From: Candidatus Woesearchaeota archaeon
Lineage (GTDB): Archaea; Nanobdellota; Nanobdellia; Woesearchaeales; SKIA01
Assembly: GCA_046704725.1 (NCBI GenBank)
Contig: JBJKRI010000005.1
Coordinates: 209,579 to 273,578 of the forward strand
DNA length: 64,000 nucleotides
Direction of reading: 5' to 3'
Part shown: piece by piece, positions 1 to 64,000 of the stretch
How the letters are laid out: each line of letters opens with the position of its first letter
Numbering within the stretch: the first letter of the stretch is position 1
Notes under the pieces: generated by a model
Database searches by the model: none
The model's input: the letters and a program-made list of their open reading frames with translations, nothing else
What the model was told of the DNA's origin: nothing
Position numbers and translations under genes: made by a program

Positions 1-433
1 TGTACAAGGCGCGGAGCGCGCTGACGGGATTCCCGAAGGCCCGTCGCTGCTCTGTCATGTCCGGAGCCGGCTGGTCCGACCAGCGCGCGCGGTGCTCGGA
101 GGCGAGCTTGTGCCGCTGCTCGAAGAGCCCGTGCAATGCCGTGTCGATGCGCGCGACAACCGCATCGTCCGCGTCCCGGATGCGGTTCTCCATGATGGTC
201 TGCAGCCTGTCCGCGGAGATCCTGCGGAATCGCGGCCTCACTTGCTGTCCGGGAGTGATGTAGCCTGCGATGACGCCCAGGCGGGTCACCGCCCATCTGC
301 TCTTGGATGTCAGGTTTTCATAGAATAACTTGAAGTTCTGCGCCCCTCTTTCCGGGTCGTAGAGCTGCGGCGACGAAAGGCGTCCTAGGGTCTCTATGGC
401 GATGAATCTCGCAATCGCATCCTGGTCTGTCAT
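1..433 (-). CDS. hypothetical protein, partial (runs off window start)
   Basis: ATG at 433 (MTDQDAIARFIAIETLG...) opens a frame with no stop before position 1; AT-rich TATA-like region at 455-470. Confidence 0.55.
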   Translation of the reverse strand, partial: MTDQDAIARFIAIETLGRLSSPQLYDPERGAQNFKLFYENLTSKSRWAVTRLGVIAGYITPGQQVRPRFRRISADRLQTIMENRIRDADDAVVARIDTALHGLFEQRHKLASEHRARWSDQPAPDMTEQRRAFGNPVSALRALY

Positions 434-529
434 CCAATCGCAAGAATTTCGTCGTTTATAAATATAGTTGTTACTTCTCTGTGAGTACAATTCGCAATAT
501 TTATATATCATCGTCACTATTCAGTAGGT

Positions 530-997
530 ATGAGATACGGTCTTGTGGGGATTGCTCTGCTCTGCTTCCTCTGCGGCATGCTCACCCCATCTCTCATCCA
601 CACGACGCAGATCCCGAGCTCGACGATCGCTCCGGAACGGGCGTCCCCACAGGACTGGGTCTCCGAATCCAACATCCACGTCTACAGCGACAAGGTCGTC
701 ATTACCATCCCGAACGCGAAATGGGCGACGTTTGCCAATACGAACAGCATGGACCCCGTGCTCGACCAGGGCAACTATGGCATCCAGATCGTGCCGACGA
801 GCCCCGAACAGCTGAAGGTCGGGGACATCATCACATACAATTATCACGGAGAGCACATCATCCACCGCATCGTGCAGATCGGACAGGATGCCAACGGCTA
901 CTACTTCATCGTCAAGGGCGACAACAACCCAGCGCCAGACCCCCAGCCCGTGCGCTGGAGCCAGGTCGAGCGCGTATTGGTCGCAGTGGTGTACTGA
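530..997 (+). CDS. signal peptidase I, archaeal Sec11/S26 family
   Basis: N-terminal TM, NSMDP catalytic Ser, GDII, IIHRI catalytic His, KGDNN. Confidence 0.9.
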   Translation: MRYGLVGIALLCFLCGMLTPSLIHTTQIPSSTIAPERASPQDWVSESNIHVYSDKVVITIPNAKWATFANTNSMDPVLDQGNYGIQIVPTSPEQLKVGDIITYNYHGEHIIHRIVQIGQDANGYYFIVKGDNNPAPDPQPVRWSQVERVLVAVVY

Positions 998-998
998 C

Positions 999-1421
999 AT
1001 GCTCGTCGGTCATCCCTTGGCGCTACGCCTTAGAGAGTCCCTCGGAGAGTCCGAGCCGAATATCGCTGTAGTAGTCGACGATGTTCTCGGACGGCCACAA
1101 TCGAGCTTGCGTTATCACGTCAGACGGAAAGGCACGGAACTCGCCTACGGCAGCGTCGAGGAGCACGCAGGACATGTTACCCTCTCAGTAGCCATCCTGG
1201 ACCGACGGATATTGTATGACATCATCCGCGGCGTGAAGGCCTATGTCCAAGACAGGAACGACGAACGTTCCGATGAGGAGAGATACGACGATATCTACCT
1301 GCGAGCGATAAGCGATCCGTCGTATCCTACGGATACGGTGCTGAGCAAGTTGGCACGGACAGGGAGTCTCCGGACCCAGGATGAGAAATACATCGTCCGC
1401 GTGAACCTTCTCAGAGGATAG
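999..1421 (+). CDS. hypothetical protein
   Basis: ATG 1 nt after the signal peptidase stop; natural-looking 140-aa ORF. Confidence 0.6.
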   Translation: MLVGHPLALRLRESLGESEPNIAVVVDDVLGRPQSSLRYHVRRKGTELAYGSVEEHAGHVTLSVAILDRRILYDIIRGVKAYVQDRNDERSDEERYDDIYLRAISDPSYPTDTVLSKLARTGSLRTQDEKYIVRVNLLRG

Positions 1422-1452
1422 TTATAAAAGGCCGCGTTCCAGCCCGCATGCC

Positions 1453-2355
1453 ATGGACCTGACGAAAGAGGACATCGAAGCGTACAAGAAAGCCGGCAGC
1501 ATCGTCAAAGAAGCGCTGGCCTACGGCAAGGGACTCGTCAAGCCCGGAAAGAACATGCTCGAGACGCTCCTTCTGATCGAGAAGAAGATACGCGAGCTCG
1601 GCGGAGAACCGGCGTTCCCGGCGCAAGTGAGCATCGACAACATCGCCGCGCACTGGTGCCCGGACCCCGGGAGCGAAGCCGTCTTCGAGGAAGGACAGCT
1701 CGTCAAGCTCGACATCGGCGTGCACATCGACGGACGCATCGCGGACACCGCGGTCAGCATCGACCTGTCCAAAGACGGCAAGCACGCAGCCCTCATCAAG
1801 GCCGCCGAGGACGCGCGGGACGCCGCCTTGAAGATCATGCGCCCGGGAACCACGCTCGGAGAGATCGGCAGGGTCATCCAGGACACGATCACCGCAGCGG
1901 GATTCTCACCCATACTCAACCTCTCGGGGCATGGATTAGGCGACTATGACGTGCACACCGAGCCCGGCATACCCAACTTCGACACGGGAGACGCGACGGA
2001 ACTCGAAGAAGGCATGGTCGTCGCCGTCGAGCCGTTCGCCACGACAGGCAACGGTAAGGTCTATGAACAGGACGAAGGCAACATCTACAGCCTCCTGCAA
2101 CGACGACCCGTGCGCAGTCCCTACGCGCGAAACGCATTGCGCATCATCGAGAAGAACTACTCCACACTGCCGTTCTGCCTGCACTGGCTCGCCAGCGAGA
2201 TGGGGGTCGGCCAGGCGAAGCTCGCGATGCGAGAGCTCATCCGTGCGGAAGCCGTGCAGGTCTATCCGCCCCTCCCCGAAGCCGGTGGCGGTATCGTCAG
2301 CCAGGCCGAGCACAGCGTCATCATCCTGCCGGAACCCATCGTGTTCACGCGATGA
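1453..2355 (+). CDS. map: methionine aminopeptidase type II
   Basis: AFP...AAH, KLDIGVHIDGRIADTA, NLSGH, AVEPF, QAEHS motifs. Confidence 0.96.
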   Translation: MDLTKEDIEAYKKAGSIVKEALAYGKGLVKPGKNMLETLLLIEKKIRELGGEPAFPAQVSIDNIAAHWCPDPGSEAVFEEGQLVKLDIGVHIDGRIADTAVSIDLSKDGKHAALIKAAEDARDAALKIMRPGTTLGEIGRVIQDTITAAGFSPILNLSGHGLGDYDVHTEPGIPNFDTGDATELEEGMVVAVEPFATTGNGKVYEQDEGNIYSLLQRRPVRSPYARNALRIIEKNYSTLPFCLHWLASEMGVGQAKLAMRELIRAEAVQVYPPLPEAGGGIVSQAEHSVIILPEPIVFTR

Positions 2356-2368
2356 ATCATCACGAACA

Positions 2369-2764
2369 TCATCCTTGTGCTAGGAGCGCCGCTGGTTCTG
2401 GGGCTGTACGCTCGGTTCTCCACGCATACACAGCACTGATGACCTGCCCAAGCATGCCCAACTGAGGTTGGCCGCATTTCTCTCTTGCTCCCTCCAGAAC
2501 ACAAAGTAAGCTATCTAACCCGGACTGGTCATTGTCGGCAGGTTCCTCGTCCTGCCAATGCGCGCGAAGCTGTTCTTTACGGACGATGTATGTCTGCACG
2601 TGATTATCCGTGAAGACATCGACTGTGATCGGATCGACGACCGCGCCACCGCGCGGAAGATACGAAAACAACTGTATCCTGGCCCTAGGGGTCTCGATAG
2701 CTAGACCGCACGTGTATGCGCTTCTCTCGTCCGCGCAGACGACAATGTCATCGATTTGTGCCAT
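2369..2764 (-). CDS. hypothetical protein
   Basis: 131-aa ORF starting 3 nt after the hisS stop on the same strand. Confidence 0.45.
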   Translation of the reverse strand: MAQIDDIVVCADERSAYTCGLAIETPRARIQLFSYLPRGGAVVDPITVDVFTDNHVQTYIVRKEQLRAHWQDEEPADNDQSGLDSLLCVLEGAREKCGQPQLGMLGQVISAVYAWRTERTAPEPAALLAQG

Positions 2765-2766
2765 GT

Positions 2767-4035
2767 TCAGGAGAAATGCGAGAGGTCGAGTGAATCGAGC
2801 TCCTCGAGCGTGAGCTTGTGCTCCTCGCCCGTGGGCATGTGCTTGAGGGTCACCTTGCCCTCCTTGAGGTCGGTCGGGCCGACCACGAGGACGAACGGGA
2901 TACCGAGCTTGTCGGCGTAATCGAGGTTCTTGCTGATGGAGCGACCCATGACATCGAGGTCCACGTTGATGCCGTGGCCGCGGAGCTTGTCGGCGATCTG
3001 GGCGGCCTCGCGCGGCGTCTTGATGGGAGCGACGAAGACCTGCGTCGGCGTCTTGTCGAAGCGCTGCTTCTCGGCGAGCAAGGCGTCCGTCAACGGTTCG
3101 ATGCCCAAAGAGATGCCTACTGCCGGCACTTTGGCGTCGCCGCCCATCATCTGGCCGATGATATCGTCGTAGCGGCCGCCGCCAGCGACGCTGCTGGAGA
3201 TCTCCGAGTCGAGGAGCACCGCTTCGAAGACGGTGCCGGTATAGTAGTTGAGTCCGCGCGCGAGGGACGGGTCGAAACGCACATGGGCGACATCCCCCAG
3301 ATAGGAGAGCAACTCACGCATCTCGGTGATGCCATCGCACTGGCCGGTGAGGTCCTCGATGGTCTTGAGCCGCCCGTTATCCGTGCCGTTGGTCAGCAAT
3401 ATCTCTAAGAGCTTGTCGACCTGCTCTTTCGAGCAGAAACCGGAGAGCTCCTCGCGCACCTTCTTCTCGCCCTGCTTATCGAGCTTGTCGATGGTCATCA
3501 TGGCCTTGTGACCTTCCTTGATGCCCAAGGTGGAGAAGATGGCATCGAGTATCTTGCGGTTGTTCACCCGCACCTCGAAGCCGAAGGGCAATCTGGAGAG
3601 CACGTCCACGACAACCTTGACGCACTCAGCGTCGGCGAGCATGGAGGGGGAGCCGACGATGTCGGCGTCGCACTGCCAGAACTCTCGGTAACGGCCGAGC
3701 TTGATGGGACCGTCGCGCCAGACCCTGCCGATCTCGTAGCGCTTGAACGGCAGCTTGAGGTCCTTGTGCTCCGCGATGAAACGGCACAGAGGCACGGTCA
3801 GGTCGAAACGCAATCCCAGCTCCCGCTTGCCCTGGTCGGTGACGCGGAATATCTCGTGCATGACATCCTCGTCACCGGCGAACTTGAAGGTGAGGGTCTC
3901 AACGCGTTGCAGAGCGCCTGATGCGAACGGGGAGAAACCGTGGCGCTCGAAAGCCGCGCGCGCTTTCCCCAGAAGGTCCTGCCGGATGAGCTGCACCTCA
4001 GGAGCAAAATCCCTGACCCCTTTTGCGGATTCCAT
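2767..4035 (-). CDS. hisS: histidine--tRNA ligase
   Basis: KGVRD, LRFDLTVP, GRYREFWQCD, ARGLNYYTG, GGGRYD, C-terminal anticodon-binding domain. Confidence 0.97.
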   Translation of the reverse strand: MESAKGVRDFAPEVQLIRQDLLGKARAAFERHGFSPFASGALQRVETLTFKFAGDEDVMHEIFRVTDQGKRELGLRFDLTVPLCRFIAEHKDLKLPFKRYEIGRVWRDGPIKLGRYREFWQCDADIVGSPSMLADAECVKVVVDVLSRLPFGFEVRVNNRKILDAIFSTLGIKEGHKAMMTIDKLDKQGEKKVREELSGFCSKEQVDKLLEILLTNGTDNGRLKTIEDLTGQCDGITEMRELLSYLGDVAHVRFDPSLARGLNYYTGTVFEAVLLDSEISSSVAGGGRYDDIIGQMMGGDAKVPAVGISLGIEPLTDALLAEKQRFDKTPTQVFVAPIKTPREAAQIADKLRGHGINVDLDVMGRSISKNLDYADKLGIPFVLVVGPTDLKEGKVTLKHMPTGEEHKLTLEELDSLDLSHFS

Positions 4036-4063
4036 CGTGAAGGAGTGACCGAGGGAAGGCGAT

Positions 4064-4660
4064 TTATAAGCGTTTGCTGTGCTTTCCCGTATCTTTGTGC
4101 TTGTAACGGCCGCGCAGCTCGACCTGCTCGAGACGCTCGCGGACCGCGTCGTCCTTGCCGTAGCCTTCGAGCACAGCGTCCCAGACCGCTAGTTCGGGAT
4201 GCTTGGAGGACAATGCGTGCATGAGCAGGTGCAGGTCGACGGCCTTGTCCTCGACATCCTCCGAGAAGAACGACAACCCGAAGTCGATGAGACGGAGCTT
4301 GCCATCGACGAGGAGCACGTTGCTCGTGGTCAGGTCGCCATGGATGATTCCCTGGTCATGCAAGGATCGCACGAGCGCTCCCAACTCTTTTCCGAATCGC
4401 TCCGTATTGTCCTTGTCGAGCACGTCGCGCAGCTGCGGCCCCTCGAGGAAGTCCATCTCGACGACCATATTCTTGTCGTCCATCCTCCGCAGACCGGGAA
4501 CACCGACCTTGGAGAGGACCTTCGCCTCGCGGCGGGTGCGGAAACGGCGCAGACGATGATCGAGGTCGGGGTGGCGGTACTGCTTTTCGGGACGCACCTT
4601 GCGCACGATGCTACCATCGCGTTCGATGCGGGCCTCCGCCCCCTCCCCGATGACCTTCAC
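4064..4660 (-). CDS. bud32: KEOPS complex kinase Bud32
   Basis: GEGAEA, KQYRHPDLD, RTRREAK, HGDLTTSN, IDFGL, EDKAVDL, RGRY. Confidence 0.95.
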   Translation of the reverse strand: MKVIGEGAEARIERDGSIVRKVRPEKQYRHPDLDHRLRRFRTRREAKVLSKVGVPGLRRMDDKNMVVEMDFLEGPQLRDVLDKDNTERFGKELGALVRSLHDQGIIHGDLTTSNVLLVDGKLRLIDFGLSFFSEDVEDKAVDLHLLMHALSSKHPELAVWDAVLEGYGKDDAVRERLEQVELRGRYKHKDTGKHSKRL

Positions 4661-5418
4661 TCCTCCTCGTCCTCTTCCTTTTCAGGCTTGGTTGATGCCT
4701 TCTTGGGCTTGGGGGAATCGTCCTTCTCGGCGGCGAGGGCCTCGTCGAGCTCGTCCTTGAGGGACTGCAACCCCTCCGCCGGAGCGTGCACCACCTTCTC
4801 GCGCTTGGGACGCTCGGTGTACTGCGTCTCCTCGACCTCTGCCTCCTCCTCGGAATCGCCCTGGGTGTAGCGCAATGCACGCACGTCCACCGAACGGATG
4901 GGGAAGATAGCGGACAGCTGGTCCTTCAGATGTTTTTGCAAACGCATGTTCGCCACGTCGTTGACGATCGTGTCGAACGAATACTTGGAGAGGGATTCCG
5001 CTATGAGGGTTCTGGCCTTGGAGCGCACGGCGCGCTGGACGGCGTCATCAGCGCGTGTCCGGGTCATGGCGATGAGCTTGACGCGCACACGCTGGCCCTT
5101 CTTGGTCTTCGACTCGAAACTGTCGGCGACCTTGCTGCGGCCCCTGCGCACGAGGCGCTTGAGGCTGCCCGGCTGCATCTCGATGCCGATGGTCTTGGTC
5201 TTCGCCACGCCTTCTGCGACGTTCGTGATCGCGAAATGCACGGCCATGCTCTGCTTCTTGGGATTGCCCGTCAGCGTCATGAGGTTCACGCTGACTATGC
5301 GTCCCGGCAACGCTTCGTCCTCCCAGACGTAGGTCTGGCCGAGGGATTGGTTGTTGAACACGGCAGGAGCCTGGATGTCGTACCAGCGCTTCTTGCCCTT
5401 ATGGATCTTCTTCGCCAT
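4657..5418 (-). CDS. rps3ae: 30S ribosomal protein S3Ae (eS1) with charged C-terminal extension
   Basis: KKRWYDIQAPAVF, GRIVSVNL, RLVRRGRSKV, IFPIRSV. Confidence 0.9.
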   Translation of the reverse strand: MAKKIHKGKKRWYDIQAPAVFNNQSLGQTYVWEDEALPGRIVSVNLMTLTGNPKKQSMAVHFAITNVAEGVAKTKTIGIEMQPGSLKRLVRRGRSKVADSFESKTKKGQRVRVKLIAMTRTRADDAVQRAVRSKARTLIAESLSKYSFDTIVNDVANMRLQKHLKDQLSAIFPIRSVDVRALRYTQGDSEEEAEVEETQYTERPKREKVVHAPAEGLQSLKDELDEALAAEKDDSPKPKKASTKPEKEEDEEE

Positions 5419-5562
5419 TGGTTTTCCTCCGGGTCCCCCATCGCTGGTAGGCATCTGCGGCCGTCTTACGGACCCGTAACGGGGCGAATCGAACGGGGTT
5501 TAAAAGCTCTCCGTCCTGCATTCCTTCCGACCGCTTATAAACAATGATTGATTGGGACTCTC

Positions 5563-6378
5563 ATGGACATACCGACGAAACGACTCTCCACAGGAAGCGA
5601 CATGCCGATCCTTGGATTAGGGACGTGGCAATTGACCGGGGAGACAGGCGTAGAGGCGGTGCGGACCGCGCTGGGCCTCGGCTTCACGCTCATCGATACC
5701 GCGGAGATGTACGGCAACCAGAAAGAGATAGGAAAGGCGATCGCCGATACCGATCGAAACTCTCTGTTCATCACCAGCAAGGTCTGGCACAGCCACCTGC
5801 ACCACGATGACGTGCTCTCCGCTTGCGACAGGACGCTGAAGGAATTGGGCACGGACCACCTGGACCTGTACCTCGTCCACTGGCCGAACGCAGCAGTACC
5901 GATGGAAGAGACCTTCCAAGCGCTCAAGGAACTCGTCGACGCGGGGAAGGTCAAGAATGTCGGGGTGGCGAACTTCACGGTCGAACGATTGAAGAAGGCC
6001 CGAGACATCGCGAAGATTCCGATCACGGTCAACCAGGTGGAATACCATCCCTTCCTGCAGCAGCGGAAGCTGCTGGCGTACTGCGAAGAGCACGATATCG
6101 CGTTGACCGCGTACAGCCCGCTCGCCCGCGGGAAGGTCCTGCATGATGGGACGCTCTTGCGCATCGGAAAAAAGCATGGTGTTGATGCAGCGCAGGTCAC
6201 GCTCGCCTGGCTGCGCCAGCGAGGCATCATCGCGATACCCAAGGCGTCGAGCGAAGCGCACCTCCAGGACAATCTGGCGTCGCTGTCGGTGGAGCTGGAT
6301 GACGCGGACATGGAAGCGATCGCCGTGTTGGATGCGCACGACCGGCTCGTGCGCCCCGGCTTCGCGGAATTCGACTAG
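5563..6378 (+). CDS. aldo/keto reductase
   Basis: LGLGTW, IDTAEMYGN, DLYLVHWP, NQVEYHP, AYSPLARG, IPK. Confidence 0.95.
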   Translation: MDIPTKRLSTGSDMPILGLGTWQLTGETGVEAVRTALGLGFTLIDTAEMYGNQKEIGKAIADTDRNSLFITSKVWHSHLHHDDVLSACDRTLKELGTDHLDLYLVHWPNAAVPMEETFQALKELVDAGKVKNVGVANFTVERLKKARDIAKIPITVNQVEYHPFLQQRKLLAYCEEHDIALTAYSPLARGKVLHDGTLLRIGKKHGVDAAQVTLAWLRQRGIIAIPKASSEAHLQDNLASLSVELDDADMEAIAVLDAHDRLVRPGFAEFD

Positions 6379-6444
6379 AACTTTTCGGCGCGGACGAAAA
6401 AATCGCAAGGATTAAAAAGGCAATTTCGGAAGAAACGATGCATA

Positions 6445-6855
6445 ATGAATGCACGCGCTCTGGGCGGGAGTGAGAGGTACTTCCTCAATGCGCGCATTCG
6501 TACATTCTTGTCGGACTCCATCGGCGCGATATTCCCTGACCGGGCGTTCATTCTCCCGAGAAACGTGTCTGGTGCGTCGATCATCACGCGCGGCAGCACC
6601 CTCATCACCTCTCCGGAGTACAAAACAATTCTGTCGGACGATCACTTCGGCAGATGGGGCGCGGTCGGATGGGAATACTCGCTGAAGACAGGTGTCTGGC
6701 GGTACAGGGGGAATCCTGTGTGCCTCGAGAACGCAAGATGGTATTCCGGGGGAAACGCAAAGGATCTGGCAGATTTCCTCGACAAGTCGCGCTTAGCACG
6801 GCTCGTCAACGTCCAGGAACCACCACGCCCCGCAACCAAACCGTACGCGGCGTGA
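6445..6855 (+). CDS. hypothetical protein
   Basis: 136-aa ORF filling the gap between the AKR gene and gyrB; TATA-like ATTAAAA upstream. Confidence 0.55.
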   Translation: MNARALGGSERYFLNARIRTFLSDSIGAIFPDRAFILPRNVSGASIITRGSTLITSPEYKTILSDDHFGRWGAVGWEYSLKTGVWRYRGNPVCLENARWYSGGNAKDLADFLDKSRLARLVNVQEPPRPATKPYAA

Positions 6856-6858
6856 ATC

Positions 6859-8823
<1,965 letters not shown>

Positions 8824-8902
8824 TTATTCCGGCATTTCAGGAGAGGTGTTGGGTGGCAACTGAATCCTTAAATAGTACTTGGCTCTCCTCACAAGTGGTC
8901 AC

Positions 8903-10279
8903 ATGGTGCTAAAGTACGGTGGATACACGTTCGACACGATCGATACCGACAGCGCCGTCCTGAAGCATCCAGGATTCCGCAGGCAATTCCAGATCATGCA
9001 GCTGGGACAGATTGAAGCTATCCATTCCGGCGCAACGCAGATGCGCTATGATCATGGCGAAGTATCTTCGTACATTGATTATCATATGTATATGGTTCTC
9101 GCGTCCAAAGGTCGTGAACCTCCTGTGGCAAGAAATGATTCTGTGCTCCATACGCGAGTGCATGATATCGGTCACATGACCTACTCCCATCTTACGGAAT
9201 ACTTAATCAAGGCGCGCACAGGTATCGATCACCATGAAAACGGTGTGCGTATCCTTACTTCACACCTTCGGGACAGCAGGGGACGAACCTTACTCGATGC
9301 GATAGAGAGCGATGGCGGAAGCCCTGACATCGTGCTGGCGATGATGCGTGGAGACCCTGCATACCTTTCCGCGACGGATCTCTGTCGCAACAAAGCCCTG
9401 GGTGCTGATAAGCTCGCATACACCTGGCAGGATGCACTGCGAGTGAATTTCGACCAGTTGCCTCCAAGCTGGGAAAAGCTCATCACATCTCTGACCTTCG
9501 TCGACTCCGGTCTGGGCGTAGATATCAACTCGCACGACGGTCGCTTCAACGATCCAATCGGCGTTGTGGAAGCGATGCAGAATTTCTATCAGCGCATGTA
9601 CACGGAGGTATACCTCCATCCAGCAAGTCTCTCGCTGGAACGGAGCATCCAACGCGCTCTCGAGCACTCGATGAACGGGGGCGCATTCACCCCACTCGAA
9701 GTCCTCGACTTCACCGACGGTGCGCTCATAAATCGAATCAAAGACGCGGAGGTAGCGAATGACCACATCCGTCAGGCGCACCACCACATTAGCGCATACA
9801 TCGAACGTTCTCCTTGGGAGAGCGTGGTCGCGTTCAAATTGGATGTCCGGTCGAAGCTCCGCGAAGAGGCAGCATTTGAGATTGACCCTGGATTCAAGAC
9901 CCAGTTCCTGAATCGTTTCCAAGATCCGCAAGAGCTCACGAGACTTGAAGAGAGACTCTCAAGCGAGCTCAAACACGAGGTCCTTATCTCGGTATTGCCG
10001 GATCCGGAAAAGGTCTACCCGATAGACATTCCGCTCTACGCGGGAGCGAGGATGGTGGATACGCTCCAGAATCTCGATCCATCGCACTTCGACCGTCTCA
10101 ACTCCCAGGCGAACCGCACTTTTGCTATCCGAGTGCTCACACACCCAGGCACGCACGAGCAGATGCTGAATCGTGCCGATGAGATCGCAGAGAAGTTCAA
10201 CGGGGTGGCCCGAGAATTCATGGAACAGACCGAACTGAAACTGCCGCCTGCGAAGGGAACTGCCTCAACTATCCGATAG
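8903..10279 (+). CDS. HD-superfamily phosphohydrolase (dNTP triphosphohydrolase-like)
   Basis: QLG...RYDH, VHDIGH..YSH, HE, ADK.AY..D, MYTEVYLHP pattern. Confidence 0.75.
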   Translation: MVLKYGGYTFDTIDTDSAVLKHPGFRRQFQIMQLGQIEAIHSGATQMRYDHGEVSSYIDYHMYMVLASKGREPPVARNDSVLHTRVHDIGHMTYSHLTEYLIKARTGIDHHENGVRILTSHLRDSRGRTLLDAIESDGGSPDIVLAMMRGDPAYLSATDLCRNKALGADKLAYTWQDALRVNFDQLPPSWEKLITSLTFVDSGLGVDINSHDGRFNDPIGVVEAMQNFYQRMYTEVYLHPASLSLERSIQRALEHSMNGGAFTPLEVLDFTDGALINRIKDAEVANDHIRQAHHHISAYIERSPWESVVAFKLDVRSKLREEAAFEIDPGFKTQFLNRFQDPQELTRLEERLSSELKHEVLISVLPDPEKVYPIDIPLYAGARMVDTLQNLDPSHFDRLNSQANRTFAIRVLTHPGTHEQMLNRADEIAEKFNGVAREFMEQTELKLPPAKGTASTIR

Positions 10280-10547
10280 CGCGGCGGACGTCGACCGTCT
10301 CGCAGCTCATGACGCCGTCGAGCGCCTCGATCTCCTTCTCGAGAGAATCAGGGGAACCGAGGTTCTCGTCCATGACGAACGTGATCTTCAATGCCTTCAA
10401 GCCGAAGGCGACAGGCTCGACCTCGGAACGCGTCTCTCCCTTGCCGGCGAACGACGCGATACGCTCGATGGCCTGGTCGCGAAGCGCGTCCAGGTCGGCC
10501 TCGACCTGGTCGGGCATAATCTTGACGGTGACGACGGCGTTTGCCAT
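10269..10547 (-). CDS. ef1b: elongation factor 1-beta
   Basis: VKIMP, EPVAFGLKAL, 92 aa. Confidence 0.92.
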   Translation of the reverse strand: MANAVVTVKIMPDQVEADLDALRDQAIERIASFAGKGETRSEVEPVAFGLKALKITFVMDENLGSPDSLEKEIEALDGVMSCETVDVRRAIG

Positions 10548-10642
10548 GCTTTCCGCAAACCGGGGGCTCTTTAAGAACATACCGTTTTCTGCATGGAACC
10601 TTCTTGCACAGGGTTTTAGAAGCGCGAACGCATAGGGCACCT

Positions 10643-11344
10643 ATGCTCGGACACACGTATATCGACCGTGGGACGGAAAAGACCGTCGTGCTCCTGCATG
10701 GTATCGCGTCGGACCGTACGCAATTGCGGAGATTCTGGGACCTGCCCTACAACATCCTGGCTGTGGACCTGTTCAACGAAGGCACGCGCCTGGAACGCGT
10801 GCGTCCCGACATCGAGGAGTTGCTGGCGCTCCACCACGTGGAACGATTCGTGCTCGTGGGCTACAGCCTCGGAGGGTACGTCGCGCAATACTTGCTGGTC
10901 AAGGGCATGCGGCCCGAAGCGGTGGTGCTCATCGCCGCAGGGGTGCGGCTGCCGCACGGACGGCTCATGCACAACATCGAATCGCTCAACACGGCGTCGC
11001 CGGATCGGACGCAGCGAGCGCTCGCGCGCATCATCACGTGGTACCGGTCGGTGCGCGGCGAGCCGCCCGAAAGACCTCCGACGCCCGAGGATATCCAATC
11101 GACTCTCTCGTTCCTGTCCGCGCTGGACGAGCACGACTTCGGGAAGGAGCTGGAAGGATTGTCCGTGCTCACGCTCGTCCTGCAAGGGAGCGGGGATTGG
11201 GTCGTTCCGGCATCGCTCGCCAGGCCGTTGGCGAAGACGCTCCAAAAAGCGCGCTACGTGGAATGGAAGACGGACCACAGCACCGTGATAGATGATCCTC
11301 GCTCGACGCGACTGCTCAGAGAATTCCTCAGTTCGGCCCCGTGA
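10643..11344 (+). CDS. alpha/beta hydrolase
   Basis: LLHG, GYSLGG nucleophile elbow, GSGDWVVP, DH. Confidence 0.85.
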   Translation: MLGHTYIDRGTEKTVVLLHGIASDRTQLRRFWDLPYNILAVDLFNEGTRLERVRPDIEELLALHHVERFVLVGYSLGGYVAQYLLVKGMRPEAVVLIAAGVRLPHGRLMHNIESLNTASPDRTQRALARIITWYRSVRGEPPERPPTPEDIQSTLSFLSALDEHDFGKELEGLSVLTLVLQGSGDWVVPASLARPLAKTLQKARYVEWKTDHSTVIDDPRSTRLLREFLSSAP

Positions 11345-11492
11345 AACCGCACTTGGAGCACGTGTAGCGCACGACGATCTCGCGGCTGTGCCGGGAGCGC
11401 ACAATCGTCTCCTCGCCGCAGTCCGGGCAGGGGAACTGGACAGAGCCCGCGTCGTTCGCGACGCTCTGGTTCGAAGCGTTATCCATCTTCAT
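11328..11492 (-). CDS. Zn-ribbon RNA-binding protein (DUF1610/HVO_2753 family)
   Basis: FPCPDCGE..I.R and YTCSKCGFTGP; lies near aEF-1beta. Confidence 0.85.
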   Translation of the reverse strand: MKMDNASNQSVANDAGSVQFPCPDCGEETIVRSRHSREIVVRYTCSKCGFTGPN

Positions 11493-11523
11493 ACGGGACG
11501 CGAACGGCCTTGCCTTTATAAGG

Positions 11524-13086
11524 TTAGCCGTGGCGGCGGGACGCCGCGGAGACAAGCCCCATGAACAATGGGGCCGGGCGGTCCAGCGAGCTCTTGAGCT
11601 CGGGATGCGCCTGGGTGCCGACGAAGTACGGATGGCCGGGCAGCTCGATGAACTCGACGAGACGGCCGTTCATCCCTGCGAAGACCATGCCGTGCTCCTC
11701 GAGGGTGTCGTGATAGTCGGGATTGACCTCGAATCGGTGCCGGTGCCGCTCGGAGACCTGCGTGCTCTTGTAGAGCGCGCGGATGATGCCGTCGCGCAGC
11801 TCCGCCTGGCACGCGCCGAGGCGCATGGTTCCACCCTTCTGGGATACCTCGAGCTGCTCGGGGAGGATGTCGATGACCGGATGGGGGGTCTTTGGATCGA
11901 CCTCGGTCGTGTTCGCACCCTCCAGGCCGCAGACATTGCGCGCGAACTCCACGACCGCGAGCTGCATGCCGTAGCAGATGCCGAGGAAGGGGATGCGCTT
12001 CTCACGGCACTCCTTGATGACCGCGATCTTGCCCTCGATGCCCCGGTCGCCGAAACCGCCGGGGACGATGACGCCGTCGATGCCGTCAAGGGCGTCGGAC
12101 GCGTCCGACAGGTCGGTCGTGTCTATCCACTTGAGAGCGACGCGCACCCCGAGGTGCGCCGAGCAGTGCTTGAGGGCCTCCACGATGGAGGCGTAGGAAT
12201 CCTCGAGGGTCGTGTACTTTCCCGCGATGCCGATGGTGATCGCTCGACGCGCGTTCGCCAAGGCGTGCAGGCGCTCCTCCCAGCGCGGGTCGTACTTCGC
12301 CGAGAGTCTGAGACGCTGATTGAGGAAATCGAGCAGTCCTTGTTCGTGGAAGTTGCGCGGGATGTCGTAGACGTCTGGGAGGTCGTGCCCCGACACGACA
12401 AGGGAGACGCCCGTGAACATGCGGATCTTCTCCTTGATATCGTCGTCGACCGGCTCGGCGCTGCGCGTGATGATGACGTCGGGGATGATTCCTCGCTGGA
12501 GCAGGAGCTGCACGGACTGCTGGGTAGGTTTTGTCTTGTGCTCTCCCGTCCATGCAGGCTTGGGAACATAGGTGAGATGGACGAACAGCGCGTTCTCCTT
12601 GCCCAGCTCGATTGCGAGCTGCCGGGCGGCCTCGTAGTACAATTCGGCCTCCATGTCGCCGACCGTGCCGCCGATCTCGAGGAGCGTGACATCGCCATCC
12701 TGTCCGAGCGTCCTGATGGTCTCCTTGATGTGGTCCACGACGTGCGGAAGGAGCTGCACGGTCTTGCCGAGGAAGTCGCCGCGACGCTCCTTGAGGCGGA
12801 TCTCGTCATAGATGCGTCCCATCGTGAGGCTGTGCTCTTTCCTGCAGCGCACGCCCAAGAAGCGCTCGTAATGGCCGAAGTCCATGTCCACCTCGGCGCC
12901 GTCGTCAAGCACGAAGACCTCGCCGTGCTCGAAGGGGTTCATCGTGCCGGGATCGACGTTGAGGTACCCGTCGCACTTGATGGGGACCACGCGGTACTCG
13001 CTGCTGAGGAGGCGGCCGATGCTCGCTGCGGCGACCCCCTTGCCCAGTCCGGATAGGACTCCCCCCGTGACGACAATAAGCTTCAC
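11524..13086 (-). CDS. pyrG: CTP synthase
   Basis: TGGVLSGLGKG, DPGTMNPFEHGEV, KTKPTQ, GICYG, ERHRHR, HPE. Confidence 0.97.
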   Translation of the reverse strand: MKLIVVTGGVLSGLGKGVAAASIGRLLSSEYRVVPIKCDGYLNVDPGTMNPFEHGEVFVLDDGAEVDMDFGHYERFLGVRCRKEHSLTMGRIYDEIRLKERRGDFLGKTVQLLPHVVDHIKETIRTLGQDGDVTLLEIGGTVGDMEAELYYEAARQLAIELGKENALFVHLTYVPKPAWTGEHKTKPTQQSVQLLLQRGIIPDVIITRSAEPVDDDIKEKIRMFTGVSLVVSGHDLPDVYDIPRNFHEQGLLDFLNQRLRLSAKYDPRWEERLHALANARRAITIGIAGKYTTLEDSYASIVEALKHCSAHLGVRVALKWIDTTDLSDASDALDGIDGVIVPGGFGDRGIEGKIAVIKECREKRIPFLGICYGMQLAVVEFARNVCGLEGANTTEVDPKTPHPVIDILPEQLEVSQKGGTMRLGACQAELRDGIIRALYKSTQVSERHRHRFEVNPDYHDTLEEHGMVFAGMNGRLVEFIELPGHPYFVGTQAHPELKSSLDRPAPLFMGLVSAASRRHG

Positions 13087-13200
13087 GGAATATGCCTTCG
13101 GGAACGTCGTATTTATGGATTGCTGTTGTGCGGACGGAAAATCTCCGGTTTTTCACGGGTTCGACGGAGAGCTTGCGGCCCTTCCGGACCGCCTACGGCT

Positions 13201-13773
13201 TCAGGCGAAGGTCTGCCACAAGCCCTGGTAGACGGTGAAACCGTCGAAGCCCGGGATGGGCAGCATGTTGAAGATGAACAGGAAGCCGTTGATGAAGCGC
13301 ATGTAGAGCCAGAATCGCGTCGCGCCCTCGCCCATCCTCTTGGTGCGCAAGACGACGAAGGAGACGAGATAGAGCAAGAGATTCACGCCCGGCCCGCCGA
13401 ACGCGATGGCGCTGGACTGCAGCGGCGTGGCCGAGCCGATGATGGAGACGTACGCCGGCACGATGATGAGGAACGGGAAGCTCACGAGCTTGAGCAGGAC
13501 GCCGGCCGCCAACCAGACGTACGCCGCGTGGAAGGTCGCCGTCAACCCCTCGCCGAGCGCGACGAACTTATGGCCGAGCTCGTGCAGGAGAATGGACGGC
13601 GCGACAATCGCCGCGGAGTACCAGAAGCGGCTGGTCCACGACGACCGTTGCTTGTAGGCCTGCAGCGGGTCGTGGCTGGCGGGGCGCTTGAACATGTCCA
13701 TGAAGATGAAGCCCGCGGCGGCGGTCATCAGTATCATGTCGAGGATCTCTTGCCAGGTGAACACGAACGCCAC
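13201..13773 (-). CDS. site-2 protease/M50 family membrane metalloprotease
   Basis: HELGH, GP.VN, FNMLPIPGFDG, TM helices; GTG start inferred. Confidence 0.85.
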   Translation of the reverse strand: MAFVFTWQEILDMILMTAAAGFIFMDMFKRPASHDPLQAYKQRSSWTSRFWYSAAIVAPSILLHELGHKFVALGEGLTATFHAAYVWLAAGVLLKLVSFPFLIIVPAYVSIIGSATPLQSSAIAFGGPGVNLLLYLVSFVVLRTKRMGEGATRFWLYMRFINGFLFIFNMLPIPGFDGFTVYQGLWQTFA

Positions 13774-13852
13774 GCTTGGGCCAGCACAACCCCCCTTAAA
13801 TAGCTTGTGCGACACAAAGGTTTTATAAGTCGGTTTGCCGGCTCACGACGGG

Positions 13853-14230
13853 ATGAGAGCGCTGAATCTATCGTTGCTCGCTGTACTGGCGGTCGGTGGG
13901 ATGCTGATCATCGCATTCTCGCACCCGCAGCCGACCGCGGACGTCGTGGCGAAATCGCCATTGGTCAAGGTCGTGCAGGCCTTCCCGGTCAAGGGCGACT
14001 ACGACCTGAACGGTGACGGACGCATAGACGTGCCAGACACGGTAGTGCTGCAGCGTGTCCTGGACGGCAGCGCATTGTGCCCTGCGGGAAAGGATTGCGA
14101 CGTGAACGGTGATGGCGTCGTGAACGCGCAGGACCTTGCGCAGCTCAACCTGCTCATCGTCCAGCGGCCGGACATCCAGGCGCAGCCATTGCCGCAGACC
14201 GTCTTCTGGCCCGGCGCGACGCTCGCCTAG
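13853..14230 (+). CDS. secreted dockerin-type (paired Ca-binding loop) protein
   Basis: signal/anchor helix, then GDYDLNGDGRIDVPD and DVNGDGVVNAQD. Confidence 0.8.
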   Translation: MRALNLSLLAVLAVGGMLIIAFSHPQPTADVVAKSPLVKVVQAFPVKGDYDLNGDGRIDVPDTVVLQRVLDGSALCPAGKDCDVNGDGVVNAQDLAQLNLLIVQRPDIQAQPLPQTVFWPGATLA

Positions 14231-14424
14231 ACGAGGATACGTCTCTCGCCCTGATGCGCCTCGAGGAACGAGCGCGCCTCATCGTAGCGACGGACCTGCC
14301 CTTCCTGGTGCAAGCGCTTGAGCATGCGACGGATAGCGCTGCGGTGCCCGCTGGTATGGACGCTCGTCAAACGGCCTTCCCTGCTGATGTACAGCGTGCC
14401 CTGGTGCTCGAAGACGTGGATCAT
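14227..14424 (-). CDS. small hypothetical protein
   Basis: 65 aa; ATGA overlap with the upstream acidic ORF. Confidence 0.55.
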   Translation of the reverse strand: MIHVFEHQGTLYISREGRLTSVHTSGHRSAIRRMLKRLHQEGQVRRYDEARSFLEAHQGERRILV

Positions 14425-14642
14425 GCCGCTGCGGTGAATCCTCTGATGAAGCCTTCCTCGAAGTCGTCCAAAGCCCCTTCCTCGAGCCCTGCTTCGGGAT
14501 CGCTCATCGTGTCCAGGTCGTCGATGTCCTCTTCGGCTTCGAGCCAGCCGAGCTCCATGCGTCGGTTGGCCTCCTCCCAGTCGGCGCCCTCTGAATTAGC
14601 GACGTAGCGCCAGACTTCGTACCCCAACTGTTCGTTTTGCAT
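14421..14642 (-). CDS. small acidic hypothetical protein
   Basis: 73 aa, D/E rich, ends EEGFIRGFTAAA; GGTGA SD-like site upstream. Confidence 0.65.
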   Translation of the reverse strand: MQNEQLGYEVWRYVANSEGADWEEANRRMELGWLEAEEDIDDLDTMSDPEAGLEEGALDDFEEGFIRGFTAAA

Positions 14643-14769
14643 CTGCTCACCCCCATGAGCGTGCGGCTCTTTGACCGCTGTATGGGGTATGCCCCCTCCA
14701 GTATATTAATCCACTGGATATATGTATACATGAAGAAAAAATATGTACCCATTCAGGCATCGCTTGCCC

Positions 14770-14922
14770 CTAGGTCTCCGCGAAATCCGACAAACGCGCC
14801 TGGCGCAATCGGGCGAGACGCTCTGCCTCCTCCACAGACTCCGTATCGAACTCCTCGCTATGCGCACGCACGTACCGACGATAGAACTCCGCCGAGCACA
14901 CATTCGTCCACGACATGGCCAT
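14770..14922 (-). CDS. small hypothetical protein (50 aa, not in ORF track)
   Basis: MAMSWTNVCSAEFYRRYVRAHSEEFDTESVEEAERLARLRQARLSDFAET; GGAGG just upstream. Confidence 0.5.
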   Translation of the reverse strand: MAMSWTNVCSAEFYRRYVRAHSEEFDTESVEEAERLARLRQARLSDFAET

Positions 14923-14988
14923 TCCCTCCAAGCTTCCCTATGGAAAAGAAACTATTTATTCCTTATGCACGAAAGAGCGAGAAGCGGC

Positions 14989-15300
14989 CTATGCGTGCTG
15001 CGCGAGCATCTGCTTGAGCTGCGCCTTGGGCATGAGGCCCACGACCTTCTCGACGACCTCGCCGTCCTTGAAGACGATGACCGTCGGGATGGAACGCACC
15101 TGGTACTCCATGGCCAGCCTGCTCTCGGCCTCGACATCGAGCTTGAGGAACTTCACGTCGGGCGTCTCCTTGGAGAGCTCCTCCATTATGGGAGCGAGCA
15201 TCTTGCACGGCCCGCACCAGTCGGCATAGAAATCGACGATGACGGGTTTCTTCTCCTTCAGGACTGCGTCCTGGAAGTTCTGGGAAGTGACGTGCTCCAT
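14989..15300 (-). CDS. trxA: thioredoxin
   Basis: DFYADWCGPC, SIPT. Confidence 0.96.
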   Translation of the reverse strand: MEHVTSQNFQDAVLKEKKPVIVDFYADWCGPCKMLAPIMEELSKETPDVKFLKLDVEAESRLAMEYQVRSIPTVIVFKDGEVVEKVVGLMPKAQLKQMLAQHA

Positions 15301-15382
15301 ACCGTGAACGACCGCTGCGGCGATTAAATAGTTTGTGCTTGTGCGTCCGGTGTTATGGGAAGCAGACGACGCAGGACATCCT

Positions 15383-16516
15383 TCACCGTTGGAGGACCCT
15401 CTTGGAGAGGCGATGCATCTGGAGCTGCTCGTCGGCGGGGATGACTATTACTGTGACTGGAGAACCGTCGACGGAGACGATGCCTTTTCCCTCGCGGTTG
15501 CGCTCCTCATCCAGCGGCACCTCCAGCAAGGCGCACACGCGGCTCCGCACGTACCACGCGCCCTCACCGATGCCACCGGTGAAGGCGATCGCCTCGGGAC
15601 GCGGGACCGTGGTGCGCATGGCATTGACGAAATACGCGATGCGATACGCGAGCATGTCGATGGCAAGGCGCGAACGTTCGTCGCCGACCTGGGCCGCGCG
15701 CCACACCTCGCGCAGGTCCGCGTGGCCGGTGATGCCCAATAGCCCGGAACGCCTGCTGAACAAGTCATCGAGCTGCTTTATCGTGTAGTGGCCTTCCCGC
15801 AGCAGGAAAAGCGGTATCTCCGGGTCGAGTTCGCCCGAACGCGTGGCCATGAACAGGCCGTCCAGAGGCGTGAAGCCCATCGTCGTGTCGGCGGAATAGC
15901 CGTGGCGGAGCGCGGTGATGCTGCTGCCCGCACCGAGATGGCAGCTGATGGCGTCGACCGCATGGCCGAAACGCTCCTCGAGAACAGAAGCGATATAGGA
16001 ATGATTGATGCCGTGGAAGCCGTACTTGCGGATGCCGAAGCGCTCGTACAATTCGAGGGGAAGGCCGTACAAGAAGACCTCCTTGCTGATGGTGTGATGG
16101 AAGGCCGTGTCGAAGATCGCGATTTGCGCCGCCTTGGGAAAAGCGTCCTTCGCCGCGCGGATGCCAGCGAGGTTCGCGGGGTTATGGAGCGGCGCGAGGA
16201 CGGACAGCTTTTCTATATCGTGGATGACGTTCTGCGTGATGATGACGGGGCGGTCATGCTTCTCGCCGCCGTGGACCACGCGATGCACGACAGAGGTGAC
16301 ATCGTTCTTTCTCAGGACGCGATTCTTCTCGAGCAACGAGAGCAGGTACCGCACGGCGGCGGCGTGGTCGTGCACCGGGACCCTGATGCGACGCTCGCCG
16401 AGGACGAGGACGCAGTCCTTGTGGAGACGGTCGAAATCCCCGGAGACGACCCGTCTGTCGCCGTCGAAGACGGCCCACTTCAATGACGAGGAGCCGGCGT
16501 TCAATACGAGTTGCAA
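15383..16516 (-). CDS. ackA: acetate kinase
   Basis: LNAGSSSLK, HRVVHGG, APLHNP, FDTAFH, YGFHG, HLGAGSS, FTGGIGE. Confidence 0.95.
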   Translation of the reverse strand: MQLVLNAGSSSLKWAVFDGDRRVVSGDFDRLHKDCVLVLGERRIRVPVHDHAAAVRYLLSLLEKNRVLRKNDVTSVVHRVVHGGEKHDRPVIITQNVIHDIEKLSVLAPLHNPANLAGIRAAKDAFPKAAQIAIFDTAFHHTISKEVFLYGLPLELYERFGIRKYGFHGINHSYIASVLEERFGHAVDAISCHLGAGSSITALRHGYSADTTMGFTPLDGLFMATRSGELDPEIPLFLLREGHYTIKQLDDLFSRRSGLLGITGHADLREVWRAAQVGDERSRLAIDMLAYRIAYFVNAMRTTVPRPEAIAFTGGIGEGAWYVRSRVCALLEVPLDEERNREGKGIVSVDGSPVTVIVIPADEQLQMHRLSKRVLQR

Positions 16517-16563
16517 TTGCTCACCTCGGACGTTCCCCGGGGTCGGGGCTTATATTGGTTTTC

Positions 16564-17478
16564 CTACGCGCGTCCGGTGCTGCCGAGGTCGTCGATGCGC
16601 TTGACGATCTGCTCTTGCAGCTGGTCGCGGGCGTAGCCGAGGATGGCGCGCGGGTCGAAGTCCTTTGGCTTGTCCTTGAGGAACTGCCGCACGGCGGCGT
16701 CGAAACCGATGCGCAGGTCGGTGTCGGTGTTGACCTTGGCGATACCGCGCGCGATGGCTTTCTGAATCTGCCCGGTCGGCACGCCGTGCGCGCCGTCGAG
16801 CTTCGCCCCTAATCGTTCGGCCTTCTTGAGGATGTTGCGCGGCACAGAGGACGCGCCGTGCAGCACGAGCGGGATGGAGACCTTGTCGGCGATCGCTTCC
16901 AAACGCTTGAGGTCGAGGCGCGGGGTGCCGTCGAACTTGTAGGCGCCATGGCTTGTGCCGATGCTCACAGCGAGTGATGAGCAGCCGGTCTTCCGCACGA
17001 ACTCCTTGGCCGCGTCGGGATCGGTGAAGACATGCTCCTTGCTCTTCACCCAGCCTTCCTCGCCCTTCAACTGGCCGAGCTCAGCCTCGACGGGGATGCG
17101 ATGCGGCTTGCAGTACGACACGACTTTCTTCGTCTCGGCGATGTTCTTGGCAAAGGGCAGGTGCGAGGCGTCGCGCATGATCGATGTCCAGCCGTGCTTC
17201 ACGCATCCCTTGACATGCGCCATGTCCGGACCGTGATCGAGATGCAAGGCCACAGGGACCTTCGCTTCTTTGGCGAGAGCGCGGACAAGACCGCCGAGCG
17301 GCGCGTAGCCGCCATAGGCGATGGCGCTCTTGCTCGTCGCTACGATGACGGGCGCGTTCGCCTCCTCCGCCGCTCGGATGATGGCGTGCGTGAACTCGAG
17401 ATCGCTGGTGTTGAAGTGCCCGATGGCGTACTGGCCGGCGCGCGCTTTCCTGAGCATGGTCGCTGTGGTGACGAGCAT
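16564..17478 (-). CDS. fba: fructose-bisphosphate aldolase class II
   Basis: LHLDHG, EAELG, IGTSHGAYK, LVLHGASS, KVNTDTD. Confidence 0.94.
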   Translation of the reverse strand: MLVTTATMLRKARAGQYAIGHFNTSDLEFTHAIIRAAEEANAPVIVATSKSAIAYGGYAPLGGLVRALAKEAKVPVALHLDHGPDMAHVKGCVKHGWTSIMRDASHLPFAKNIAETKKVVSYCKPHRIPVEAELGQLKGEEGWVKSKEHVFTDPDAAKEFVRKTGCSSLAVSIGTSHGAYKFDGTPRLDLKRLEAIADKVSIPLVLHGASSVPRNILKKAERLGAKLDGAHGVPTGQIQKAIARGIAKVNTDTDLRIGFDAAVRQFLKDKPKDFDPRAILGYARDQLQEQIVKRIDDLGSTGRA

Positions 17479-17663
17479 GCCGTCCACGCCGGAAGGTCCC
17501 TTCTTAAGCCTTGTGCTTCTTTTTCGGCGAGAACGAAAAACCATCGGTTTTGCATGCATCAGAACCGGAACGGAGGCTGAATAGGGAATAACCTTTATAA
17601 GTGTCCGCTTCCATAACGTCGTCACGGCAGCGGGAATCGCTGTTCGGGGGTGAATAGACACAC

Positions 17664-18002
17664 ATGGCAAAGAAGAATACCGGAAGCCTCGTCGGCTCAT
17701 GGGCCTTCCTGATCGGCGTAATCCTCGCGATCATTCTTGGCTTCATCACGATGAAGCCCTGGATGGCGATGGTGCTCGTGATCATCGGCCTGATCGTCGG
17801 ACTGCTCAATATCACGTCCAAGGAAGCGATGGGTTTCCTGACGGCATCCACTGTGCTCGTCATCGTGACGGCGCTCGGCGGAGATAAGTTCGCGATCCTC
17901 GGAACGTGGGCTGCGCAGATCATGCAAGCGCTGATGCTGGTGTTCGTCCCTGCGACGATCATCGTAGCGCTCCGCGCGGTCTTCGCGCTGGCGCACAACT
18001 AG
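17664..18002 (+). CDS. small 4-TM membrane protein
   Basis: four hydrophobic helices; GGTGA SD-like site. Confidence 0.8.
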   Translation: MAKKNTGSLVGSWAFLIGVILAIILGFITMKPWMAMVLVIIGLIVGLLNITSKEAMGFLTASTVLVIVTALGGDKFAILGTWAAQIMQALMLVFVPATIIVALRAVFALAHN

Positions 18003-18054
18003 ATCGCTTTTTTTCTTTCCTTTTTTCTTCTGTCCACGACGACTCGCGGAAGCG

Positions 18055-18885
18055 CTATTCGTGCAGCAGCGCGGCACCGACAGCTACAGGTGACTCGAGT
18101 TCATGACGGACGATGGAGCACGCCTCGAATCCCGAACCGAAACAATGCGGGCGGACCAGTTCCGGGAGCTGATCAAAGAACGGAAGGTTCGATACGCCTC
18201 CACCGATGACGATTCTCTCCGGATTGAACGAATTGATAATCGAAGCCAGGAACAATCCGCAGCGCTCGAGCCACTCCTTCCTGGTCCGAATCGCGGCAGG
18301 CTCCTCGGATTCCCAAATGAGACGTGGATGGGGGTGCTGCTCAGAACCTCCGTTTTCCATGTATTGCCTGACGATGGCAGGGCCGCTCAAGTAGAACTCC
18401 CAGTCATGTCCGTCGAGAAGACGCATGTGGCCAATCTCTCCAGCGATACCGGATGCGCCCGAGTAGGGCCTGCCGTTGATGATCACTCCGCTCCCTACGC
18501 CGGTGCCCAGCGTGATCCCAACCATTTGTCTGGTGCCCCGTGCGCTCCCAAAACGATGCTCCGCCAACGCGAAGCAGCGCGCATCATTATCGAACGCTAC
18601 TGGGGCCTGGCCACCGAGCGTGGCGCGCAGGTCCGTGCCGATGAGCGCGGAGATGTTCGGTGCCGCGACGACGACGCCGTCACGGATGACCCCCGCGAAC
18701 GCCACGCCGACGCCGCGCACACCATCCTGCCAGACCGCATCGCGCGCTGCTTGGATGCGTGAGATAATCTCGTCCGCTGAACGCTGCGCGTCGGTGGGCA
18801 CGCGATGGTGCTTCACGACAGCACCTGTGTCGTCGAGGAGGACCGCTTCGATCTTGGTACCGCCGATATCGATGCCGATGTGCAT
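18055..18885 (-). CDS. ROK family sugar kinase
   Basis: GIDIGGTK, DNDA, TLGTGVG, AGEIGH, IGGGVS. Confidence 0.92.
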   Translation of the reverse strand: MHIGIDIGGTKIEAVLLDDTGAVVKHHRVPTDAQRSADEIISRIQAARDAVWQDGVRGVGVAFAGVIRDGVVVAAPNISALIGTDLRATLGGQAPVAFDNDARCFALAEHRFGSARGTRQMVGITLGTGVGSGVIINGRPYSGASGIAGEIGHMRLLDGHDWEFYLSGPAIVRQYMENGGSEQHPHPRLIWESEEPAAIRTRKEWLERCGLFLASIINSFNPERIVIGGGVSNLPFFDQLPELVRPHCFGSGFEACSIVRHELESPVAVGAALLHE

Positions 18886-18916
18886 GCGATGCCTGCGTAC
18901 CGAGGGTATAAGTGCT

Positions 18917-19576
18917 TTATGCTTGCACGGCTACCGCGGTGCGGATGCGGCTGAGCAGCTCGAAGAGCTCCTGGCGCAAGGTCGGGGTCAAGAAGAAACG
19001 GCGGTTCACGCCCACCCACGAATGCAGGGGGAAGCGCGTGCACAGGGCCTTCTCGTACAACTGCCTGCACGCCTTTGGCTGCGTCGCTCCCGGAAGGCAG
19101 GGCTCTCCGAACACGACGACATCCTCCTCCACGAGAGCGCCATCGAGGAACTGCGGTAGGAGCGCGAGGTGCACGAGATGCGCGCGCCCGAAACGCTGCT
19201 CGGTCTTGGCCATCACGCGCGTCAGGTCGGTGACGAACGGATCGAAATACTCCCGACGCAGGAAGTCCTCTGTGCCCGGCTGTTCGGCGAGCGGCAGGGC
19301 GATGCCATCCACGGTCGAGAATGCCTTCGGGGAGATACGGTGCACATCCATGAGCACCGAGGACACCGTCGGCAACACTCCAGCGGCCTCGAGGACGGGA
19401 AGCAACTCGTAGAAGACCGGCTCGATGGAGGATTCCGCGCGCTCGAGGATGTATTCGCACTCCTCAGCGGAAAGAGCGGTGAGAAAATCCTCAGGGACCT
19501 CTCCTGATTGTTCGCAGGTGAGGACGAGGGGCGTGTGCTGGTACGCGAGAATCTTCTTCGCGGCCTCCACCATCAC
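18917..19576 (-). CDS. hypothetical protein, possibly degenerate N-formylglutamate amidohydrolase fold
   Basis: PLVLTCEQSG.VP and R.EYFDPF resemble that family, but the His ligands are absent. Confidence 0.45.
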   Translation of the reverse strand: MMVEAAKKILAYQHTPLVLTCEQSGEVPEDFLTALSAEECEYILERAESSIEPVFYELLPVLEAAGVLPTVSSVLMDVHRISPKAFSTVDGIALPLAEQPGTEDFLRREYFDPFVTDLTRVMAKTEQRFGRAHLVHLALLPQFLDGALVEEDVVVFGEPCLPGATQPKACRQLYEKALCTRFPLHSWVGVNRRFFLTPTLRQELFELLSRIRTAVAVQA

Positions 19577-19604
19577 GCGTTCCTGGGAAGCGCGGTATTT
19601 AATC

Positions 19605-20342
19605 CTACTGGTTGTTGACGATGCGCAACAGGTGCAGGCTGAACGCGTCCGCGACGCGCACGAGATCCTGCGTCGTGTTCGCCGTGAGGACGACGCAACC
19701 GTTCAAGTCACGGACCTCAGCGGTCGGACCCTGCGTGAGATAGATGATTGCGCGCCGCGGCGTGCCATCGGCGCACGTCACGTTGCCGTAGACCGCGCCA
19801 GCGGTCGGGATGCGATAGACCCTGCCGGTGATGCGGCTGATCTCCGCGCCCGCGATGGCGACCTCACCGGGCACGCCGTTATCGAAGGTCACGATGATGC
19901 CTGAATCGTTGTAATAGGTGAGATTGAGGATGCGGTCGACGGCCGCCTGACTGACGAGGACGTCCTGCGTCTCCTTCGGGCCGTAATAGAACGTGATGGG
20001 ATTCACGGCGATGTTCGTGACCACCTGTGTTCGCCAGCACGTGCCGCCCTTGCTCGTGCACTTGGTCGCGTTGAAAACGAAACCGTTGTATGTATAACTG
20101 TGCGAAGCCGGCGAGATGATCGTCAGGCCGCCGATGGACAGCCCGTTGGTCACCACGAGATAGACCAGGCCGAACACCACAGCGATCACACCGAACACCG
20201 CGATGATCTTCCACGTGGGCATCTCCGGCGGATTGACGATAGGTTTCTCCTCGGGGATCATCTGCACGGTCTTGACCGCTCTTTTCGCGGACTTCTTGCC
20301 TGTTTTTTTCGCAGTCTTCCTGGGCGTCTTCTTCGTCGCCAT
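19605..20342 (-). CDS. membrane-anchored extracellular protein
   Basis: basic N-tail, single TM, Cys pairs, N-glycosylation sequons. Confidence 0.75.
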   Translation of the reverse strand: MATKKTPRKTAKKTGKKSAKRAVKTVQMIPEEKPIVNPPEMPTWKIIAVFGVIAVVFGLVYLVVTNGLSIGGLTIISPASHSYTYNGFVFNATKCTSKGGTCWRTQVVTNIAVNPITFYYGPKETQDVLVSQAAVDRILNLTYYNDSGIIVTFDNGVPGEVAIAGAEISRITGRVYRIPTAGAVYGNVTCADGTPRRAIIYLTQGPTAEVRDLNGCVVLTANTTQDLVRVADAFSLHLLRIVNNQ

Positions 20343-20932
20343 CAGCGCACCCCGTAATACGCGTAGATCAATTGGTCGCGCAGGAGCAAGAAGTCCGTCT
20401 GCTGACCGGTGAAGATGATGCATGAACCGTTCACGCTGATACCCTGCGTGCCGTTCTCGATACGGATGAACGGGGCTTGCGGCGTGGCCTGCGAGCAGTT
20501 CGCCACGGGGAACGGATACTGCGAGGAGTTCTGCGTCACCGCAGCGCCCGGACGCAAGGGCAGATAGCTGGTGAAGTCATACCTGATCTGGTCGATGTAC
20601 GGCAGGTCTGCAGTGTCGTTCGGATTGAACAAGACGACGAGCGTCGAAGCGTTCTTGAGCAAGGAGACCGCTCCGGGCGGCACGACGAGGCTCTGGTCCG
20701 GATAGCTGTAGAACTGCATCTGGCGTCCGTCGATGGTCCCGTACAACAGGTTGCCCTTCGTGGTGAGCTGCACTTGCGTCTTGGAGCCCTGCTGGGAGGC
20801 GGGGATATAGTAGAATATGAACGCGACGCTCGAGAGCACCATCAGGCTGATGATGAGGATGCCGCCGATGAGCCGCACGCGACGCTGGCGCTGCTCCTCC
20901 CGGCGCTGGTCGCGGCTCTTGTGCTTGGCCAC
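20342..20932 (-). CDS. membrane-anchored extracellular protein (paralogue of downstream gene)
   Basis: basic N-tail, TM, NC..ATP...C..G...D pattern; TGATG coupling. Confidence 0.75.
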   Translation of the reverse strand: MAKHKSRDQRREEQRQRRVRLIGGILIISLMVLSSVAFIFYYIPASQQGSKTQVQLTTKGNLLYGTIDGRQMQFYSYPDQSLVVPPGAVSLLKNASTLVVLFNPNDTADLPYIDQIRYDFTSYLPLRPGAAVTQNSSQYPFPVANCSQATPQAPFIRIENGTQGISVNGSCIIFTGQQTDFLLLRDQLIYAYYGVR

Positions 20933-21034
20933 GAGAGAGGGGTGGGCGCGCGCTTCAAAAGCGTTTCGTCACACGGCTCCTCTTTGCGGAGGGGGGACAA
21001 ACAGATATAAACCGTGCATCTCAGTGCATAGCGC

Positions 21035-22051
21035 ATGGAGTCGTCGTCGGTGAGCAAATGGGCGTTCTTCGTGCTGCTCGCGTTCCTCGCGTACCTGGCG
21101 TATCTCGTACTCCAGCCGTTCATCGGCTACCTGCTGATGTCCGTCGTGCTCGTGATGATCTTCTTTCCCGTCTACCGCTGGCTCATCAAGCGTATGGGGC
21201 ATCCCAAGCTGTCCTCCCTCCTGCTCGTTCTCGCATTGCTCATCCTGCTGGTCGTTCCGAGCCTGTTCATCGGAGCGAAACTCATCCGCAGCGCTCCGCA
21301 AGCCTACGCGAGCGTGGTCAACCACGTGAACACCGCTCCCATCGAGAAGCTCATCCTCGACACGACCGGAGCGCATGTCGATGTGCAGAGCTGGCTGCAA
21401 GATTCCTCGCTGCGATTCCGGACCTATATGCTCGACAACGCGGGCGCGGTATTGAGCAGCGCGACGGGAGTCGCTATCGGATTGTTCATGCTGTTCTTCG
21501 CCATGTACTATCTGTTCACGGACGGCGACCGCGTCATGAAACGACTGCGCGAGGCGGTGCCGCTGCGCCCCCAGCACCAGGAACGGCTCATCGGAGAGGT
21601 CAACCAGGTCGTGCATGGCATCATCGAAGGACACTTGGTGACCGGCATGGTGCAAGGAGCGATCGGCGGGGTCATCTTCTGGATACTCGGTGTGCCGAAC
21701 GCGCTGTTCTGGGGATTCCTCATGGTGATCTTCAGCGTGATCCCCGCGCTCGGAGCGTTCATGGTATGGCTCCCGGTCACGATATGGCTGTTCTACACCC
21801 ACCAATACGTTGCGACGGTCGTGATGCTCGTGTCGGGACTGGTCATCAGCCAGATAGACAACTTCCTGCGGCCGTACATCGTGGGGCGCTACGCCGAAGT
21901 GCATCCCGTGCTCGTGGTCATCGGCGTGTTCGGCGGGCTCGCGGCCTTCGGCTTCGTCGGCTTCGTCCTCGGACCGCTGATCCTCGCCCTATTCATCAGC
22001 ATGCTGCGCTTCTACCGTCAGGAACTGCACGCCCCGAGCGATAACGCTTAA
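21035..22051 (+). CDS. AI-2E family transporter
   Basis: multi-TM, QG..GG, IP..G, IDNFLRP, HP, GF.LGP. Confidence 0.9.
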   Translation: MESSSVSKWAFFVLLAFLAYLAYLVLQPFIGYLLMSVVLVMIFFPVYRWLIKRMGHPKLSSLLLVLALLILLVVPSLFIGAKLIRSAPQAYASVVNHVNTAPIEKLILDTTGAHVDVQSWLQDSSLRFRTYMLDNAGAVLSSATGVAIGLFMLFFAMYYLFTDGDRVMKRLREAVPLRPQHQERLIGEVNQVVHGIIEGHLVTGMVQGAIGGVIFWILGVPNALFWGFLMVIFSVIPALGAFMVWLPVTIWLFYTHQYVATVVMLVSGLVISQIDNFLRPYIVGRYAEVHPVLVVIGVFGGLAAFGFVGFVLGPLILALFISMLRFYRQELHAPSDNA

Positions 22052-22077
22052 AAAGAAGCCAATGGTCCTCTTCTCAC

Positions 22078-22172
22078 GCCTCAGTAGCTCAGCCGGCCAG
22101 AGCGACGGTTTCGTATGGAAGACACTTCCAAGGAAGAACCGTAGGTCGGGGGTTCGAATCCCTCCTGAGGCT
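22078..22172 (+). tRNA. tRNA-Thr(CGT) with 21-nt intron at 37/38
   Basis: GCCTCAG/CTGAGGC acceptor stem, ACGGT/ACCGT anticodon stem, loop TT-CGT-A, intron TGGAAGACACTTCCAAGGAAG, GGTTCGAATC T-loop. Confidence 0.88.
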
Positions 22173-22250
22173 CGTCCGGGCACATCCTCTCTTTCTCCAC
22201 TGGACACGCGCCCGCGTCATCCTCTTCAATGCGTATCGCTTCTCTCCGCT

Positions 22251-22942
22251 ATGGGGCTGAAATACACGTTCAATACAGCTCAGCCGCTCACGCCGGCACT
22301 AAGTGAGTTCATCGGCGCTGTCATCGGAGACGGTTGCATGTCAACAAACAGGCGTCAAGTGTTTCTCACAGGAGATTCTGAGAAAGACAGAACATATTAT
22401 GAAACGGTAATCGCTCCGTATTGCCAACGAATATTTGGATTCTCTCCTTCCATTTACGTGCGGAAGGACGTGCCAAGAGCCATTATTCTCCAGATATCAA
22501 GCAAAGCGGTCTTCGACTTTCTGCACGACCGCTTCTCTATCCGACCGAACAAGACGCATACCGTGCGGATTCCTGATGAGATCATCGCGAAGCCGAAAAT
22601 GACCGTCGCCTGCCTCCGAGGGCTCTTCGATACGACGGAGGCGTGGGATTCGACCGCCGACCTGCGTACAGCAAACCGTACATTCGCCTGAACTTCACCA
22701 CTTCGAGCGAACATCTCTCACGACAGGTGTCAGTCGCGTTGCAAAGTCTCGACATACAACATAGTCTCCGGAAGAAGACCAGGAGGTACTGTTACCAGAT
22801 CCAAATCAACGGACCTCAGCGTGTCGCGCGTTTCCTCAGGCTTGTTGGGTTCTCCAATCCGAGGCATCTCTTAAGACTTCCGTGTGACATGCTGCGTGAT
22901 ATCTGGCCGTTCGTGTTCAACTCCGAAGGCTTCATTCCTTGA
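22251..22942 (+). pseudogene. LAGLIDADG homing endonuclease, two motifs, frameshifted near 22633
   Basis: EFIGAVIGDG and LRGLFDT/DG; the second motif continues (DGGVGFDRR...) in another frame after a 1-nt deficit. Confidence 0.8.
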
Positions 22943-23525
22943 ACCGCGACTTCCCTTTCTGCGACGCCCACGCCATGATGATGCTCACCACGATGACGCC
23001 TCCGATGAGCAGCAAGGCGACAGAGTCCCAGATCTTGAGGGCGTGCGAGAGCGCCGCGATGGAGACTCCCGAGTAATAGCCGAGCAGCGTGAAGACCAAT
23101 GAGTAGCCCGTGCTCATGGGGATCGACAAGGAGATGAACTTGCGGAAGTCCATGCGCGTCACGCCCGCCGAGATGAGCCCTGGGACGGGGACGAACAGCT
23201 TGGAGGCGAGCAGGGTCTTCACGGGATGCTCGCGGAACAATCCCTCGAACGAACGGAGGCGCTCGTCGGTGACCCCGACGCGCGGACCGTACCTATCAAC
23301 CAGCCGTGCGCGGCCGAAACGTCCCACGGAATACAAGACGATGTCGCCGATGACGTTTCCCAGCGCGGAGAGCGCGAGGATGAGGTAGACGTTGAGCAGG
23401 CCGATGGACGCCGCCATGGCCGCAGCGAAGGTCGTGATGGGGCCCTCCACGACGAAAATCACCGCGAGCAGGGGATAGCCTGCCGTCTGCACGAAAGCGA
23501 GCAGTCCAGTGGCTGGGGCGACCAT
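22932..23525 (-). CDS. DedA family membrane protein
   Basis: GNVIGD.VLY.VGR, AG...M.F.KF, LGY. Confidence 0.85.
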   Translation of the reverse strand: MVAPATGLLAFVQTAGYPLLAVIFVVEGPITTFAAAMAASIGLLNVYLILALSALGNVIGDIVLYSVGRFGRARLVDRYGPRVGVTDERLRSFEGLFREHPVKTLLASKLFVPVPGLISAGVTRMDFRKFISLSIPMSTGYSLVFTLLGYYSGVSIAALSHALKIWDSVALLLIGGVIVVSIIMAWASQKGKSRFKE

Positions 23526-23633
23526 CGGTCCCTCACGTGAGAAGGGTGTTTAAATCCTTACTGTCGCGCCGACGCTCTTGCAGCACAGGAGACTATAAAT
23601 AGAGGCTATCCGCAGACGTTTTCGGGGGTAACC

Positions 23634-24530
23634 ATGCAGAAATATCTCGATATGCTCCGCCACATCCTCGCGTACGGGACGGAGAAAGGCGACAGGACAG
23701 GGACGGGAACGATCAGTGTCTTCGGATACCAGATACGCTTCGACCTCTCGGAGGGATTCCCGCTGCTCACGACGAAGAAGATGTACACGCGAGGCATCTT
23801 CGCCGAGCTCATGTGGTTCTTGCGGGGGGACACGAACATCCGCACGCTCGTCGAGCAGAAAGTGAACATCTGGAACGCGGACGCGTACCGGGCGTACCGC
23901 GGATCGCTCGATTTCCAAGGGGAGACGGAGGAGGAGTTCGTCGAGAAGATACTCACGGACGACGACTTCGCCGCGCGGCAAGGAGACCTCGGCCCCGTGT
24001 ACGGGGCGCAATGGCGCAACTTCGGCGGGGTCGACCAGATCCAGCGCGTCATCACCAGCCTCGAGAAGAGCCCGGACAGCAGGCGCCACATCGTCACCGC
24101 GTGGAACCCGGTCGACGTCGACACCATGGCGCTGCCGCCTTGCCACGTGCTCTTCCAGTTCTACGTGAGCGACGGCAAGCTCAGCTGCCAGCTCTACCAG
24201 CGCAGCGCCGACGCTTTCCTCGGCGTGCCGTTCAACATCGCGAGCTACGCGGCGCTCACGATGATGATGGCGCACGTGCTCGGATACGAGCCCGGAGAGT
24301 TCGTGCACACCTTCGGCGACCTGCACATCTACAAGAACCACACGAAGCAGGTGCGCGAACAACTGCGCAGGAAGCCCTATCCCCTGCCGAAACTCTGGCT
24401 CAACCCGGAGATCAAGGACCTGTTCGACTTCACCATAAAGGACATCAAGGTGAAGGACTACCAATACCATGAGCGGCTCACAGCACCCCTCAACTCGGAG
24501 ACCGTGGTCGCGCAGGTGATCGGTAAATGA
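23634..24530 (+). CDS. thyA: thymidylate synthase
   Basis: [50 protein letters not shown]. Confidence 0.97.
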
Positions 24531-25750
24531 GCCTCTCCGCGGACGACCCCGAGATCTCCGCGGCGATTCGGGCTGAGGCGGACCGCCAACGACACACCCT
24601 CAACATGATCCCCTCCGAGAACATCGTCTCGGACGACGTGCGAGAAGCCTCGTCGAGCGTGCTCATGCACAAGTACAGCGAAGGGTATCCTGGGAAGCGC
24701 TACTATCAGGGCAACGCGCACATCGATGTTGTGGAGCGCATCGCGATCGAACGCGCCAAGGCCTTGTTCGGCGCGGACCACGCGAACGTGCAGCCGCTCT
24801 CGGGAAGCCCAGCGAACTTCTCGGTCTATCTCGCGCTGCTCGAACCTGGAGACGTCATCCTCGGTATGGATCTCGCGAGCGGCGGACACCTCACGCACGG
24901 GAGCACAGTCAACTTCAGCGGGAAGATCTACAAGGCCGTGGGCTACGGCGTGGACGAGAAGACGAAGTGGATAGATATGGAAGCGGTGCGTCGACTGGCG
25001 AGAAAGCACAAGCCGCGCATCATCGTGAGCGGCCACTCGGCGTATCCGAGAGCGATCGATTTCGCGGCGTTCGGGAGGATCGCGAAGGAGGTGGGGGCGT
25101 ACCACCTCGCCGACATGTCGCACATCGCGGGCCTGGTCGCCACGGGAAAACACGAGAATCCCGTGCCGCACGCCGACGTCGTGACGAGCACGACGCACAA
25201 GACCTTGCGGGGACCGCGCGGAGCGATCATCCTGTGCAGGGAAGAGCACGCGAAAGCCATCGACAAGGCGGTGTTCCCCGGAAGCCAGGGCGGACCGCAC
25301 AACCACATGATCGCCGCGAAGGCCGTGGCGTTCCGGGAAGCGTCATCGCCCCGTTTCGCCGACTACATCGATATCGTCGTGAAGAGCGCGTCGCGCCTCG
25401 CAGAACTGCTCTCGGCGCACGGATTGTCATTGGTCACCGGAGGAACGGACAACCATCTGCTCCTCATCGACCTGACGCCGACGCACGGCGCGGGGAACGG
25501 GCGGAAGATCGCCCAAGCGCTCGAGCGCGCGGGAGTCATCGCGAACGCGAACGGCGTGCCGTTCGATTCCGCCCCGCCGTACCGTCCGAGCGGACTGCGA
25601 TTAGGGACGCCGATGCTCGTGAGCCAGGGCTTCGGCGTAGAGGATATGGACTGGGTGGCCTCGTGCATCACCCGCACGCTCGACCATCCGGAGGACGAGG
25701 GGCTGCTCGACGCGATCGCCGCAGAGGTGCGCAAGCGATGCGACAGCTGA
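24527..25750 (+). CDS. glyA: serine hydroxymethyltransferase
   Basis: [41 protein letters not shown]. Confidence 0.96.
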
Positions 25751-26907
25751 GCTATGCCGAGAGCGTCTCGGCGCTCTATCAGAAACGCGAGCACGCCGAC
25801 ATGCACTATCGCCTGGAGGACATGCGCGCGGCGTGCGCAGCGCTGGAGAACCCGCAACGCTCGTTCCGCAGCCTGCACATCGCCGGGACCAATGGCAAGG
25901 GATCGGCGGCGTGCATGGCAGCGACCATCTTCGGAGTTGGTCGACGCGTGGGCCTGTACACTTCCCCGCATCTCATCGACATCCGCGAACGCATCCAGGT
26001 CGATGGAGAGCCGATCACGCCAGCGGACTTCGCGCGGCTCTATGTGCGGGTCGCCGGCTTCGGGCTGAGCTTCTTCGAGACGGTCACGCTCATCGCCTTC
26101 CTGTATTTCGCTGAACGGCACGTGGACCTCGCCGTCATCGAGGTGGGGCTCGGCGGCCGGCTCGACGCGACGAACGTGCTCGACGGGGACGTCGCTGCCA
26201 TCACGAGCATCGGACTCGACCACATATCCGTGCTCGGCGACACGCCCGAGCACATCGCTACTGAGAAAGCAGGCATCATCAAGCACGGACAGGACGTGGT
26301 CATCACCACGGACAATCGATCATTGTCGACGGTCTTCGAGGAGACCACGAGAGAGCGGGGCGCGCGGATCCATTGGGCTGCGCCCTACACGGGACGCGTC
26401 GGGATGCGCGGGCCCGTCCAGCGGCTCAACGCAGGGGTCGCTGCCGCGGCGTGCCGATTGCTCGGCGCGAGCGAAACGGACATCGAGCACGGTATCGCTG
26501 TCGCGCGATGGCCAGGACGCTTCGAGCGCGTGGGACAGCGTCTGATAGTGGACGGCGCGCACAACGCGCAGGCGCTTGAGCGCCTCGGAGCGTTCCTGCG
26601 CAGCGAGGGGATGCGGCCGAGCGTGGTCTTCGGGACCTCTCAGGGTCGGCCCGCCGACACCGCGTCGTTCCTGCCGTCGAGCGCGCTCATCCTCACGCAG
26701 TCCGGCCAACGCTTCGCGACCCCCGTGTCGCTGCTCGCCGGCGAGCGCAAGGAGCCCGACCTGCGAAAAGCGCTGCTCTCTGCGCTGGAATCATGCCTTC
26801 CTGGCGAGGACGTGCTCGTGACTGGTTCGCTCTATCTCGTGGGGGATGTTTTCGCGCTGCTGCGAGAGGACGAGACGCTCAGACACGCGTTCGGGGTGGA
26901 GCGGTGA
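25738..26907 (+). CDS. folC: folylpolyglutamate/dihydrofolate synthase
   Basis: HIAGTNGKGS, YTSPHL, EVGLGGRLDATN, WPGR, DGAHN, TGSLYLVG; start inferred at 25738. Confidence 0.93.
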   Translation: MRQLSYAESVSALYQKREHADMHYRLEDMRAACAALENPQRSFRSLHIAGTNGKGSAACMAATIFGVGRRVGLYTSPHLIDIRERIQVDGEPITPADFARLYVRVAGFGLSFFETVTLIAFLYFAERHVDLAVIEVGLGGRLDATNVLDGDVAAITSIGLDHISVLGDTPEHIATEKAGIIKHGQDVVITTDNRSLSTVFEETTRERGARIHWAAPYTGRVGMRGPVQRLNAGVAAAACRLLGASETDIEHGIAVARWPGRFERVGQRLIVDGAHNAQALERLGAFLRSEGMRPSVVFGTSQGRPADTASFLPSSALILTQSGQRFATPVSLLAGERKEPDLRKALLSALESCLPGEDVLVTGSLYLVGDVFALLREDETLRHAFGVER

Positions 26908-27380
26908 TCGCGGTCATCGTGGCCATGACGTGTGACGGCGTGATCGGGCGCGACGGGAAGCTGCCGTGGCACCTGCCCGAGGACCTCAAGAATTTCAAGC
27001 GCCTCACGTCGGGCCATCCGGTGATCATGGGGCGGCGGACGTTCGAGAGCATCGGCCGGCCATTGCCGCACCGGCAGAACATCGTGCTGAGCACGCGCGT
27101 GGAGCCAATAGATGGCGTGACCGTGGCCCGCAGCCTGTCGGAAGCGTTCGGTCTTGCGCAAGGCGATCCGGTCTTCATCATCGGCGGGGCGTCTGTCTAC
27201 GCTGCGGCGCTCCCCGAAGCGGACGTCCTCTATGTCTCTTGGGTGGATGGGACTGTGGAGGGAGACACATCCTTTCCCGCGGTGGACTGGTCGGCCTGGA
27301 AAGAGGAATCTTCGGAGCGACGGGAAGGCTTCACCTTCTCGACGTACATCAGAAGCGCGCCAGAAGCTCGTCCTTCTTGA
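26904..27380 (+). CDS. folA: dihydrofolate reductase
   Basis: VIG.DGKLPW.LPEDL, IMGRRTFESI..PLP.R.NIV, IIGG, GDT.FP; GTGA overlap with folC. Confidence 0.94.
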   Translation: MIAVIVAMTCDGVIGRDGKLPWHLPEDLKNFKRLTSGHPVIMGRRTFESIGRPLPHRQNIVLSTRVEPIDGVTVARSLSEAFGLAQGDPVFIIGGASVYAAALPEADVLYVSWVDGTVEGDTSFPAVDWSAWKEESSERREGFTFSTYIRSAPEARPS

Positions 27381-27501
27381 AGGCGCGCTGGCACTCGAAA
27401 CAGACCACGTGGCGCTTGCCCTTCGCGTCCTTGACGTAGGTGCCGACGATCTTGCCCAAGAATGTCTTCTGGATGGGTTGTTTGCACGACGCGCATTTCA
27501 T
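27349..27501 (-). CDS. small C4 zinc-finger protein
   Basis: MKCASC...FLGKIVGT...VCFEC, 50 aa. Confidence 0.75.
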   Translation of the reverse strand: MKCASCKQPIQKTFLGKIVGTYVKDAKGKRHVVCFECQRAFKKDELLARF

Positions 27502-27572
27502 GCGATGAGCGACATTCGCGGAGCATAAATGCATGACGATACTATTAAATAGTGATTACGTGTGGCGGATAT

Positions 27573-28049
27573 ATGCGAGTGCTGTGGGATTCCAGCAGGT
27601 TCTACAGCCGCGTCTCGCCGTCCGAAGAGACGCGACTCCACGCAGTAGTCTCCACGACAGGCGATTATCTGAGACGTCGGTCGCGCGAGCACCTCATCGC
27701 GGGCGTCGGGGGCATCCTGACCAAACCGCTCGCCGCGGACGCGACGGACATCGACATCGTCGTGGTCAGCGGAGTCGATGCCGTCCTCGACGACTATGTC
27801 GCCCTCTTGAGCGCGAAGTTGTCGTCCACGGAGGCGGCGGTGGTCGCGAAGGCCGGTGACCGCTCGGGAGAGGTCGTCAGGATCGCCCCGAGGGAATCCG
27901 GTCTCGATCCGCGGCTGTACGTGTCCTCAGCGGTCCGGGTCGGATTCACCCACGGCCGGCCGATGGACGTGCATTGGGCTGTGACGGATCCTGAGACCTG
28001 GTGCCATGCGCAAGAGGAATTCGCACTACCGTACGCCGTGCTTGATTGA
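27573..28049 (+). CDS. hypothetical protein, possible minimal nucleotidyltransferase fold
   Basis: GVGG...DIDIVV and a later MDV. Confidence 0.45.
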   Translation: MRVLWDSSRFYSRVSPSEETRLHAVVSTTGDYLRRRSREHLIAGVGGILTKPLAADATDIDIVVVSGVDAVLDDYVALLSAKLSSTEAAVVAKAGDRSGEVVRIAPRESGLDPRLYVSSAVRVGFTHGRPMDVHWAVTDPETWCHAQEEFALPYAVLD

Positions 28050-28053
28050 GCTT

Positions 28054-28359
28054 CTACAAGTCCATCCGGGCGAGGATGTTATCGAGGCGCTGCGCCAAGG
28101 CGCGGACGCGCTCGGCGTCATGGCGAAGCGTGTCGTTGACATAGCCGATGGACTCCTCGTTGCGCAATATCTCGTTCAGACGCTTGCGGAGCTGCTCGCA
28201 ATAATCGATATGGGCGCGCAGCGTGTCCTGGTCGTGATAACCCATGTCCGCGCTGCGGCGGATCTGGTCGACGCTGCGGCGCTCCTCCGCGGAGAGCTCG
28301 TATCCTTGATAATCGCGTGGATTGTCGTAGGTGGGATCCATATCGACCATAAGGGTCAT
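28054..28359 (-). CDS. hypothetical helical protein
   Basis: ~100-aa natural-looking ORF; start uncertain. Confidence 0.55.
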   Translation of the reverse strand: MTLMVDMDPTYDNPRDYQGYELSAEERRSVDQIRRSADMGYHDQDTLRAHIDYCEQLRKRLNEILRNEESIGYVNDTLRHDAERVRALAQRLDNILARMDL

Positions 28360-28425
28360 ATAGTGTATGAAGCCTAAAAGCATTCCTGAAGCTTTAAGAA
28401 TGGATGGACGGTCCCTAGTATATAC

Positions 28426-28499
28426 GGGGTTGTGGTCTAGCTTGGTATGATTCGCGGCTGGGGGCCGCGAGATCCCCGGTTCGAATCCGGGCAGCCCCA
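28426..28499 (+). tRNA. tRNA-Pro(GGG)
   Basis: GGGGTTG/CAGCCCC acceptor stem, CGCGG-CTGGGGG-CCGCG anticodon arm, GGTTCGAATCC. Confidence 0.93.
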
Positions 28500-28606
28500 T
28501 CCGTTCTTTTCTTCGTCGTTGGGGTTCGGTATTGGGCCCAGCGTCCTCTTTCACCTTCGGGGAATGCCAACACAAGGCTTAAGAGGGCATTTGCCGGTGG
28601 GGATGC

Positions 28607-29368
28607 ATGCCCGACGACGCCCTGCGGTACGTGCGCAAACGACGCGGAGAGGGCGCGTCCGACGATGACGTCGCGCTCGAGCTCGTGCGCACGGGGATGA
28701 CGCCCGAGGAAGCGGAAGAGGCGTTGCTTTCCGCGGGACGGCCTCGTAGGAAGGTGCGGGTTCCTCCTGCGCGTCCGGTGCGGCGCAAGACGGACTACCG
28801 GATGCTCGTGCTCGGGACAGGAGTATTGGTGTGCATCGCGTTCATCACGCTCGGCGTGATCGGACTGCTGCAGACCGATAGTGTCCCTGCGCAGAACAGC
28901 ACCGTGCAGACGCAGCCCGTGCAAGCGATGCCTCCCGGTCCCCCGGTCGTGTGCGACACCTGGCCGTGCATCGAACAGGCAGCCGTGGCGTGCCACGAGG
29001 CGAACTATACGTACACCTCGACGGTGGATTTGCTGGGGACGTTGGTGACGAGCACGCGACGTCTGGGGATACTCAGTCCTGCGGGCGACCTGTGCAACGT
29101 GCGCTTCACGACATTGTCGGAGACCATCGCCTTCTCCAAGAGCCTCCGCGACCGGATGCGCGCGCAAGGGAAGAGCGCGATGGAGATACAAGGAGCGCTG
29201 GATAGCGCTCGCGCGAACATCCCGACAGCGGTACAGAACGGGTATGGGACGTGCACGATCGATGGTGGGAAGCTCGCGCAATCGCTCGCGCAATGGGCGT
29301 CGGGGAGCGGAAGCGTGCATGATATCGCGCAGTACTGCACCGGGCCGCTGTTCAATTACACTGGCTGA
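28607..29368 (+). CDS. single-TM protein with Cys-containing extracellular domain
   Basis: helical N-domain, TM segment, several Cys. Confidence 0.7.
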   Translation: MPDDALRYVRKRRGEGASDDDVALELVRTGMTPEEAEEALLSAGRPRRKVRVPPARPVRRKTDYRMLVLGTGVLVCIAFITLGVIGLLQTDSVPAQNSTVQTQPVQAMPPGPPVVCDTWPCIEQAAVACHEANYTYTSTVDLLGTLVTSTRRLGILSPAGDLCNVRFTTLSETIAFSKSLRDRMRAQGKSAMEIQGALDSARANIPTAVQNGYGTCTIDGGKLAQSLAQWASGSGSVHDIAQYCTGPLFNYTG

Positions 29369-29853
29369 GCATTCCCCTGCCAGCGCGGGAACAAGCAGGG
29401 CAACTGCTGCGGCGCGTACAATCCTGGTCTGGTGGCGAAAAGCTGCAAAGCGCTGTGATAGACCCCTCTTTCGATGCTATCTCCTGTATTGCTGAACAGG
29501 ATCCTGCGGGGAAACGTCTTGCGGGCGTGCTGGCGGATGAACGTGTCGGTGTCTTTGATGGCGTTGGCAGCGGGCCGAGCAACCTCCTCTTGGCGGAGGT
29601 AACCGAGCATCTGCGTGAGGGTGGCTTGCGCGCGGAACACCTCCAGATATGTCGGGACGCGACGCATGGTGATGGCGATGGGCGGAAAGACGGCGTACAA
29701 TATGCGGTATCCTGCTTCGCTGGGGAGCCGGCGTTCAAGAGCGTCTACATCGAGGACATCCTGGTCGTAGAGCGCGGGCGGTTCGTGCGCCAGGTGAGCG
29801 GCTATCGCTCGATCACGCCCAACGAAGAATTCCCTGCGCTTGTCCGGGTGCAT
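29356..29853 (-). CDS. hypothetical protein
   Basis: 165-aa ORF with TATA-like site upstream. Confidence 0.5.
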   Translation of the reverse strand: MHPDKRREFFVGRDRAIAAHLAHEPPALYDQDVLDVDALERRLPSEAGYRILYAVFPPIAITMRRVPTYLEVFRAQATLTQMLGYLRQEEVARPAANAIKDTDTFIRQHARKTFPRRILFSNTGDSIERGVYHSALQLFATRPGLYAPQQLPCLFPRWQGNAQPV

Positions 29854-29896
29854 ACGATGGGCAATTTCCGGCCCTATTTAAGCGTGGTTTCTTGGA

Positions 29897-30157
29897 CTAC
29901 TTCGCGAACGCGTTGTACAGCAACGCGACCAGCGCGCCGGCTATGGCGCCGTCCGCGAAGCCCCAGAGCGCGCCGATGATCCCTCCGATGAAGGACGGAG
30001 CGAAGCCGATGTAGAGGAAGGCGATGGGTCCGACAAGGCCCGCGCCCCAGCCGAGGGCTGCCGCCCAACCGAGGAAGAGCATGTACAGGCCCCACGTGAG
30101 GCCGAAGGCCAGAGTGGCTGCGCGGACGCTCATCTTGGAAGATCTCTCTTTTGCCAT
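29897..30157 (-). CDS. small 2-3 TM membrane protein
   Basis: Gly/Ala-rich helices, LYIG..PS.IG.IIG..WGF.DG...LYN. Confidence 0.75.
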   Translation of the reverse strand: MAKERSSKMSVRAATLAFGLTWGLYMLFLGWAAALGWGAGLVGPIAFLYIGFAPSFIGGIIGALWGFADGAIAGALVALLYNAFAK

Positions 30158-30212
30158 GACCTACGTAATGGAGCGTATTCTTTTTAAATGGGTCGGTGTT
30201 CTCCCGCGATAC

Positions 30213-30287
30213 GCCCCTGTAGTGTAGTCCGGCCAATCATTTCGCCCTCTCGAGGCGAAGACTCGGGTTCGAATCCCGGCGGGGGCA
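30213..30287 (+). tRNA. tRNA-Glu(CTC), integration target
   Basis: GCCCCTG/CGGGGGC acceptor stem, TCGCC-CTCTCGA-GGCGA anticodon arm, GGTTCGAATCC. Confidence 0.93.
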
Positions 30288-30288
30288 T
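30274..30288 (+). repeat. attL core TCCCGGCGGGGGCAT
   Basis: 3' end of tRNA-Glu; identical copy at 48471-48485. Confidence 0.88.
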
Positions 30289-30338
30289 CGCGCTGGCGGT
30301 ATTCTTTATGCCTACCTGATATAAAAGGAGGCAGCATC

Positions 30339-31511
30339 TTGAAGAATATGACAGCAGCGTTCGACGCCGCGAAGGAAGAGGGCCGGATAAGCCCAGAAGA
30401 CGCCGAACATTTTGAGGATTTCATCAGGGAGTACGGCACCCTGAACAAGCTCTCAAAGAGCTCTAAGTACAAGTACTATTACGTGGCCGCCACGTTCCTT
30501 GGGTGGCTGCACGAGCGCGGCAAGACCTTGACCACGATCGACAGGGATACGGCGTTAGAAATCATCCAGTGGCTCCAGGAGAGCGCCTGGGGAGAGGAGA
30601 CGAGGGAAAGCTACATGGATCGCTTCACCCGGATCTACAAGCACGTGGCGGAGCGCAAGGGTCTTGAGAAGACAGAGGGCTACAAGATACTCGGAAACTA
30701 CCGCTACAAGATAGACCAGAACAACGTCACGAAGAAGGGTATTCTGCGTCCAGAGGAAGTGCTTCGGCTGGTGCATGCGGAGCATGAGCTCTGCTACAAA
30801 GCTTTCTTCGCCGTCCTCTATGAGAGTGGAATGCGTAAACAGGAGATTAGGAGCATCAGACTGCAAGATGTGGAAGCAAAGGGCGATAAGTACGTCCTGC
30901 ACATGCAAGAGAGCAAAACCAAAATCAGACCCATTACGCTTATGGAGTTCTCAGTAGCCTACCTCAGGCAGTGGCTACATTACCATCCGACGAAGGGCGA
31001 CCCGGAATCAAAGTTGTTCCTCAACGCTCACGGACGACCCATCTCCGGCGCCATGGCGAACAAGAGGATCAGACAATTGCTCGCAAGAACTGGGATCAAG
31101 ACGAAAAAGATCACCATGCATAGCTTTAGACACTCCAAAGCGACCGAGATGGCAGAGATCCTGAATGAGTTCCAGATGTGCAAGATGTTTGGGTGGGGCA
31201 TAGGCAGCGATATGCCACGGCAGTATATCAGAGAGCAGAATATCGATGTCACGCGAAGTATCATGCGTGCAAGAGGGATGGTTGAAGAAGAGCATCAAAG
31301 ACCACCTGGAAAAATTTGTTTATCCTGCTCACAACAGAATGCGCTTGAAGCTAAGTACTGCGACAACTGCAAATTACCTTTGGACAGAACTCGATACGAA
31401 GCTGTGAAGCAGAACATGGACAATGAACGCATGATTCGCGCGATCATGGAGGAGAAGCACAAGGAAATCCTCCAAGTACTGCGGCAGGAGCTAAAACTCC
31501 AACCCACTTAG
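30339..31511 (+). CDS. tyrosine recombinase/integrase with C-terminal Zn ribbon
   Basis: YESGMR (R), ESKT (K), HSFRH, FGW, PRQY (Y), CLSC...CDNC; alternative start ATG 30348. Confidence 0.93.
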   Translation: MKNMTAAFDAAKEEGRISPEDAEHFEDFIREYGTLNKLSKSSKYKYYYVAATFLGWLHERGKTLTTIDRDTALEIIQWLQESAWGEETRESYMDRFTRIYKHVAERKGLEKTEGYKILGNYRYKIDQNNVTKKGILRPEEVLRLVHAEHELCYKAFFAVLYESGMRKQEIRSIRLQDVEAKGDKYVLHMQESKTKIRPITLMEFSVAYLRQWLHYHPTKGDPESKLFLNAHGRPISGAMANKRIRQLLARTGIKTKKITMHSFRHSKATEMAEILNEFQMCKMFGWGIGSDMPRQYIREQNIDVTRSIMRARGMVEEEHQRPPGKICLSCSQQNALEAKYCDNCKLPLDRTRYEAVKQNMDNERMIRAIMEEKHKEILQVLRQELKLQPT

Positions 31512-31689
31512 CTACACGCTCGAAACGGTGTGTCCCATCAATCTTCGAGCCCAAGCTCTGCAGAATGGACTGATTTGGGCGTCAAAACATATCAAAATGA
31601 TATGATTTGGAAATTCCCCAATATCAGTACGAAATCGACCCGGACCCCTGTCATAAGCTCTTAAATATCTGCTAAGGGAGTAACAGGAC

Positions 31690-33507
31690 ATGGATCAATA
31701 CAAGAAGCGGGTCAGCACTATTCTTCACGGAAAAGACCAGTATGGAGAAGTCCGCGACGAGTTCGAGGTGTTTTTCGATAGCTGGGAGAAGGTAGACAAA
31801 TGGATCCGCGAAGAGAAGATTTCGCTGGAGGAAGCTACTGAGCTATACAGCTACTGCTACGCGGAAACGCAAAATGCTCACTTCTTGTTCCTCAAATTCA
31901 TCCTCGAACTCGACAATAATCCTCAGTCTTCTTCGGAACTTGCTTCGCAATTGCTCGCGGACGGACTGGTCCCTCGACCGTACGATGTGAGAGTCGCTCT
32001 GCCGAAAATGCGCAAGGTAGTGCGCGACTTCTTGCTTTCCGGCAACACCTTAGCGGCGAGCTCCCTCATGCAGTATTACTGGTTCCTGCGCAATGATGCC
32101 GAGAACTTCGCTCACGAGCGGTTCACGGAAACAGAGATCCGCCTATTGGAACTGTACAATAGCAAGGTTACACATGAATCGCGACTGCCAGTACCTGCGC
32201 GCCAGGCAACTCCACGTGAGGCAATCGGCGACGACTCACATCTAAGCGCATTCTGCACCTTACCAAAGAAATACCGACCCATGATGCTCAAACATCACTC
32301 GAATCGGATTCTCATCGGCGGATATTCCGGTGCGGTCGCAATGGTTGATGCTGCTTCTGCAGATGTCGTCATGAAGGATGGCGTGTCATACGGCGTAGCG
32401 GATATTGGGGTGTTGCAAGAAGCGTTCGTCGTCCTGTCCCATAGCAATAGAAAGGGAAGCTACAACACTCAGGTATCAGCATATTCCTTGGTTGATGGCG
32501 AGAAACTGTGGCATCACAACATTCCTGGTAAGCGGACAGAATCATTACTGATCTGCGAGAACTCGCTCCTCGTTGCTGCGTGGGACGACGAAGAGGCTTT
32601 GGTATACCGGATTGACCCATCTGGATCCATATTATGGAAGGCGATGTTTCCGACTCGCAACGCGTACGGAGCGCTTACTTTGCGTCCCTTTGAACAGCAG
32701 CTTCTTATCGGAACTGGTCTGGGGTGGCTGTATAGTTTAGACTATGAGGGCCACGTGTTATGGGAAGTAGATCTTCGTCCTCGAAAGGCTGACTACCGAA
32801 GATCAAAGACTGCTTCCGTTTTCCTGAATTGTATGAGAGTAGCCGTTGAACGAGATGGATTCTTCTTCGTGGCCAGTCACAACAAGATCTGGAAGATAGC
32901 TGCGGATGGATCAGTGAAGGATAAATTTGTCATCGATGCAAAGGAGTTGGGTATTGAAATTCCGAGCCTCTCGATGACCATCGACGAGAACGGAGTGGCG
33001 CAGGGAGAGGGTGACGATGCTTCTTGGGTCGAACATGTGAGTGACTTGCAGCTCGTCGGCAATACGCTTATTGCGAGCTTGTCAGGCGTAATTCTCCATC
33101 TATCCGTCGATCTCGAAGTAGTACTGATGCGCGAACAAAACAATTCGCACATCATACTCGGTGAAGGCGCCTCGGGAATGTACTGGCAAGACTTTCGTCG
33201 AGAGCTGAACGAAAGGAATCCCTACCAGAGTTACACGTTCCTGCAGGTCATGCGACCTGACGATGAAGGACCGAAGATAGATTTCAAAGAATACGTTCTT
33301 CCCCAAGACATCCGGATTACCGAAGAGCGAGTTTATGCCCTGTATACACGTCGTATCGACTCGTGCCGAGTACTGGATGCTTTCGATTCCCACACGGGAG
33401 AGCGGCTCTGGTCGCAAGAAATTGGCGACCGTAAGGCGTTGCTCTCATGGGACGGAAACTTTGGTGTGGTTGCAGTCGAGAACGAGCTATTTCGCGTTAT
33501 TGAGTAG
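31690..33507 (+). CDS. PQQ/WD40-like beta-propeller protein with helical N-terminal domain
   Basis: repeated GEKLW, GSILW, GHVLW, GERLW blade motifs. Confidence 0.7.
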   Translation: MDQYKKRVSTILHGKDQYGEVRDEFEVFFDSWEKVDKWIREEKISLEEATELYSYCYAETQNAHFLFLKFILELDNNPQSSSELASQLLADGLVPRPYDVRVALPKMRKVVRDFLLSGNTLAASSLMQYYWFLRNDAENFAHERFTETEIRLLELYNSKVTHESRLPVPARQATPREAIGDDSHLSAFCTLPKKYRPMMLKHHSNRILIGGYSGAVAMVDAASADVVMKDGVSYGVADIGVLQEAFVVLSHSNRKGSYNTQVSAYSLVDGEKLWHHNIPGKRTESLLICENSLLVAAWDDEEALVYRIDPSGSILWKAMFPTRNAYGALTLRPFEQQLLIGTGLGWLYSLDYEGHVLWEVDLRPRKADYRRSKTASVFLNCMRVAVERDGFFFVASHNKIWKIAADGSVKDKFVIDAKELGIEIPSLSMTIDENGVAQGEGDDASWVEHVSDLQLVGNTLIASLSGVILHLSVDLEVVLMREQNNSHIILGEGASGMYWQDFRRELNERNPYQSYTFLQVMRPDDEGPKIDFKEYVLPQDIRITEERVYALYTRRIDSCRVLDAFDSHTGERLWSQEIGDRKALLSWDGNFGVVAVENELFRVIE

Positions 33508-33538
33508 CATATAAAAACTCGACCTCGTAAAAAGCCCC

Positions 33539-36500
33539 ATGGAGCTCAACGAGGGTCAACAGCGCGCGGTCACGACCAATACTGGTAATCAGCTGATCCT
33601 CGCCGGTGCGGGCACAGGCAAGACCCTTACGATCGTCGAAAAGGTCGCTCACCTGCTCTCCACCGATGTTCCACCAGCCCATATCCTCTGCTTAACCTTC
33701 TCCAACGAGGCCGCGCGGGAGATGCGCGACCGGATCCATCACCGGACCGGACAGGCAGGGGTTCATGTCAGCACATTTCACTCATTCTGCTTTGACGTGG
33801 TGAAGCGCTTCTACCGGGAGATAGGCTACCAGAGCGAGCCGGGGCTCATGTCGACGGAGGAGATTGCCGTGCTGCTGTTCAAGGAGCTGGGATGCACAGC
33901 GTACAGGGCCGACCTTTACGCGAAGAGTATCCTGAATGCCAAGGACAAGCATCTCCGTAAGGAAGATTATCAGAACTATCTTGCTGAGCTCAAGGAGCGG
34001 CTTGGCGATGGGGATCCGGCGCAAATCGCCCGTACTTGCCGCGACACGCTTCGTGCCTACCAGGAATTGAGCGCCCAAGAGCAGCGGGAGCAAAGAGACG
34101 ACAGGAAAGACGCAAAAGAGCGTCTCGACCTGTGCGATGAGATTCTGGAGTACGAGGAGATGCTCAAGGGATGGGATCTCCTCGACGGTTACTTACGGGA
34201 AAAGAACCTTATCGACTATCCGGACATGCTCGGACACGCGATTCACCTGCTGCGGGCGCATGGCGCAGATGCTCTACCTGACAGCATCACCCACCTCATT
34301 ATCGACGAGTACCAGGATACGAGTCGCATCCAGTTCGAGATTCTCAAGGAACTCGCTAACGGCGTTGAGCACGTATCAGCAGTCGGAGACCAGAACCAAT
34401 CCATCTATGCTTTCCGAGGCGCCTACACAGACACTGTAGGAGCGTTCCAGACAGAGTTTACCGTGGAAGAACCCATTCCACTTGACAAGAGCTTCCGCAG
34501 CACAGGACACATCTTGAACGTCGCTCATGCACTGATCTGCCACAACTATGCAGATCCCGCGAGCTGCCTTCTTGTGCAGCCGCACGACGGAAACGCAGGG
34601 GAGCCAGTCACGTTCAAGGAGTTCCCCACAGGATTCGATGAGGCGGACTGGACCGCGAGGAAGATCCTGGAGCGGAATGCAGGAGGTGTGCCTTTCGACG
34701 ACATTGCTATCCTGGTACGCAGCCATCACCAAGCAAAGGCGTTCGTAGATGCGCTGCAGCGCTATGACGTTCCCTTCGAAGCAACAAGCGCGACCAGTCT
34801 GTTCGAGACCCGTGAGACAAAGGTCGTCCTGACATACCTCTCTCTCATCAGCACACTTGAGAGCCCCGCGCCGATCGCCGATCAAGCATGGTGGAGGCTG
34901 TTCCACTTCTCGCAGCACATGTCCGCATCGGACCGGGCACGACTCGGATTATACGTCAAGGAGAGGAAAAAGTCGCTGCACGAAGTCCTGACGAGCGATG
35001 AGGAGCTACCCCTCAGCGAGCACGGAAAAGAGACCGTCGCACGTGTCAAGAAAATCCTGGATGAGCTCTCAGAAATGCGAAGCCTCGATGTACTCGACAT
35101 CGTAGCCGCTATAGTTGAGCGTACCGGGCTCAACCGGTGGCACGCAAAGAATCGAGAAGGCATGCTGCATATCCGTGACTTGCTGCTGTTCGTAGAGCAA
35201 TTCCAAGAGAAACACAGCCGTGACCTGACTGACTTCCTGTCGCACATCGAGATCCTCCAACAGGTCAAACAGAACCCCGACCTCACAACCTTGCGAATCC
35301 CGAACGCAGTACAGATCATGACGATCCACGCTGCGAAGGGCCTTGAATTTCACACGGTGTTCCTGACAAACCTCTCTCGCGACCGCTTTCCCATCACCCG
35401 GGCTGGCAAGAGCCTGCTGATACCCGACATGCTGAACGAAGAGCTCGCAGACCTCTTTGCGGAAGAGGATGATCCGAAGCGACGGGAGAAGGCCATCAAG
35501 GAGCGCAATCGAGAGCTCAGGCTCGCAGAGGAACGAAGACTGTGTTACGTGGCGATCACACGCGCCAAGCGCCGGCTATTCCTCACCAGAGCAGAGAGCT
35601 ATCAAGACAAAGAGAAAGGCGTTTCGCAGTTCCTGCACGACATAGGATACCCCTTCGAAGATGCTTCTGACATTGTTGTGGACGAGTCAGAGCATGAAAC
35701 CCCTGCCCCGGCAGAAGGTAGTGCCGCGGAAGTCGTTAATAGGCTCAAAGACCAGATAGGAGAGAAGCTCAGCCTCAATGATGTGACAGGAGCCATGGAG
35801 ACCTTCGGAGTTCTCTATGGAATGCTGCAGAAGCGCAAGGACGTGGTTGAGGACTTGAGGCGAGCTGCAAATGAAGCTGATCCATCAGCCATTCTCGACG
35901 AGAGCATTGAGGAGGTCGCGAAGGCCATTGACCGCCATATACGCTTCTCGGTAAGCAGCATCAAGACCTATGCTGATTGTCCCAAGCAGTACGAGCTCAA
36001 GCATGTGCTCCAGATGCCGGATCTTACGCGGTCGGAGGGCGATGCCGCATCTGTGGGTAGCTTCCTGCACGAAGTCTTCGAGGAAGCGGCGAAAAGGAAG
36101 ATCGGCTCACGTGAGGAGCTCCAGAGCGTGGCTGTTGAGGTCTTACCGGAGTACGAAGGTATTGAGCTATCTGACTGCGAAGAAATGCTGGACGTGTTCT
36201 GGGAGCGACACGGAGCGGTTCTGAGCGACGTCCAGAGCACAGAGGAATATTTCATCATAGAAGAAGACGGAAGACAGTTCAGCGGGCGTATAGACCGTAT
36301 AGATAGGACTGGTGATGGGCTCGAAGTCATCGACTACAAGACCGGAAAGTACGAGCCCGACGCACGGGAGCGCGCCTGGCAGCTTGGTCTATACGCCAAG
36401 GCAGTAGAGAAGCTGAAAGGAGAGAAGCCGCGCTTCCTCACGCTCGAGCTGCTTCAACACGAGAAGCCCCGGCGCTTCGAGCTACAGGGCGATGGCAAAT

Positions 36501-36664
36501 ACAAGATGCCGCGCATCGAGATCGACACGGATGCCGCGTTCACAGAGCTGCAAGAGTACGCCAAACAGATCCAAGAAGGCTTGGTGAAGGGGTTTGAGCC
36601 CAGCAAAGATGACGGGCCGTGCGAACGCTGCGGCTACCGATTCTTCTGCCCGAAGTGGGGCTGA
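33539..36664 (+). CDS. UvrD/PcrA helicase fused to a PD-(D/E)xK nuclease with Fe-S-type Cys motif
   Basis: AGAGTGKT, DEYQD, GDQNQSIY.FRG, TIHAAKGLEF, EERRLCYVA.TRAK; CPKQY...GRIDRID...DYKTG...CERC....C. Confidence 0.92.
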   Translation: MELNEGQQRAVTTNTGNQLILAGAGTGKTLTIVEKVAHLLSTDVPPAHILCLTFSNEAAREMRDRIHHRTGQAGVHVSTFHSFCFDVVKRFYREIGYQSEPGLMSTEEIAVLLFKELGCTAYRADLYAKSILNAKDKHLRKEDYQNYLAELKERLGDGDPAQIARTCRDTLRAYQELSAQEQREQRDDRKDAKERLDLCDEILEYEEMLKGWDLLDGYLREKNLIDYPDMLGHAIHLLRAHGADALPDSITHLIIDEYQDTSRIQFEILKELANGVEHVSAVGDQNQSIYAFRGAYTDTVGAFQTEFTVEEPIPLDKSFRSTGHILNVAHALICHNYADPASCLLVQPHDGNAGEPVTFKEFPTGFDEADWTARKILERNAGGVPFDDIAILVRSHHQAKAFVDALQRYDVPFEATSATSLFETRETKVVLTYLSLISTLESPAPIADQAWWRLFHFSQHMSASDRARLGLYVKERKKSLHEVLTSDEELPLSEHGKETVARVKKILDELSEMRSLDVLDIVAAIVERTGLNRWHAKNREGMLHIRDLLLFVEQFQEKHSRDLTDFLSHIEILQQVKQNPDLTTLRIPNAVQIMTIHAAKGLEFHTVFLTNLSRDRFPITRAGKSLLIPDMLNEELADLFAEEDDPKRREKAIKERNRELRLAEERRLCYVAITRAKRRLFLTRAESYQDKEKGVSQFLHDIGYPFEDASDIVVDESEHETPAPAEGSAAEVVNRLKDQIGEKLSLNDVTGAMETFGVLYGMLQKRKDVVEDLRRAANEADPSAILDESIEEVAKAIDRHIRFSVSSIKTYADCPKQYELKHVLQMPDLTRSEGDAASVGSFLHEVFEEAAKRKIGSREELQSVAVEVLPEYEGIELSDCEEMLDVFWERHGAVLSDVQSTEEYFIIEEDGRQFSGRIDRIDRTGDGLEVIDYKTGKYEPDARERAWQLGLYAKAVEKLKGEKPRFLTLELLQHEKPRRFELQGDGKYKMPRIEIDTDAAFTELQEYAKQIQEGLVKGFEPSKDDGPCERCGYRFFCPKWG

Positions 36665-36741
36665 GACCGAGGCGTAATTTACCTGTAAAAGGAGCCCCTG
36701 TAAAACAAAGATTTATAACGGGGATACTTAGGTAAGTAAAC

Positions 36742-37017
36742 GTGGCCAAGACTTTTATGATCAAAAAGGAGGTGAACGCATTCCGTTGCTTGCGTTGTGG
36801 TCATGAGTGGATACCACGGGTGAGTATGGAAGAGCTGGTGGGGACTGTCAAGAACAAGCCGCGCACCTGCCCCAACTGTAAAAGTGCCTACTGGGATTTG
36901 CCGAAACAAAATCCAGATAACCGAAACTATGAATCAACTAACTCGACAAAATTCGGTTCTGAGCAACGAGGACTTAACAACAATAAGAATGGCCGAGTCA
37001 AGAGAGAAGCATCATGA
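36742..37017 (+). CDS. small zinc-finger protein
   Basis: CLRCGHEWIPR...CPNCKSAYW; ATGA overlap with the MTase. Confidence 0.75.
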   Translation: MAKTFMIKKEVNAFRCLRCGHEWIPRVSMEELVGTVKNKPRTCPNCKSAYWDLPKQNPDNRNYESTNSTKFGSEQRGLNNNKNGRVKREAS

Positions 37018-38642
37018 AGTTAATGAAGAATGCCAGTAAAGAAAAATTACGGGGTGGGTTCTACACTCCGGAGCCTATCGCAAGATTTGTGCTTAGATGG
37101 GCAGTAAACGGCAACAGACATTATGATATTCTTGAACCAAGCTGCGGAGACGGCGTTTTTCTCGAACAAATTAAGGAGAGTTGCTTCGAGTATAACTCAG
37201 TTACTGCCGTTGAACTCATTGACGCAGAAGCAGAAAAAGCAAGGAAGATAGGTTTACCGGACACAAAGGTGCTTTCTGGCGATTTTTTTTCTTTCTGTAA
37301 TAAGTCACAAGAGAAATACGATCTCATAATCGGAAACCCGCCTTACATTCGCTACCAATATTTTGACAAGGAGCAGAGAGAGGAGGCTATGCAGGTCTTC
37401 GCTCGTGCAGGTCTGAGATACAGCAAACTCACGAACGCATGGGTAAGCTTCGTGGTGGGCTCAACTCTCTTGCTTAAAGATAAGGGCAAAATAGGTTTTG
37501 TGCTGCCTGCCGAGATTCTTCAAGTGGGATATGCTAAACAGTTAAGGAACTATCTTGCTCATCAATACAACAAGATCAATATTGTTAGTTTTAGGAAGCT
37601 TGTCTTCCCCGAGGCGCAGCAAGAGGTCATTTTGCTGTTGTGCGAAAGGAATGGCTCAGGAAGTCACAACATTGAGCATTTGGAATTGGACGATGCTAAC
37701 GATCTTCAGGATTTGGATGTGGAGAATCTGAAAAGTCCCAAGAAAAGAATTGATTTTCGAAGTAACAAATGGACCTTTTACTTCTTGGACCAAGAAGAGA
37801 TTGATTTTATTGAAGAGCTTCTCCATCAGAAGACCATCAAACCGATGAAAGCCTACGCGCGCGTGGAGGTGGGAATGACCACTGGCAGCAACAAGTTTTT
37901 CACAGTGGATCAAGACACGGTTGAACAGTACGGTCTCAAGACACATGCTAAGCCCATGGTCGGCAGAAGCGTGCAGGTATCGAGTGTTATTTTCAATCAC
38001 CAAGACTGGATGGAAAACGTTGAAAATGGTGCACGAGCGTTCTTTCTATTGTTCCCTCCCAAAGAGAAATTATCTGCGAAAGCTCTCGAGTATCTCAAAT
38101 TTGGAGAAGAAAACTCTGTACATGAATACTACAAGTGCCGTATACGAGACGAGTGGCATGTGGTTCCCAGCGCTTGGGTGAGTGATGCCCTATTCATTAG
38201 GCGGAATAACATCTATCCTCGCCTGATTGTGAATGCTGCTGATGCCTACACCACGGATACGATGCATCGAGTCACCTTGAACAAAGACAGCTTACTCGAT
38301 GGCAAGAAGATCGATATTGCCGCTCTGGTGTCCAGTTACTACAACAGCCTTTCTTTTGCGCTTGCTGAAATTAGTGGTAGGAGCCATGGCGGTGGAGTAT
38401 TGGAACTGATGCCCAGCGAAGCGGAAAGCATCCTCGTTCCTTATGATGAGCGGAACGCGGATCTTTTAGGTGAAATAGATGGTATGCTGAGAAAGGGGAA
38501 GGATATTGACGAGATTCTGCAGATCACCGATGAGATTATCCTGAGAGATCGAGCGGGATTGTCAGAAAAACAGATTCAGATGGCTAATCGCATTTGGAAA
38601 AAGCTTTTGAATAGACGGTTGGGTCGAAACAGCAGCTATTAG
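37014..38642 (+). CDS. N6-adenine DNA methyltransferase (gamma class, Eco57I/TaqI-like)
   Basis: GGFYTP, LEPSCGDG.F, GNPPY, GRSHGGGVLEL. Confidence 0.92.
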   Translation: MKLMKNASKEKLRGGFYTPEPIARFVLRWAVNGNRHYDILEPSCGDGVFLEQIKESCFEYNSVTAVELIDAEAEKARKIGLPDTKVLSGDFFSFCNKSQEKYDLIIGNPPYIRYQYFDKEQREEAMQVFARAGLRYSKLTNAWVSFVVGSTLLLKDKGKIGFVLPAEILQVGYAKQLRNYLAHQYNKINIVSFRKLVFPEAQQEVILLLCERNGSGSHNIEHLELDDANDLQDLDVENLKSPKKRIDFRSNKWTFYFLDQEEIDFIEELLHQKTIKPMKAYARVEVGMTTGSNKFFTVDQDTVEQYGLKTHAKPMVGRSVQVSSVIFNHQDWMENVENGARAFFLLFPPKEKLSAKALEYLKFGEENSVHEYYKCRIRDEWHVVPSAWVSDALFIRRNNIYPRLIVNAADAYTTDTMHRVTLNKDSLLDGKKIDIAALVSSYYNSLSFALAEISGRSHGGGVLELMPSEAESILVPYDERNADLLGEIDGMLRKGKDIDEILQITDEIILRDRAGLSEKQIQMANRIWKKLLNRRLGRNSSY

Positions 38643-38658
38643 ATCTTCTTGCCAGTAC

Positions 38659-39837
38659 TCAGGCAATATCTATGAAGAATGGTTCTTCTTCGCCTTCTGG
38701 GGGCGCGTATAGGTTCAGAGTTTTGCCCAACAAGTCGCGCTCTCGGATTTTTTCTGAAATTTTACCCCATCTGATGAATGTGGTAAAATTGCCCTGGCCA
38801 GCTTCTCCAGTAGGCTTGTGTCCGATTTCGAGATCATGTTCCCCTATATCCTCTCCCAATAATCGTATCCTGAAAGCCATGTGGGTTGATTCTACCAAGG
38901 GGTTTCTTCGCACAACTGACCATGACCCGTTACCGAACAGTTCGTATCGGAAGTACTTGGTCTGGTCGATTACTTTGTTGTTCATTTTGAATCGGGCCTG
39001 CGTGAGTCGTAGCTGACCGGTAACATGAGTGGTCTCTGTTCCTGTGTGAATTACATCAGATTGCGGAAGATTTTGCTTTTTCCAAAGGAGTCTTCCCTTT
39101 CTTCCCCAAACTATTCCGCTGTCTTCTTGAGTCTGGTCCGGATGAGGACGCTTCCTCTGAACAGGTTGCTGACGCGAAGATATGGCAGGAAAGAGAATAT
39201 CAATTCTGCGCGCTGCAGCGTTGGTTACACCACTGCGTTCTTGTCTCTTAACACTGTGGAGTCTTCTACGTTCTCTTTCCGTCGGAATTATGCGCGCATC
39301 TCGGAGCTCTTCGATAAGATCTCCAGTAAGGCGCTGGACGTTGGCATCTTCTCCACTCAGCATCGATGCATAGTATTGCCTAATCTGACGTATTAGAGTG
39401 TGGCCCTGTTCGTCCTCTTCTCCATCTACATAAATGACAGTTGATGCTTCCAAGTTCCTAAAGAGGCCTCCACCTGTAAGATTGGAGCTGCCAACGATCG
39501 CGAGACATTCGCTCTCCCCCTCCAATAAGTAAATTTTTGGGTGAAAAGTAACTGGTGATTTAGTGTAGTATACGGTTGTGCCAATATCCAGCTCCAAAAG
39601 CATCTGCAACGCTTCTTGAGAAGTTCCCTGGTGGTCTACACCTACGAAAACATTCCATTCGTGGATGTGGCGTTTTGATTGAATGATAGCTTCCTTTATA
39701 CTTGAGATTCCTGCCGTTGCAGCGAACGCTATAAATGCTGTAAACTTACTATACCTCGCGTCTTGAAGAGCCTCCAGCAATTTGCTTCCTGCGGAAGACT
39801 CTCCTTGTAGTCCTTGACCTAAAAACTCAATTCTCAT
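38659..39837 (-). CDS. phospholipase D-family restriction endonuclease
   Basis: AFA...G, FHPKIY...VGSSNLT..G...N.E; convergent with the MTase. Confidence 0.85.
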   Translation of the reverse strand: MRIEFLGQGLQGESSAGSKLLEALQDARYSKFTAFIAFAATAGISSIKEAIIQSKRHIHEWNVFVGVDHQGTSQEALQMLLELDIGTTVYYTKSPVTFHPKIYLLEGESECLAIVGSSNLTGGGLFRNLEASTVIYVDGEEDEQGHTLIRQIRQYYASMLSGEDANVQRLTGDLIEELRDARIIPTERERRRLHSVKRQERSGVTNAAARRIDILFPAISSRQQPVQRKRPHPDQTQEDSGIVWGRKGRLLWKKQNLPQSDVIHTGTETTHVTGQLRLTQARFKMNNKVIDQTKYFRYELFGNGSWSVVRRNPLVESTHMAFRIRLLGEDIGEHDLEIGHKPTGEAGQGNFTTFIRWGKISEKIRERDLLGKTLNLYAPPEGEEEPFFIDIA

Positions 39838-39892
39838 CTCTTAAACCGCAAATCATCAATTCCTGTTAATAAACTGACCCCCTTCCCAGGGT

Positions 39893-40810
39893 CTACTTAC
39901 TATTCCGCTCATAGCTCTGCTGTATCAAGGTCAGCAGGTAGGGCAGATCCTCTCGCTTGTTGAGGTGGACCTCGTAGTCGCCGTTGCCCCAATGACCTGT
40001 TTCAGACACGTCCTTGGCTATGCCTTTCGGATCGTCAAGTGAGCCTTTGGGCATGTTGATGAAGATCTTGAGCCTGATCGTCTGTATCTCCACGTCCACG
40101 AAGTTCGTCTTGCGCTTGAACGCCATGTAGAGTTTCGTCGGCTTGGTCCGGATGTCGTCGCCAAGATCCATGATCCGGCTCTTGAGCTCCTCGTAGAGTG
40201 ATTGCAGCTCCGCTGTTCCTTTCTGGACGAGTTCCTCTTCGGTGTAGACCCGCACCTCCTTGCTGACGTTGCGGACAACGTCGCTTTTGGAGCTGAATGC
40301 CTTGATGGATTCGCGAGCCCCTGCAGCCTGGATCCGGTTGAACGCCCAGGTGTCTTTACCGTACTTCTGCACTTCCCACAGCTCAATTGGGAGGTCTCGG
40401 ATCTCTATCGCCTTGAGCTGGTAGGTCGTGTAGCCAGGGCAGACGAAGAGCACCTTGGATTGGGACCAGTCGATGTTCTTTCGGTCGATTTTCTTTCCTG
40501 TGCGCTCAAGGTACTCCATGACGAAGTCAGCCTTGTTGTTGAGCATGAGGTTGAGGTAGGAGAAACCCTGATCGATGACGCTGAGGTTCTTCTCGCGCTT
40601 GTACTCGACGATCACGAAAGAGTTCGTCTCGGCGTCGTAAGCGAGCGTGTCGATCCGTAGACCGTCAAGGGCCAGCTCGCTGCAGACGAACTCCAGACCG
40701 AAGATTTTGCCAAGGTTTCCCTCGACAAGAGACTGCAGCTCTTTTTCCAGTTGGAACCCGGACTCGCTGATCTGTTCCAGTTTAGCGTTGGATTGTCGGA
40801 AGAGTTGCAT
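39893..40810 (-). CDS. NucS-like nuclease domain + DUF5655 domain protein
   Basis: LEKELQ, RIDTLA...VIVEYK; C-terminal KLYMAFK...DVS..GHWGNGD. Confidence 0.8.
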   Translation of the reverse strand: MQLFRQSNAKLEQISESGFQLEKELQSLVEGNLGKIFGLEFVCSELALDGLRIDTLAYDAETNSFVIVEYKREKNLSVIDQGFSYLNLMLNNKADFVMEYLERTGKKIDRKNIDWSQSKVLFVCPGYTTYQLKAIEIRDLPIELWEVQKYGKDTWAFNRIQAAGARESIKAFSSKSDVVRNVSKEVRVYTEEELVQKGTAELQSLYEELKSRIMDLGDDIRTKPTKLYMAFKRKTNFVDVEIQTIRLKIFINMPKGSLDDPKGIAKDVSETGHWGNGDYEVHLNKREDLPYLLTLIQQSYERNSK

Positions 40811-41112
40811 GCACTCGTACCAGCGCAGGAAGTATTTAAATGACTCTCCATGTGAGGAAAACATGCATAAAATGCGAATCCGAGCGGTTTTGCAGAATTT
40901 AAGGGTGTGACGACGCTAAAAGTGGCTTATAATCTTGTTCACCCCGCATAGTATGTAAGCGGTACTTTTGGTCCGAATAGCCGGCGGAAACAGCACATTC
41001 TCATTTTCGATAGAATTTTTTACTCCGCCGGCAAAATCTCCATGCTGCTACTGTGTTGGGACCTCTACTGCGTCCTCTCCTTCGGTTCTGAGTAAGGCAC
41101 CAAATGGAAAAC

Positions 41113-42078
41113 TCAGCCAAAATAGTCGGGCTTTGAGGAGTGCTCTTCGTCATCGTCATGGCGAATAAAGCCATTGAACCAATCCTTCGTCTGGGGCCAG
41201 CGATCCGTGGCTACCTCAAGGAATGTTTTGAACATTCCAGCCAGCTCCTCGTGAAACATTGCCAGCTCCGGAAGGGTCGGTCCAAGCGGGTTGTCCAGCT
41301 CTGCGTTCAAATATCGCTCAAAGGTAGCAGCGTCCGAATACCCCGTAATCATGTGATGAAATTCTCTGTGGACCTCGTTTGACTTATCCCACCGGACACG
41401 GAGCTTGCCGTCCTGAGTAGAAAATACCTTGACATCGCCCAGTCGCGTTAGAATTACTTCACCCTCAGGCGGGTTCTCCACCGCATATTCCAGTTTTTGG
41501 ATGTGGATAACTGCTCTGGGCTTGATGATCTTAACGTGAAGATCATTCTCTATGCGGCTGATTGTTCGCAGGAGCCAACGATAGAAATTTTCCTTTGCTT
41601 CATCCTCCGTGGTGCCTTTGAAGGATTTCCCGGACATGACCACATCCAGTCTGCGGGTCCCGTAGCACTCCACCCTGATGCCATTGTCGATGTATTGGAA
41701 CGCTACCGGATTGAACTTCTTTTGAGCATAGTATATTGAAATCGATGCGCGGACCGCATGAAGCGCAATCAATCCGGACTTGCGCGGTTGCGGGGCCCGG
41801 GAGGTCTCGGGGGGTGCAACTACGGGGTCAACCTCATACCCCATTTTCCGGAGATTACCTCTATGCTTGTTGGCTCCTTGGCGCGTAATTCCGCAGCGAT
41901 CGTGGATCTGCTGGTCCGAGAGCCCTTCGCGTATGTAACCGAGCATCTCTGCCTGTCTTGCAGTCAGGGGCTTGTTCTTGCGCGTCTCATCAACTGTTTC
42001 TACCCTCCTACCCCCACGCGAAGCAACCTTTTTCCCCGCCCTCTTGGTTGCGCCTGCAACCTTCTTCTTGCGGCTCAT
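41113..42078 (-). CDS. HTH-containing protein, putative replication initiator of the element
   Basis: LTARQAEML...GLS..QI...GITRQGA.KH HTH, then an unassigned domain ending KPDYFG; last gene of the RHH chain. Confidence 0.55.
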   Translation of the reverse strand: MSRKKKVAGATKRAGKKVASRGGRRVETVDETRKNKPLTARQAEMLGYIREGLSDQQIHDRCGITRQGANKHRGNLRKMGYEVDPVVAPPETSRAPQPRKSGLIALHAVRASISIYYAQKKFNPVAFQYIDNGIRVECYGTRRLDVVMSGKSFKGTTEDEAKENFYRWLLRTISRIENDLHVKIIKPRAVIHIQKLEYAVENPPEGEVILTRLGDVKVFSTQDGKLRVRWDKSNEVHREFHHMITGYSDAATFERYLNAELDNPLGPTLPELAMFHEELAGMFKTFLEVATDRWPQTKDWFNGFIRHDDDEEHSSKPDYFG

Positions 42079-42275
42079 TCCCGAGCCTCCAATTGCCAAT
42101 ACCGCAAGAGGTAGTGGAGGTCTCGACGGCCAATCTCGCTCACCAGCCACTGCACGCGATCGTTCTGATTGGCTATGATGATCGCTTCCGAAACCTGCTT
42201 GATGTACTCATCATGTGCCTTGATCGCTGCCTTGAGGCGATAGTTAACACTCTGCTCAACATTGCGGAACGTCAT
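42075..42275 (-). CDS. small hypothetical protein
   Basis: 66 aa; GGAGGT SD; ATGA overlaps on both sides. Confidence 0.6.
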   Translation of the reverse strand: MTFRNVEQSVNYRLKAAIKAHDEYIKQVSEAIIIANQNDRVQWLVSEIGRRDLHYLLRYWQLEARE

Positions 42276-42646
42276 CGCTCCACCTCCTCTTGGGAGGATT
42301 GAGTGGGAGTAGGTTTCCCGGGCAGTCCACCTACACCCAAGAAACTGCCGCGGGAAACCTGTCCCAAGGTGTCAACACATGGCATGTGCTGAGAGTGATG
42401 TCTGTGAGCGCGCTTAGCCATGGTCTTCTCAAGGCGGGCAGAGGTCCGTCGACCTGCAGCCTTTACCTTTTGGCCGGCTCCCAGAGCTATCACGACCCGC
42501 TCAGGCGTGAGTTCTTGGCGGATCTTTTGCCGCACCCACTTGGAAAATTCTCTGTCCGGCAGGTGCTTCTCTATCAGCTCCAGCTCCTTCGCGCCCAGGT
42601 ACACGCAGCGGCGGCGCTTGCTATTGGAAGGATTACGCCAGGTCAC
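42272..42646 (-). CDS. RHH-like DNA-binding protein
   Basis: RRRCVYL...ELIE....FSKWVRQKI; GGAGG SD. Confidence 0.55.
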   Translation of the reverse strand: MTWRNPSNSKRRRCVYLGAKELELIEKHLPDREFSKWVRQKIRQELTPERVVIALGAGQKVKAAGRRTSARLEKTMAKRAHRHHSQHMPCVDTLGQVSRGSFLGVGGLPGKPTPTQSSQEEVER

Positions 42647-42803
42647 AGCCTTCCTCCTTGAGCATGTCTGCGAGCTTTTTGCGTTCGAGCGGGTCAGTGA
42701 CGCCGAGCTTTTCCAGGATTGTTAGCAGAGGTACATCTCTCTCGATCAGGGCCCGTACTTGCTTGCGCAAGGCTGTCCGACTGAGTCTCTTGCGTTCCCT
42801 CAT
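42633..42803 (-). CDS. small basic helical protein (56 aa, not in ORF track)
   Basis: MRERKRLSRTALRKQVRALIERDVPLLTILEKLG...; GAGGTG SD; ATGA overlap. Confidence 0.6.
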   Translation of the reverse strand: MRERKRLSRTALRKQVRALIERDVPLLTILEKLGVTDPLERKKLADMLKEEGCDLA

Positions 42804-42940
42804 CCTTTCGCCACCTCGTCAAGATGTCGTCTCAGAGCAGCCCTGATGACTGCCGAGCGACTGACGCCTTCCTCGGCGCAAATCTTTTCGATCCAATGGT
42901 ACAGATCGTCCTCACAGACGAACCCGATCACCTGACTCAA
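42800..42940 (-). CDS. CopG-like ribbon-helix-helix protein (46 aa, not in ORF track)
   Basis: MSQVIGFVCEDDLYHWIEKICAEEGVSRSAVIRAALRRHL; TTG start with GGAGGTG SD. Confidence 0.75.
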   Translation of the reverse strand: MSQVIGFVCEDDLYHWIEKICAEEGVSRSAVIRAALRRHLDEVAKG

Positions 42941-43071
42941 TCGAACACCTCCTGGAGGCGTCGCTTCACGTAATGGCTCAGGCAGACGAAGCCCGCAAGT
43001 GATGCGAGCCTCCTGAGCTTACGATGCTCATCCGGAGTGAGCCGGATAGTGACCTTGTGTTCGCGAGTCAT
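42937..43071 (-). CDS. ribbon-helix-helix protein (44 aa, not in ORF track)
   Basis: MTREHKVTIRLTPDEHRKLRRLASLAGFVCLSHYVKRRL; TATA-like CTTAAAA ~25 nt upstream. Confidence 0.75.
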   Translation of the reverse strand: MTREHKVTIRLTPDEHRKLRRLASLAGFVCLSHYVKRRLQEVFD

Positions 43072-43338
43072 ACATTGCGCTCACGAGACGGCCCTTTTAA
43101 GCACTACTCAACAGTAAGTCCACTGTATTGCAAAGTGCTGTGAAATGGCCGAATTCTACGTCTGTGGGCTGCGTACCCTCGCTTCGAAGTTGCTAAGCTG
43201 TAACCATGGGCGGCTGACTTTCTTTCAAGGTGCAATAAGCTCAACGACGCCTTAGGACCGCCTCACGTCGGTATTTGAGCATCTCGAGTTAGGTCCAAAA
43301 AGCTGAATGTGATGTATGGAGGGTTCCATATTGTCACA

Positions 43339-43988
43339 TCAACGCCCACAGCGTGTCGATGAACTTGTCCGTATCTTGAAGTCCACAGATTTACCCAACT
43401 TCAGATCAATATCTGTAGTAAGTGTAACAAAGAAATATTCATCAGATTCTCTCGCACAGGCAAGCGCTTCTTTCTGCGGCTGCGTCAAATATAGTTTCTG
43501 ATTCGTGTTCTTGATTTCAACAAACACGGGTCTGACGCGAGTTACCTGCACGGCATCAAGAACTTCAGTCATTCCTTTACTATCTACATAGAAGACGCCG
43601 TCAGCTGCTACTCCTTTCACTTGGTACGCATACAGTAGCAGATCGGGTTCGCAGCGGATAACTTTTCATCAAAGTCCATGTCAGGGTTTAGAGCTTCCAA
43701 AACTACTTCTACTGAACTGTCAACGTCCTTAGGTATAAAGAAGACCCCTTCTGGTCTCTCGGTAATGTGTAGGGGTAGCTTTCGTGTGAAAATTGTTGTT
43801 CTGTACTGAACCGTTTCCACAGCGGCCGCGGGCGGCGCATGGGGCGATACAACCCAGCCGTCCCCCAGCCACTCCGCAATTAGATCAGCTACTTTCTCCA
43901 CAAAGATTCTGGCGAGCTTCTCGGCAATGACTCCTTGCAGGTTGTTCGCGATGCCCTGTGTGATCGGGATCTTCACCTCAGAACTCAT
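43339..43988 (-). pseudogene. PD-(D/E)xK nuclease, frameshifted near 43665
   Basis: adding one A to the A4 run joins QG.IAE... to KVIRCEPDLLL...VFVEIK...LTQPQ. Confidence 0.65.
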
Positions 43989-44364
43989 CGTCATCTCCGT
44001 AAATATCATCCAGATCCCTGCGAACTGCCTCGGAGATCGCCTGCACTGTTTCTTTGAGCTTGTTGTCTACGTTCCAGTTCGGAACACGTATTGTGTCGTA
44101 GCCGTCTTCATGGCTGTAGTGGGTGCGGTCAATATCGGAAAGGAGTTGTCGACTTGAAGGATGGTGGCTTCCGTCGACCTCGATGTCGAAGCCTCCGACT
44201 TCCTCGTCGTCATCATCGTACAGGATGATTCTGATGTCGATGGTCTTGTGGCCGTCGTGGTATTGCGGAAGCACCTCAAGCACGCCCTCTCTGTACTCAG
44301 CGTAGAGTTCTTTGCGTAGCGCTGCACACAATTTCTTCTCTTGAGGGGTAGCTTGGCCTGTCAC
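43978..44364 (-). CDS. DUF559/Vsr-like endonuclease
   Basis: TPQEKKL, Q...IDI, IEVDGSHH, D..R.....GY.TIR..N. Confidence 0.8.
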   Translation of the reverse strand: MTGQATPQEKKLCAALRKELYAEYREGVLEVLPQYHDGHKTIDIRIILYDDDDEEVGGFDIEVDGSHHPSSRQLLSDIDRTHYSHEDGYDTIRVPNWNVDNKLKETVQAISEAVRRDLDDIYGDDDEF

Positions 44365-45215
44365 TATCTCACCTTGATGTTCTTTTCTTTTAGAACTTTC
44401 ATTTGACGGTCAATTTCTTCTTCGAAGATCTTCCATCGGAATATCTTACGAAGGACATAGTCTGCGACTGGAGTGATCGAAGGCTGGTCCTGTACGAGCT
44501 CGATGAATTCAATCTCCCCGGTGGCTATCGCTTGTACACTACCCTGTCCTTTGCGAGGGTTCTTGAGCTGGAGCTTTAAGAAGCGATCATCACCAACAAA
44601 TTCTATGAGGCGGGCTACGAACTTGTTCTTGCGATTTCTAAGTTTAATCTTGACAACCGCGCCCTGTTGATGTAGCGTAACAAGGCGGGCCCACTTGCTG
44701 AGAACCAAGACGTCCAACCATAGGAGCGCGACTATGGCCCATGCGGGCGGGTTGATCATCAGCATTCCAATGTTTGCCAACCAGAAGATGTGCTTGAAGT
44801 CGCCAAAATTGGCGATTTTTGCGCCGAACAGGATAAATGATCCATCAGCAAAACTCGCAGCGGCAGCTCGCATGCGCTTGTCGAGCCCCTCAAGCACCAT
44901 GTATAATGCAATGAGCAGCAAGACGTACATCCACGGCGCCCCAGACTGCAGAACTCCTTGCAGCCAGGGCCAGATCGTAACGACCCAGCCTACGATTAGG
45001 GCTGGAAGAAGGACGAAGGACGTAAGGAAGTGCAATCCCTGGTATATCTTGGCGTTGCGCCCTTCTTTCATATTTTGATACTGCCAGCTATTTGCTGTCA
45101 TTATCGAACCAAAATAGTACAGCACACCTACGAAGCCTGTGAGCGCAGTTACCAGCAGAACGGGATTGGCAAGTACTTGATCCAGCGCGTGATTAAACAG
45201 CTCCCCAACGACCAT
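44364..45215 (-). CDS. multi-pass membrane protein with soluble C-terminal domain
   Basis: about 5 TM helices; stop overlaps the next start. Confidence 0.75.
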   Translation of the reverse strand: MVVGELFNHALDQVLANPVLLVTALTGFVGVLYYFGSIMTANSWQYQNMKEGRNAKIYQGLHFLTSFVLLPALIVGWVVTIWPWLQGVLQSGAPWMYVLLLIALYMVLEGLDKRMRAAAASFADGSFILFGAKIANFGDFKHIFWLANIGMLMINPPAWAIVALLWLDVLVLSKWARLVTLHQQGAVVKIKLRNRKNKFVARLIEFVGDDRFLKLQLKNPRKGQGSVQAIATGEIEFIELVQDQPSITPVADYVLRKIFRWKIFEEEIDRQMKVLKEKNIKVR

Positions 45216-45265
45216 GGGGGAATAAATGAGACAGGTGACTTATAAGCGATTTGTTGCTCAGAATC

Positions 45266-45616
45266 TCAATCTTCGCTGTTATCCTCGAGCAATTGAGCGT
45301 TTGGGAAGCGCTGTTCCAACTCTGCCAACCCCCCGAAGATCTCGGTGAATGCTGACCTGAGAGACTGAAGGTTTGCCTCAGGGTTGCCAACTTGAAAGTG
45401 AATCCGCTGCACGTGTTGCTTCGAACTGTGACCGCCACCACTGAGAACGCGAATGTCTGCTTTCCCACTCTTGCCACTCACTGTGGTTACTGTGAGATCA
45501 AAATCAACATTACCGATAACAGAGTAACCCTCAGGAAGACCCTCAGCGATCTCCGCCAAGCTCTGGGACACAAAGTCCTTGATGGGACTTCCTTTCTCCG
45601 AACCGTTATTTGGCAT
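45266..45616 (-). CDS. Trypco2-like small protein
   Basis: IKDFV..SL.EI.EG...VDFDLTVT...G...I.V..GG......QRIHF.V pattern. Confidence 0.5.
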   Translation of the reverse strand: MPNNGSEKGSPIKDFVSQSLAEIAEGLPEGYSVIGNVDFDLTVTTVSGKSGKADIRVLSGGGHSSKQHVQRIHFQVGNPEANLQSLRSAFTEIFGGLAELEQRFPNAQLLEDNSED

Positions 45617-45758
45617 GCGAGGATGTAGTGAATAAATATTCTATAAATCCAGTGGATTTGGTTGGAGTACGGCAGGGTTTCTGGTGAGGCAGCAGGAGGT
45701 TTAAATCAGCACTACAGGAACTTTGGTACTGTGGCTCAGCGATCCCCTGGTTAAGCCG

Positions 45759-48317
45759 CTAATACGGAATCTCCACTTTCTCCAGTTCCTCCTCGACTTC
45801 GTTGATGAAGGGACTTGGCGACTGTTTCAAGGTGTAGATGTACACGTTCCTCTTCGCTCGGGTCAGTGCAACGTAGAACAGCCTGCGTTCTTCCTCAAGC
45901 TTATCATGTTGCCCCATTTTGCCTGCTGGCTCGAATATCTCCTGGCGTTCAAGGAGACATGGAAAGCCGTATACATCATCGTCCACATTGAGGATAAACA
46001 CATGTTCGGCTTCGAGCCCTTTACTCTTGTGAACACTCATTAGCCGCACAGCGCCTGGTGTCAGTTTGTCAGTCGCAAGCCTGATTCCTCTGGCCTTTGC
46101 TGCTTGCTTGAGCGGGTTTATCAGTGGCGGGCATTGCATTATCCGGCGAAGAATCATAATCTGCTCAGGTCGCACACCTGAATCGATGAGTCCTCGGATT
46201 GTATCCATACAGTGGGTTGCTGTCTGGGTGAAGTACTGCTTCTTGAACTTGGGTTGATGGAGAAGCACGTTCGTAAGGATTCTTCCTGGAGTGTCTGTGG
46301 TTGCACGGACGTTCTTGCGGATTTGAGCATCACCATTGTGGCTAATCACTGCCTGGCCGATTTCAACTATCTCCGGGCTGCTTCGATAATTACTCTCAAG
46401 AATGGTAACTGCAGGATCTGGAAAGTGCTTTTCGAAGTGGACGAAGTACTCTGGCTCGGCTCCTGAGAATCCCATTATGCTCTGCCAGTCATCTCCCACA
46501 CAGAAGAGTTTACATCCGTCGTTTTTGGATCTCAAAGCTTTGATGAGTTCGTATCGTTGAGGACTGATGTCCTGGTACTCGTCAATTAAGATGTGATCAA
46601 ACTCATCGCGAAGGAGCCTGGGGTTCTTCTTCAACGCAGCAGTGGCCTGGTTAATCATGTCTCCGAAGTCAATCTCATTACGCTTCCGAAGGAGCTTTTG
46701 GTACTCCCGATAAACAGGCAAGGCGATCTCACAAAACAGCAGCTGCTTCTCTGAAAAGGACTCATTATTGAGGCGTTCCTGAATCTGCTTCGGAGTATTT
46801 CCATGTGTCTTTGCGATGTTGATAAACTGTGTCAGGTGCCTGGGTATCGCACCACGGGTCGCTTTGGCGGAATCCCACACCTTCTCGACAGCCTCCTCGT
46901 ACGGAATCGGTCTGATCTGACCTTTGTAACCTCGCTTCTTGAGAGCAGTGGTTAGTCGAGACTCCAAGCGTTCCAAGAGTTCACCCTCTTCCCAATCTTC
47001 TTGTGATGTCTCCACGAGAGCATACTTGGTCTGTTCGTTGAACTTAGCGATTTTGAGCTGCATTGCGGCCTTGTATTCCTCAGTCGAGATGCTAAACCAC
47101 TCCGGAACTCGCTTTCTTTTCCCTAACGCCCAATGCTCAATATAGATGTCAAACTCAGGAAGGAAGAAGTCCGGCTGCGGTACCTGGGCTTCTCCATTCT
47201 TCTCATACTTCATCCAATCAGCCTTCTCCTCGTAGAGTAGCTTCACGTCTGACCCGTCAATCCTGTGAGTGTACAAGTAGTTGTAAATTGCCTGCTCGCT
47301 GCGGCTCTTCACGTTCTTTCCGTCCAGAGTCTGATAGCGCATTGAGCGCATATACTCATAATAGTCCTGTTTCGTGGAGAAGTCTACAGGAAGCTTCTCG
47401 TCATTCCCAGAGACTTGGAGATAGTCGAGAACTGCTCGCTGGAAAGACTTGTTCCTCAAGAGCATTTCAAAGACAAGTTGCACCTGCCGAGAACCGGAGA
47501 CCTCCGTATCATTGCCTGTAGAACAAACGCTCGGCGGCGTCCCGCCCTCCTCCATAGCGATTGTCCTCAGGATCGAGTTGCCGAGAGAATGGAACGTCTT
47601 AACCTGAACCTTTACGCCATACCGTTGGAAGAGGCGCTCCTGCATCTCTTCTGCGGCCTTGTTCTGGAAGGCCAAAGCCAGTATCCGCTCTGGCTCGATC
47701 TTGTCTGTACGCTGCAGCAAATAGCCTATCCGGGTTACAAGCACCTCTGTCTTGCCTGAACCTGCGCCTGCTACGACGAGGTTGTTCTCATCATCCACAA
47801 TTACCGCGGTCTGCTGCTGATCATCCAGGCTGAACTTACCCTTACGAAACAGATGCGAGTAGTCCTGCTTACGTGCTGCGACAAAGTGCAAGTTATACTG
47901 CCTAACTCGCTTGGAAAGCTCCTTTGCCACCGTTACGACCTGCTGAATCTCGGCATCCAAGTCCGGCTTTTCTTCCTCCAGCTGCCGGAGGAAGCGTCCG
48001 AGCGCACCTATGCTTGTCTCAAAGAAATTTCTTTTCGAGGTCGTCAGGTATGTGCAGCCTGCCGCAAAATTCTGCCAAATACCATCTATTTTCTTAGGAG
48101 TCCCCCCAAGGAGAGCGACGAACTTGCCTCTACACTCATCGAGTTCGCTCGCTGATGTCTGGTACTGTGCATGGCGCGCACGTAGCTTATCACGACCACC
48201 AGGAATCACAATAAGCAGCCAGGACCACCACCGGTACCGTTTTGCTCGGCTAAAATCGACCTCGGCCTCCTTGAGTTCGCGATATGACTGTTCTAAGGGT
48301 GCCAGGAAGGTGAACAT
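45759..48317 (-). CDS. UvrD-family helicase (helicase IV-like) with inserted nuclease-like domain and N-terminal hydrophobic segment
   Basis: AGAGSGKT, DEYQD, GDDWQSI, SVHKSKGLE, EERRLFYVALTRAK; insert KSRSE..I.NYL...YE...PDFFL....IYIEHW. Confidence 0.9.
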   Translation of the reverse strand: MFTFLAPLEQSYRELKEAEVDFSRAKRYRWWSWLLIVIPGGRDKLRARHAQYQTSASELDECRGKFVALLGGTPKKIDGIWQNFAAGCTYLTTSKRNFFETSIGALGRFLRQLEEEKPDLDAEIQQVVTVAKELSKRVRQYNLHFVAARKQDYSHLFRKGKFSLDDQQQTAVIVDDENNLVVAGAGSGKTEVLVTRIGYLLQRTDKIEPERILALAFQNKAAEEMQERLFQRYGVKVQVKTFHSLGNSILRTIAMEEGGTPPSVCSTGNDTEVSGSRQVQLVFEMLLRNKSFQRAVLDYLQVSGNDEKLPVDFSTKQDYYEYMRSMRYQTLDGKNVKSRSEQAIYNYLYTHRIDGSDVKLLYEEKADWMKYEKNGEAQVPQPDFFLPEFDIYIEHWALGKRKRVPEWFSISTEEYKAAMQLKIAKFNEQTKYALVETSQEDWEEGELLERLESRLTTALKKRGYKGQIRPIPYEEAVEKVWDSAKATRGAIPRHLTQFINIAKTHGNTPKQIQERLNNESFSEKQLLFCEIALPVYREYQKLLRKRNEIDFGDMINQATAALKKNPRLLRDEFDHILIDEYQDISPQRYELIKALRSKNDGCKLFCVGDDWQSIMGFSGAEPEYFVHFEKHFPDPAVTILESNYRSSPEIVEIGQAVISHNGDAQIRKNVRATTDTPGRILTNVLLHQPKFKKQYFTQTATHCMDTIRGLIDSGVRPEQIMILRRIMQCPPLINPLKQAAKARGIRLATDKLTPGAVRLMSVHKSKGLEAEHVFILNVDDDVYGFPCLLERQEIFEPAGKMGQHDKLEEERRLFYVALTRAKRNVYIYTLKQSPSPFINEVEEELEKVEIPY

Positions 48318-48470
48318 GGTCTACTTCTCTGTGGATTCATATATAAACATACCAAAGGATGAAGCCTTTTTCTACCTGCTCATTCCTGTTTGGTTTCTCG
48401 AAACTCTTAAAGCCGAGTGCTACTGTTCACGTCCACAGATCAGGGGTATAAACCATACCGCCCGCGCACT

Positions 48471-48485
48471 TCCCGGCGGGGGCAT
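48471..48485 (+). repeat. attR core TCCCGGCGGGGGCAT
   Basis: exact duplicate of the tRNA-Glu 3' end. Confidence 0.88.
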
Positions 48486-48520
48486 GGCGTGTTCTTGGCG
48501 CTGGAATGAATGTGCGGTCC

Positions 48521-49252
48521 TCACGACACTTCTGTCACTGCCAACACCCGTTCCGCGGGGATATTTCGCCTGACCACCTGTTCAATCGAGAACCTAAATG
48601 GGTGCCTGTACTCCTTGTCGAATCGTTCCATTACCCTTCTCTCCTCCGAGAAATCCATCTCAAGCCGGTCGAGTCCGAGGTTTGCGAAGTAGTCTCGTTC
48701 AGCCTGACGCAAAGTCTCGCTGCCCAGCGATATGTATTCCCGTATGGTCCGAAGGTAGGACCCGTCGAGCGGTACCTGGAACCTCATCGTCCCGGTATGC
48801 AACCATGACGCTGGGACAGATGCTGTGACCACCACAGATCCGCTGGCGTTCCTGTGCACGACAGTGGCAAGAGCGATCGAGACATGCCTGCGGAACGCCT
48901 CGTTCTTGGGTGATTCCGGAACCATGTCCAGAATCTTCTCGTAAGCCTCTTTCAGGCAGTAATCGAGTTCAGAAAAGCTGGACTGTTCCAACGTCCATAT
49001 GCGTGCGAGGCCGAAATCGTCGACGAAGCTGATCATCCTTCCAAGAGCATGATTCAAACCCAATCGATTGTCGGCGATATCACGAACTCCTCGTCGCGTG
49101 TCCTCTGAAGCCTCGAACTGTAGCCGCTCTCTTAAGATAGTACGGAGAAGATAGGTCTCATGCCTCGCCGCTCGCGGGCGGAAGCCCTCAGCTTGGATTC
49201 TCTCGGCCCGCCAACTGCTCGTGCCATGATAGAGGATGCGCTCCTCGTCCAT
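48521..49252 (-). CDS. putative ADP-ribosyltransferase-fold protein
   Basis: N-terminal LYHGTS......I..EGF, ISF.DD...A, C-terminal IP.E.V. Confidence 0.5.
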   Translation of the reverse strand: MDEERILYHGTSSWRAERIQAEGFRPRAARHETYLLRTILRERLQFEASEDTRRGVRDIADNRLGLNHALGRMISFVDDFGLARIWTLEQSSFSELDYCLKEAYEKILDMVPESPKNEAFRRHVSIALATVVHRNASGSVVVTASVPASWLHTGTMRFQVPLDGSYLRTIREYISLGSETLRQAERDYFANLGLDRLEMDFSEERRVMERFDKEYRHPFRFSIEQVVRRNIPAERVLAVTEVS

Positions 49253-49273
49253 ACTCGCACAGTTACTGGATGG

Positions 49274-49648
49274 TTATTTATGCTTTCGTACCACGAGGTC
49301 CGCGATGCTGCGCGAGATCTTTCTGAAGGTCTCCAGGTCCCTATCTCTCCAAACGCCATGGCCGAAATGACGATCTGCGATGCGCAGGTGCGGGCGCAGG
49401 TACGACGCCCAATCCGTACGCGGTATGCCCACCACGATCGGCACCTCGCCGTGCAGATTGTCACGGAGGAGATCGTGCTCGTATTCCTCGTCGAGAGGGA
49501 GGAAATACTTCACTCGCTCGGTCAGATACCCATCCGCGTACAACCCGCTCCGGCAGCCTCTGTCAGCGAGCATCTGACGCGCGTAGATCGCGAACGGCTC
49601 GATGTTGTTCGGAGCGTCCGACGTGAGATGGACGATGTCGCACTTCAT
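49274..49648 (-). CDS. hypothetical protein
   Basis: 124-aa ORF co-oriented with its neighbours. Confidence 0.5.
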   Translation of the reverse strand: MKCDIVHLTSDAPNNIEPFAIYARQMLADRGCRSGLYADGYLTERVKYFLPLDEEYEHDLLRDNLHGEVPIVVGIPRTDWASYLRPHLRIADRHFGHGVWRDRDLETFRKISRSIADLVVRKHK

Positions 49649-49822
49649 GGGATGCGTGAGGCTTGGCTGTTGAAGATTCTGCCCGTGACATTATTGGAAA
49701 TACTGCACGCAGGATGGAGAGCTTACGAAGTTATGGGCTCCGACGGGTTGTACGAGGAGTGATGAATACAAAGCGTCTGCCGTGGTACGGGACTCTAGAG
49801 GACGGGAAGCCTAATCGCTACG

Positions 49823-50228
49823 CTAGTGATCCGCTTCGTGTCCGCGCATCCATCCTCTTATCTGTTCGACGCTCGGATAGCACGCATCCACGAGCTTCAG
49901 CTTTTCTGGACTGTTCTCATACATCTTCCGGTGGGCTTTGGCCGCGACGAGCGCCTGCTTTCCATAACCACGCCCACTTCTCGAGGTACGATCTCTTCTT
50001 GTAGGATATCTGATGCCCGAGCTCGTGGGAGATGATGCCGATGATTGCAGCGGTCTCCAGTCCGTGCTCATTCATCGAGACGATGTTGAGATGGACATCA
50101 CCGGTGAACGGAGAACTATACCCGCCGGATCCTGTGTCCGCGAGAACAAGATGCGTGCGTCCCGCCAGCTCCGGATAGCTTTCCCTTACCATGTTGCCGA
50201 ACAATTCCTGAAGACGCCGACGGTCCAT
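49823..50228 (-). pseudogene. HExxH metallopeptidase-like gene, apparently internally deleted/frameshifted
   Basis: GIISHELGH in one frame; the natural-looking tail RGYGKQALV...YPSVEQI is in another frame. Confidence 0.45.
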
Positions 50229-50330
50229 GCGTTATTTGCTGTGACATGGATTCATAATCCTTCCTCATCCGAACGATGCATCGGTGCCACCGATGCAAAC
50301 CGTTATAACCGATTGCTTTCGTGACGCGAT

Positions 50331-50750
50331 ATGGTCTCGTTCGCGTACAGCACCGTCACGCTCTTCGCGGAGGTCATCGTCACCTCCATCGTCTTGTACG
50401 TGTTCTACGAAGCGTACAGCAGGCACGTCTTCCACAAGTGGCTCGTCGCCGGGGCGCTGACGTACGAGGTGCTCTTCAACATCAGCTACATGGTGATCAG
50501 CAGCGTGCAGCACGTGGCGACAGACACCGGCGGTGACACCGCGCTCCAAGAGATCCTCGCGATCGCGCACGGAACGCTGTCCCTTATCATGTTCGTGGCG
50601 CTCATCGTCTATCTTGTCCTGGCGTGGCGCGGTTACAACAAGGGACGGAACTATTTCCGCGAGCACAAGGCGCTCACCTGGACGTTCGTCATCTTCTGGC
50701 TGCTCGCCATCCTGAGCGGGATCGTGTTCTACTTCGTCATCTACTTCTAA
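50331..50750 (+). CDS. 4-TM membrane protein (DUF420-like)
   Basis: four TM helices; conserved-looking H..LS and H...W..AILSG..FY. Confidence 0.65.
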   Translation: MVSFAYSTVTLFAEVIVTSIVLYVFYEAYSRHVFHKWLVAGALTYEVLFNISYMVISSVQHVATDTGGDTALQEILAIAHGTLSLIMFVALIVYLVLAWRGYNKGRNYFREHKALTWTFVIFWLLAILSGIVFYFVIYF

Positions 50751-50892
50751 GACGAGGAGGATTATCTCAACCCCGTAACCGCGTGGGGTGTCGGTGGAGA
50801 ACCTCTGGACGTGGGGGCGGTCTGAAACCATCTTGCTACCGCAATAGCAGTTGATGATGCTCGTTCCCCGCCGCATCACCAGGTGGCCTTGA

Positions 50893-51165
50893 CGCCTTTG
50901 GGAGAAGCCGCCGGACGGATATTTCGGGAAAGACGAGATGCAGGGGAACTATGTCATCATCAAGCACGGCGAGGAGTTCTCCGTCTACGCGCACCTCGAC
51001 ACCACCGATGTCAACGAGGGAGACAAGGTCGGTGTGGATGATGTCGTCGGCACGGTCGGATTGACCGGCTGGACGATCGTGCCGCACCTGCATTTCGCCG
51101 TCTTCCGCTTCACCGAGCCAAAGCCGAAGAAGAGCTACGAGACGCTCGAGGTCAACTGGCAGTGA
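50893..51165 (+). pseudogene. M23 peptidase C-terminal fragment
   Basis: GNYVIIKH, YAHL, VG.TG...PHLHF; in-frame stop at 50890 and no HxxxD N-terminal half. Confidence 0.65.
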
Positions 51166-51222
51166 CCTGCTGTGGCGATTCTTCCGGAGAACGGGCGAGG
51201 CATTCAGCTGCTTCGTCGCGTC

Positions 51223-51957
51223 TCAGCCGTTCATCCGCGTGAACGTGGCATCGAATGTCTCGGGCGTCGTATTGCGCAAGCCAGCGGCCTGGCCGACGAT
51301 AATCTCGAATCCGTCCTTCTCCCAAGCAACCATCACCGCCTTTGCGACTTCTTCGGGCGGGATGCCGCGATAGGTCATGCCGCGCTCCTCGCGGCTGCCA
51401 TCGCCGAGGTCCGTATCGACGATGGGAGGGATGATCTCGAAGACCTCGATGGAACTGTCGCGCAGTTGCCTGCGCAGCGAGACGGTGAAGGAGTGGATCG
51501 CGGCCTTTGTCGCGCAGTACACCGGTGCGATGGACAAGGGGACAAAGCCGAGTCCGGAAGACACGTTCATGATCGCCGCTTCTTCCTTCTTCGAGAACAA
51601 TGGGATGAACAATGACGACAGGTGCATGGGAGCGACGAGGTTCGGCTGGATCTCCTCGTCGGAAAACCTGTTCTTGAGGTCGATGATGCGCTGGATGCCG
51701 GCGTTGTTGACGAGCACGTCGCACTCGGGATGCTCCTTTCTCACCCAATCGAACAACGCCTCGCGCTGCTTCTTGTCGGATACGTCGCACACCCGTGTGA
51801 TGAGGCCGGGAAGCTGCTCGCGTGCCTCGGCGAGATGCTCCTCGCTGCGAGAGCACGTGAGCACGGTGTTGCCCGCCTCCATGAACGCTTTCGCGAGAGA
51901 GAAGCCGATGCCGCGCGAGCCGCCGGTGACGAGGATTGTATGCCCGGAGGTCTTCAT
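51223..51957 (-). CDS. short-chain dehydrogenase (DltE-like)
   Basis: TGGSRGIG, NNAGIQ, NVSSGL, YCATK. Confidence 0.92.
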   Translation of the reverse strand: MKTSGHTILVTGGSRGIGFSLAKAFMEAGNTVLTCSRSEEHLAEAREQLPGLITRVCDVSDKKQREALFDWVRKEHPECDVLVNNAGIQRIIDLKNRFSDEEIQPNLVAPMHLSSLFIPLFSKKEEAAIMNVSSGLGFVPLSIAPVYCATKAAIHSFTVSLRRQLRDSSIEVFEIIPPIVDTDLGDGSREERGMTYRGIPPEEVAKAVMVAWEKDGFEIIVGQAAGLRNTTPETFDATFTRMNG

Positions 51958-52649
51958 GCGAACACTTCCGAAAGGAACGTCAAGAGGTCCCTCCACGCGC
52001 GCTCGGCCGCCTCCTTCTGGTAGGCCGCGCCGTGCTCGGGATTGTTCGCCTTGGGGTTCGTGAAAGCGTGCATCGCGCCGCCGTACATGTTGAGCTGCCA
52101 GTCCACCTTCGCGTCCTCCATCTCTTTGCGGAACGCCTCGACCTGCTCCGGAGGCACGTGGGGGTCCGCGGCGCCATGCAGGACGAGCACCCGTGCCTTG
52201 ATGTCCTTGGCGTCTTCGGGATGCGGCGTGTCGAGATTGCCGTGCACGCTCACCGTCCCTGCGAGGGGAGCGCCGCTGCGCGCGAGCTCCAAGGCCACGC
52301 CGCCTCCGAAGCAATAGCCCATGATGGCTATCGGGCCGGCGCGTTTCTTGAGCGCGTCGTAGGCCGCTTTGGCGCGATTACGCATCAACTCTCGGTCGGA
52401 GCGCAGCATGCCGGCGAAGCGCTGCGCCTCCTCCGGGGTCGTCGGCTTCTCGCCGTAGATATCCGCGGCGAGGGCGACATAGCCTTGCGCCGCGAGGCGC
52501 TTGGCCGTCTCCTCCACCTGCTTTCCGACGCCGAACCAATCGTGGACCACGATGACACCGGGCCTTTTCCCTGTGCCGTCGGATGCGAGGATGCCGTTGA
52601 GCGTCACGCCGTTATGCGAGTACGAGATGGATTCCGTGGTGATTGCCAT
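51954..52649 (-). CDS. dienelactone hydrolase family
   Basis: HDWFG, GYCFGG, HGAAD, YGGAMHAF. Confidence 0.92.
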   Translation of the reverse strand: MAITTESISYSHNGVTLNGILASDGTGKRPGVIVVHDWFGVGKQVEETAKRLAAQGYVALAADIYGEKPTTPEEAQRFAGMLRSDRELMRNRAKAAYDALKKRAGPIAIMGYCFGGGVALELARSGAPLAGTVSVHGNLDTPHPEDAKDIKARVLVLHGAADPHVPPEQVEAFRKEMEDAKVDWQLNMYGGAMHAFTNPKANNPEHGAAYQKEAAERAWRDLLTFLSEVFA

Positions 52650-52691
52650 GACCCGCTCATGACTTGCTCGCTCAAAAGGTTTCTGGAAGAA

Positions 52692-54371
52692 TCATCGCAA
52701 CCAACAACCGCTGCGCGCCGGCAGGATAACTGTGTCCCCCTCCAGACGCGCGTCTCCTACCTGATGCACGAGCGTGCCGCCGACGGGGATGCGGCGCTCC
52801 TCGCCGGACAGGTTCACGAGCACACGAATGTTCGCCTCCGGATACTGCGCGGAGAACACGTCATGCAAGGAGAAGAGCTTCTGGGCGGGCTCGTCGGAGA
52901 AGCCGAGCGTGCTGCGCACATTGAGCATGCGCCCGATCGCGCCGGACAGGCGACGCGCCTTGTCAGAGGAGAGCTCGTCGGGCGAGAGGACGCCGCGATT
53001 GATATCGCGAGTGTCGTCCTTGCACTCGATGCCTCTCTCCCTCTTCTCCCTGGTCTGGCGCTCCATGAAATCGTAATCGTTCGTCTTGCCCGCCTCGTCA
53101 CCGTAGATGATGGCCGGCGCGCCCGGAAGCGACGCGAGCAGGAAATGCGCGAGGATGATGCGCTCCTCATCCTCATCCAGGAAGGAGGCGGTACGCCCCG
53201 CGATGCCGCGACCCTCCCCGAAAGGCAGCCCGCGCCCTGCAAGGCTCTTCTCGATCATGCGGCGCACCTTCGCGTCGGACAGCTCGACCGACAGCGCGTC
53301 ATGGTTGCGCAGAAAGGTCACCCACTGGCTGAAGGGATGCCGCCGCTTATGGCCCCGCAGCGCCTTCCAGACGAAATCCGCGCGGCTCGTGAACAGGGAG
53401 GCCCAGATCGCGTCCATGAGATCGAACGCGTACGCGAGCTCTGCGGCGCGGTCGTCCCCCATGAAGCGGAGGATGACCGGAGCGGGGTCCATCGCCTCCA
53501 GGAGGAAGACTCCCTCGGGATTCGCGTGCTCCATCACGAGGTGCAGCGCGTGCACGATGGCGTGCGCGCGATCAGGGTCCGACAGGTCGTTGTTCCAGAT
53601 ATCCTTGCCGACGAACGAGACCGCGTCGAGCCGGAAGTTCAGTCCCTTTCCCGCCCAGTGCGAGATGATGCGGGAGAACTCCGCGAAGACGGAGGGATTG
53701 CGCCAGTCGAGATCGATCTGCTGCGGATAGAACGTGTGGAAATACCATCGATGGTCGAAGCCCTCCACGAAGTGGGGCACCTCCCCGGCCTGTTCGGGGA
53801 AGATCGTGCCGATCTGGACCTGCTGGCCGCCGAAATCGTACGTCGCCCACTGTCCGGTGCTCTCCACGCGCACATCCGTGACGTTAGGGCGCTTGTCCGA
53901 GGAGACGAAGTATCCGCGGAGCTTCTCGTCGCCCTGCTGCGCGCCGATATACCACGGATGCGCGTCGCTCACGTGGTTGAGCACGAGGTCCATGAAGACG
54001 CGGATGCCATGCTCTTTAGCGGATGCGAGGAAGCGTTCGAACGCCGCGTCGCCGCCGAGATCCTCTCGGACGTGATAATAGTCGCTGATATCGAAGCCCG
54101 CGTCGATGCGCGGCGAGGCGAGGAAGGGGAGGACGTGGATGGCGTCGCACCCCAGCGCCTTGATGCGCGGCAGTTGGGCTGCGAGCGTGTCGAATCCCGC
54201 CCGGCCGTTGACCGGAAAAGCGTCTGGGTAGGTGACGTACACTGTCATGCGCTTGTGCCACTCCGCATCCACGCGATGGATGGTGTCGGGCAACCCGATC
54301 TGCTTGAGGATCGCGTCGCCTCGGCCGGGATAGGCGAGTTGTAGCGCATCCGCAAGTGAGGCATCGGGCAT
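52692..54371 (-). CDS. GH13 alpha-amylase family enzyme (trehalose synthase-like)
   Basis: DAGFDISDY, DLVLNHVSD.HPW, Q.DL, FRLDAV, LEA, FLRNHD, YGDE. Confidence 0.88.
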   Translation of the reverse strand: MPDASLADALQLAYPGRGDAILKQIGLPDTIHRVDAEWHKRMTVYVTYPDAFPVNGRAGFDTLAAQLPRIKALGCDAIHVLPFLASPRIDAGFDISDYYHVREDLGGDAAFERFLASAKEHGIRVFMDLVLNHVSDAHPWYIGAQQGDEKLRGYFVSSDKRPNVTDVRVESTGQWATYDFGGQQVQIGTIFPEQAGEVPHFVEGFDHRWYFHTFYPQQIDLDWRNPSVFAEFSRIISHWAGKGLNFRLDAVSFVGKDIWNNDLSDPDRAHAIVHALHLVMEHANPEGVFLLEAMDPAPVILRFMGDDRAAELAYAFDLMDAIWASLFTSRADFVWKALRGHKRRHPFSQWVTFLRNHDALSVELSDAKVRRMIEKSLAGRGLPFGEGRGIAGRTASFLDEDEERIILAHFLLASLPGAPAIIYGDEAGKTNDYDFMERQTREKRERGIECKDDTRDINRGVLSPDELSSDKARRLSGAIGRMLNVRSTLGFSDEPAQKLFSLHDVFSAQYPEANIRVLVNLSGEERRIPVGGTLVHQVGDARLEGDTVILPARSGCWLR

Positions 54372-54639
54372 GCGTCGTTCTCCCGAACATCGTTCTTAAA
54401 CGTTGTGCTACCAGCGCAGCCACACGTCACTGGGGAAGAGCTTGGCGACGCCCGGGATCATCCAGTTCGTGCACGGCGTGGCGAGGCAGAACGCGACGAA
54501 AGCGACGCGCAGCACGTCCTTTCGCAGGCGCAGGCCATGGCCGTAGGTGCGGGAGTTCCAATACATGAGCTCCGAGAAATGCATATCCTTTGAGCGGGAA
54601 TGGCTTTCAAGTCATTGACGGCTGTGGATGTCCAGTGGT

Positions 54640-55017
54640 TCAGGGCGTTAGGTCGCGGAGGTCGTCCCGCGCGTTCGTATCCCAGTCTTTCATCCGATTG
54701 AACAGCGATCCGATACTGCTCTGAATACCATTGATGTCGGTCTTATGTTCCGGTAGAATGGTCTGCATCTCGTTCACGAGCGCTTCAAGCCGGAGAAGTC
54801 CTGTATTGCGGAGCTCCTCTTTCTCGACACTGAGGATGTTGCGTAACACGATGAACTTCGCCTGAAAGAATCCCGTCCCTTCGACCCGGCTCCTGTCGAA
54901 GGTGCCTTTCGGGACTTTCAGCTTGTCGCTCGCGTCCTTGAGCGCGGCGATCGCCTTCATGATATTGTCTCTCGCCGTGTCAGCGATGTTCCGTGGATTG
55001 TGCGGCGCGTCGCTCAT
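54640..55017 (-). CDS. hypothetical protein
   Basis: 125-aa helical ORF. Confidence 0.55.
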   Translation of the reverse strand: MSDAPHNPRNIADTARDNIMKAIAALKDASDKLKVPKGTFDRSRVEGTGFFQAKFIVLRNILSVEKEELRNTGLLRLEALVNEMQTILPEHKTDINGIQSSIGSLFNRMKDWDTNARDDLRDLTP

Positions 55018-55118
55018 TACCCTAACATGGATGCTGCCGTTTCATATGGCTATCGGGCGCGCAACATATAGTTTTATAAGGGAGTGCCCCCGGGCAAAGA
55101 GCAAAGGGGTGATAGGCT

Positions 55119-55517
55119 GTGCCTAAGAAAAAGTCAACTTCTTCCAAGACGAGGAAATCGTCATCCAAGAAATCAGCGTCAAAGAGATCCTCCAAGCGAG
55201 CGAGCAAGTCTTCCTCGAAGCGAGCGTCAAGCTCGTCAGCGAAGACCGCTCCCGAACCGGAACGCGTCACGCAGGAAGTGATCGTCAAGCCGATCTGGGA
55301 GGACCACGTCCCAACAGAGGAGCACCGGATGTTCAGTCACATCATGTACATCCTGTTCTTGTTGGCGGCGGCCATCGCGGCGTACTACACGTTCGGCATG
55401 TGGATGGAGCCGTCATTGGCGGCGGTACAGTACCTGCCCGTGAAGGCGCTGGTGCTGCTGGGTTGGGCGTACTTCTTCAAGACGTTCGCGCACCGCATCC
55501 ACCACCCGCTCCACTAG
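55119..55517 (+). CDS. 2-TM protein with Lys/Ser-rich N-tail
   Basis: low-complexity basic tail followed by two TM helices. Confidence 0.7.
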   Translation: MPKKKSTSSKTRKSSSKKSASKRSSKRASKSSSKRASSSSAKTAPEPERVTQEVIVKPIWEDHVPTEEHRMFSHIMYILFLLAAAIAAYYTFGMWMEPSLAAVQYLPVKALVLLGWAYFFKTFAHRIHHPLH

Positions 55518-55580
55518 GAGCGTTCTCTTTTTCCTTTTCTCGTCCACTAGCTATTTATACGGCCGTGCGATTTGAAGGGC

Positions 55581-56984
55581 ATGGCAGAGAAGACCGCACT
55601 GCAGAAGCTTTCCGAGAAGATACTCATCCAGCGAGAACCCGCGAAGAAGACCTATCCCGACAAGGAGGTCGAGCCCTTCGTGGATAGTTACAAGACGTTC
55701 TTGTCCTCGCACAAGACCGAACGCGAAGCTGTCGCGTACGCGAAAGCGCAAGCGGAGAAAGCGGGATTCGCCGACCTGCGAAAGCAAGCGAGCATCAAGA
55801 AAGGCGGCACGTACTACTACGACAACGGCGAGAAGAACCTCGCGCTCATCAGATTCTCCGGGCTCGCCTCGATGCATGCTGTTGTCAGCCACGCCGACTG
55901 CCCGTGCCTGCACCTCAAGCCGTACCCATTGGCGGAGAGCCAGAAGCTCGCGGTCTTCAAGACGCACTATTACGGCGGCATCAAGAAGTACCAATGGCTG
56001 AACATCCCGCTCGCGCTGCACGGCGTGGCCTACACCAAGCAAGGCAAGCGCGTGGACTTCGCCCTCGGAGAGAAAGAGGACGACCCGGTCTTCACCATCC
56101 CCGACCTCCTGCCGCACCTCGCGCGAGAGCAGCTCGAGAAGAAAGCGAGCAAGGTCGTCGAGGGAGAACAGCTCAACGTCATCATGGGAACCGACCAGGT
56201 CGACGACGAGAACATCACCGAGAAAGCCAAGCTCGCGATCGCGAAGAAGCTGAACGACGAGTACGGCCTGGTCGAGGAGGACCTGATCAGCGCGGAGCTC
56301 TCGTTCGTGCCCGCAGGAAAAGCGCGGGACGCCGCACTGGACCGCTCGCTCGTCGTCGGCTACGGCCAAGACGACAGGAGCAGCGTGTACACGAGCCTGC
56401 GCGCCATGCTCGACACGGCGGATGCGTCATTCACGCAGATCGTCGCGTTCTACGACAAGGAAGAGATCGGCAGCTACGGCAAGACGGGCGCGGGAAACCA
56501 GTTCTTCACATCCCTCATCGAGGAATTGATAGATCGCTCGCAGAGCGACCTGCGACCCACACAGGTCTGGAGCGCGAGCAGGATACTGTCCGCGGACGTG
56601 ACCAGTGCGCTCGACCCGAACTTCCCCGACGCGCACGACCTGACCAACGCCTCGTCGCTCGGATACGGTGTGGCCATCGAGAAATACGGCGGCGGCGGAG
56701 GCAAATACAGCACGAGCGACGCCGACGCGGAATACACGCACGCGTTGCTCAGCCTCTTCTCCGAGCACAAGGTCCCGTGGCAGACTGGAGAGAACGGCAA
56801 GATCGACCTCGGCGGCGGGGGCACCGTAGCGATGTTCTTCGCGCGCAACGGCGCGGACGTCATCGACATCGGCGTGCCTGTTCTCGGCATGCACGCGCCA
56901 ACAGAGGTCGCGCACAAGACGGACCTGTACTCGGCGTACCAGGCGTTCCGCACCTTCCTCAAGCACCCGCTGCCCAAACGCTGA
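55581..56984 (+). CDS. M18 family aminopeptidase
   Basis: KTERE, SHADCP, YYGGIKKYQW, GYGQDDR, DKEEIGS, SADV, GGGGT, LGMH.P.E. Confidence 0.93.
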   Translation: MAEKTALQKLSEKILIQREPAKKTYPDKEVEPFVDSYKTFLSSHKTEREAVAYAKAQAEKAGFADLRKQASIKKGGTYYYDNGEKNLALIRFSGLASMHAVVSHADCPCLHLKPYPLAESQKLAVFKTHYYGGIKKYQWLNIPLALHGVAYTKQGKRVDFALGEKEDDPVFTIPDLLPHLAREQLEKKASKVVEGEQLNVIMGTDQVDDENITEKAKLAIAKKLNDEYGLVEEDLISAELSFVPAGKARDAALDRSLVVGYGQDDRSSVYTSLRAMLDTADASFTQIVAFYDKEEIGSYGKTGAGNQFFTSLIEELIDRSQSDLRPTQVWSASRILSADVTSALDPNFPDAHDLTNASSLGYGVAIEKYGGGGGKYSTSDADAEYTHALLSLFSEHKVPWQTGENGKIDLGGGGTVAMFFARNGADVIDIGVPVLGMHAPTEVAHKTDLYSAYQAFRTFLKHPLPKR

Positions 56985-57517
56985 TGCGGGCCGTCGCCTA
57001 CCTGCTGCGCCTGGTCTTCCTCGCGGCGCTCGTGCGCTTCGTCGTACTGGGAGACTTGAGAGGGCTCGTCTTCTTCGGAGCCGTCTTCATCGTGACACTG
57101 CCGATCCTGTACTGGGCGCGAACGAGAAGAGAAGCGTACCGTGCGGACGCGGGCATCATGGCAGTGTTCCTGGCGAGCATCGTGCTCGGCATGCTCGGCG
57201 TGCACCTCCAGACGGACATCCTCGGCCTGGACAAGCTCTTCCACCTCGCGGGAGGAGCGCTATTGGGCTACCTGTTCGTCCTGCTCTCCCTGAAGAAATG
57301 GAGCGCGAAGAAAAAAGCGCTTGCTGCATTGCTCGCGACGCTCACCGTCGCCGTGGGTTGGGAATGCTTCGAATGGACGTTCTGGCTCGTGACGAACGAC
57401 CCGACACTGCACAACCCTCTGCTCATCTGGGACAGCCTGTTGGATATCACCGCGGGCGTCCTCGGTGCCGGAATCGTGGCTTTCGCGCGCCGGAAAGCAC
57501 GACCCACAGCTTCTTAA
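56984..57517 (+). CDS. membrane protein (VanZ/DUF2238-like)
   Basis: DKLFH..GG, WE..EW, D...D; TGATG coupling. Confidence 0.75.
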   Translation: MRAVAYLLRLVFLAALVRFVVLGDLRGLVFFGAVFIVTLPILYWARTRREAYRADAGIMAVFLASIVLGMLGVHLQTDILGLDKLFHLAGGALLGYLFVLLSLKKWSAKKKALAALLATLTVAVGWECFEWTFWLVTNDPTLHNPLLIWDSLLDITAGVLGAGIVAFARRKARPTAS

Positions 57518-57542
57518 ATCCCCTCCCGGTTCAAGACTTTTC

Positions 57543-59774
57543 GTGGAACTCATCATCACCGAGAAGCCGAGCAGCGCGAAGAAGATAGCCGAAGCCATCG
57601 CCGACGGCAAGCCCGTCCAGAAGAAAGAGGCCGGCGTGAACTATTATCACCTACGCAGCGACGGCAAAGAGGTCGTCGTCGTCTCCGCCGTCGGGCACCT
57701 GTACACCGTCGCGGAGAAAGACAAGGGACCGTGGACCTATCCGGTCTTCGACGTGCAATGGGTGCCGTCCGCCGACGCCTCCAAGGACGCGGCGTACACC
57801 AAGAAGTACGTGAACGCGATCAAGAAGCTCGCGAAAGAAGCGGAGACCTTCACCATAGCGACGGACTACGACATCGAAGGAGAGGTCATCGGCTACAACA
57901 TCCTACGGTTCGCGTGCAAGCAAGGCGACGGGGCGCGCATGAAGTTCAGCACCGTCACCAAACCCGACCTGCAGCGCGCGTACAAGGAGAAGTCCCCGAC
58001 GATCGCGTGGGGACAAGCGCAAGCCGGCGTGACACGGCACGAGCTCGACTGGTACTACGGAATCAACCTGTCGCGAGCGCTCACCCTCGCGGTCAAGGCG
58101 GCTGGCGGATTCAAGATATTGTCGAGCGGGCGCGTGCAAGGACCCGCGCTCAAGATACTGTCGGACAAGGAAGCGGAGATACAAGCATTCGTGCCAGAGC
58201 CGTTCTGGCAACTGGAATTGCATACACCGCAGCTCGTGGCGCTCCACGTGCAGGACCGCTTCGAAAAAGAGGAGGACGCCAAGCAAGCGCAGTCGCACGT
58301 GACCGACACGGCCTCTGTGAAGGAGATCGCGAAAAGGCAGAGCACGCAGGCGCCGCCGCACCCCTTCGACCTCACGACATTGCAGACAGAGGCGTACCGC
58401 TCGTTCCGCATGAGCCCGAAAGAGACCCTCGGGCACGCGCAGGACCTGTACAGCGCAGGATACATCAGCTATCCGCGCACATCGAGCCAGCAGCTCCCTA
58501 AGGAGATCGGCTACGAGAACGTGCTCAAGCACCTGTCCAAGCAGAAAGCCTATACGGAGCTTGCGCAACGACTGCTGCAGAAGAAAGAGCTCGTGCCGAG
58601 AGACGGCAAGAAGACCGACCCCGCGCACCCAGCCATCTACCCGACGGGGATGGCCCCGACAAAAGCGCGCGACCGCGCCAAACGCGTCTACGACCTGGTC
58701 GTGCGGCGATTCATGGCGACCTTCGGCGATCCCGCCAAGAGGGAGACCGTGCAGCTCACGCTGACGAGCGGGGGAGAGGATTTCTCGACGCGCGGGACGC
58801 GCACGGTCGAGCCCGGCTGGCACGCCTACTATGGCCCGCACGTCAAGCAAGAGGAGCAGGAGATGCCCGCATTGCAGGAAGGCCAGGAGCTGCACGTCGA
58901 CAAGACGGAGCTGCTCGCGAAAGAGACGCAGCCGCCCAAACGCTACACGCCGTCATCCATCATCAAGGAGCTCGAGAAGCGCGGGCTAGGCACGAAAGCC
59001 ACCAGAGCCGACATCGTGGAGAACCTGTTCAACAGGGGATACGTGCACGAGGAGAGCATCCAGGTCTCGGAGATCGGGATGCGCACGGTCGAGACGCTCG
59101 GGCGATTCGTGCCGGAGATCCTCGACGTGCAGTTGACGAAACAGATCGAGGAGGAGCTCGAGCGCATCCGCACAGACGAGATCAAGCCCGAGACCGTGCT
59201 CGACGAGGCGAAAGCGCACCTCACCAAACTCCTCGACCACTTCAAGGAGCACGAGAAGGAGATCGGCGGTGAACTCTTGACCGCGGAGCGCGATACGCGC
59301 GACAGTCGCACCACGCTCGGACGCTGCCGGACGTGCGAGGAAGGGGACCTGCAGATACGCAAGGGAAAGTACGGCCTGTTCGTGGGCTGCACGAACTATC
59401 CCGACTGCACGCAGACCTACAACCTGCCCAAGGGCTCGCAGGCCAAGCCAGCGGGAAAAGAATGCCCGGACTGCCTGTACCCCATGGTCTTGATCAAGCA
59501 AGGGCGGCGTGGCTGGCGCCCCGTCTGCATCAATCCCGAATGCCCGTCCAAGGACCTGACTCCAGAGGCGCAGAAGCTCAAGGAGATGGTGGGGAGCGCG
59601 GAGAAGACGTGCCCCGAATGCGGAAAACCGCTCACCGTGCGCAAGAGCGCGTACGGAGAGTTCATCGGCTGCACGGGCTATCCGAAATGCCGCTACACGC
59701 AAGCGCTATTGACCAAAGCGCAAGCGGCGGAAAAAGAGGCTGCGCCGAACACTAAAAGCACGGCGAAAGGGTAG
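57543..59774 (+). CDS. topA: DNA topoisomerase I (type IA) with C-terminal Zn fingers
   Basis: ITEKP, AVGHL, TDYDIEGE, SSGRVQ, ISYPRT, HPAIYPT, GTKATR, C4 repeats. Confidence 0.96.
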   Translation: MELIITEKPSSAKKIAEAIADGKPVQKKEAGVNYYHLRSDGKEVVVVSAVGHLYTVAEKDKGPWTYPVFDVQWVPSADASKDAAYTKKYVNAIKKLAKEAETFTIATDYDIEGEVIGYNILRFACKQGDGARMKFSTVTKPDLQRAYKEKSPTIAWGQAQAGVTRHELDWYYGINLSRALTLAVKAAGGFKILSSGRVQGPALKILSDKEAEIQAFVPEPFWQLELHTPQLVALHVQDRFEKEEDAKQAQSHVTDTASVKEIAKRQSTQAPPHPFDLTTLQTEAYRSFRMSPKETLGHAQDLYSAGYISYPRTSSQQLPKEIGYENVLKHLSKQKAYTELAQRLLQKKELVPRDGKKTDPAHPAIYPTGMAPTKARDRAKRVYDLVVRRFMATFGDPAKRETVQLTLTSGGEDFSTRGTRTVEPGWHAYYGPHVKQEEQEMPALQEGQELHVDKTELLAKETQPPKRYTPSSIIKELEKRGLGTKATRADIVENLFNRGYVHEESIQVSEIGMRTVETLGRFVPEILDVQLTKQIEEELERIRTDEIKPETVLDEAKAHLTKLLDHFKEHEKEIGGELLTAERDTRDSRTTLGRCRTCEEGDLQIRKGKYGLFVGCTNYPDCTQTYNLPKGSQAKPAGKECPDCLYPMVLIKQGRRGWRPVCINPECPSKDLTPEAQKLKEMVGSAEKTCPECGKPLTVRKSAYGEFIGCTGYPKCRYTQALLTKAQAAEKEAAPNTKSTAKG

Positions 59775-59777
59775 GGA

Positions 59778-59849
59778 CTACCAGTCCTTATCGTCCTCGT
59801 CGTCCCAATCGCCGTCGTCGTCCCACTCATCGTCCTGGAATTCGTACAT
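59778..59849 (-). CDS. 23-aa acidic Asp/Trp-repeat peptide (not in ORF track)
   Basis: MYEFQDDEWDDDGDWDDEDDKDW; GGAGGT SD 6 nt upstream and TATATTATA box further upstream. Confidence 0.6.
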   Translation of the reverse strand: MYEFQDDEWDDDGDWDDEDDKDW

Positions 59850-59995
59850 TGCACTACCTCCGGGGCATAGCACTTCCCCTATAATATAGGTGAGAACCGC
59901 TAGAAACAGTGGCCGCACAGATGGGTCGCCGATATTTAAGCGTATTGAATGACAGCAACCCTTTTAAAACATCCACCAATCTCGGAGACCACCAC

Positions 59996-60088
59996 GAGCC
60001 TGTGGCTTAGTCTGGTAGAGCACCCGACTGATACGCTCGAAAGAGCTCAGCGATCGGGAGGTCCGCGGTTCGAATCCGCGCAGGCTCA
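59996..60088 (+). tRNA. tRNA-Ile(GAT) with 19-nt intron and canonical BHB motif
   Basis: GAGCCTG/CAGGCTC acceptor stem, CCCGA/TCGGG anticodon stem, CT-GAT-A, intron CGCTCGAAAGAGCTCAGCG (CTGA pairs with TCAG). Confidence 0.93.
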
Positions 60089-60529
60089 GTGAACGACCTC
60101 GAGAAAGCGCAGGTCATCGTCTTCCGCTTCACCCCGTCCCTGCAGTTCCTGATGCTCAAGCGCATCCCGAAGAAAGGAGGCGTCTGGCAGCCAGTGACCG
60201 GGGCAGTGGAGAAAGAGGACGCCGACATCCTCGCGGCGGCCTTCCGCGAGCTGGAAGAAGAGACCGCCATCGGCAAGGAACAGGTATTGTCGGTCGTCCC
60301 GGACATCCACTCGTACGAATTCACCGAGCGTCGCGGGAAGGCGAAAGAGACTGCGTTCGGGATGGAGGTCGCTCCAGACACCGCTGTGGACCTGAGCAAG
60401 AACGTCTATCCAGAGCACGACGAGTACCGCTGGATCTCCCCGGAAGAAGCCATCTCGCTCGCGCATTGGAGCGGACAGAAAGAAGCGATGCGAAAGCTGC
60501 GCGGCCTTCTCGAACAAAACGCTCATTAA
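60089..60529 (+). CDS. NUDIX hydrolase (NudB-like)
   Basis: WQPVTG.VE......AAFRELEEET.I, EHDEYRW. Confidence 0.88.
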   Translation: MNDLEKAQVIVFRFTPSLQFLMLKRIPKKGGVWQPVTGAVEKEDADILAAAFRELEEETAIGKEQVLSVVPDIHSYEFTERRGKAKETAFGMEVAPDTAVDLSKNVYPEHDEYRWISPEEAISLAHWSGQKEAMRKLRGLLEQNAH

Positions 60530-60550
60530 CTACTATGTGAACAACGCTCC

Positions 60551-61873
60551 ATGGATGCGAAGGTTCTTGCCCAGGCATTGACCGCGGTCGAATACTGGCT
60601 GGCGGAACAGCGCGAACTTCTCGGGATACCCTGCCTGTCGGTCTCGGTCTCGCACAAGGGCTGCGTGGTCTACTCGAACACGCTCGGGGAATCGCCAACG
60701 AAGCGTCCCCTGTACCGGATCGCCTCCATATCGAAGGTGTTCACGGCAATCACAGTGCTACAGCTCGTCGAGGAAGGACAACTCCATCTCAACGACCGTG
60801 TCGGTGACTATTGCGAATGGACGAAGAGCGCGAAGGACAAGCGAACATCCAAGCTGACAATCAGGCAACTGCTCACGCACACGACCGGCATGACGCGTGA
60901 TGGCGGCATCTTCTGGAACACGGACGATTTTCCCGACGCGAAGATGCTTCGGCGCATCGTGGCAGAGAACCGTCTCATCTTTGCGCCTCCAGCACGGTTC
61001 AAGTATTCCAACCTCGCGTTCGGACTGCTCGGGCAAGTCATCGAGTCCGTCACCGGCGAGCCGTACGAGACTATCGTGCAAAAACGCATCCTCAGGCCTT
61101 TGAAACTGACGCGTACGCATATCGATGTGAAACCGAACGGAATGAAGGGTCTTGTCCCGGGCTACGGTCGCGCGGCTCCTGGGAAGAAGCGGCCGCGCAT
61201 ACCGAACATACCGACGAAAGCGCTCGCGCCAGCGACGGGTTTCGCCTCTGACGCAGAAGACGTCGCGCGGTTCTTCAACGCGCTCTGCAGGCCGCAGGAC
61301 GGCCTGCTCAGCGAAGCGGGCCTCCGAAGCATCAAGCGCACGCAACAATCGGTCTCCGAAAGCGAGAAGCGCACCTTCGCGCTGTTCGCGTATCCGAAAC
61401 CGCAACTCCGCCTCTCCCATTCCGGAGGATTCATGGGATATATCACCGTCGCGGCATGCGATCCGAAGAGGGATATTGGCATCAGCATATTCACCAACGC
61501 CATCGGAGCGCCGGCAGGACCGCTGATGACAGGATTTCTCAAGCTCATCTGGCGCTTCGAGAAGGAAGCGGGAGCAAGAGGCGATGCGAGTGCGCTCGGC
61601 GGCGTGTATGAGAACCGCTGGAGCAAGGACGTGCTCGCACCGGTGGACGGCAGGCTCCTCTGGCTCGGCACGAGCATACAGGATCCTGCTGAATGGGCGA
61701 TGACTCTCTCACCGGAAAAGGACGGCTACCGCGTCACGAAAGCGAGTCCTTTCGACCGCCCTGGAGAACATTTCGTGTTCAGGAAAGAGGGCGGAAAGCT
61801 TGTCGCACAATCTGCCGGCTGGCGCACGACGCGAGTCAGCAAACTGCGTCCTGTGCGGCTCAAGAACGCGTAA
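60551..61873 (+). CDS. serine hydrolase, beta-lactamase family
   Basis: ASISK, LLTHT.G, YSN, HSGG. Confidence 0.9.
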   Translation: MDAKVLAQALTAVEYWLAEQRELLGIPCLSVSVSHKGCVVYSNTLGESPTKRPLYRIASISKVFTAITVLQLVEEGQLHLNDRVGDYCEWTKSAKDKRTSKLTIRQLLTHTTGMTRDGGIFWNTDDFPDAKMLRRIVAENRLIFAPPARFKYSNLAFGLLGQVIESVTGEPYETIVQKRILRPLKLTRTHIDVKPNGMKGLVPGYGRAAPGKKRPRIPNIPTKALAPATGFASDAEDVARFFNALCRPQDGLLSEAGLRSIKRTQQSVSESEKRTFALFAYPKPQLRLSHSGGFMGYITVAACDPKRDIGISIFTNAIGAPAGPLMTGFLKLIWRFEKEAGARGDASALGGVYENRWSKDVLAPVDGRLLWLGTSIQDPAEWAMTLSPEKDGYRVTKASPFDRPGEHFVFRKEGGKLVAQSAGWRTTRVSKLRPVRLKNA

Positions 61874-61903
61874 ACCCTTAAACCACCGCATATTCTTGCA
61901 TTT

Positions 61904-63490
61904 GTGAAGACGCTCACCATCGAACCCGTCACGGGGGACGCGGCAGTCGACCTCGCGCTGGACACCATCCGCATCGGCAAGCAAGCGTTGGTGTTCGTGA
62001 ACAGCAAGCGCAGCGCGGAGGCCGTGGCCGAGAAGATCGGCAAGAAGAACGGGGAGCAAGGGCTCAAGGACTTGGCGGAGAAGATCCTCGGCGTGTTGTC
62101 GAGCCCGACGAAGCAATGCCGGCGCCTGGCGTACTGCGTGGAGCGCGGCACCGCCTTCCACCACGCGGGCCTCGCATCGAAGCAACGAGAGCTCGTCGAG
62201 GACGCCTTCCGGGAGGGCAAGCTCCGGATCATCGCCGCCACACCGACGTTGGCGGCGGGAATCAACCTGCCCGCATTCAGAACCATCATCCGTGATCTCA
62301 AGCGCTTCTCGGGAGCCGGCATGCGCGCGATACCCGTCCTGGAGTACCACCAGATGGCCGGCCGTTCGGGACGGCCGGACTTCAACGACGAGTACGGAGA
62401 GGCCATCGCCATCGCCAAGCACGAGAAGGAAGCGGAGCAGGTCATCGAGACGTACGTCTTCGGAGAGCCGGAGGCCATCTGGAGCAAGGTATCGTCATTG
62501 CCGGTCTTGCGTACGTACTGCCTGTCATTGGTGGCGAGCGGCTTTCTCACGACGATGGAAGAGCTGCAGGAGTTCTTCTCCCAGACCTTCTTCGCCCACC
62601 AGTACCAAGACCTCAAGGGGATACGGCAGAAGATCATGGATACAGTGAACCTGTTGCGGGAATGGGACTTCCTCGAAGGGGAAGGAAACGACGACTTCAC
62701 CGGCGCGGACGAGCTGCAGAAACAAGCGGACGGGGCTCTTGTCGCGACAGCGCTGGGAAGGCGCGTGAGCGAACTGTATCTGGACCCGTTGACCGCGCAC
62801 GACCTCATCAATGGCCTGAGGCGCGCGCAGGGACGGCAGCCGACCTTCTACAGCTGGCTGCACCTCGTGTGCTCGGCCATCGAGATGCGGCCGTTGCTCC
62901 GCGTCAAGGCCGCGGACTACGAAGCGCTCGACAGCTATCTCGAGAAGCGTCGCGACGACCTGCTCGCGCTCGAGCCGAGCGTCTACGACCCCGACTACGA
63001 GAGCTTCCTGGAAGCGGCGAAGACCGCACGATTATTGGATGACTGGGCCGACGAGAGGAGCGAGGAGGAACTCCTCGAGCGCTACGATTGCAGACCGGGG
63101 GAACTGCGGGCGCGATTGGATATCGCGGACTGGCTCGTGTACGGGACCTCAGAGCTCGCGCGGCTCTTGAAGCTGCACGCGTACGTCGCGCCATTGCAAC
63201 GCGCGCGCACGAGACTCAAATACGGGGTGCGAGAAGAGCTCGTGCCGTTGCTCAAGTTCAAGAACATCGGGCGCGTGCGGGCGCGCACGCTCCACAAGAA
63301 CGGCATCCGCACGGCCGGAGACGTGCAGGCGGCGGACGCGAACACGCTGAGCGCGCTCCTCGGACCGAAGATCGCCAAGGATCTCAAGAAACAGGTGGGG
63401 CAGGATGTGGAAGAACAGGCGCTCTCGCCGCGGAAACGCACCGGGCAATTATCGCTCGAAGCGCCGCGATTCCGCAAGAGGACGCGCTGA
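61904..63490 (+). CDS. Hel308/Ski2-like helicase, C-terminal half only
   Basis: LVFVNSKR, AFHHAGL, ATPTLAAGINLPA, QMAGRSGRP, winged helix, IGRVRAR; no Walker A or DExH. Confidence 0.88.
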   Translation: MKTLTIEPVTGDAAVDLALDTIRIGKQALVFVNSKRSAEAVAEKIGKKNGEQGLKDLAEKILGVLSSPTKQCRRLAYCVERGTAFHHAGLASKQRELVEDAFREGKLRIIAATPTLAAGINLPAFRTIIRDLKRFSGAGMRAIPVLEYHQMAGRSGRPDFNDEYGEAIAIAKHEKEAEQVIETYVFGEPEAIWSKVSSLPVLRTYCLSLVASGFLTTMEELQEFFSQTFFAHQYQDLKGIRQKIMDTVNLLREWDFLEGEGNDDFTGADELQKQADGALVATALGRRVSELYLDPLTAHDLINGLRRAQGRQPTFYSWLHLVCSAIEMRPLLRVKAADYEALDSYLEKRRDDLLALEPSVYDPDYESFLEAAKTARLLDDWADERSEEELLERYDCRPGELRARLDIADWLVYGTSELARLLKLHAYVAPLQRARTRLKYGVREELVPLLKFKNIGRVRARTLHKNGIRTAGDVQAADANTLSALLGPKIAKDLKKQVGQDVEEQALSPRKRTGQLSLEAPRFRKRTR

Positions 63491-63529
63491 AAGGGAAAAC
63501 ATCTTATACCCCGTCCGCGAGGATGGGGG

Positions 63530-64000
63530 ATGCGCATCCAGACGACCTCAGCAATCGTGGTGATTCTGTTCTGCCTATCGGCAGGGGCGGCCACCGCCGC
63601 GACGCCCTACTTCCAGGACGGGTTCGAGACGTACGCGCCGAACACGACGGTCGGCGGACACGGCTCGAACGGCTTCACCTGGAGCGGCCAGACGAGCGTG
63701 CGCGTGAGCAACGCTCATGCGCATTCAGGAACGCAGTCGCTCGCGTTCACCTACCCTGCGAAGCCGATGGGGCTCGACGGCTGGTCCGAGCAGCGGTTCC
63801 TCTTCTCCCAGAACGCGAGCACCGCCCCGAAGGAGGTCTGGCTCGATTACTGGTTGCGGTTCCCCGACAATTACGACTATCGCAACCAATGGGCGTGGAA
63901 CCAGACGACGACGGGATCGATAGCGGCAGGATCGACGACACTTCTCATCGATGCGCCTGATTTCGATTCCGCGAACGCGAAGTTGATGCGGGTGACCATC
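63530..64000 (+). CDS. secreted beta-sandwich protein (ConA/polysaccharide-lyase-like), partial
   Basis: signal peptide, FQDGFE, AHSG..SL.F.Y, EVWLDYW.RFP.NY; runs off the window end. Confidence 0.65.
   Translation, partial: MRIQTTSAIVVILFCLSAGAATAATPYFQDGFETYAPNTTVGGHGSNGFTWSGQTSVRVSNAHAHSGTQSLAFTYPAKPMGLDGWSEQRFLFSQNASTAPKEVWLDYWLRFPDNYDYRNQWAWNQTTTGSIAAGSTTLLIDAPDFDSANAKLMRVTI

Follow-up and report, generated by a model that had tools for sequence, protein, structure and literature searches.

The window analyzed here is a 64,000-nucleotide stretch of DNA from a Woesearchaeota-like archaeon with a genome of 1.18 Mb, in agreement with the DPANN-like host proposed in a preliminary description of the sequence. 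Within it, a tRNA-Glu(CTC) gene is followed by an integrase gene, a series of nuclease, helicase and small RHH genes, and a displaced copy of the tRNA 3' end. The features of this locus are as follows.

30213..30287, plus strand: tRNA-Glu(CTC), the integration target (ARAGORN; Rfam RF00005, 55.1 bits); its 3' end overlaps attL
30274..30288, plus strand: attL core, a 15-bp direct repeat (last 14 nt of the tRNA and 1 nt downstream)
30348..31511, plus strand: tyrosine integrase, 387 aa from ATG, unsplit (Pfam Phage_integrase PF00589, 3.4e-22)
31690..33507, plus strand: 605-aa protein, PQQ-like beta-propeller preceded by a helical N-terminal part (PF13360, 5e-09)
33539..36664, plus strand: 1041-aa SF1 helicase of the UvrD/PcrA type with a C-terminal PD-(D/E)XK (RecB/Cas4-like) nuclease
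36742..37017, plus strand: 91-aa zinc-ribbon protein (weak zinc-ribbon matches), its stop overlapping the methylase start
37014..38642, plus strand: type II N6-adenine DNA methyltransferase, Eco57I-like, with a C-terminal target-recognition domain
38659..39837, minus strand: candidate restriction endonuclease of the PLD/HKD family, convergent with the methylase (PF13091, PF09565)
39893..40864, minus strand: DUF5655 protein, PADLOC candidate defense gene PDC-S18 (PDLC04945, 7.5e-124; PF18899, 6.5e-16)
41113..42078, minus strand: HTH-X, 321 aa from M25 of a 345-aa ORF, a LuxR/GerE-type HTH plus a domain of ~165 aa
42078..43071, minus strand: five small ORFs forming an operon, with stop-start overlaps (ORF list and Pfam)
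42940-43071, minus strand: 44-aa NikA/MobC-like RHH protein of this operon (PF21983, 3.4e-05, under its cut-off)
42803-42940, minus strand: 46-aa CopG RHH protein of this operon (PF01402, 5.8e-09, over its cut-off)
Within 42078..43071, minus strand: three further operon ORFs after the CopG gene (56, 124 and 66 aa)
43339..44009, minus strand: two ORFs (93 and 130 aa) with no family match in Pfam, PADLOC, NCBIfam or PHROGs
43978..44364, minus strand: 128-aa DUF559 protein, Vsr-like endonuclease fold (PF04480, 1.6e-05, 25.2 bits, cut-off 20.6)
44364..45215, minus strand: 283-aa protein with long hydrophobic stretches and a basic C-terminal part (sequence read by eye)
45266..45616, minus strand: 116-aa ORF (weak Trypco2 match, 0.0027, under the cut-off)
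45759..48317, minus strand: 852-aa UvrD-family helicase, helicase IV/HelD-like, with an N-terminal extension of ~160 aa (PF00580, 3e-54)
48471..48485, plus strand: attR core, second copy of the 15-bp repeat
48486..55100, no strand: more accessory DNA, reaching from attR to the first gene that is syntenic with relatives (55119-55517), from synteny and GC

Repeat, tRNA target and borders

The 15-mer TCCCGGCGGGGGCAT occurs in the window in two exact copies (30274-30288 and 48471-48485, both on the plus strand). These were still the only matches when one mismatch was permitted, and 100 shuffles yielded none. The genome (1.18 Mb) contains one more copy, at the 3' end of tRNA-Glu(TTC) on contig C4, and the copy at 48471 is therefore the only one of the three outside tRNA genes. 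The exact duplication of the tRNA-Glu 3' end reported in the preliminary description was thereby confirmed in window and genome searches alike, and the 15-mer is not common elsewhere. As a control, the 36 tRNAs of the genome (ARAGORN) were searched for a non-tRNA copy of the acceptor 3' end within 60 kb; one other tRNA had such a copy, a tRNA-Val on contig C7 with the copy 0.6 kb away. The repeats bound 18.2 kb of DNA, with one arm located exactly at the tRNA 3' end. Two observations count against a site-specific insertion, i.e., the shortness of the 15-bp core and the unoccupied state of the identical core at tRNA-Glu(TTC).

GC content is 0.58-0.67 in the flanks versus 0.44-0.57 between 30 and 51 kb, and no other run of low-GC 5-kb windows in the genome is as long as this block, most of which the repeats enclose. 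Genes of the element fall within the lowest 1-8% of gene GC (832 genomic ORFs of at least 150 aa), and its 24-mers are all absent from the rest of the genome. The left GC step coincides with attL; low GC extends ~2.5 kb beyond attR, to ~51 kb, and the element is more sharply delimited on the left than on the right. The drop in GC noted previously is evident in these values, which, together with the family matches given below, support a foreign, low-GC and defense-rich cargo.

The integrase and its family

The integrase ORF starts at 30339 (TTG) or 30348 (ATG), i.e., 51-60 bp after attL, and retains its catalytic residues, as expected from the earlier report of an intact tyrosine integrase some 50 bp inside the left end. 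Residues R163, K190, H258, R261, W283, Y293, C324, C327, C338 and C341 are invariant in an alignment of 13 sequences, and the C-terminus carries a CxxC...CxxC zinc ribbon that is conserved in the family. In NCBIfam, the protein is XerA/XerC-like (72.8 bits, well under the cut-off), and in the family tree, read without branch supports, it lies on a long, divergent branch.

Of 301 genomes of the order, 55 (this one included) have homologues of this integrase, and the family also occurs on 13 viral contigs in IMG/VR. The family is tRNA-linked across the order: a same-strand tRNA lies at most 1.2 kb upstream at 21 of 53 other loci, compared with a chance expectation of ~2% estimated from 36 tRNAs in 1.18 Mb. 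Two relatives have the same arrangement, with the tRNA 3' end repeated over 13 bp: one (G031) at tRNA-Glu(CTC), ~7.2 kb, and the other (G028) at tRNA-Ser, ~11.2 kb.

Nuclease and helicase cargo

Defense-type genes and helicase genes together make up well over half of the element's coding capacity. The 1041-aa helicase-nuclease matches PF00580 (2e-58), PF13361 (2.6e-45) and PF12705 (7.9e-32), with just generic GajB/RTasHel similarity in PADLOC. The 852-aa helicase matches the NCBIfam helicase IV model NF008276 (1.7e-95; 321 bits, under the cut-off of 543). The two helicases match the GajB models of PADLOC by similarity of the generic UvrD kind only, and no GajA model matched. For the 605-aa protein, a word-based search of 5.8 billion proteins returned no homologue, only the protein itself.

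The methyltransferase (PF22837, 8.3e-41; PF07669, 1.3e-15) matches the PADLOC model MTase_II PDLC03267 (2.6e-200) over positions 1-538 of 539. In the convergent PLD nuclease, which has a single HKD motif, H99, K101, G116, S117 and N119 are invariant among 40 homologues. The best PDB matches of its predicted structure (pLDDT 86.9) in Foldseek are BfiI (2c1l_A, 1.0e-11), SauUSI (1.2e-11) and R.NgoAVII (1.3e-07). The protein shares with BfiI (PDB 2c1l) and NgoAVII (4rct) the single motif, a full-length Foldseek match and an adjoining methylase gene, but sequence identity to them is just 10-12%. TM is ~0.4 and the full-length rmsd is high, so that the way its two domains are arranged relative to each other is tentative. 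It is a candidate BfiI-like restriction endonuclease, and the Eco57I-like methylase and this nuclease are a predicted type II restriction-modification (RM) pair. The DUF5655 protein aligns with PDLC04945 over positions 1-301 of 302, and a D...ExK-like motif could be discerned by eye in the translation of its N-terminal part.

As stated in the preliminary description, housekeeping, capsid, packaging and conjugation genes were not recognized: none of the families for housekeeping proteins, capsids, terminases or conjugation ATPases matched the element in Pfam, PADLOC, NCBIfam or PHROGs, and Pfam, PHROGs and NCBIfam gave no portal, HerA/FtsK-type ATPase or known-family Rep. The plasmid- or satellite-like nature suggested at the same time was not demonstrated, as neither a known-family replication gene nor genes for virus interference or packaging were found in the element.

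HTH-X and the small ORFs

HTH-X has 69 homologues among 1.84 billion representatives, and its sequence matches in Pfam or PDB are confined to the N-terminal HTH. In the predicted structure (pLDDT 81), the ~165-aa domain tentatively has a TBP-like pseudo-repeat fold (Foldseek E 9e-05; VIA Z 6.7-7.2 over 139-144 residues), a match with TM ~0.44 and Z ~7 that the tool itself rates as middling. The best structural match in BFVD is a protein of an uncultured archaeal virus (E 2.1e-08). HTH-X homologues adjoin a homologous integrase and a type I restriction-modification system in one genome (G289), lie 3.4 kb from another tyrosine integrase in a second (G153), and fall within a mobile-element-like gene cluster in a third (G097); plasmid and phage collections contained no match. 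We regard HTH-X as a candidate backbone gene encoding a DNA-binding regulator or replication initiator. The adjacent small-ORF operon probably encodes regulators or a recombination directionality factor. The 283-aa protein, judged by eye, looks like a multi-pass membrane protein and is nearly an orphan, with one homologue at 46% identity.

Synteny and the region beyond attR

In two genomes of the same genus (G001 and G002), tRNA-Pro, tRNA-Glu, a homologue of the 55119-55517 gene and topoisomerase I are neighbors, and the tRNA-Glu(CTC) of G002, which is unoccupied, bears the identical 15-mer. These relatives are distant as empty sites (topoisomerase I identity 60-64%); the island is absent from them, but a clean attB was not seen. 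The distance from tRNA-Glu to the 55119 gene is 0.8-2 kb in both relatives versus 24.8 kb here, and thus the 6.6 kb past attR is also accessory. Since 48486-55100 is likewise absent from the relatives searched, the tRNA-Glu locus varies over 24.8 kb, and the integrase lies in the 18.2-kb part enclosed by the repeats. Synteny with relatives is broken over 24.8 kb rather than 18.2 kb, and the earlier description of the element as apparently complete has to be qualified, the adjoining 6.6 kb being missing from relatives as well. Proteins encoded at 48524-49252 and 52200-54341 were present in none of 40 relatives; GC between 51 and 54 kb is host-like (0.61-0.65). This segment is possibly the remnant of an earlier insertion.

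Nature of the element

The locus is best explained as a cryptic integrated element, i.e., an integrase-bearing genomic island, that entered the genome of a Woesearchaeota-like DPANN archaeon at the 3' end of its tRNA-Glu(CTC) gene, and we consider this explanation likely. Site-specific integration by the intact tyrosine integrase, as previously proposed, is supported by the repeat and the adjacent integrase gene. From the anatomy of the locus, the integrase would have recombined a 15-bp attP core with the identical end of the tRNA gene. The tRNA gene would thereby have stayed intact with attL inside it, and a displaced copy of its end, attR, would have come to lie 18.2 kb downstream. The event would not split the integrase gene, which is also the case in lambda or pNOB8 ("type II") integration. 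The backbone may consist of the integrase, the minus-strand RHH operon, whose small RHH proteins are candidate regulators or excision directionality factor, and HTH-X as the element's own regulator or initiator. The cargo (RM pair, PDC-S18/DUF5655 nuclease, SF1 helicase-nuclease, helicase IV-like helicase and DUF559 nuclease) would serve mostly nucleic-acid defense, judging from sequence and fold matches. The RM pair could double as an addiction module stabilizing the island, and cell-to-cell transfer probably relies on other means. The element appears to sit in a tRNA-Glu hot spot with the 6.6 kb of accessory DNA past attR.

A coincidental or unrelated 15-bp repeat in a generally variable region, with no site-specific insertion, is very improbable: the core is only 15 bp and the region past it varies too, but shuffled sequences lacked the match, the arm ends exactly at the tRNA beside an integrase and at the left GC step, and the same anatomy recurs within the integrase family. 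More plausible, though still doubtful, is a larger, composite unit from 30289 to ~55100 (24.8 kb), i.e., an array at the tRNA-Glu hot spot in which 48471 joins a recent 18.2-kb element to an older integrase-less remnant whose distal att site has decayed. The short interval in the two relatives, the proteins absent from 40 relatives and the low GC up to ~51 kb agree with such an array, and tandem arrays at re-used att sites of tyrosine-recombinase elements are described in PMC6563490. Against it, the window has no further copy of the tRNA end (3 mismatches allowed in 23 nt), GC at 51-54 kb is host-like, and no integrase, RHH gene or other mobile-element hallmark was found in 48.5-55.1 kb; an array would in any case be compatible with a cryptic integrated element as the 18.2-kb unit.

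That the insertion is real but has become a fixed relic, unable to excise and kept only for its cargo, seems unlikely. Collections of metagenomes, of genomes and of plasmids and phages yielded neither a circular or free copy nor another copy of the integrase or of HTH-X, an excisionase was not recognized, and the integrase branch is divergent; yet the repeats are identical, every invariant integrase residue is kept, and in the ORF list the large ORFs are all open and separated by short gaps, none being seen interrupted. We find it less likely again that the element is a temperate archaeal virus or plasmid with structural or replication genes too divergent to recognize. The viral contigs carrying the integrase family, the viral structural match of HTH-X and ~3.5 kb (42.1-45.6 kb) of ORFs with no or weak family matches, one membrane-like by eye, point in this direction, but the hallmark families listed above are lacking in the profile searches, defense-type and helicase genes dominate the coding capacity, and the ORFs without families are few and small.

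Comparison with known systems

The integrated element is real and well preserved, and adds another case to a kind of element described previously in other archaea. The earlier statement that few such elements are characterized in DPANN hosts is weaker than it was put; a 2024 Nature Microbiology paper reportedly deals with DPANN viruses and mobile elements.

Bacterial tRNA-linked genomic or defense islands with P4-type integrases have a tRNA 3'-end duplication, an integrase beside the tRNA, a compositional shift, RM or other defense cargo and no transfer genes of their own. The present element resembles them in all these respects, but differs in its archaeal host, its XerA/XerC-like integrase and a much shorter core.

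Thaumarchaeal cryptic integrated elements (CIE), according to Krupovic et al. 2019 (PMC6563490), target mostly tRNA 3' ends and often carry RM genes; their single widely shared gene is the tyrosine integrase. Their median size is 17 kb, and their att, with a median of 17 bp, can be as short as 8 bp. The element described here is similar in size, short att core, tRNA 3' target, cargo (RM, RHH/CopG and zinc-ribbon genes) and the lack of virus or conjugation hallmarks. In contrast to the thaumarchaeal CIE, it resides in the 1.18-Mb genome of a DPANN archaeon resembling Woesearchaeota, its integrase bears the conserved C-terminal zinc ribbon, its backbone has HTH-X, matchless in plasmid and phage collections, and its cargo is unusually nuclease- and helicase-dominated. 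In the text of the review "Archaeal tyrosine recombinases" (PMC8371274), the terms DPANN, Woesearchae, Nanoarchae and zinc do not occur. As in type II (pNOB8-type, lambda-like) integration, outlined in that review, the integrase gene is intact after integration and att lies outside it; the catalytic signature here is R..K..HxxR..W..Y, versus the R...YxxR...Y quoted there for pNOB8-type enzymes.

Integration site of the island

The 15-mer TCCCGGCGGGGGCAT occurs in two exact copies in the window, at 30274-30288 (attL) and 48471-48485 (attR), both on the plus strand. No third copy was present in the window with one mismatch permitted, and 100 shuffled controls gave no match. Because the tRNA-Glu(CTC) gene ends at 30287, the left copy consists of the final 14 nt of this tRNA and one additional base; the preliminary description had thus correctly reported an exact 15-bp duplication of the tRNA-Glu 3' end. 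It had also raised the possibility that the 15-mer is common elsewhere, which is not the case: the whole genome (1.18 Mb, 8 contigs, 99.7% complete) contains three copies. Beyond the two in the window, contig C4 carries one at the 3' end of its tRNA-Glu(TTC) isoacceptor gene, where no element adjoins. A search of the window for further degenerate tRNA-Glu ends (23-mer, up to 3 mismatches) found no additional copy, and the window had no notable tandem repeats.

As a control for chance repeats, the same question was put to all 36 tRNAs that ARAGORN finds in this genome, with repeats of at least 12 bp within 60 kb considered. These were mainly T-arm matches to other tRNA genes; a copy of the acceptor end outside a tRNA gene was seen only at the present locus and at a tRNA-Val on contig C7. 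The features of the 18.2-kb island between the two repeats, and of its borders, are as follows.

Table. Features of the island and its borders
30213-30287: tRNA-Glu(CTC), identified by ARAGORN and Rfam
30274-30288: attL
Start ATG 30348 or TTG 30339 (51-60 bp past attL), plus strand: tyrosine integrase, 387 aa (PF00589, 3.4e-22)
Plus strand: 605-aa protein with a PQQ-like beta-propeller, without detectable homologue
Plus strand: 1041-aa UvrD/PcrA-type helicase fused to a PD-(D/E)XK nuclease
Plus strand: 91-aa zinc-ribbon ORF, overlapping the methylase start
Plus strand: Eco57I-like type II adenine methylase (PADLOC MTase_II, 2.6e-200, full length)
Minus strand: HKD/PLD nuclease, convergent with the methylase
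Minus strand: DUF5655 protein (PADLOC PDC-S18 model PDLC04945, 7.5e-124, positions 1-301 of 302)
Minus strand: five small, translationally coupled ORFs preceding HTH-X
41113-42078, minus strand: HTH-X, with an N-terminal helix-turn-helix (HTH) and a second domain
Then, minus strand: two ORFs without family, DUF559 nuclease-fold protein, 283-aa protein, 116-aa ORF
Minus strand: 852-aa UvrD helicase, helicase IV/HelD-like
48471-48485: attR
48486-55100: 6.6 kb of accessory DNA
55119-55517: first gene syntenic with relatives

Integrase and its family

The integrase is a single, unsplit 387-aa ORF that aligns end to end with its family. In an alignment of 13 family members, R163, K190, H258, R261, W283 and Y293 are invariant, as are C324, C327, C338 and C341, which make up a zinc ribbon at the C-terminus. 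Judged by these residues, the enzyme looks functional, in line with the earlier statement that an intact tyrosine integrase lies near the left end. The genome has three other Phage_integrase matches, two of which are XerA-like in size, so the window integrase need not be the chromosomal dimer resolvase.

Of 301 genomes sampled across the order, 55, the one studied here among them, contained homologues with 22-35% identity, encoded by ORFs of approximately 400-450 aa. Linkage to tRNA genes was assessed in 53 loci, with that of the window left out (the best 11, the loci of genomes G031 and G289, and the next 40 listed). A tRNA gene on the same strand and no more than 1.2 kb upstream of the integrase was found in 21 of the 53, while the proportion estimated by chance is about 2% (36 tRNAs per 1.18 Mb). 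The tRNAs involved were Thr (6), Ser (6), Glu (3), Leu (2), Cys, Arg and Val (1 each) and one unassigned; among the 32 loci without a tRNA, 3 had less than 200 bp of upstream sequence. In a FastTree phylogeny, the target tRNA does not track the tree closely. Members of the family also occur on 13 IMG/VR contigs. No integrase relatives that would represent close copies of the element were encoded in public genome contigs or metagenome contigs. In the literature available to the search, the family was not found described for DPANN or Woesearchaeota; it may be covered by a survey of viruses and mobile elements of DPANN that appeared in Nature Microbiology in 2024.

Related elements were delimited in two other genomes of the order. 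In G031, a 13-bp repeat of tRNA-Glu(CTC) bounds an element of approximately 7.2 kb with a C5 methylase and a NikA-like ORF, and in G028, a 13-bp repeat of tRNA-Ser bounds approximately 11.2 kb encoding a TrbC/VirB2-type pilin, an HNH nuclease and a DUF2779/Cas4-like protein. Both have an anatomy like that of the window's element and equally short cores, and the integrase is the sole gene in common. In G219, a repeat of at least 11 bp was not found, and the G177 locus runs off the contig end. The pilin of G028 (locus L035, G028:C1:265000-284999, positions 2763-3092) belongs to type IV secretion (PF18895, 2e-14) and lies beside an integrase of the same family.

A further locus, in G289 (L133, G289:C2:139000-158999), has the order tRNA-Arg, homologous integrase, HTH-X and a type I restriction-modification system, which consists of HsdR and an HsdM-S fusion; the GC content of this island is 0.35-0.39 vs 0.44-0.49 in its flanks. 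This genome has two paralogous tRNA-Arg-like genes, 26 kb apart, with unusual T-arm regions. A 17-bp repeat considered there as an att site was rejected: its second copy is the paralogous tRNA-Arg-like gene, and the repeat therefore does not set the borders of that element.

Gene content

The methylase and the HKD nuclease are adjacent and convergent, and constitute a predicted type II restriction-modification system on the basis of sequence and structural modeling. Across 40 archaeal and bacterial homologues the HKD motif does not vary, and the nuclease model (pLDDT 86.9) has BfiI (E 1.0e-11), SauUSI (1.2e-11) and R.NgoAVII (1.3e-07) as best PDB matches. The match of the DUF5655 protein to the PADLOC model extends over its full length, which makes it a predicted representative of the candidate system PDC-S18; the literature available to the search contained no mention of PDC-S18, and DUF5655 is named there in one unrelated genome note. 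The small ORFs preceding HTH-X include a CopG ribbon-helix-helix (RHH) protein (5.8e-09) and a 44-aa NikA/MobC-like RHH protein (3.4e-05, under the Pfam cut-off). The 283-aa protein is a near-orphan with a membrane-spanning look, as judged by eye.

Similarity between the two helicases is only weak, as is their similarity to a third UvrD-like gene, located on contig C6. Both match GajB models of the Gabija system, but none of the 18 scanned proteins matches any GajA model, and Gabija is thus excluded as a label for them.

Searches of Pfam, PHROGs, NCBIfam and PADLOC revealed no resemblance to a capsid, portal, terminase, conjugation ATPase, relaxase or known replication protein. This agrees with the preliminary description, in which capsid, packaging ATPase and conjugation genes were not recognized, with the proviso that divergent genes may escape such searches. 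A conjugative or mobilisable element would be expected to reveal itself by a relaxase, coupling protein or VirB4-type ATPase; none was matched, and the sole hint is the sub-cut-off 44-aa NikA/MobC-like RHH protein. A provirus would be expected to have capsid and genome-packaging genes; none was matched, and several small ORFs are without a family. Promoter and terminator scans used bacterial consensus sequences and were uninformative.

Composition, synteny and right border

The flanks have a GC content of 0.58-0.67, and the region from 30 to 51 kb one of 0.44-0.57, which confirms the GC drop noted from the sequence. This region is the longest run of low-GC 5-kb windows in the genome, and the element genes fall within the lowest 1-8% of gene GC (832 ORFs of at least 150 aa). 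No 24-mers of the element recur elsewhere in the genome, and a crude scan of the genome found no CRISPR. The host, previously called DPANN-like, was rightly so named: Rfam archaeal SSU and LSU models win inside their clans, and the closest public-genome genes for topoisomerase I (72-60% identical) are from Candidatus Woesearchaeota archaeon. Genome sizes of relatives range from 0.6 to 2.7 Mb. The GC content of the host, 0.61, is unusual relative to two relatives, whose sampled stretches have 0.34-0.42.

A DNA search with the left flank recovers the tRNA-Pro and tRNA-Glu neighbors in relatives. By protein comparison, two genomes of the same genus (G001 and G002) have the order AI-2E transporter, tRNA-Pro, tRNA-Glu, homologue of 55119-55517 and topoisomerase I; identities to the window in G001 and G002, respectively, are 69% and 65% for the 55119-55517 homologue and 64% and 60% for topoisomerase I. 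The distance from tRNA-Glu to this homologue is less than 0.9 kb in G001, about 2 kb in G002 and 24.8 kb in the window. The tRNA-Glu(CTC) of G002 carries the identical 15-mer with nothing inserted, and the 15-mer of G001 differs at two positions. Thus, the comparison with relatives proposed earlier finds the island absent from the syntenic site in both genomes; as both are distant, their lack of the island points to a variable hot spot and not to a clean empty site.

The description of the 18.2-kb element as complete holds in part. The repeats and the integrase define a unit of this size; on the other hand, the adjoining 48486-55100 is likewise absent from relatives. DNA of the right flank matches only its own genome among 41 genomes searched, and the 243-aa and 802-aa proteins of the extra segment were found in none of 40 relatives. 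We read the unit as the 18.2 kb set by repeats and integrase. The extra 6.6 kb, in which low GC extends only to about 51 kb, would be accessory DNA in its own right, possibly an older remnant.

Within it, 48486-51200 has low GC and contains 243-aa and 124-aa ORFs without a family and without homologues in 40 relatives, followed by approximately 1.5 kb that lacks any convincing ORF; an older, decayed insertion is a possible origin of this stretch. On the opposite side of the island, tRNA-Pro and tRNA-Glu are 1.7 kb apart (28500-30212), compared with 24 bp in G002 and about 600 bp in G001. This interval has host-like GC and contains ORFs 28607-29368 (or its antisense ORF) and 29455-29979, one of which has a very weak RepB_primase_C match.

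HTH-X, a candidate backbone protein

The HTH-X ORF encodes 345 aa, probably 321 aa from M25. At the sequence level, only the N-terminal HTH matches Pfam, PHROGs, NCBIfam and PDB. Among 1.84 billion representatives, 69 homologues were detected at E ≤0.001, and the ten that were looked up were all metagenome singletons or a pair. H107, D223, D231, S233 and E239 are invariant in the alignment (n = 40); the seven closest sequences are also invariant at H241, H242 and Y319, the latter within a C-terminal DYFG tail.

Three other genomes of the order contain full-length matches, and the remaining matches span the HTH only. Three of the genomes with such HTH-only matches are flagged as unpublished, and none of the conclusions draws on them. 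HTH-X is located downstream of tRNA-Arg and a homologous integrase in G289, whose island holds a type I restriction-modification system; 3.4 kb from a different tyrosine integrase in G153; and, in G097, within a cluster of genes all pointing the same way, among them a HerA/DUF87-type ATPase and a C5 methylase. There was no tblastn match in plasmids or phages, and no relative was encoded in metagenome contigs. The best match in predicted viral structures comes from an uncultured archaeal virus, whose protein is uncharacterised (E 2.1e-08, 334 columns). We conclude that HTH-X is probably a DNA-binding backbone gene of mobile elements, which may act in regulation, initiation of replication or nicking.

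In the AlphaFold model (pLDDT 81.0, pTM 0.65), the N-terminal part resembles LuxR-type HTHs (VIA Z up to 7.5, rmsd ~2 over ~50 residues). Residues 100-263 form a two-repeat sheet/helix domain whose best matches are TATA-binding proteins (TBPs), with Foldseek E values of 9.1e-05 to 1e-03 (TM ~0.44 on target) and VIA Z scores of 7.2, 7.0 and 6.7 (rmsd 4.7-5.0, 139-144 residues). Since Z scores below 8 may reflect only a common arrangement, the modeled second domain can be called TBP-like only tentatively. RepDE, a rolling-circle initiator, ranked 48 (Z 5.8) and is a lead rather than a match.

The HTH with its tentative TBP-like saddle, the invariant residues and the DYFG tail prompted a more far-reaching reading, in which the zinc-ribbon integrase and an HTH-X backbone would characterize an undescribed family of Woesearchaeal integrative elements, with HTH-X as a new type of replication initiator or nicking enzyme that uncultured archaeal viruses also possess. 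We regard this reading as unlikely. If true, HTH-X would let small "defence islands" replicate autonomously once excised.

Class of the element and proposed mechanism

The insertion has the anatomy produced by tyrosine recombinases, with integrase and tRNA intact, foreign composition, absence from relatives and family-wide linkage to tRNAs. It is a real, well-preserved integrase-bearing island of an already known kind. The full catalytic set, direct repeats of a tRNA end, an unsplit integrase, absence in relatives and the lack of recognizable virus or conjugation hallmarks together place it among cryptic integrated elements, and those of Thaumarchaeota are the closest described class. For the thaumarchaeal elements, the medians are 17 kb in size and 17 bp in att length (down to 8 bp), 39 of 68 elements reside in tRNA genes, nearly all in the 3' part, and restriction-modification, RHH and zinc-ribbon genes are common in the cryptic elements; tandem re-use of att sites is also known (PMC6563490). 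Integration of the SSV type (type I) does not fit, with the integrase unsplit and the core located outside the gene, 51-60 bp upstream of its start. The insertion is instead of type II, in which the integrase stays intact (PMC8371274); the terms DPANN, Woesearchae, Nanoarchae and zinc do not occur in that review.

The island would have arisen when a 15-bp core on a circular element recombined with the tRNA 3' end, such that the element-borne copy of the core now completes tRNA-Glu. The RHH operon may encode regulators or a directionality factor, and HTH-X may serve the element as its own protein for DNA binding or replication. The restriction-modification pair, PDC-S18, the helicase-nuclease and the DUF559 protein would serve defence, and the restriction-modification pair could additionally serve maintenance of the island.

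Significance

With their tiny genomes and their dependence on host cells, DPANN archaea make each retained kilobase informative. The island accounts for approximately 1.5% of the 1.18-Mb genome and consists mainly of nucleases, helicases and a restriction-modification pair, which fits the view that mobile elements bring defence genes even to highly reduced symbionts. The zinc-ribbon integrase family, which targets tRNAs, uses cores of 13-15 bp and occurs in 55 of 301 genomes, could mark Woesearchaeal mobile elements. Proteins combining an HTH with a tentatively TBP-like domain are a rare family, found so far in mobile-element contexts only. The island leaves existing knowledge of how such islands work unchanged, and its interest is moderate, residing in defence-heavy cargo in a genome of this size, the short-core zinc-ribbon integrase family and the unexplained HTH-X.

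Other observations in the genome

Additional low-GC blocks are located on contig C2 (20-27.5 kb) and contig C6 (1-5 kb, 102.5-110 kb and 175-182.5 kb), and C6 also has Phage_integrase matches at 180674-181138 (289-aa ORF) and 96405-96815 (180-aa fragment). Further islands are thus possible in this genome. A 30-bp repeat on C6 was rejected as an att site; it is most likely a tRNA-Gln(CTG) gene missed by ARAGORN, and the intervening GC is host-like. On contig C7 (~56704-57321), the final 15 nt of tRNA-Val(TAC) recur 617 bp downstream, beside tRNA-Ser, and this repeat may be what a very small integrated element, or a deleted one, left behind as a scar.

Two tRNA genes in the window are long: 22078-22173 (96 nt, Rfam 57.8 bits) and 59996-60088 (93 nt, 61.3 bits). 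Their anticodons are miscalled by ARAGORN, and both genes probably contain introns.
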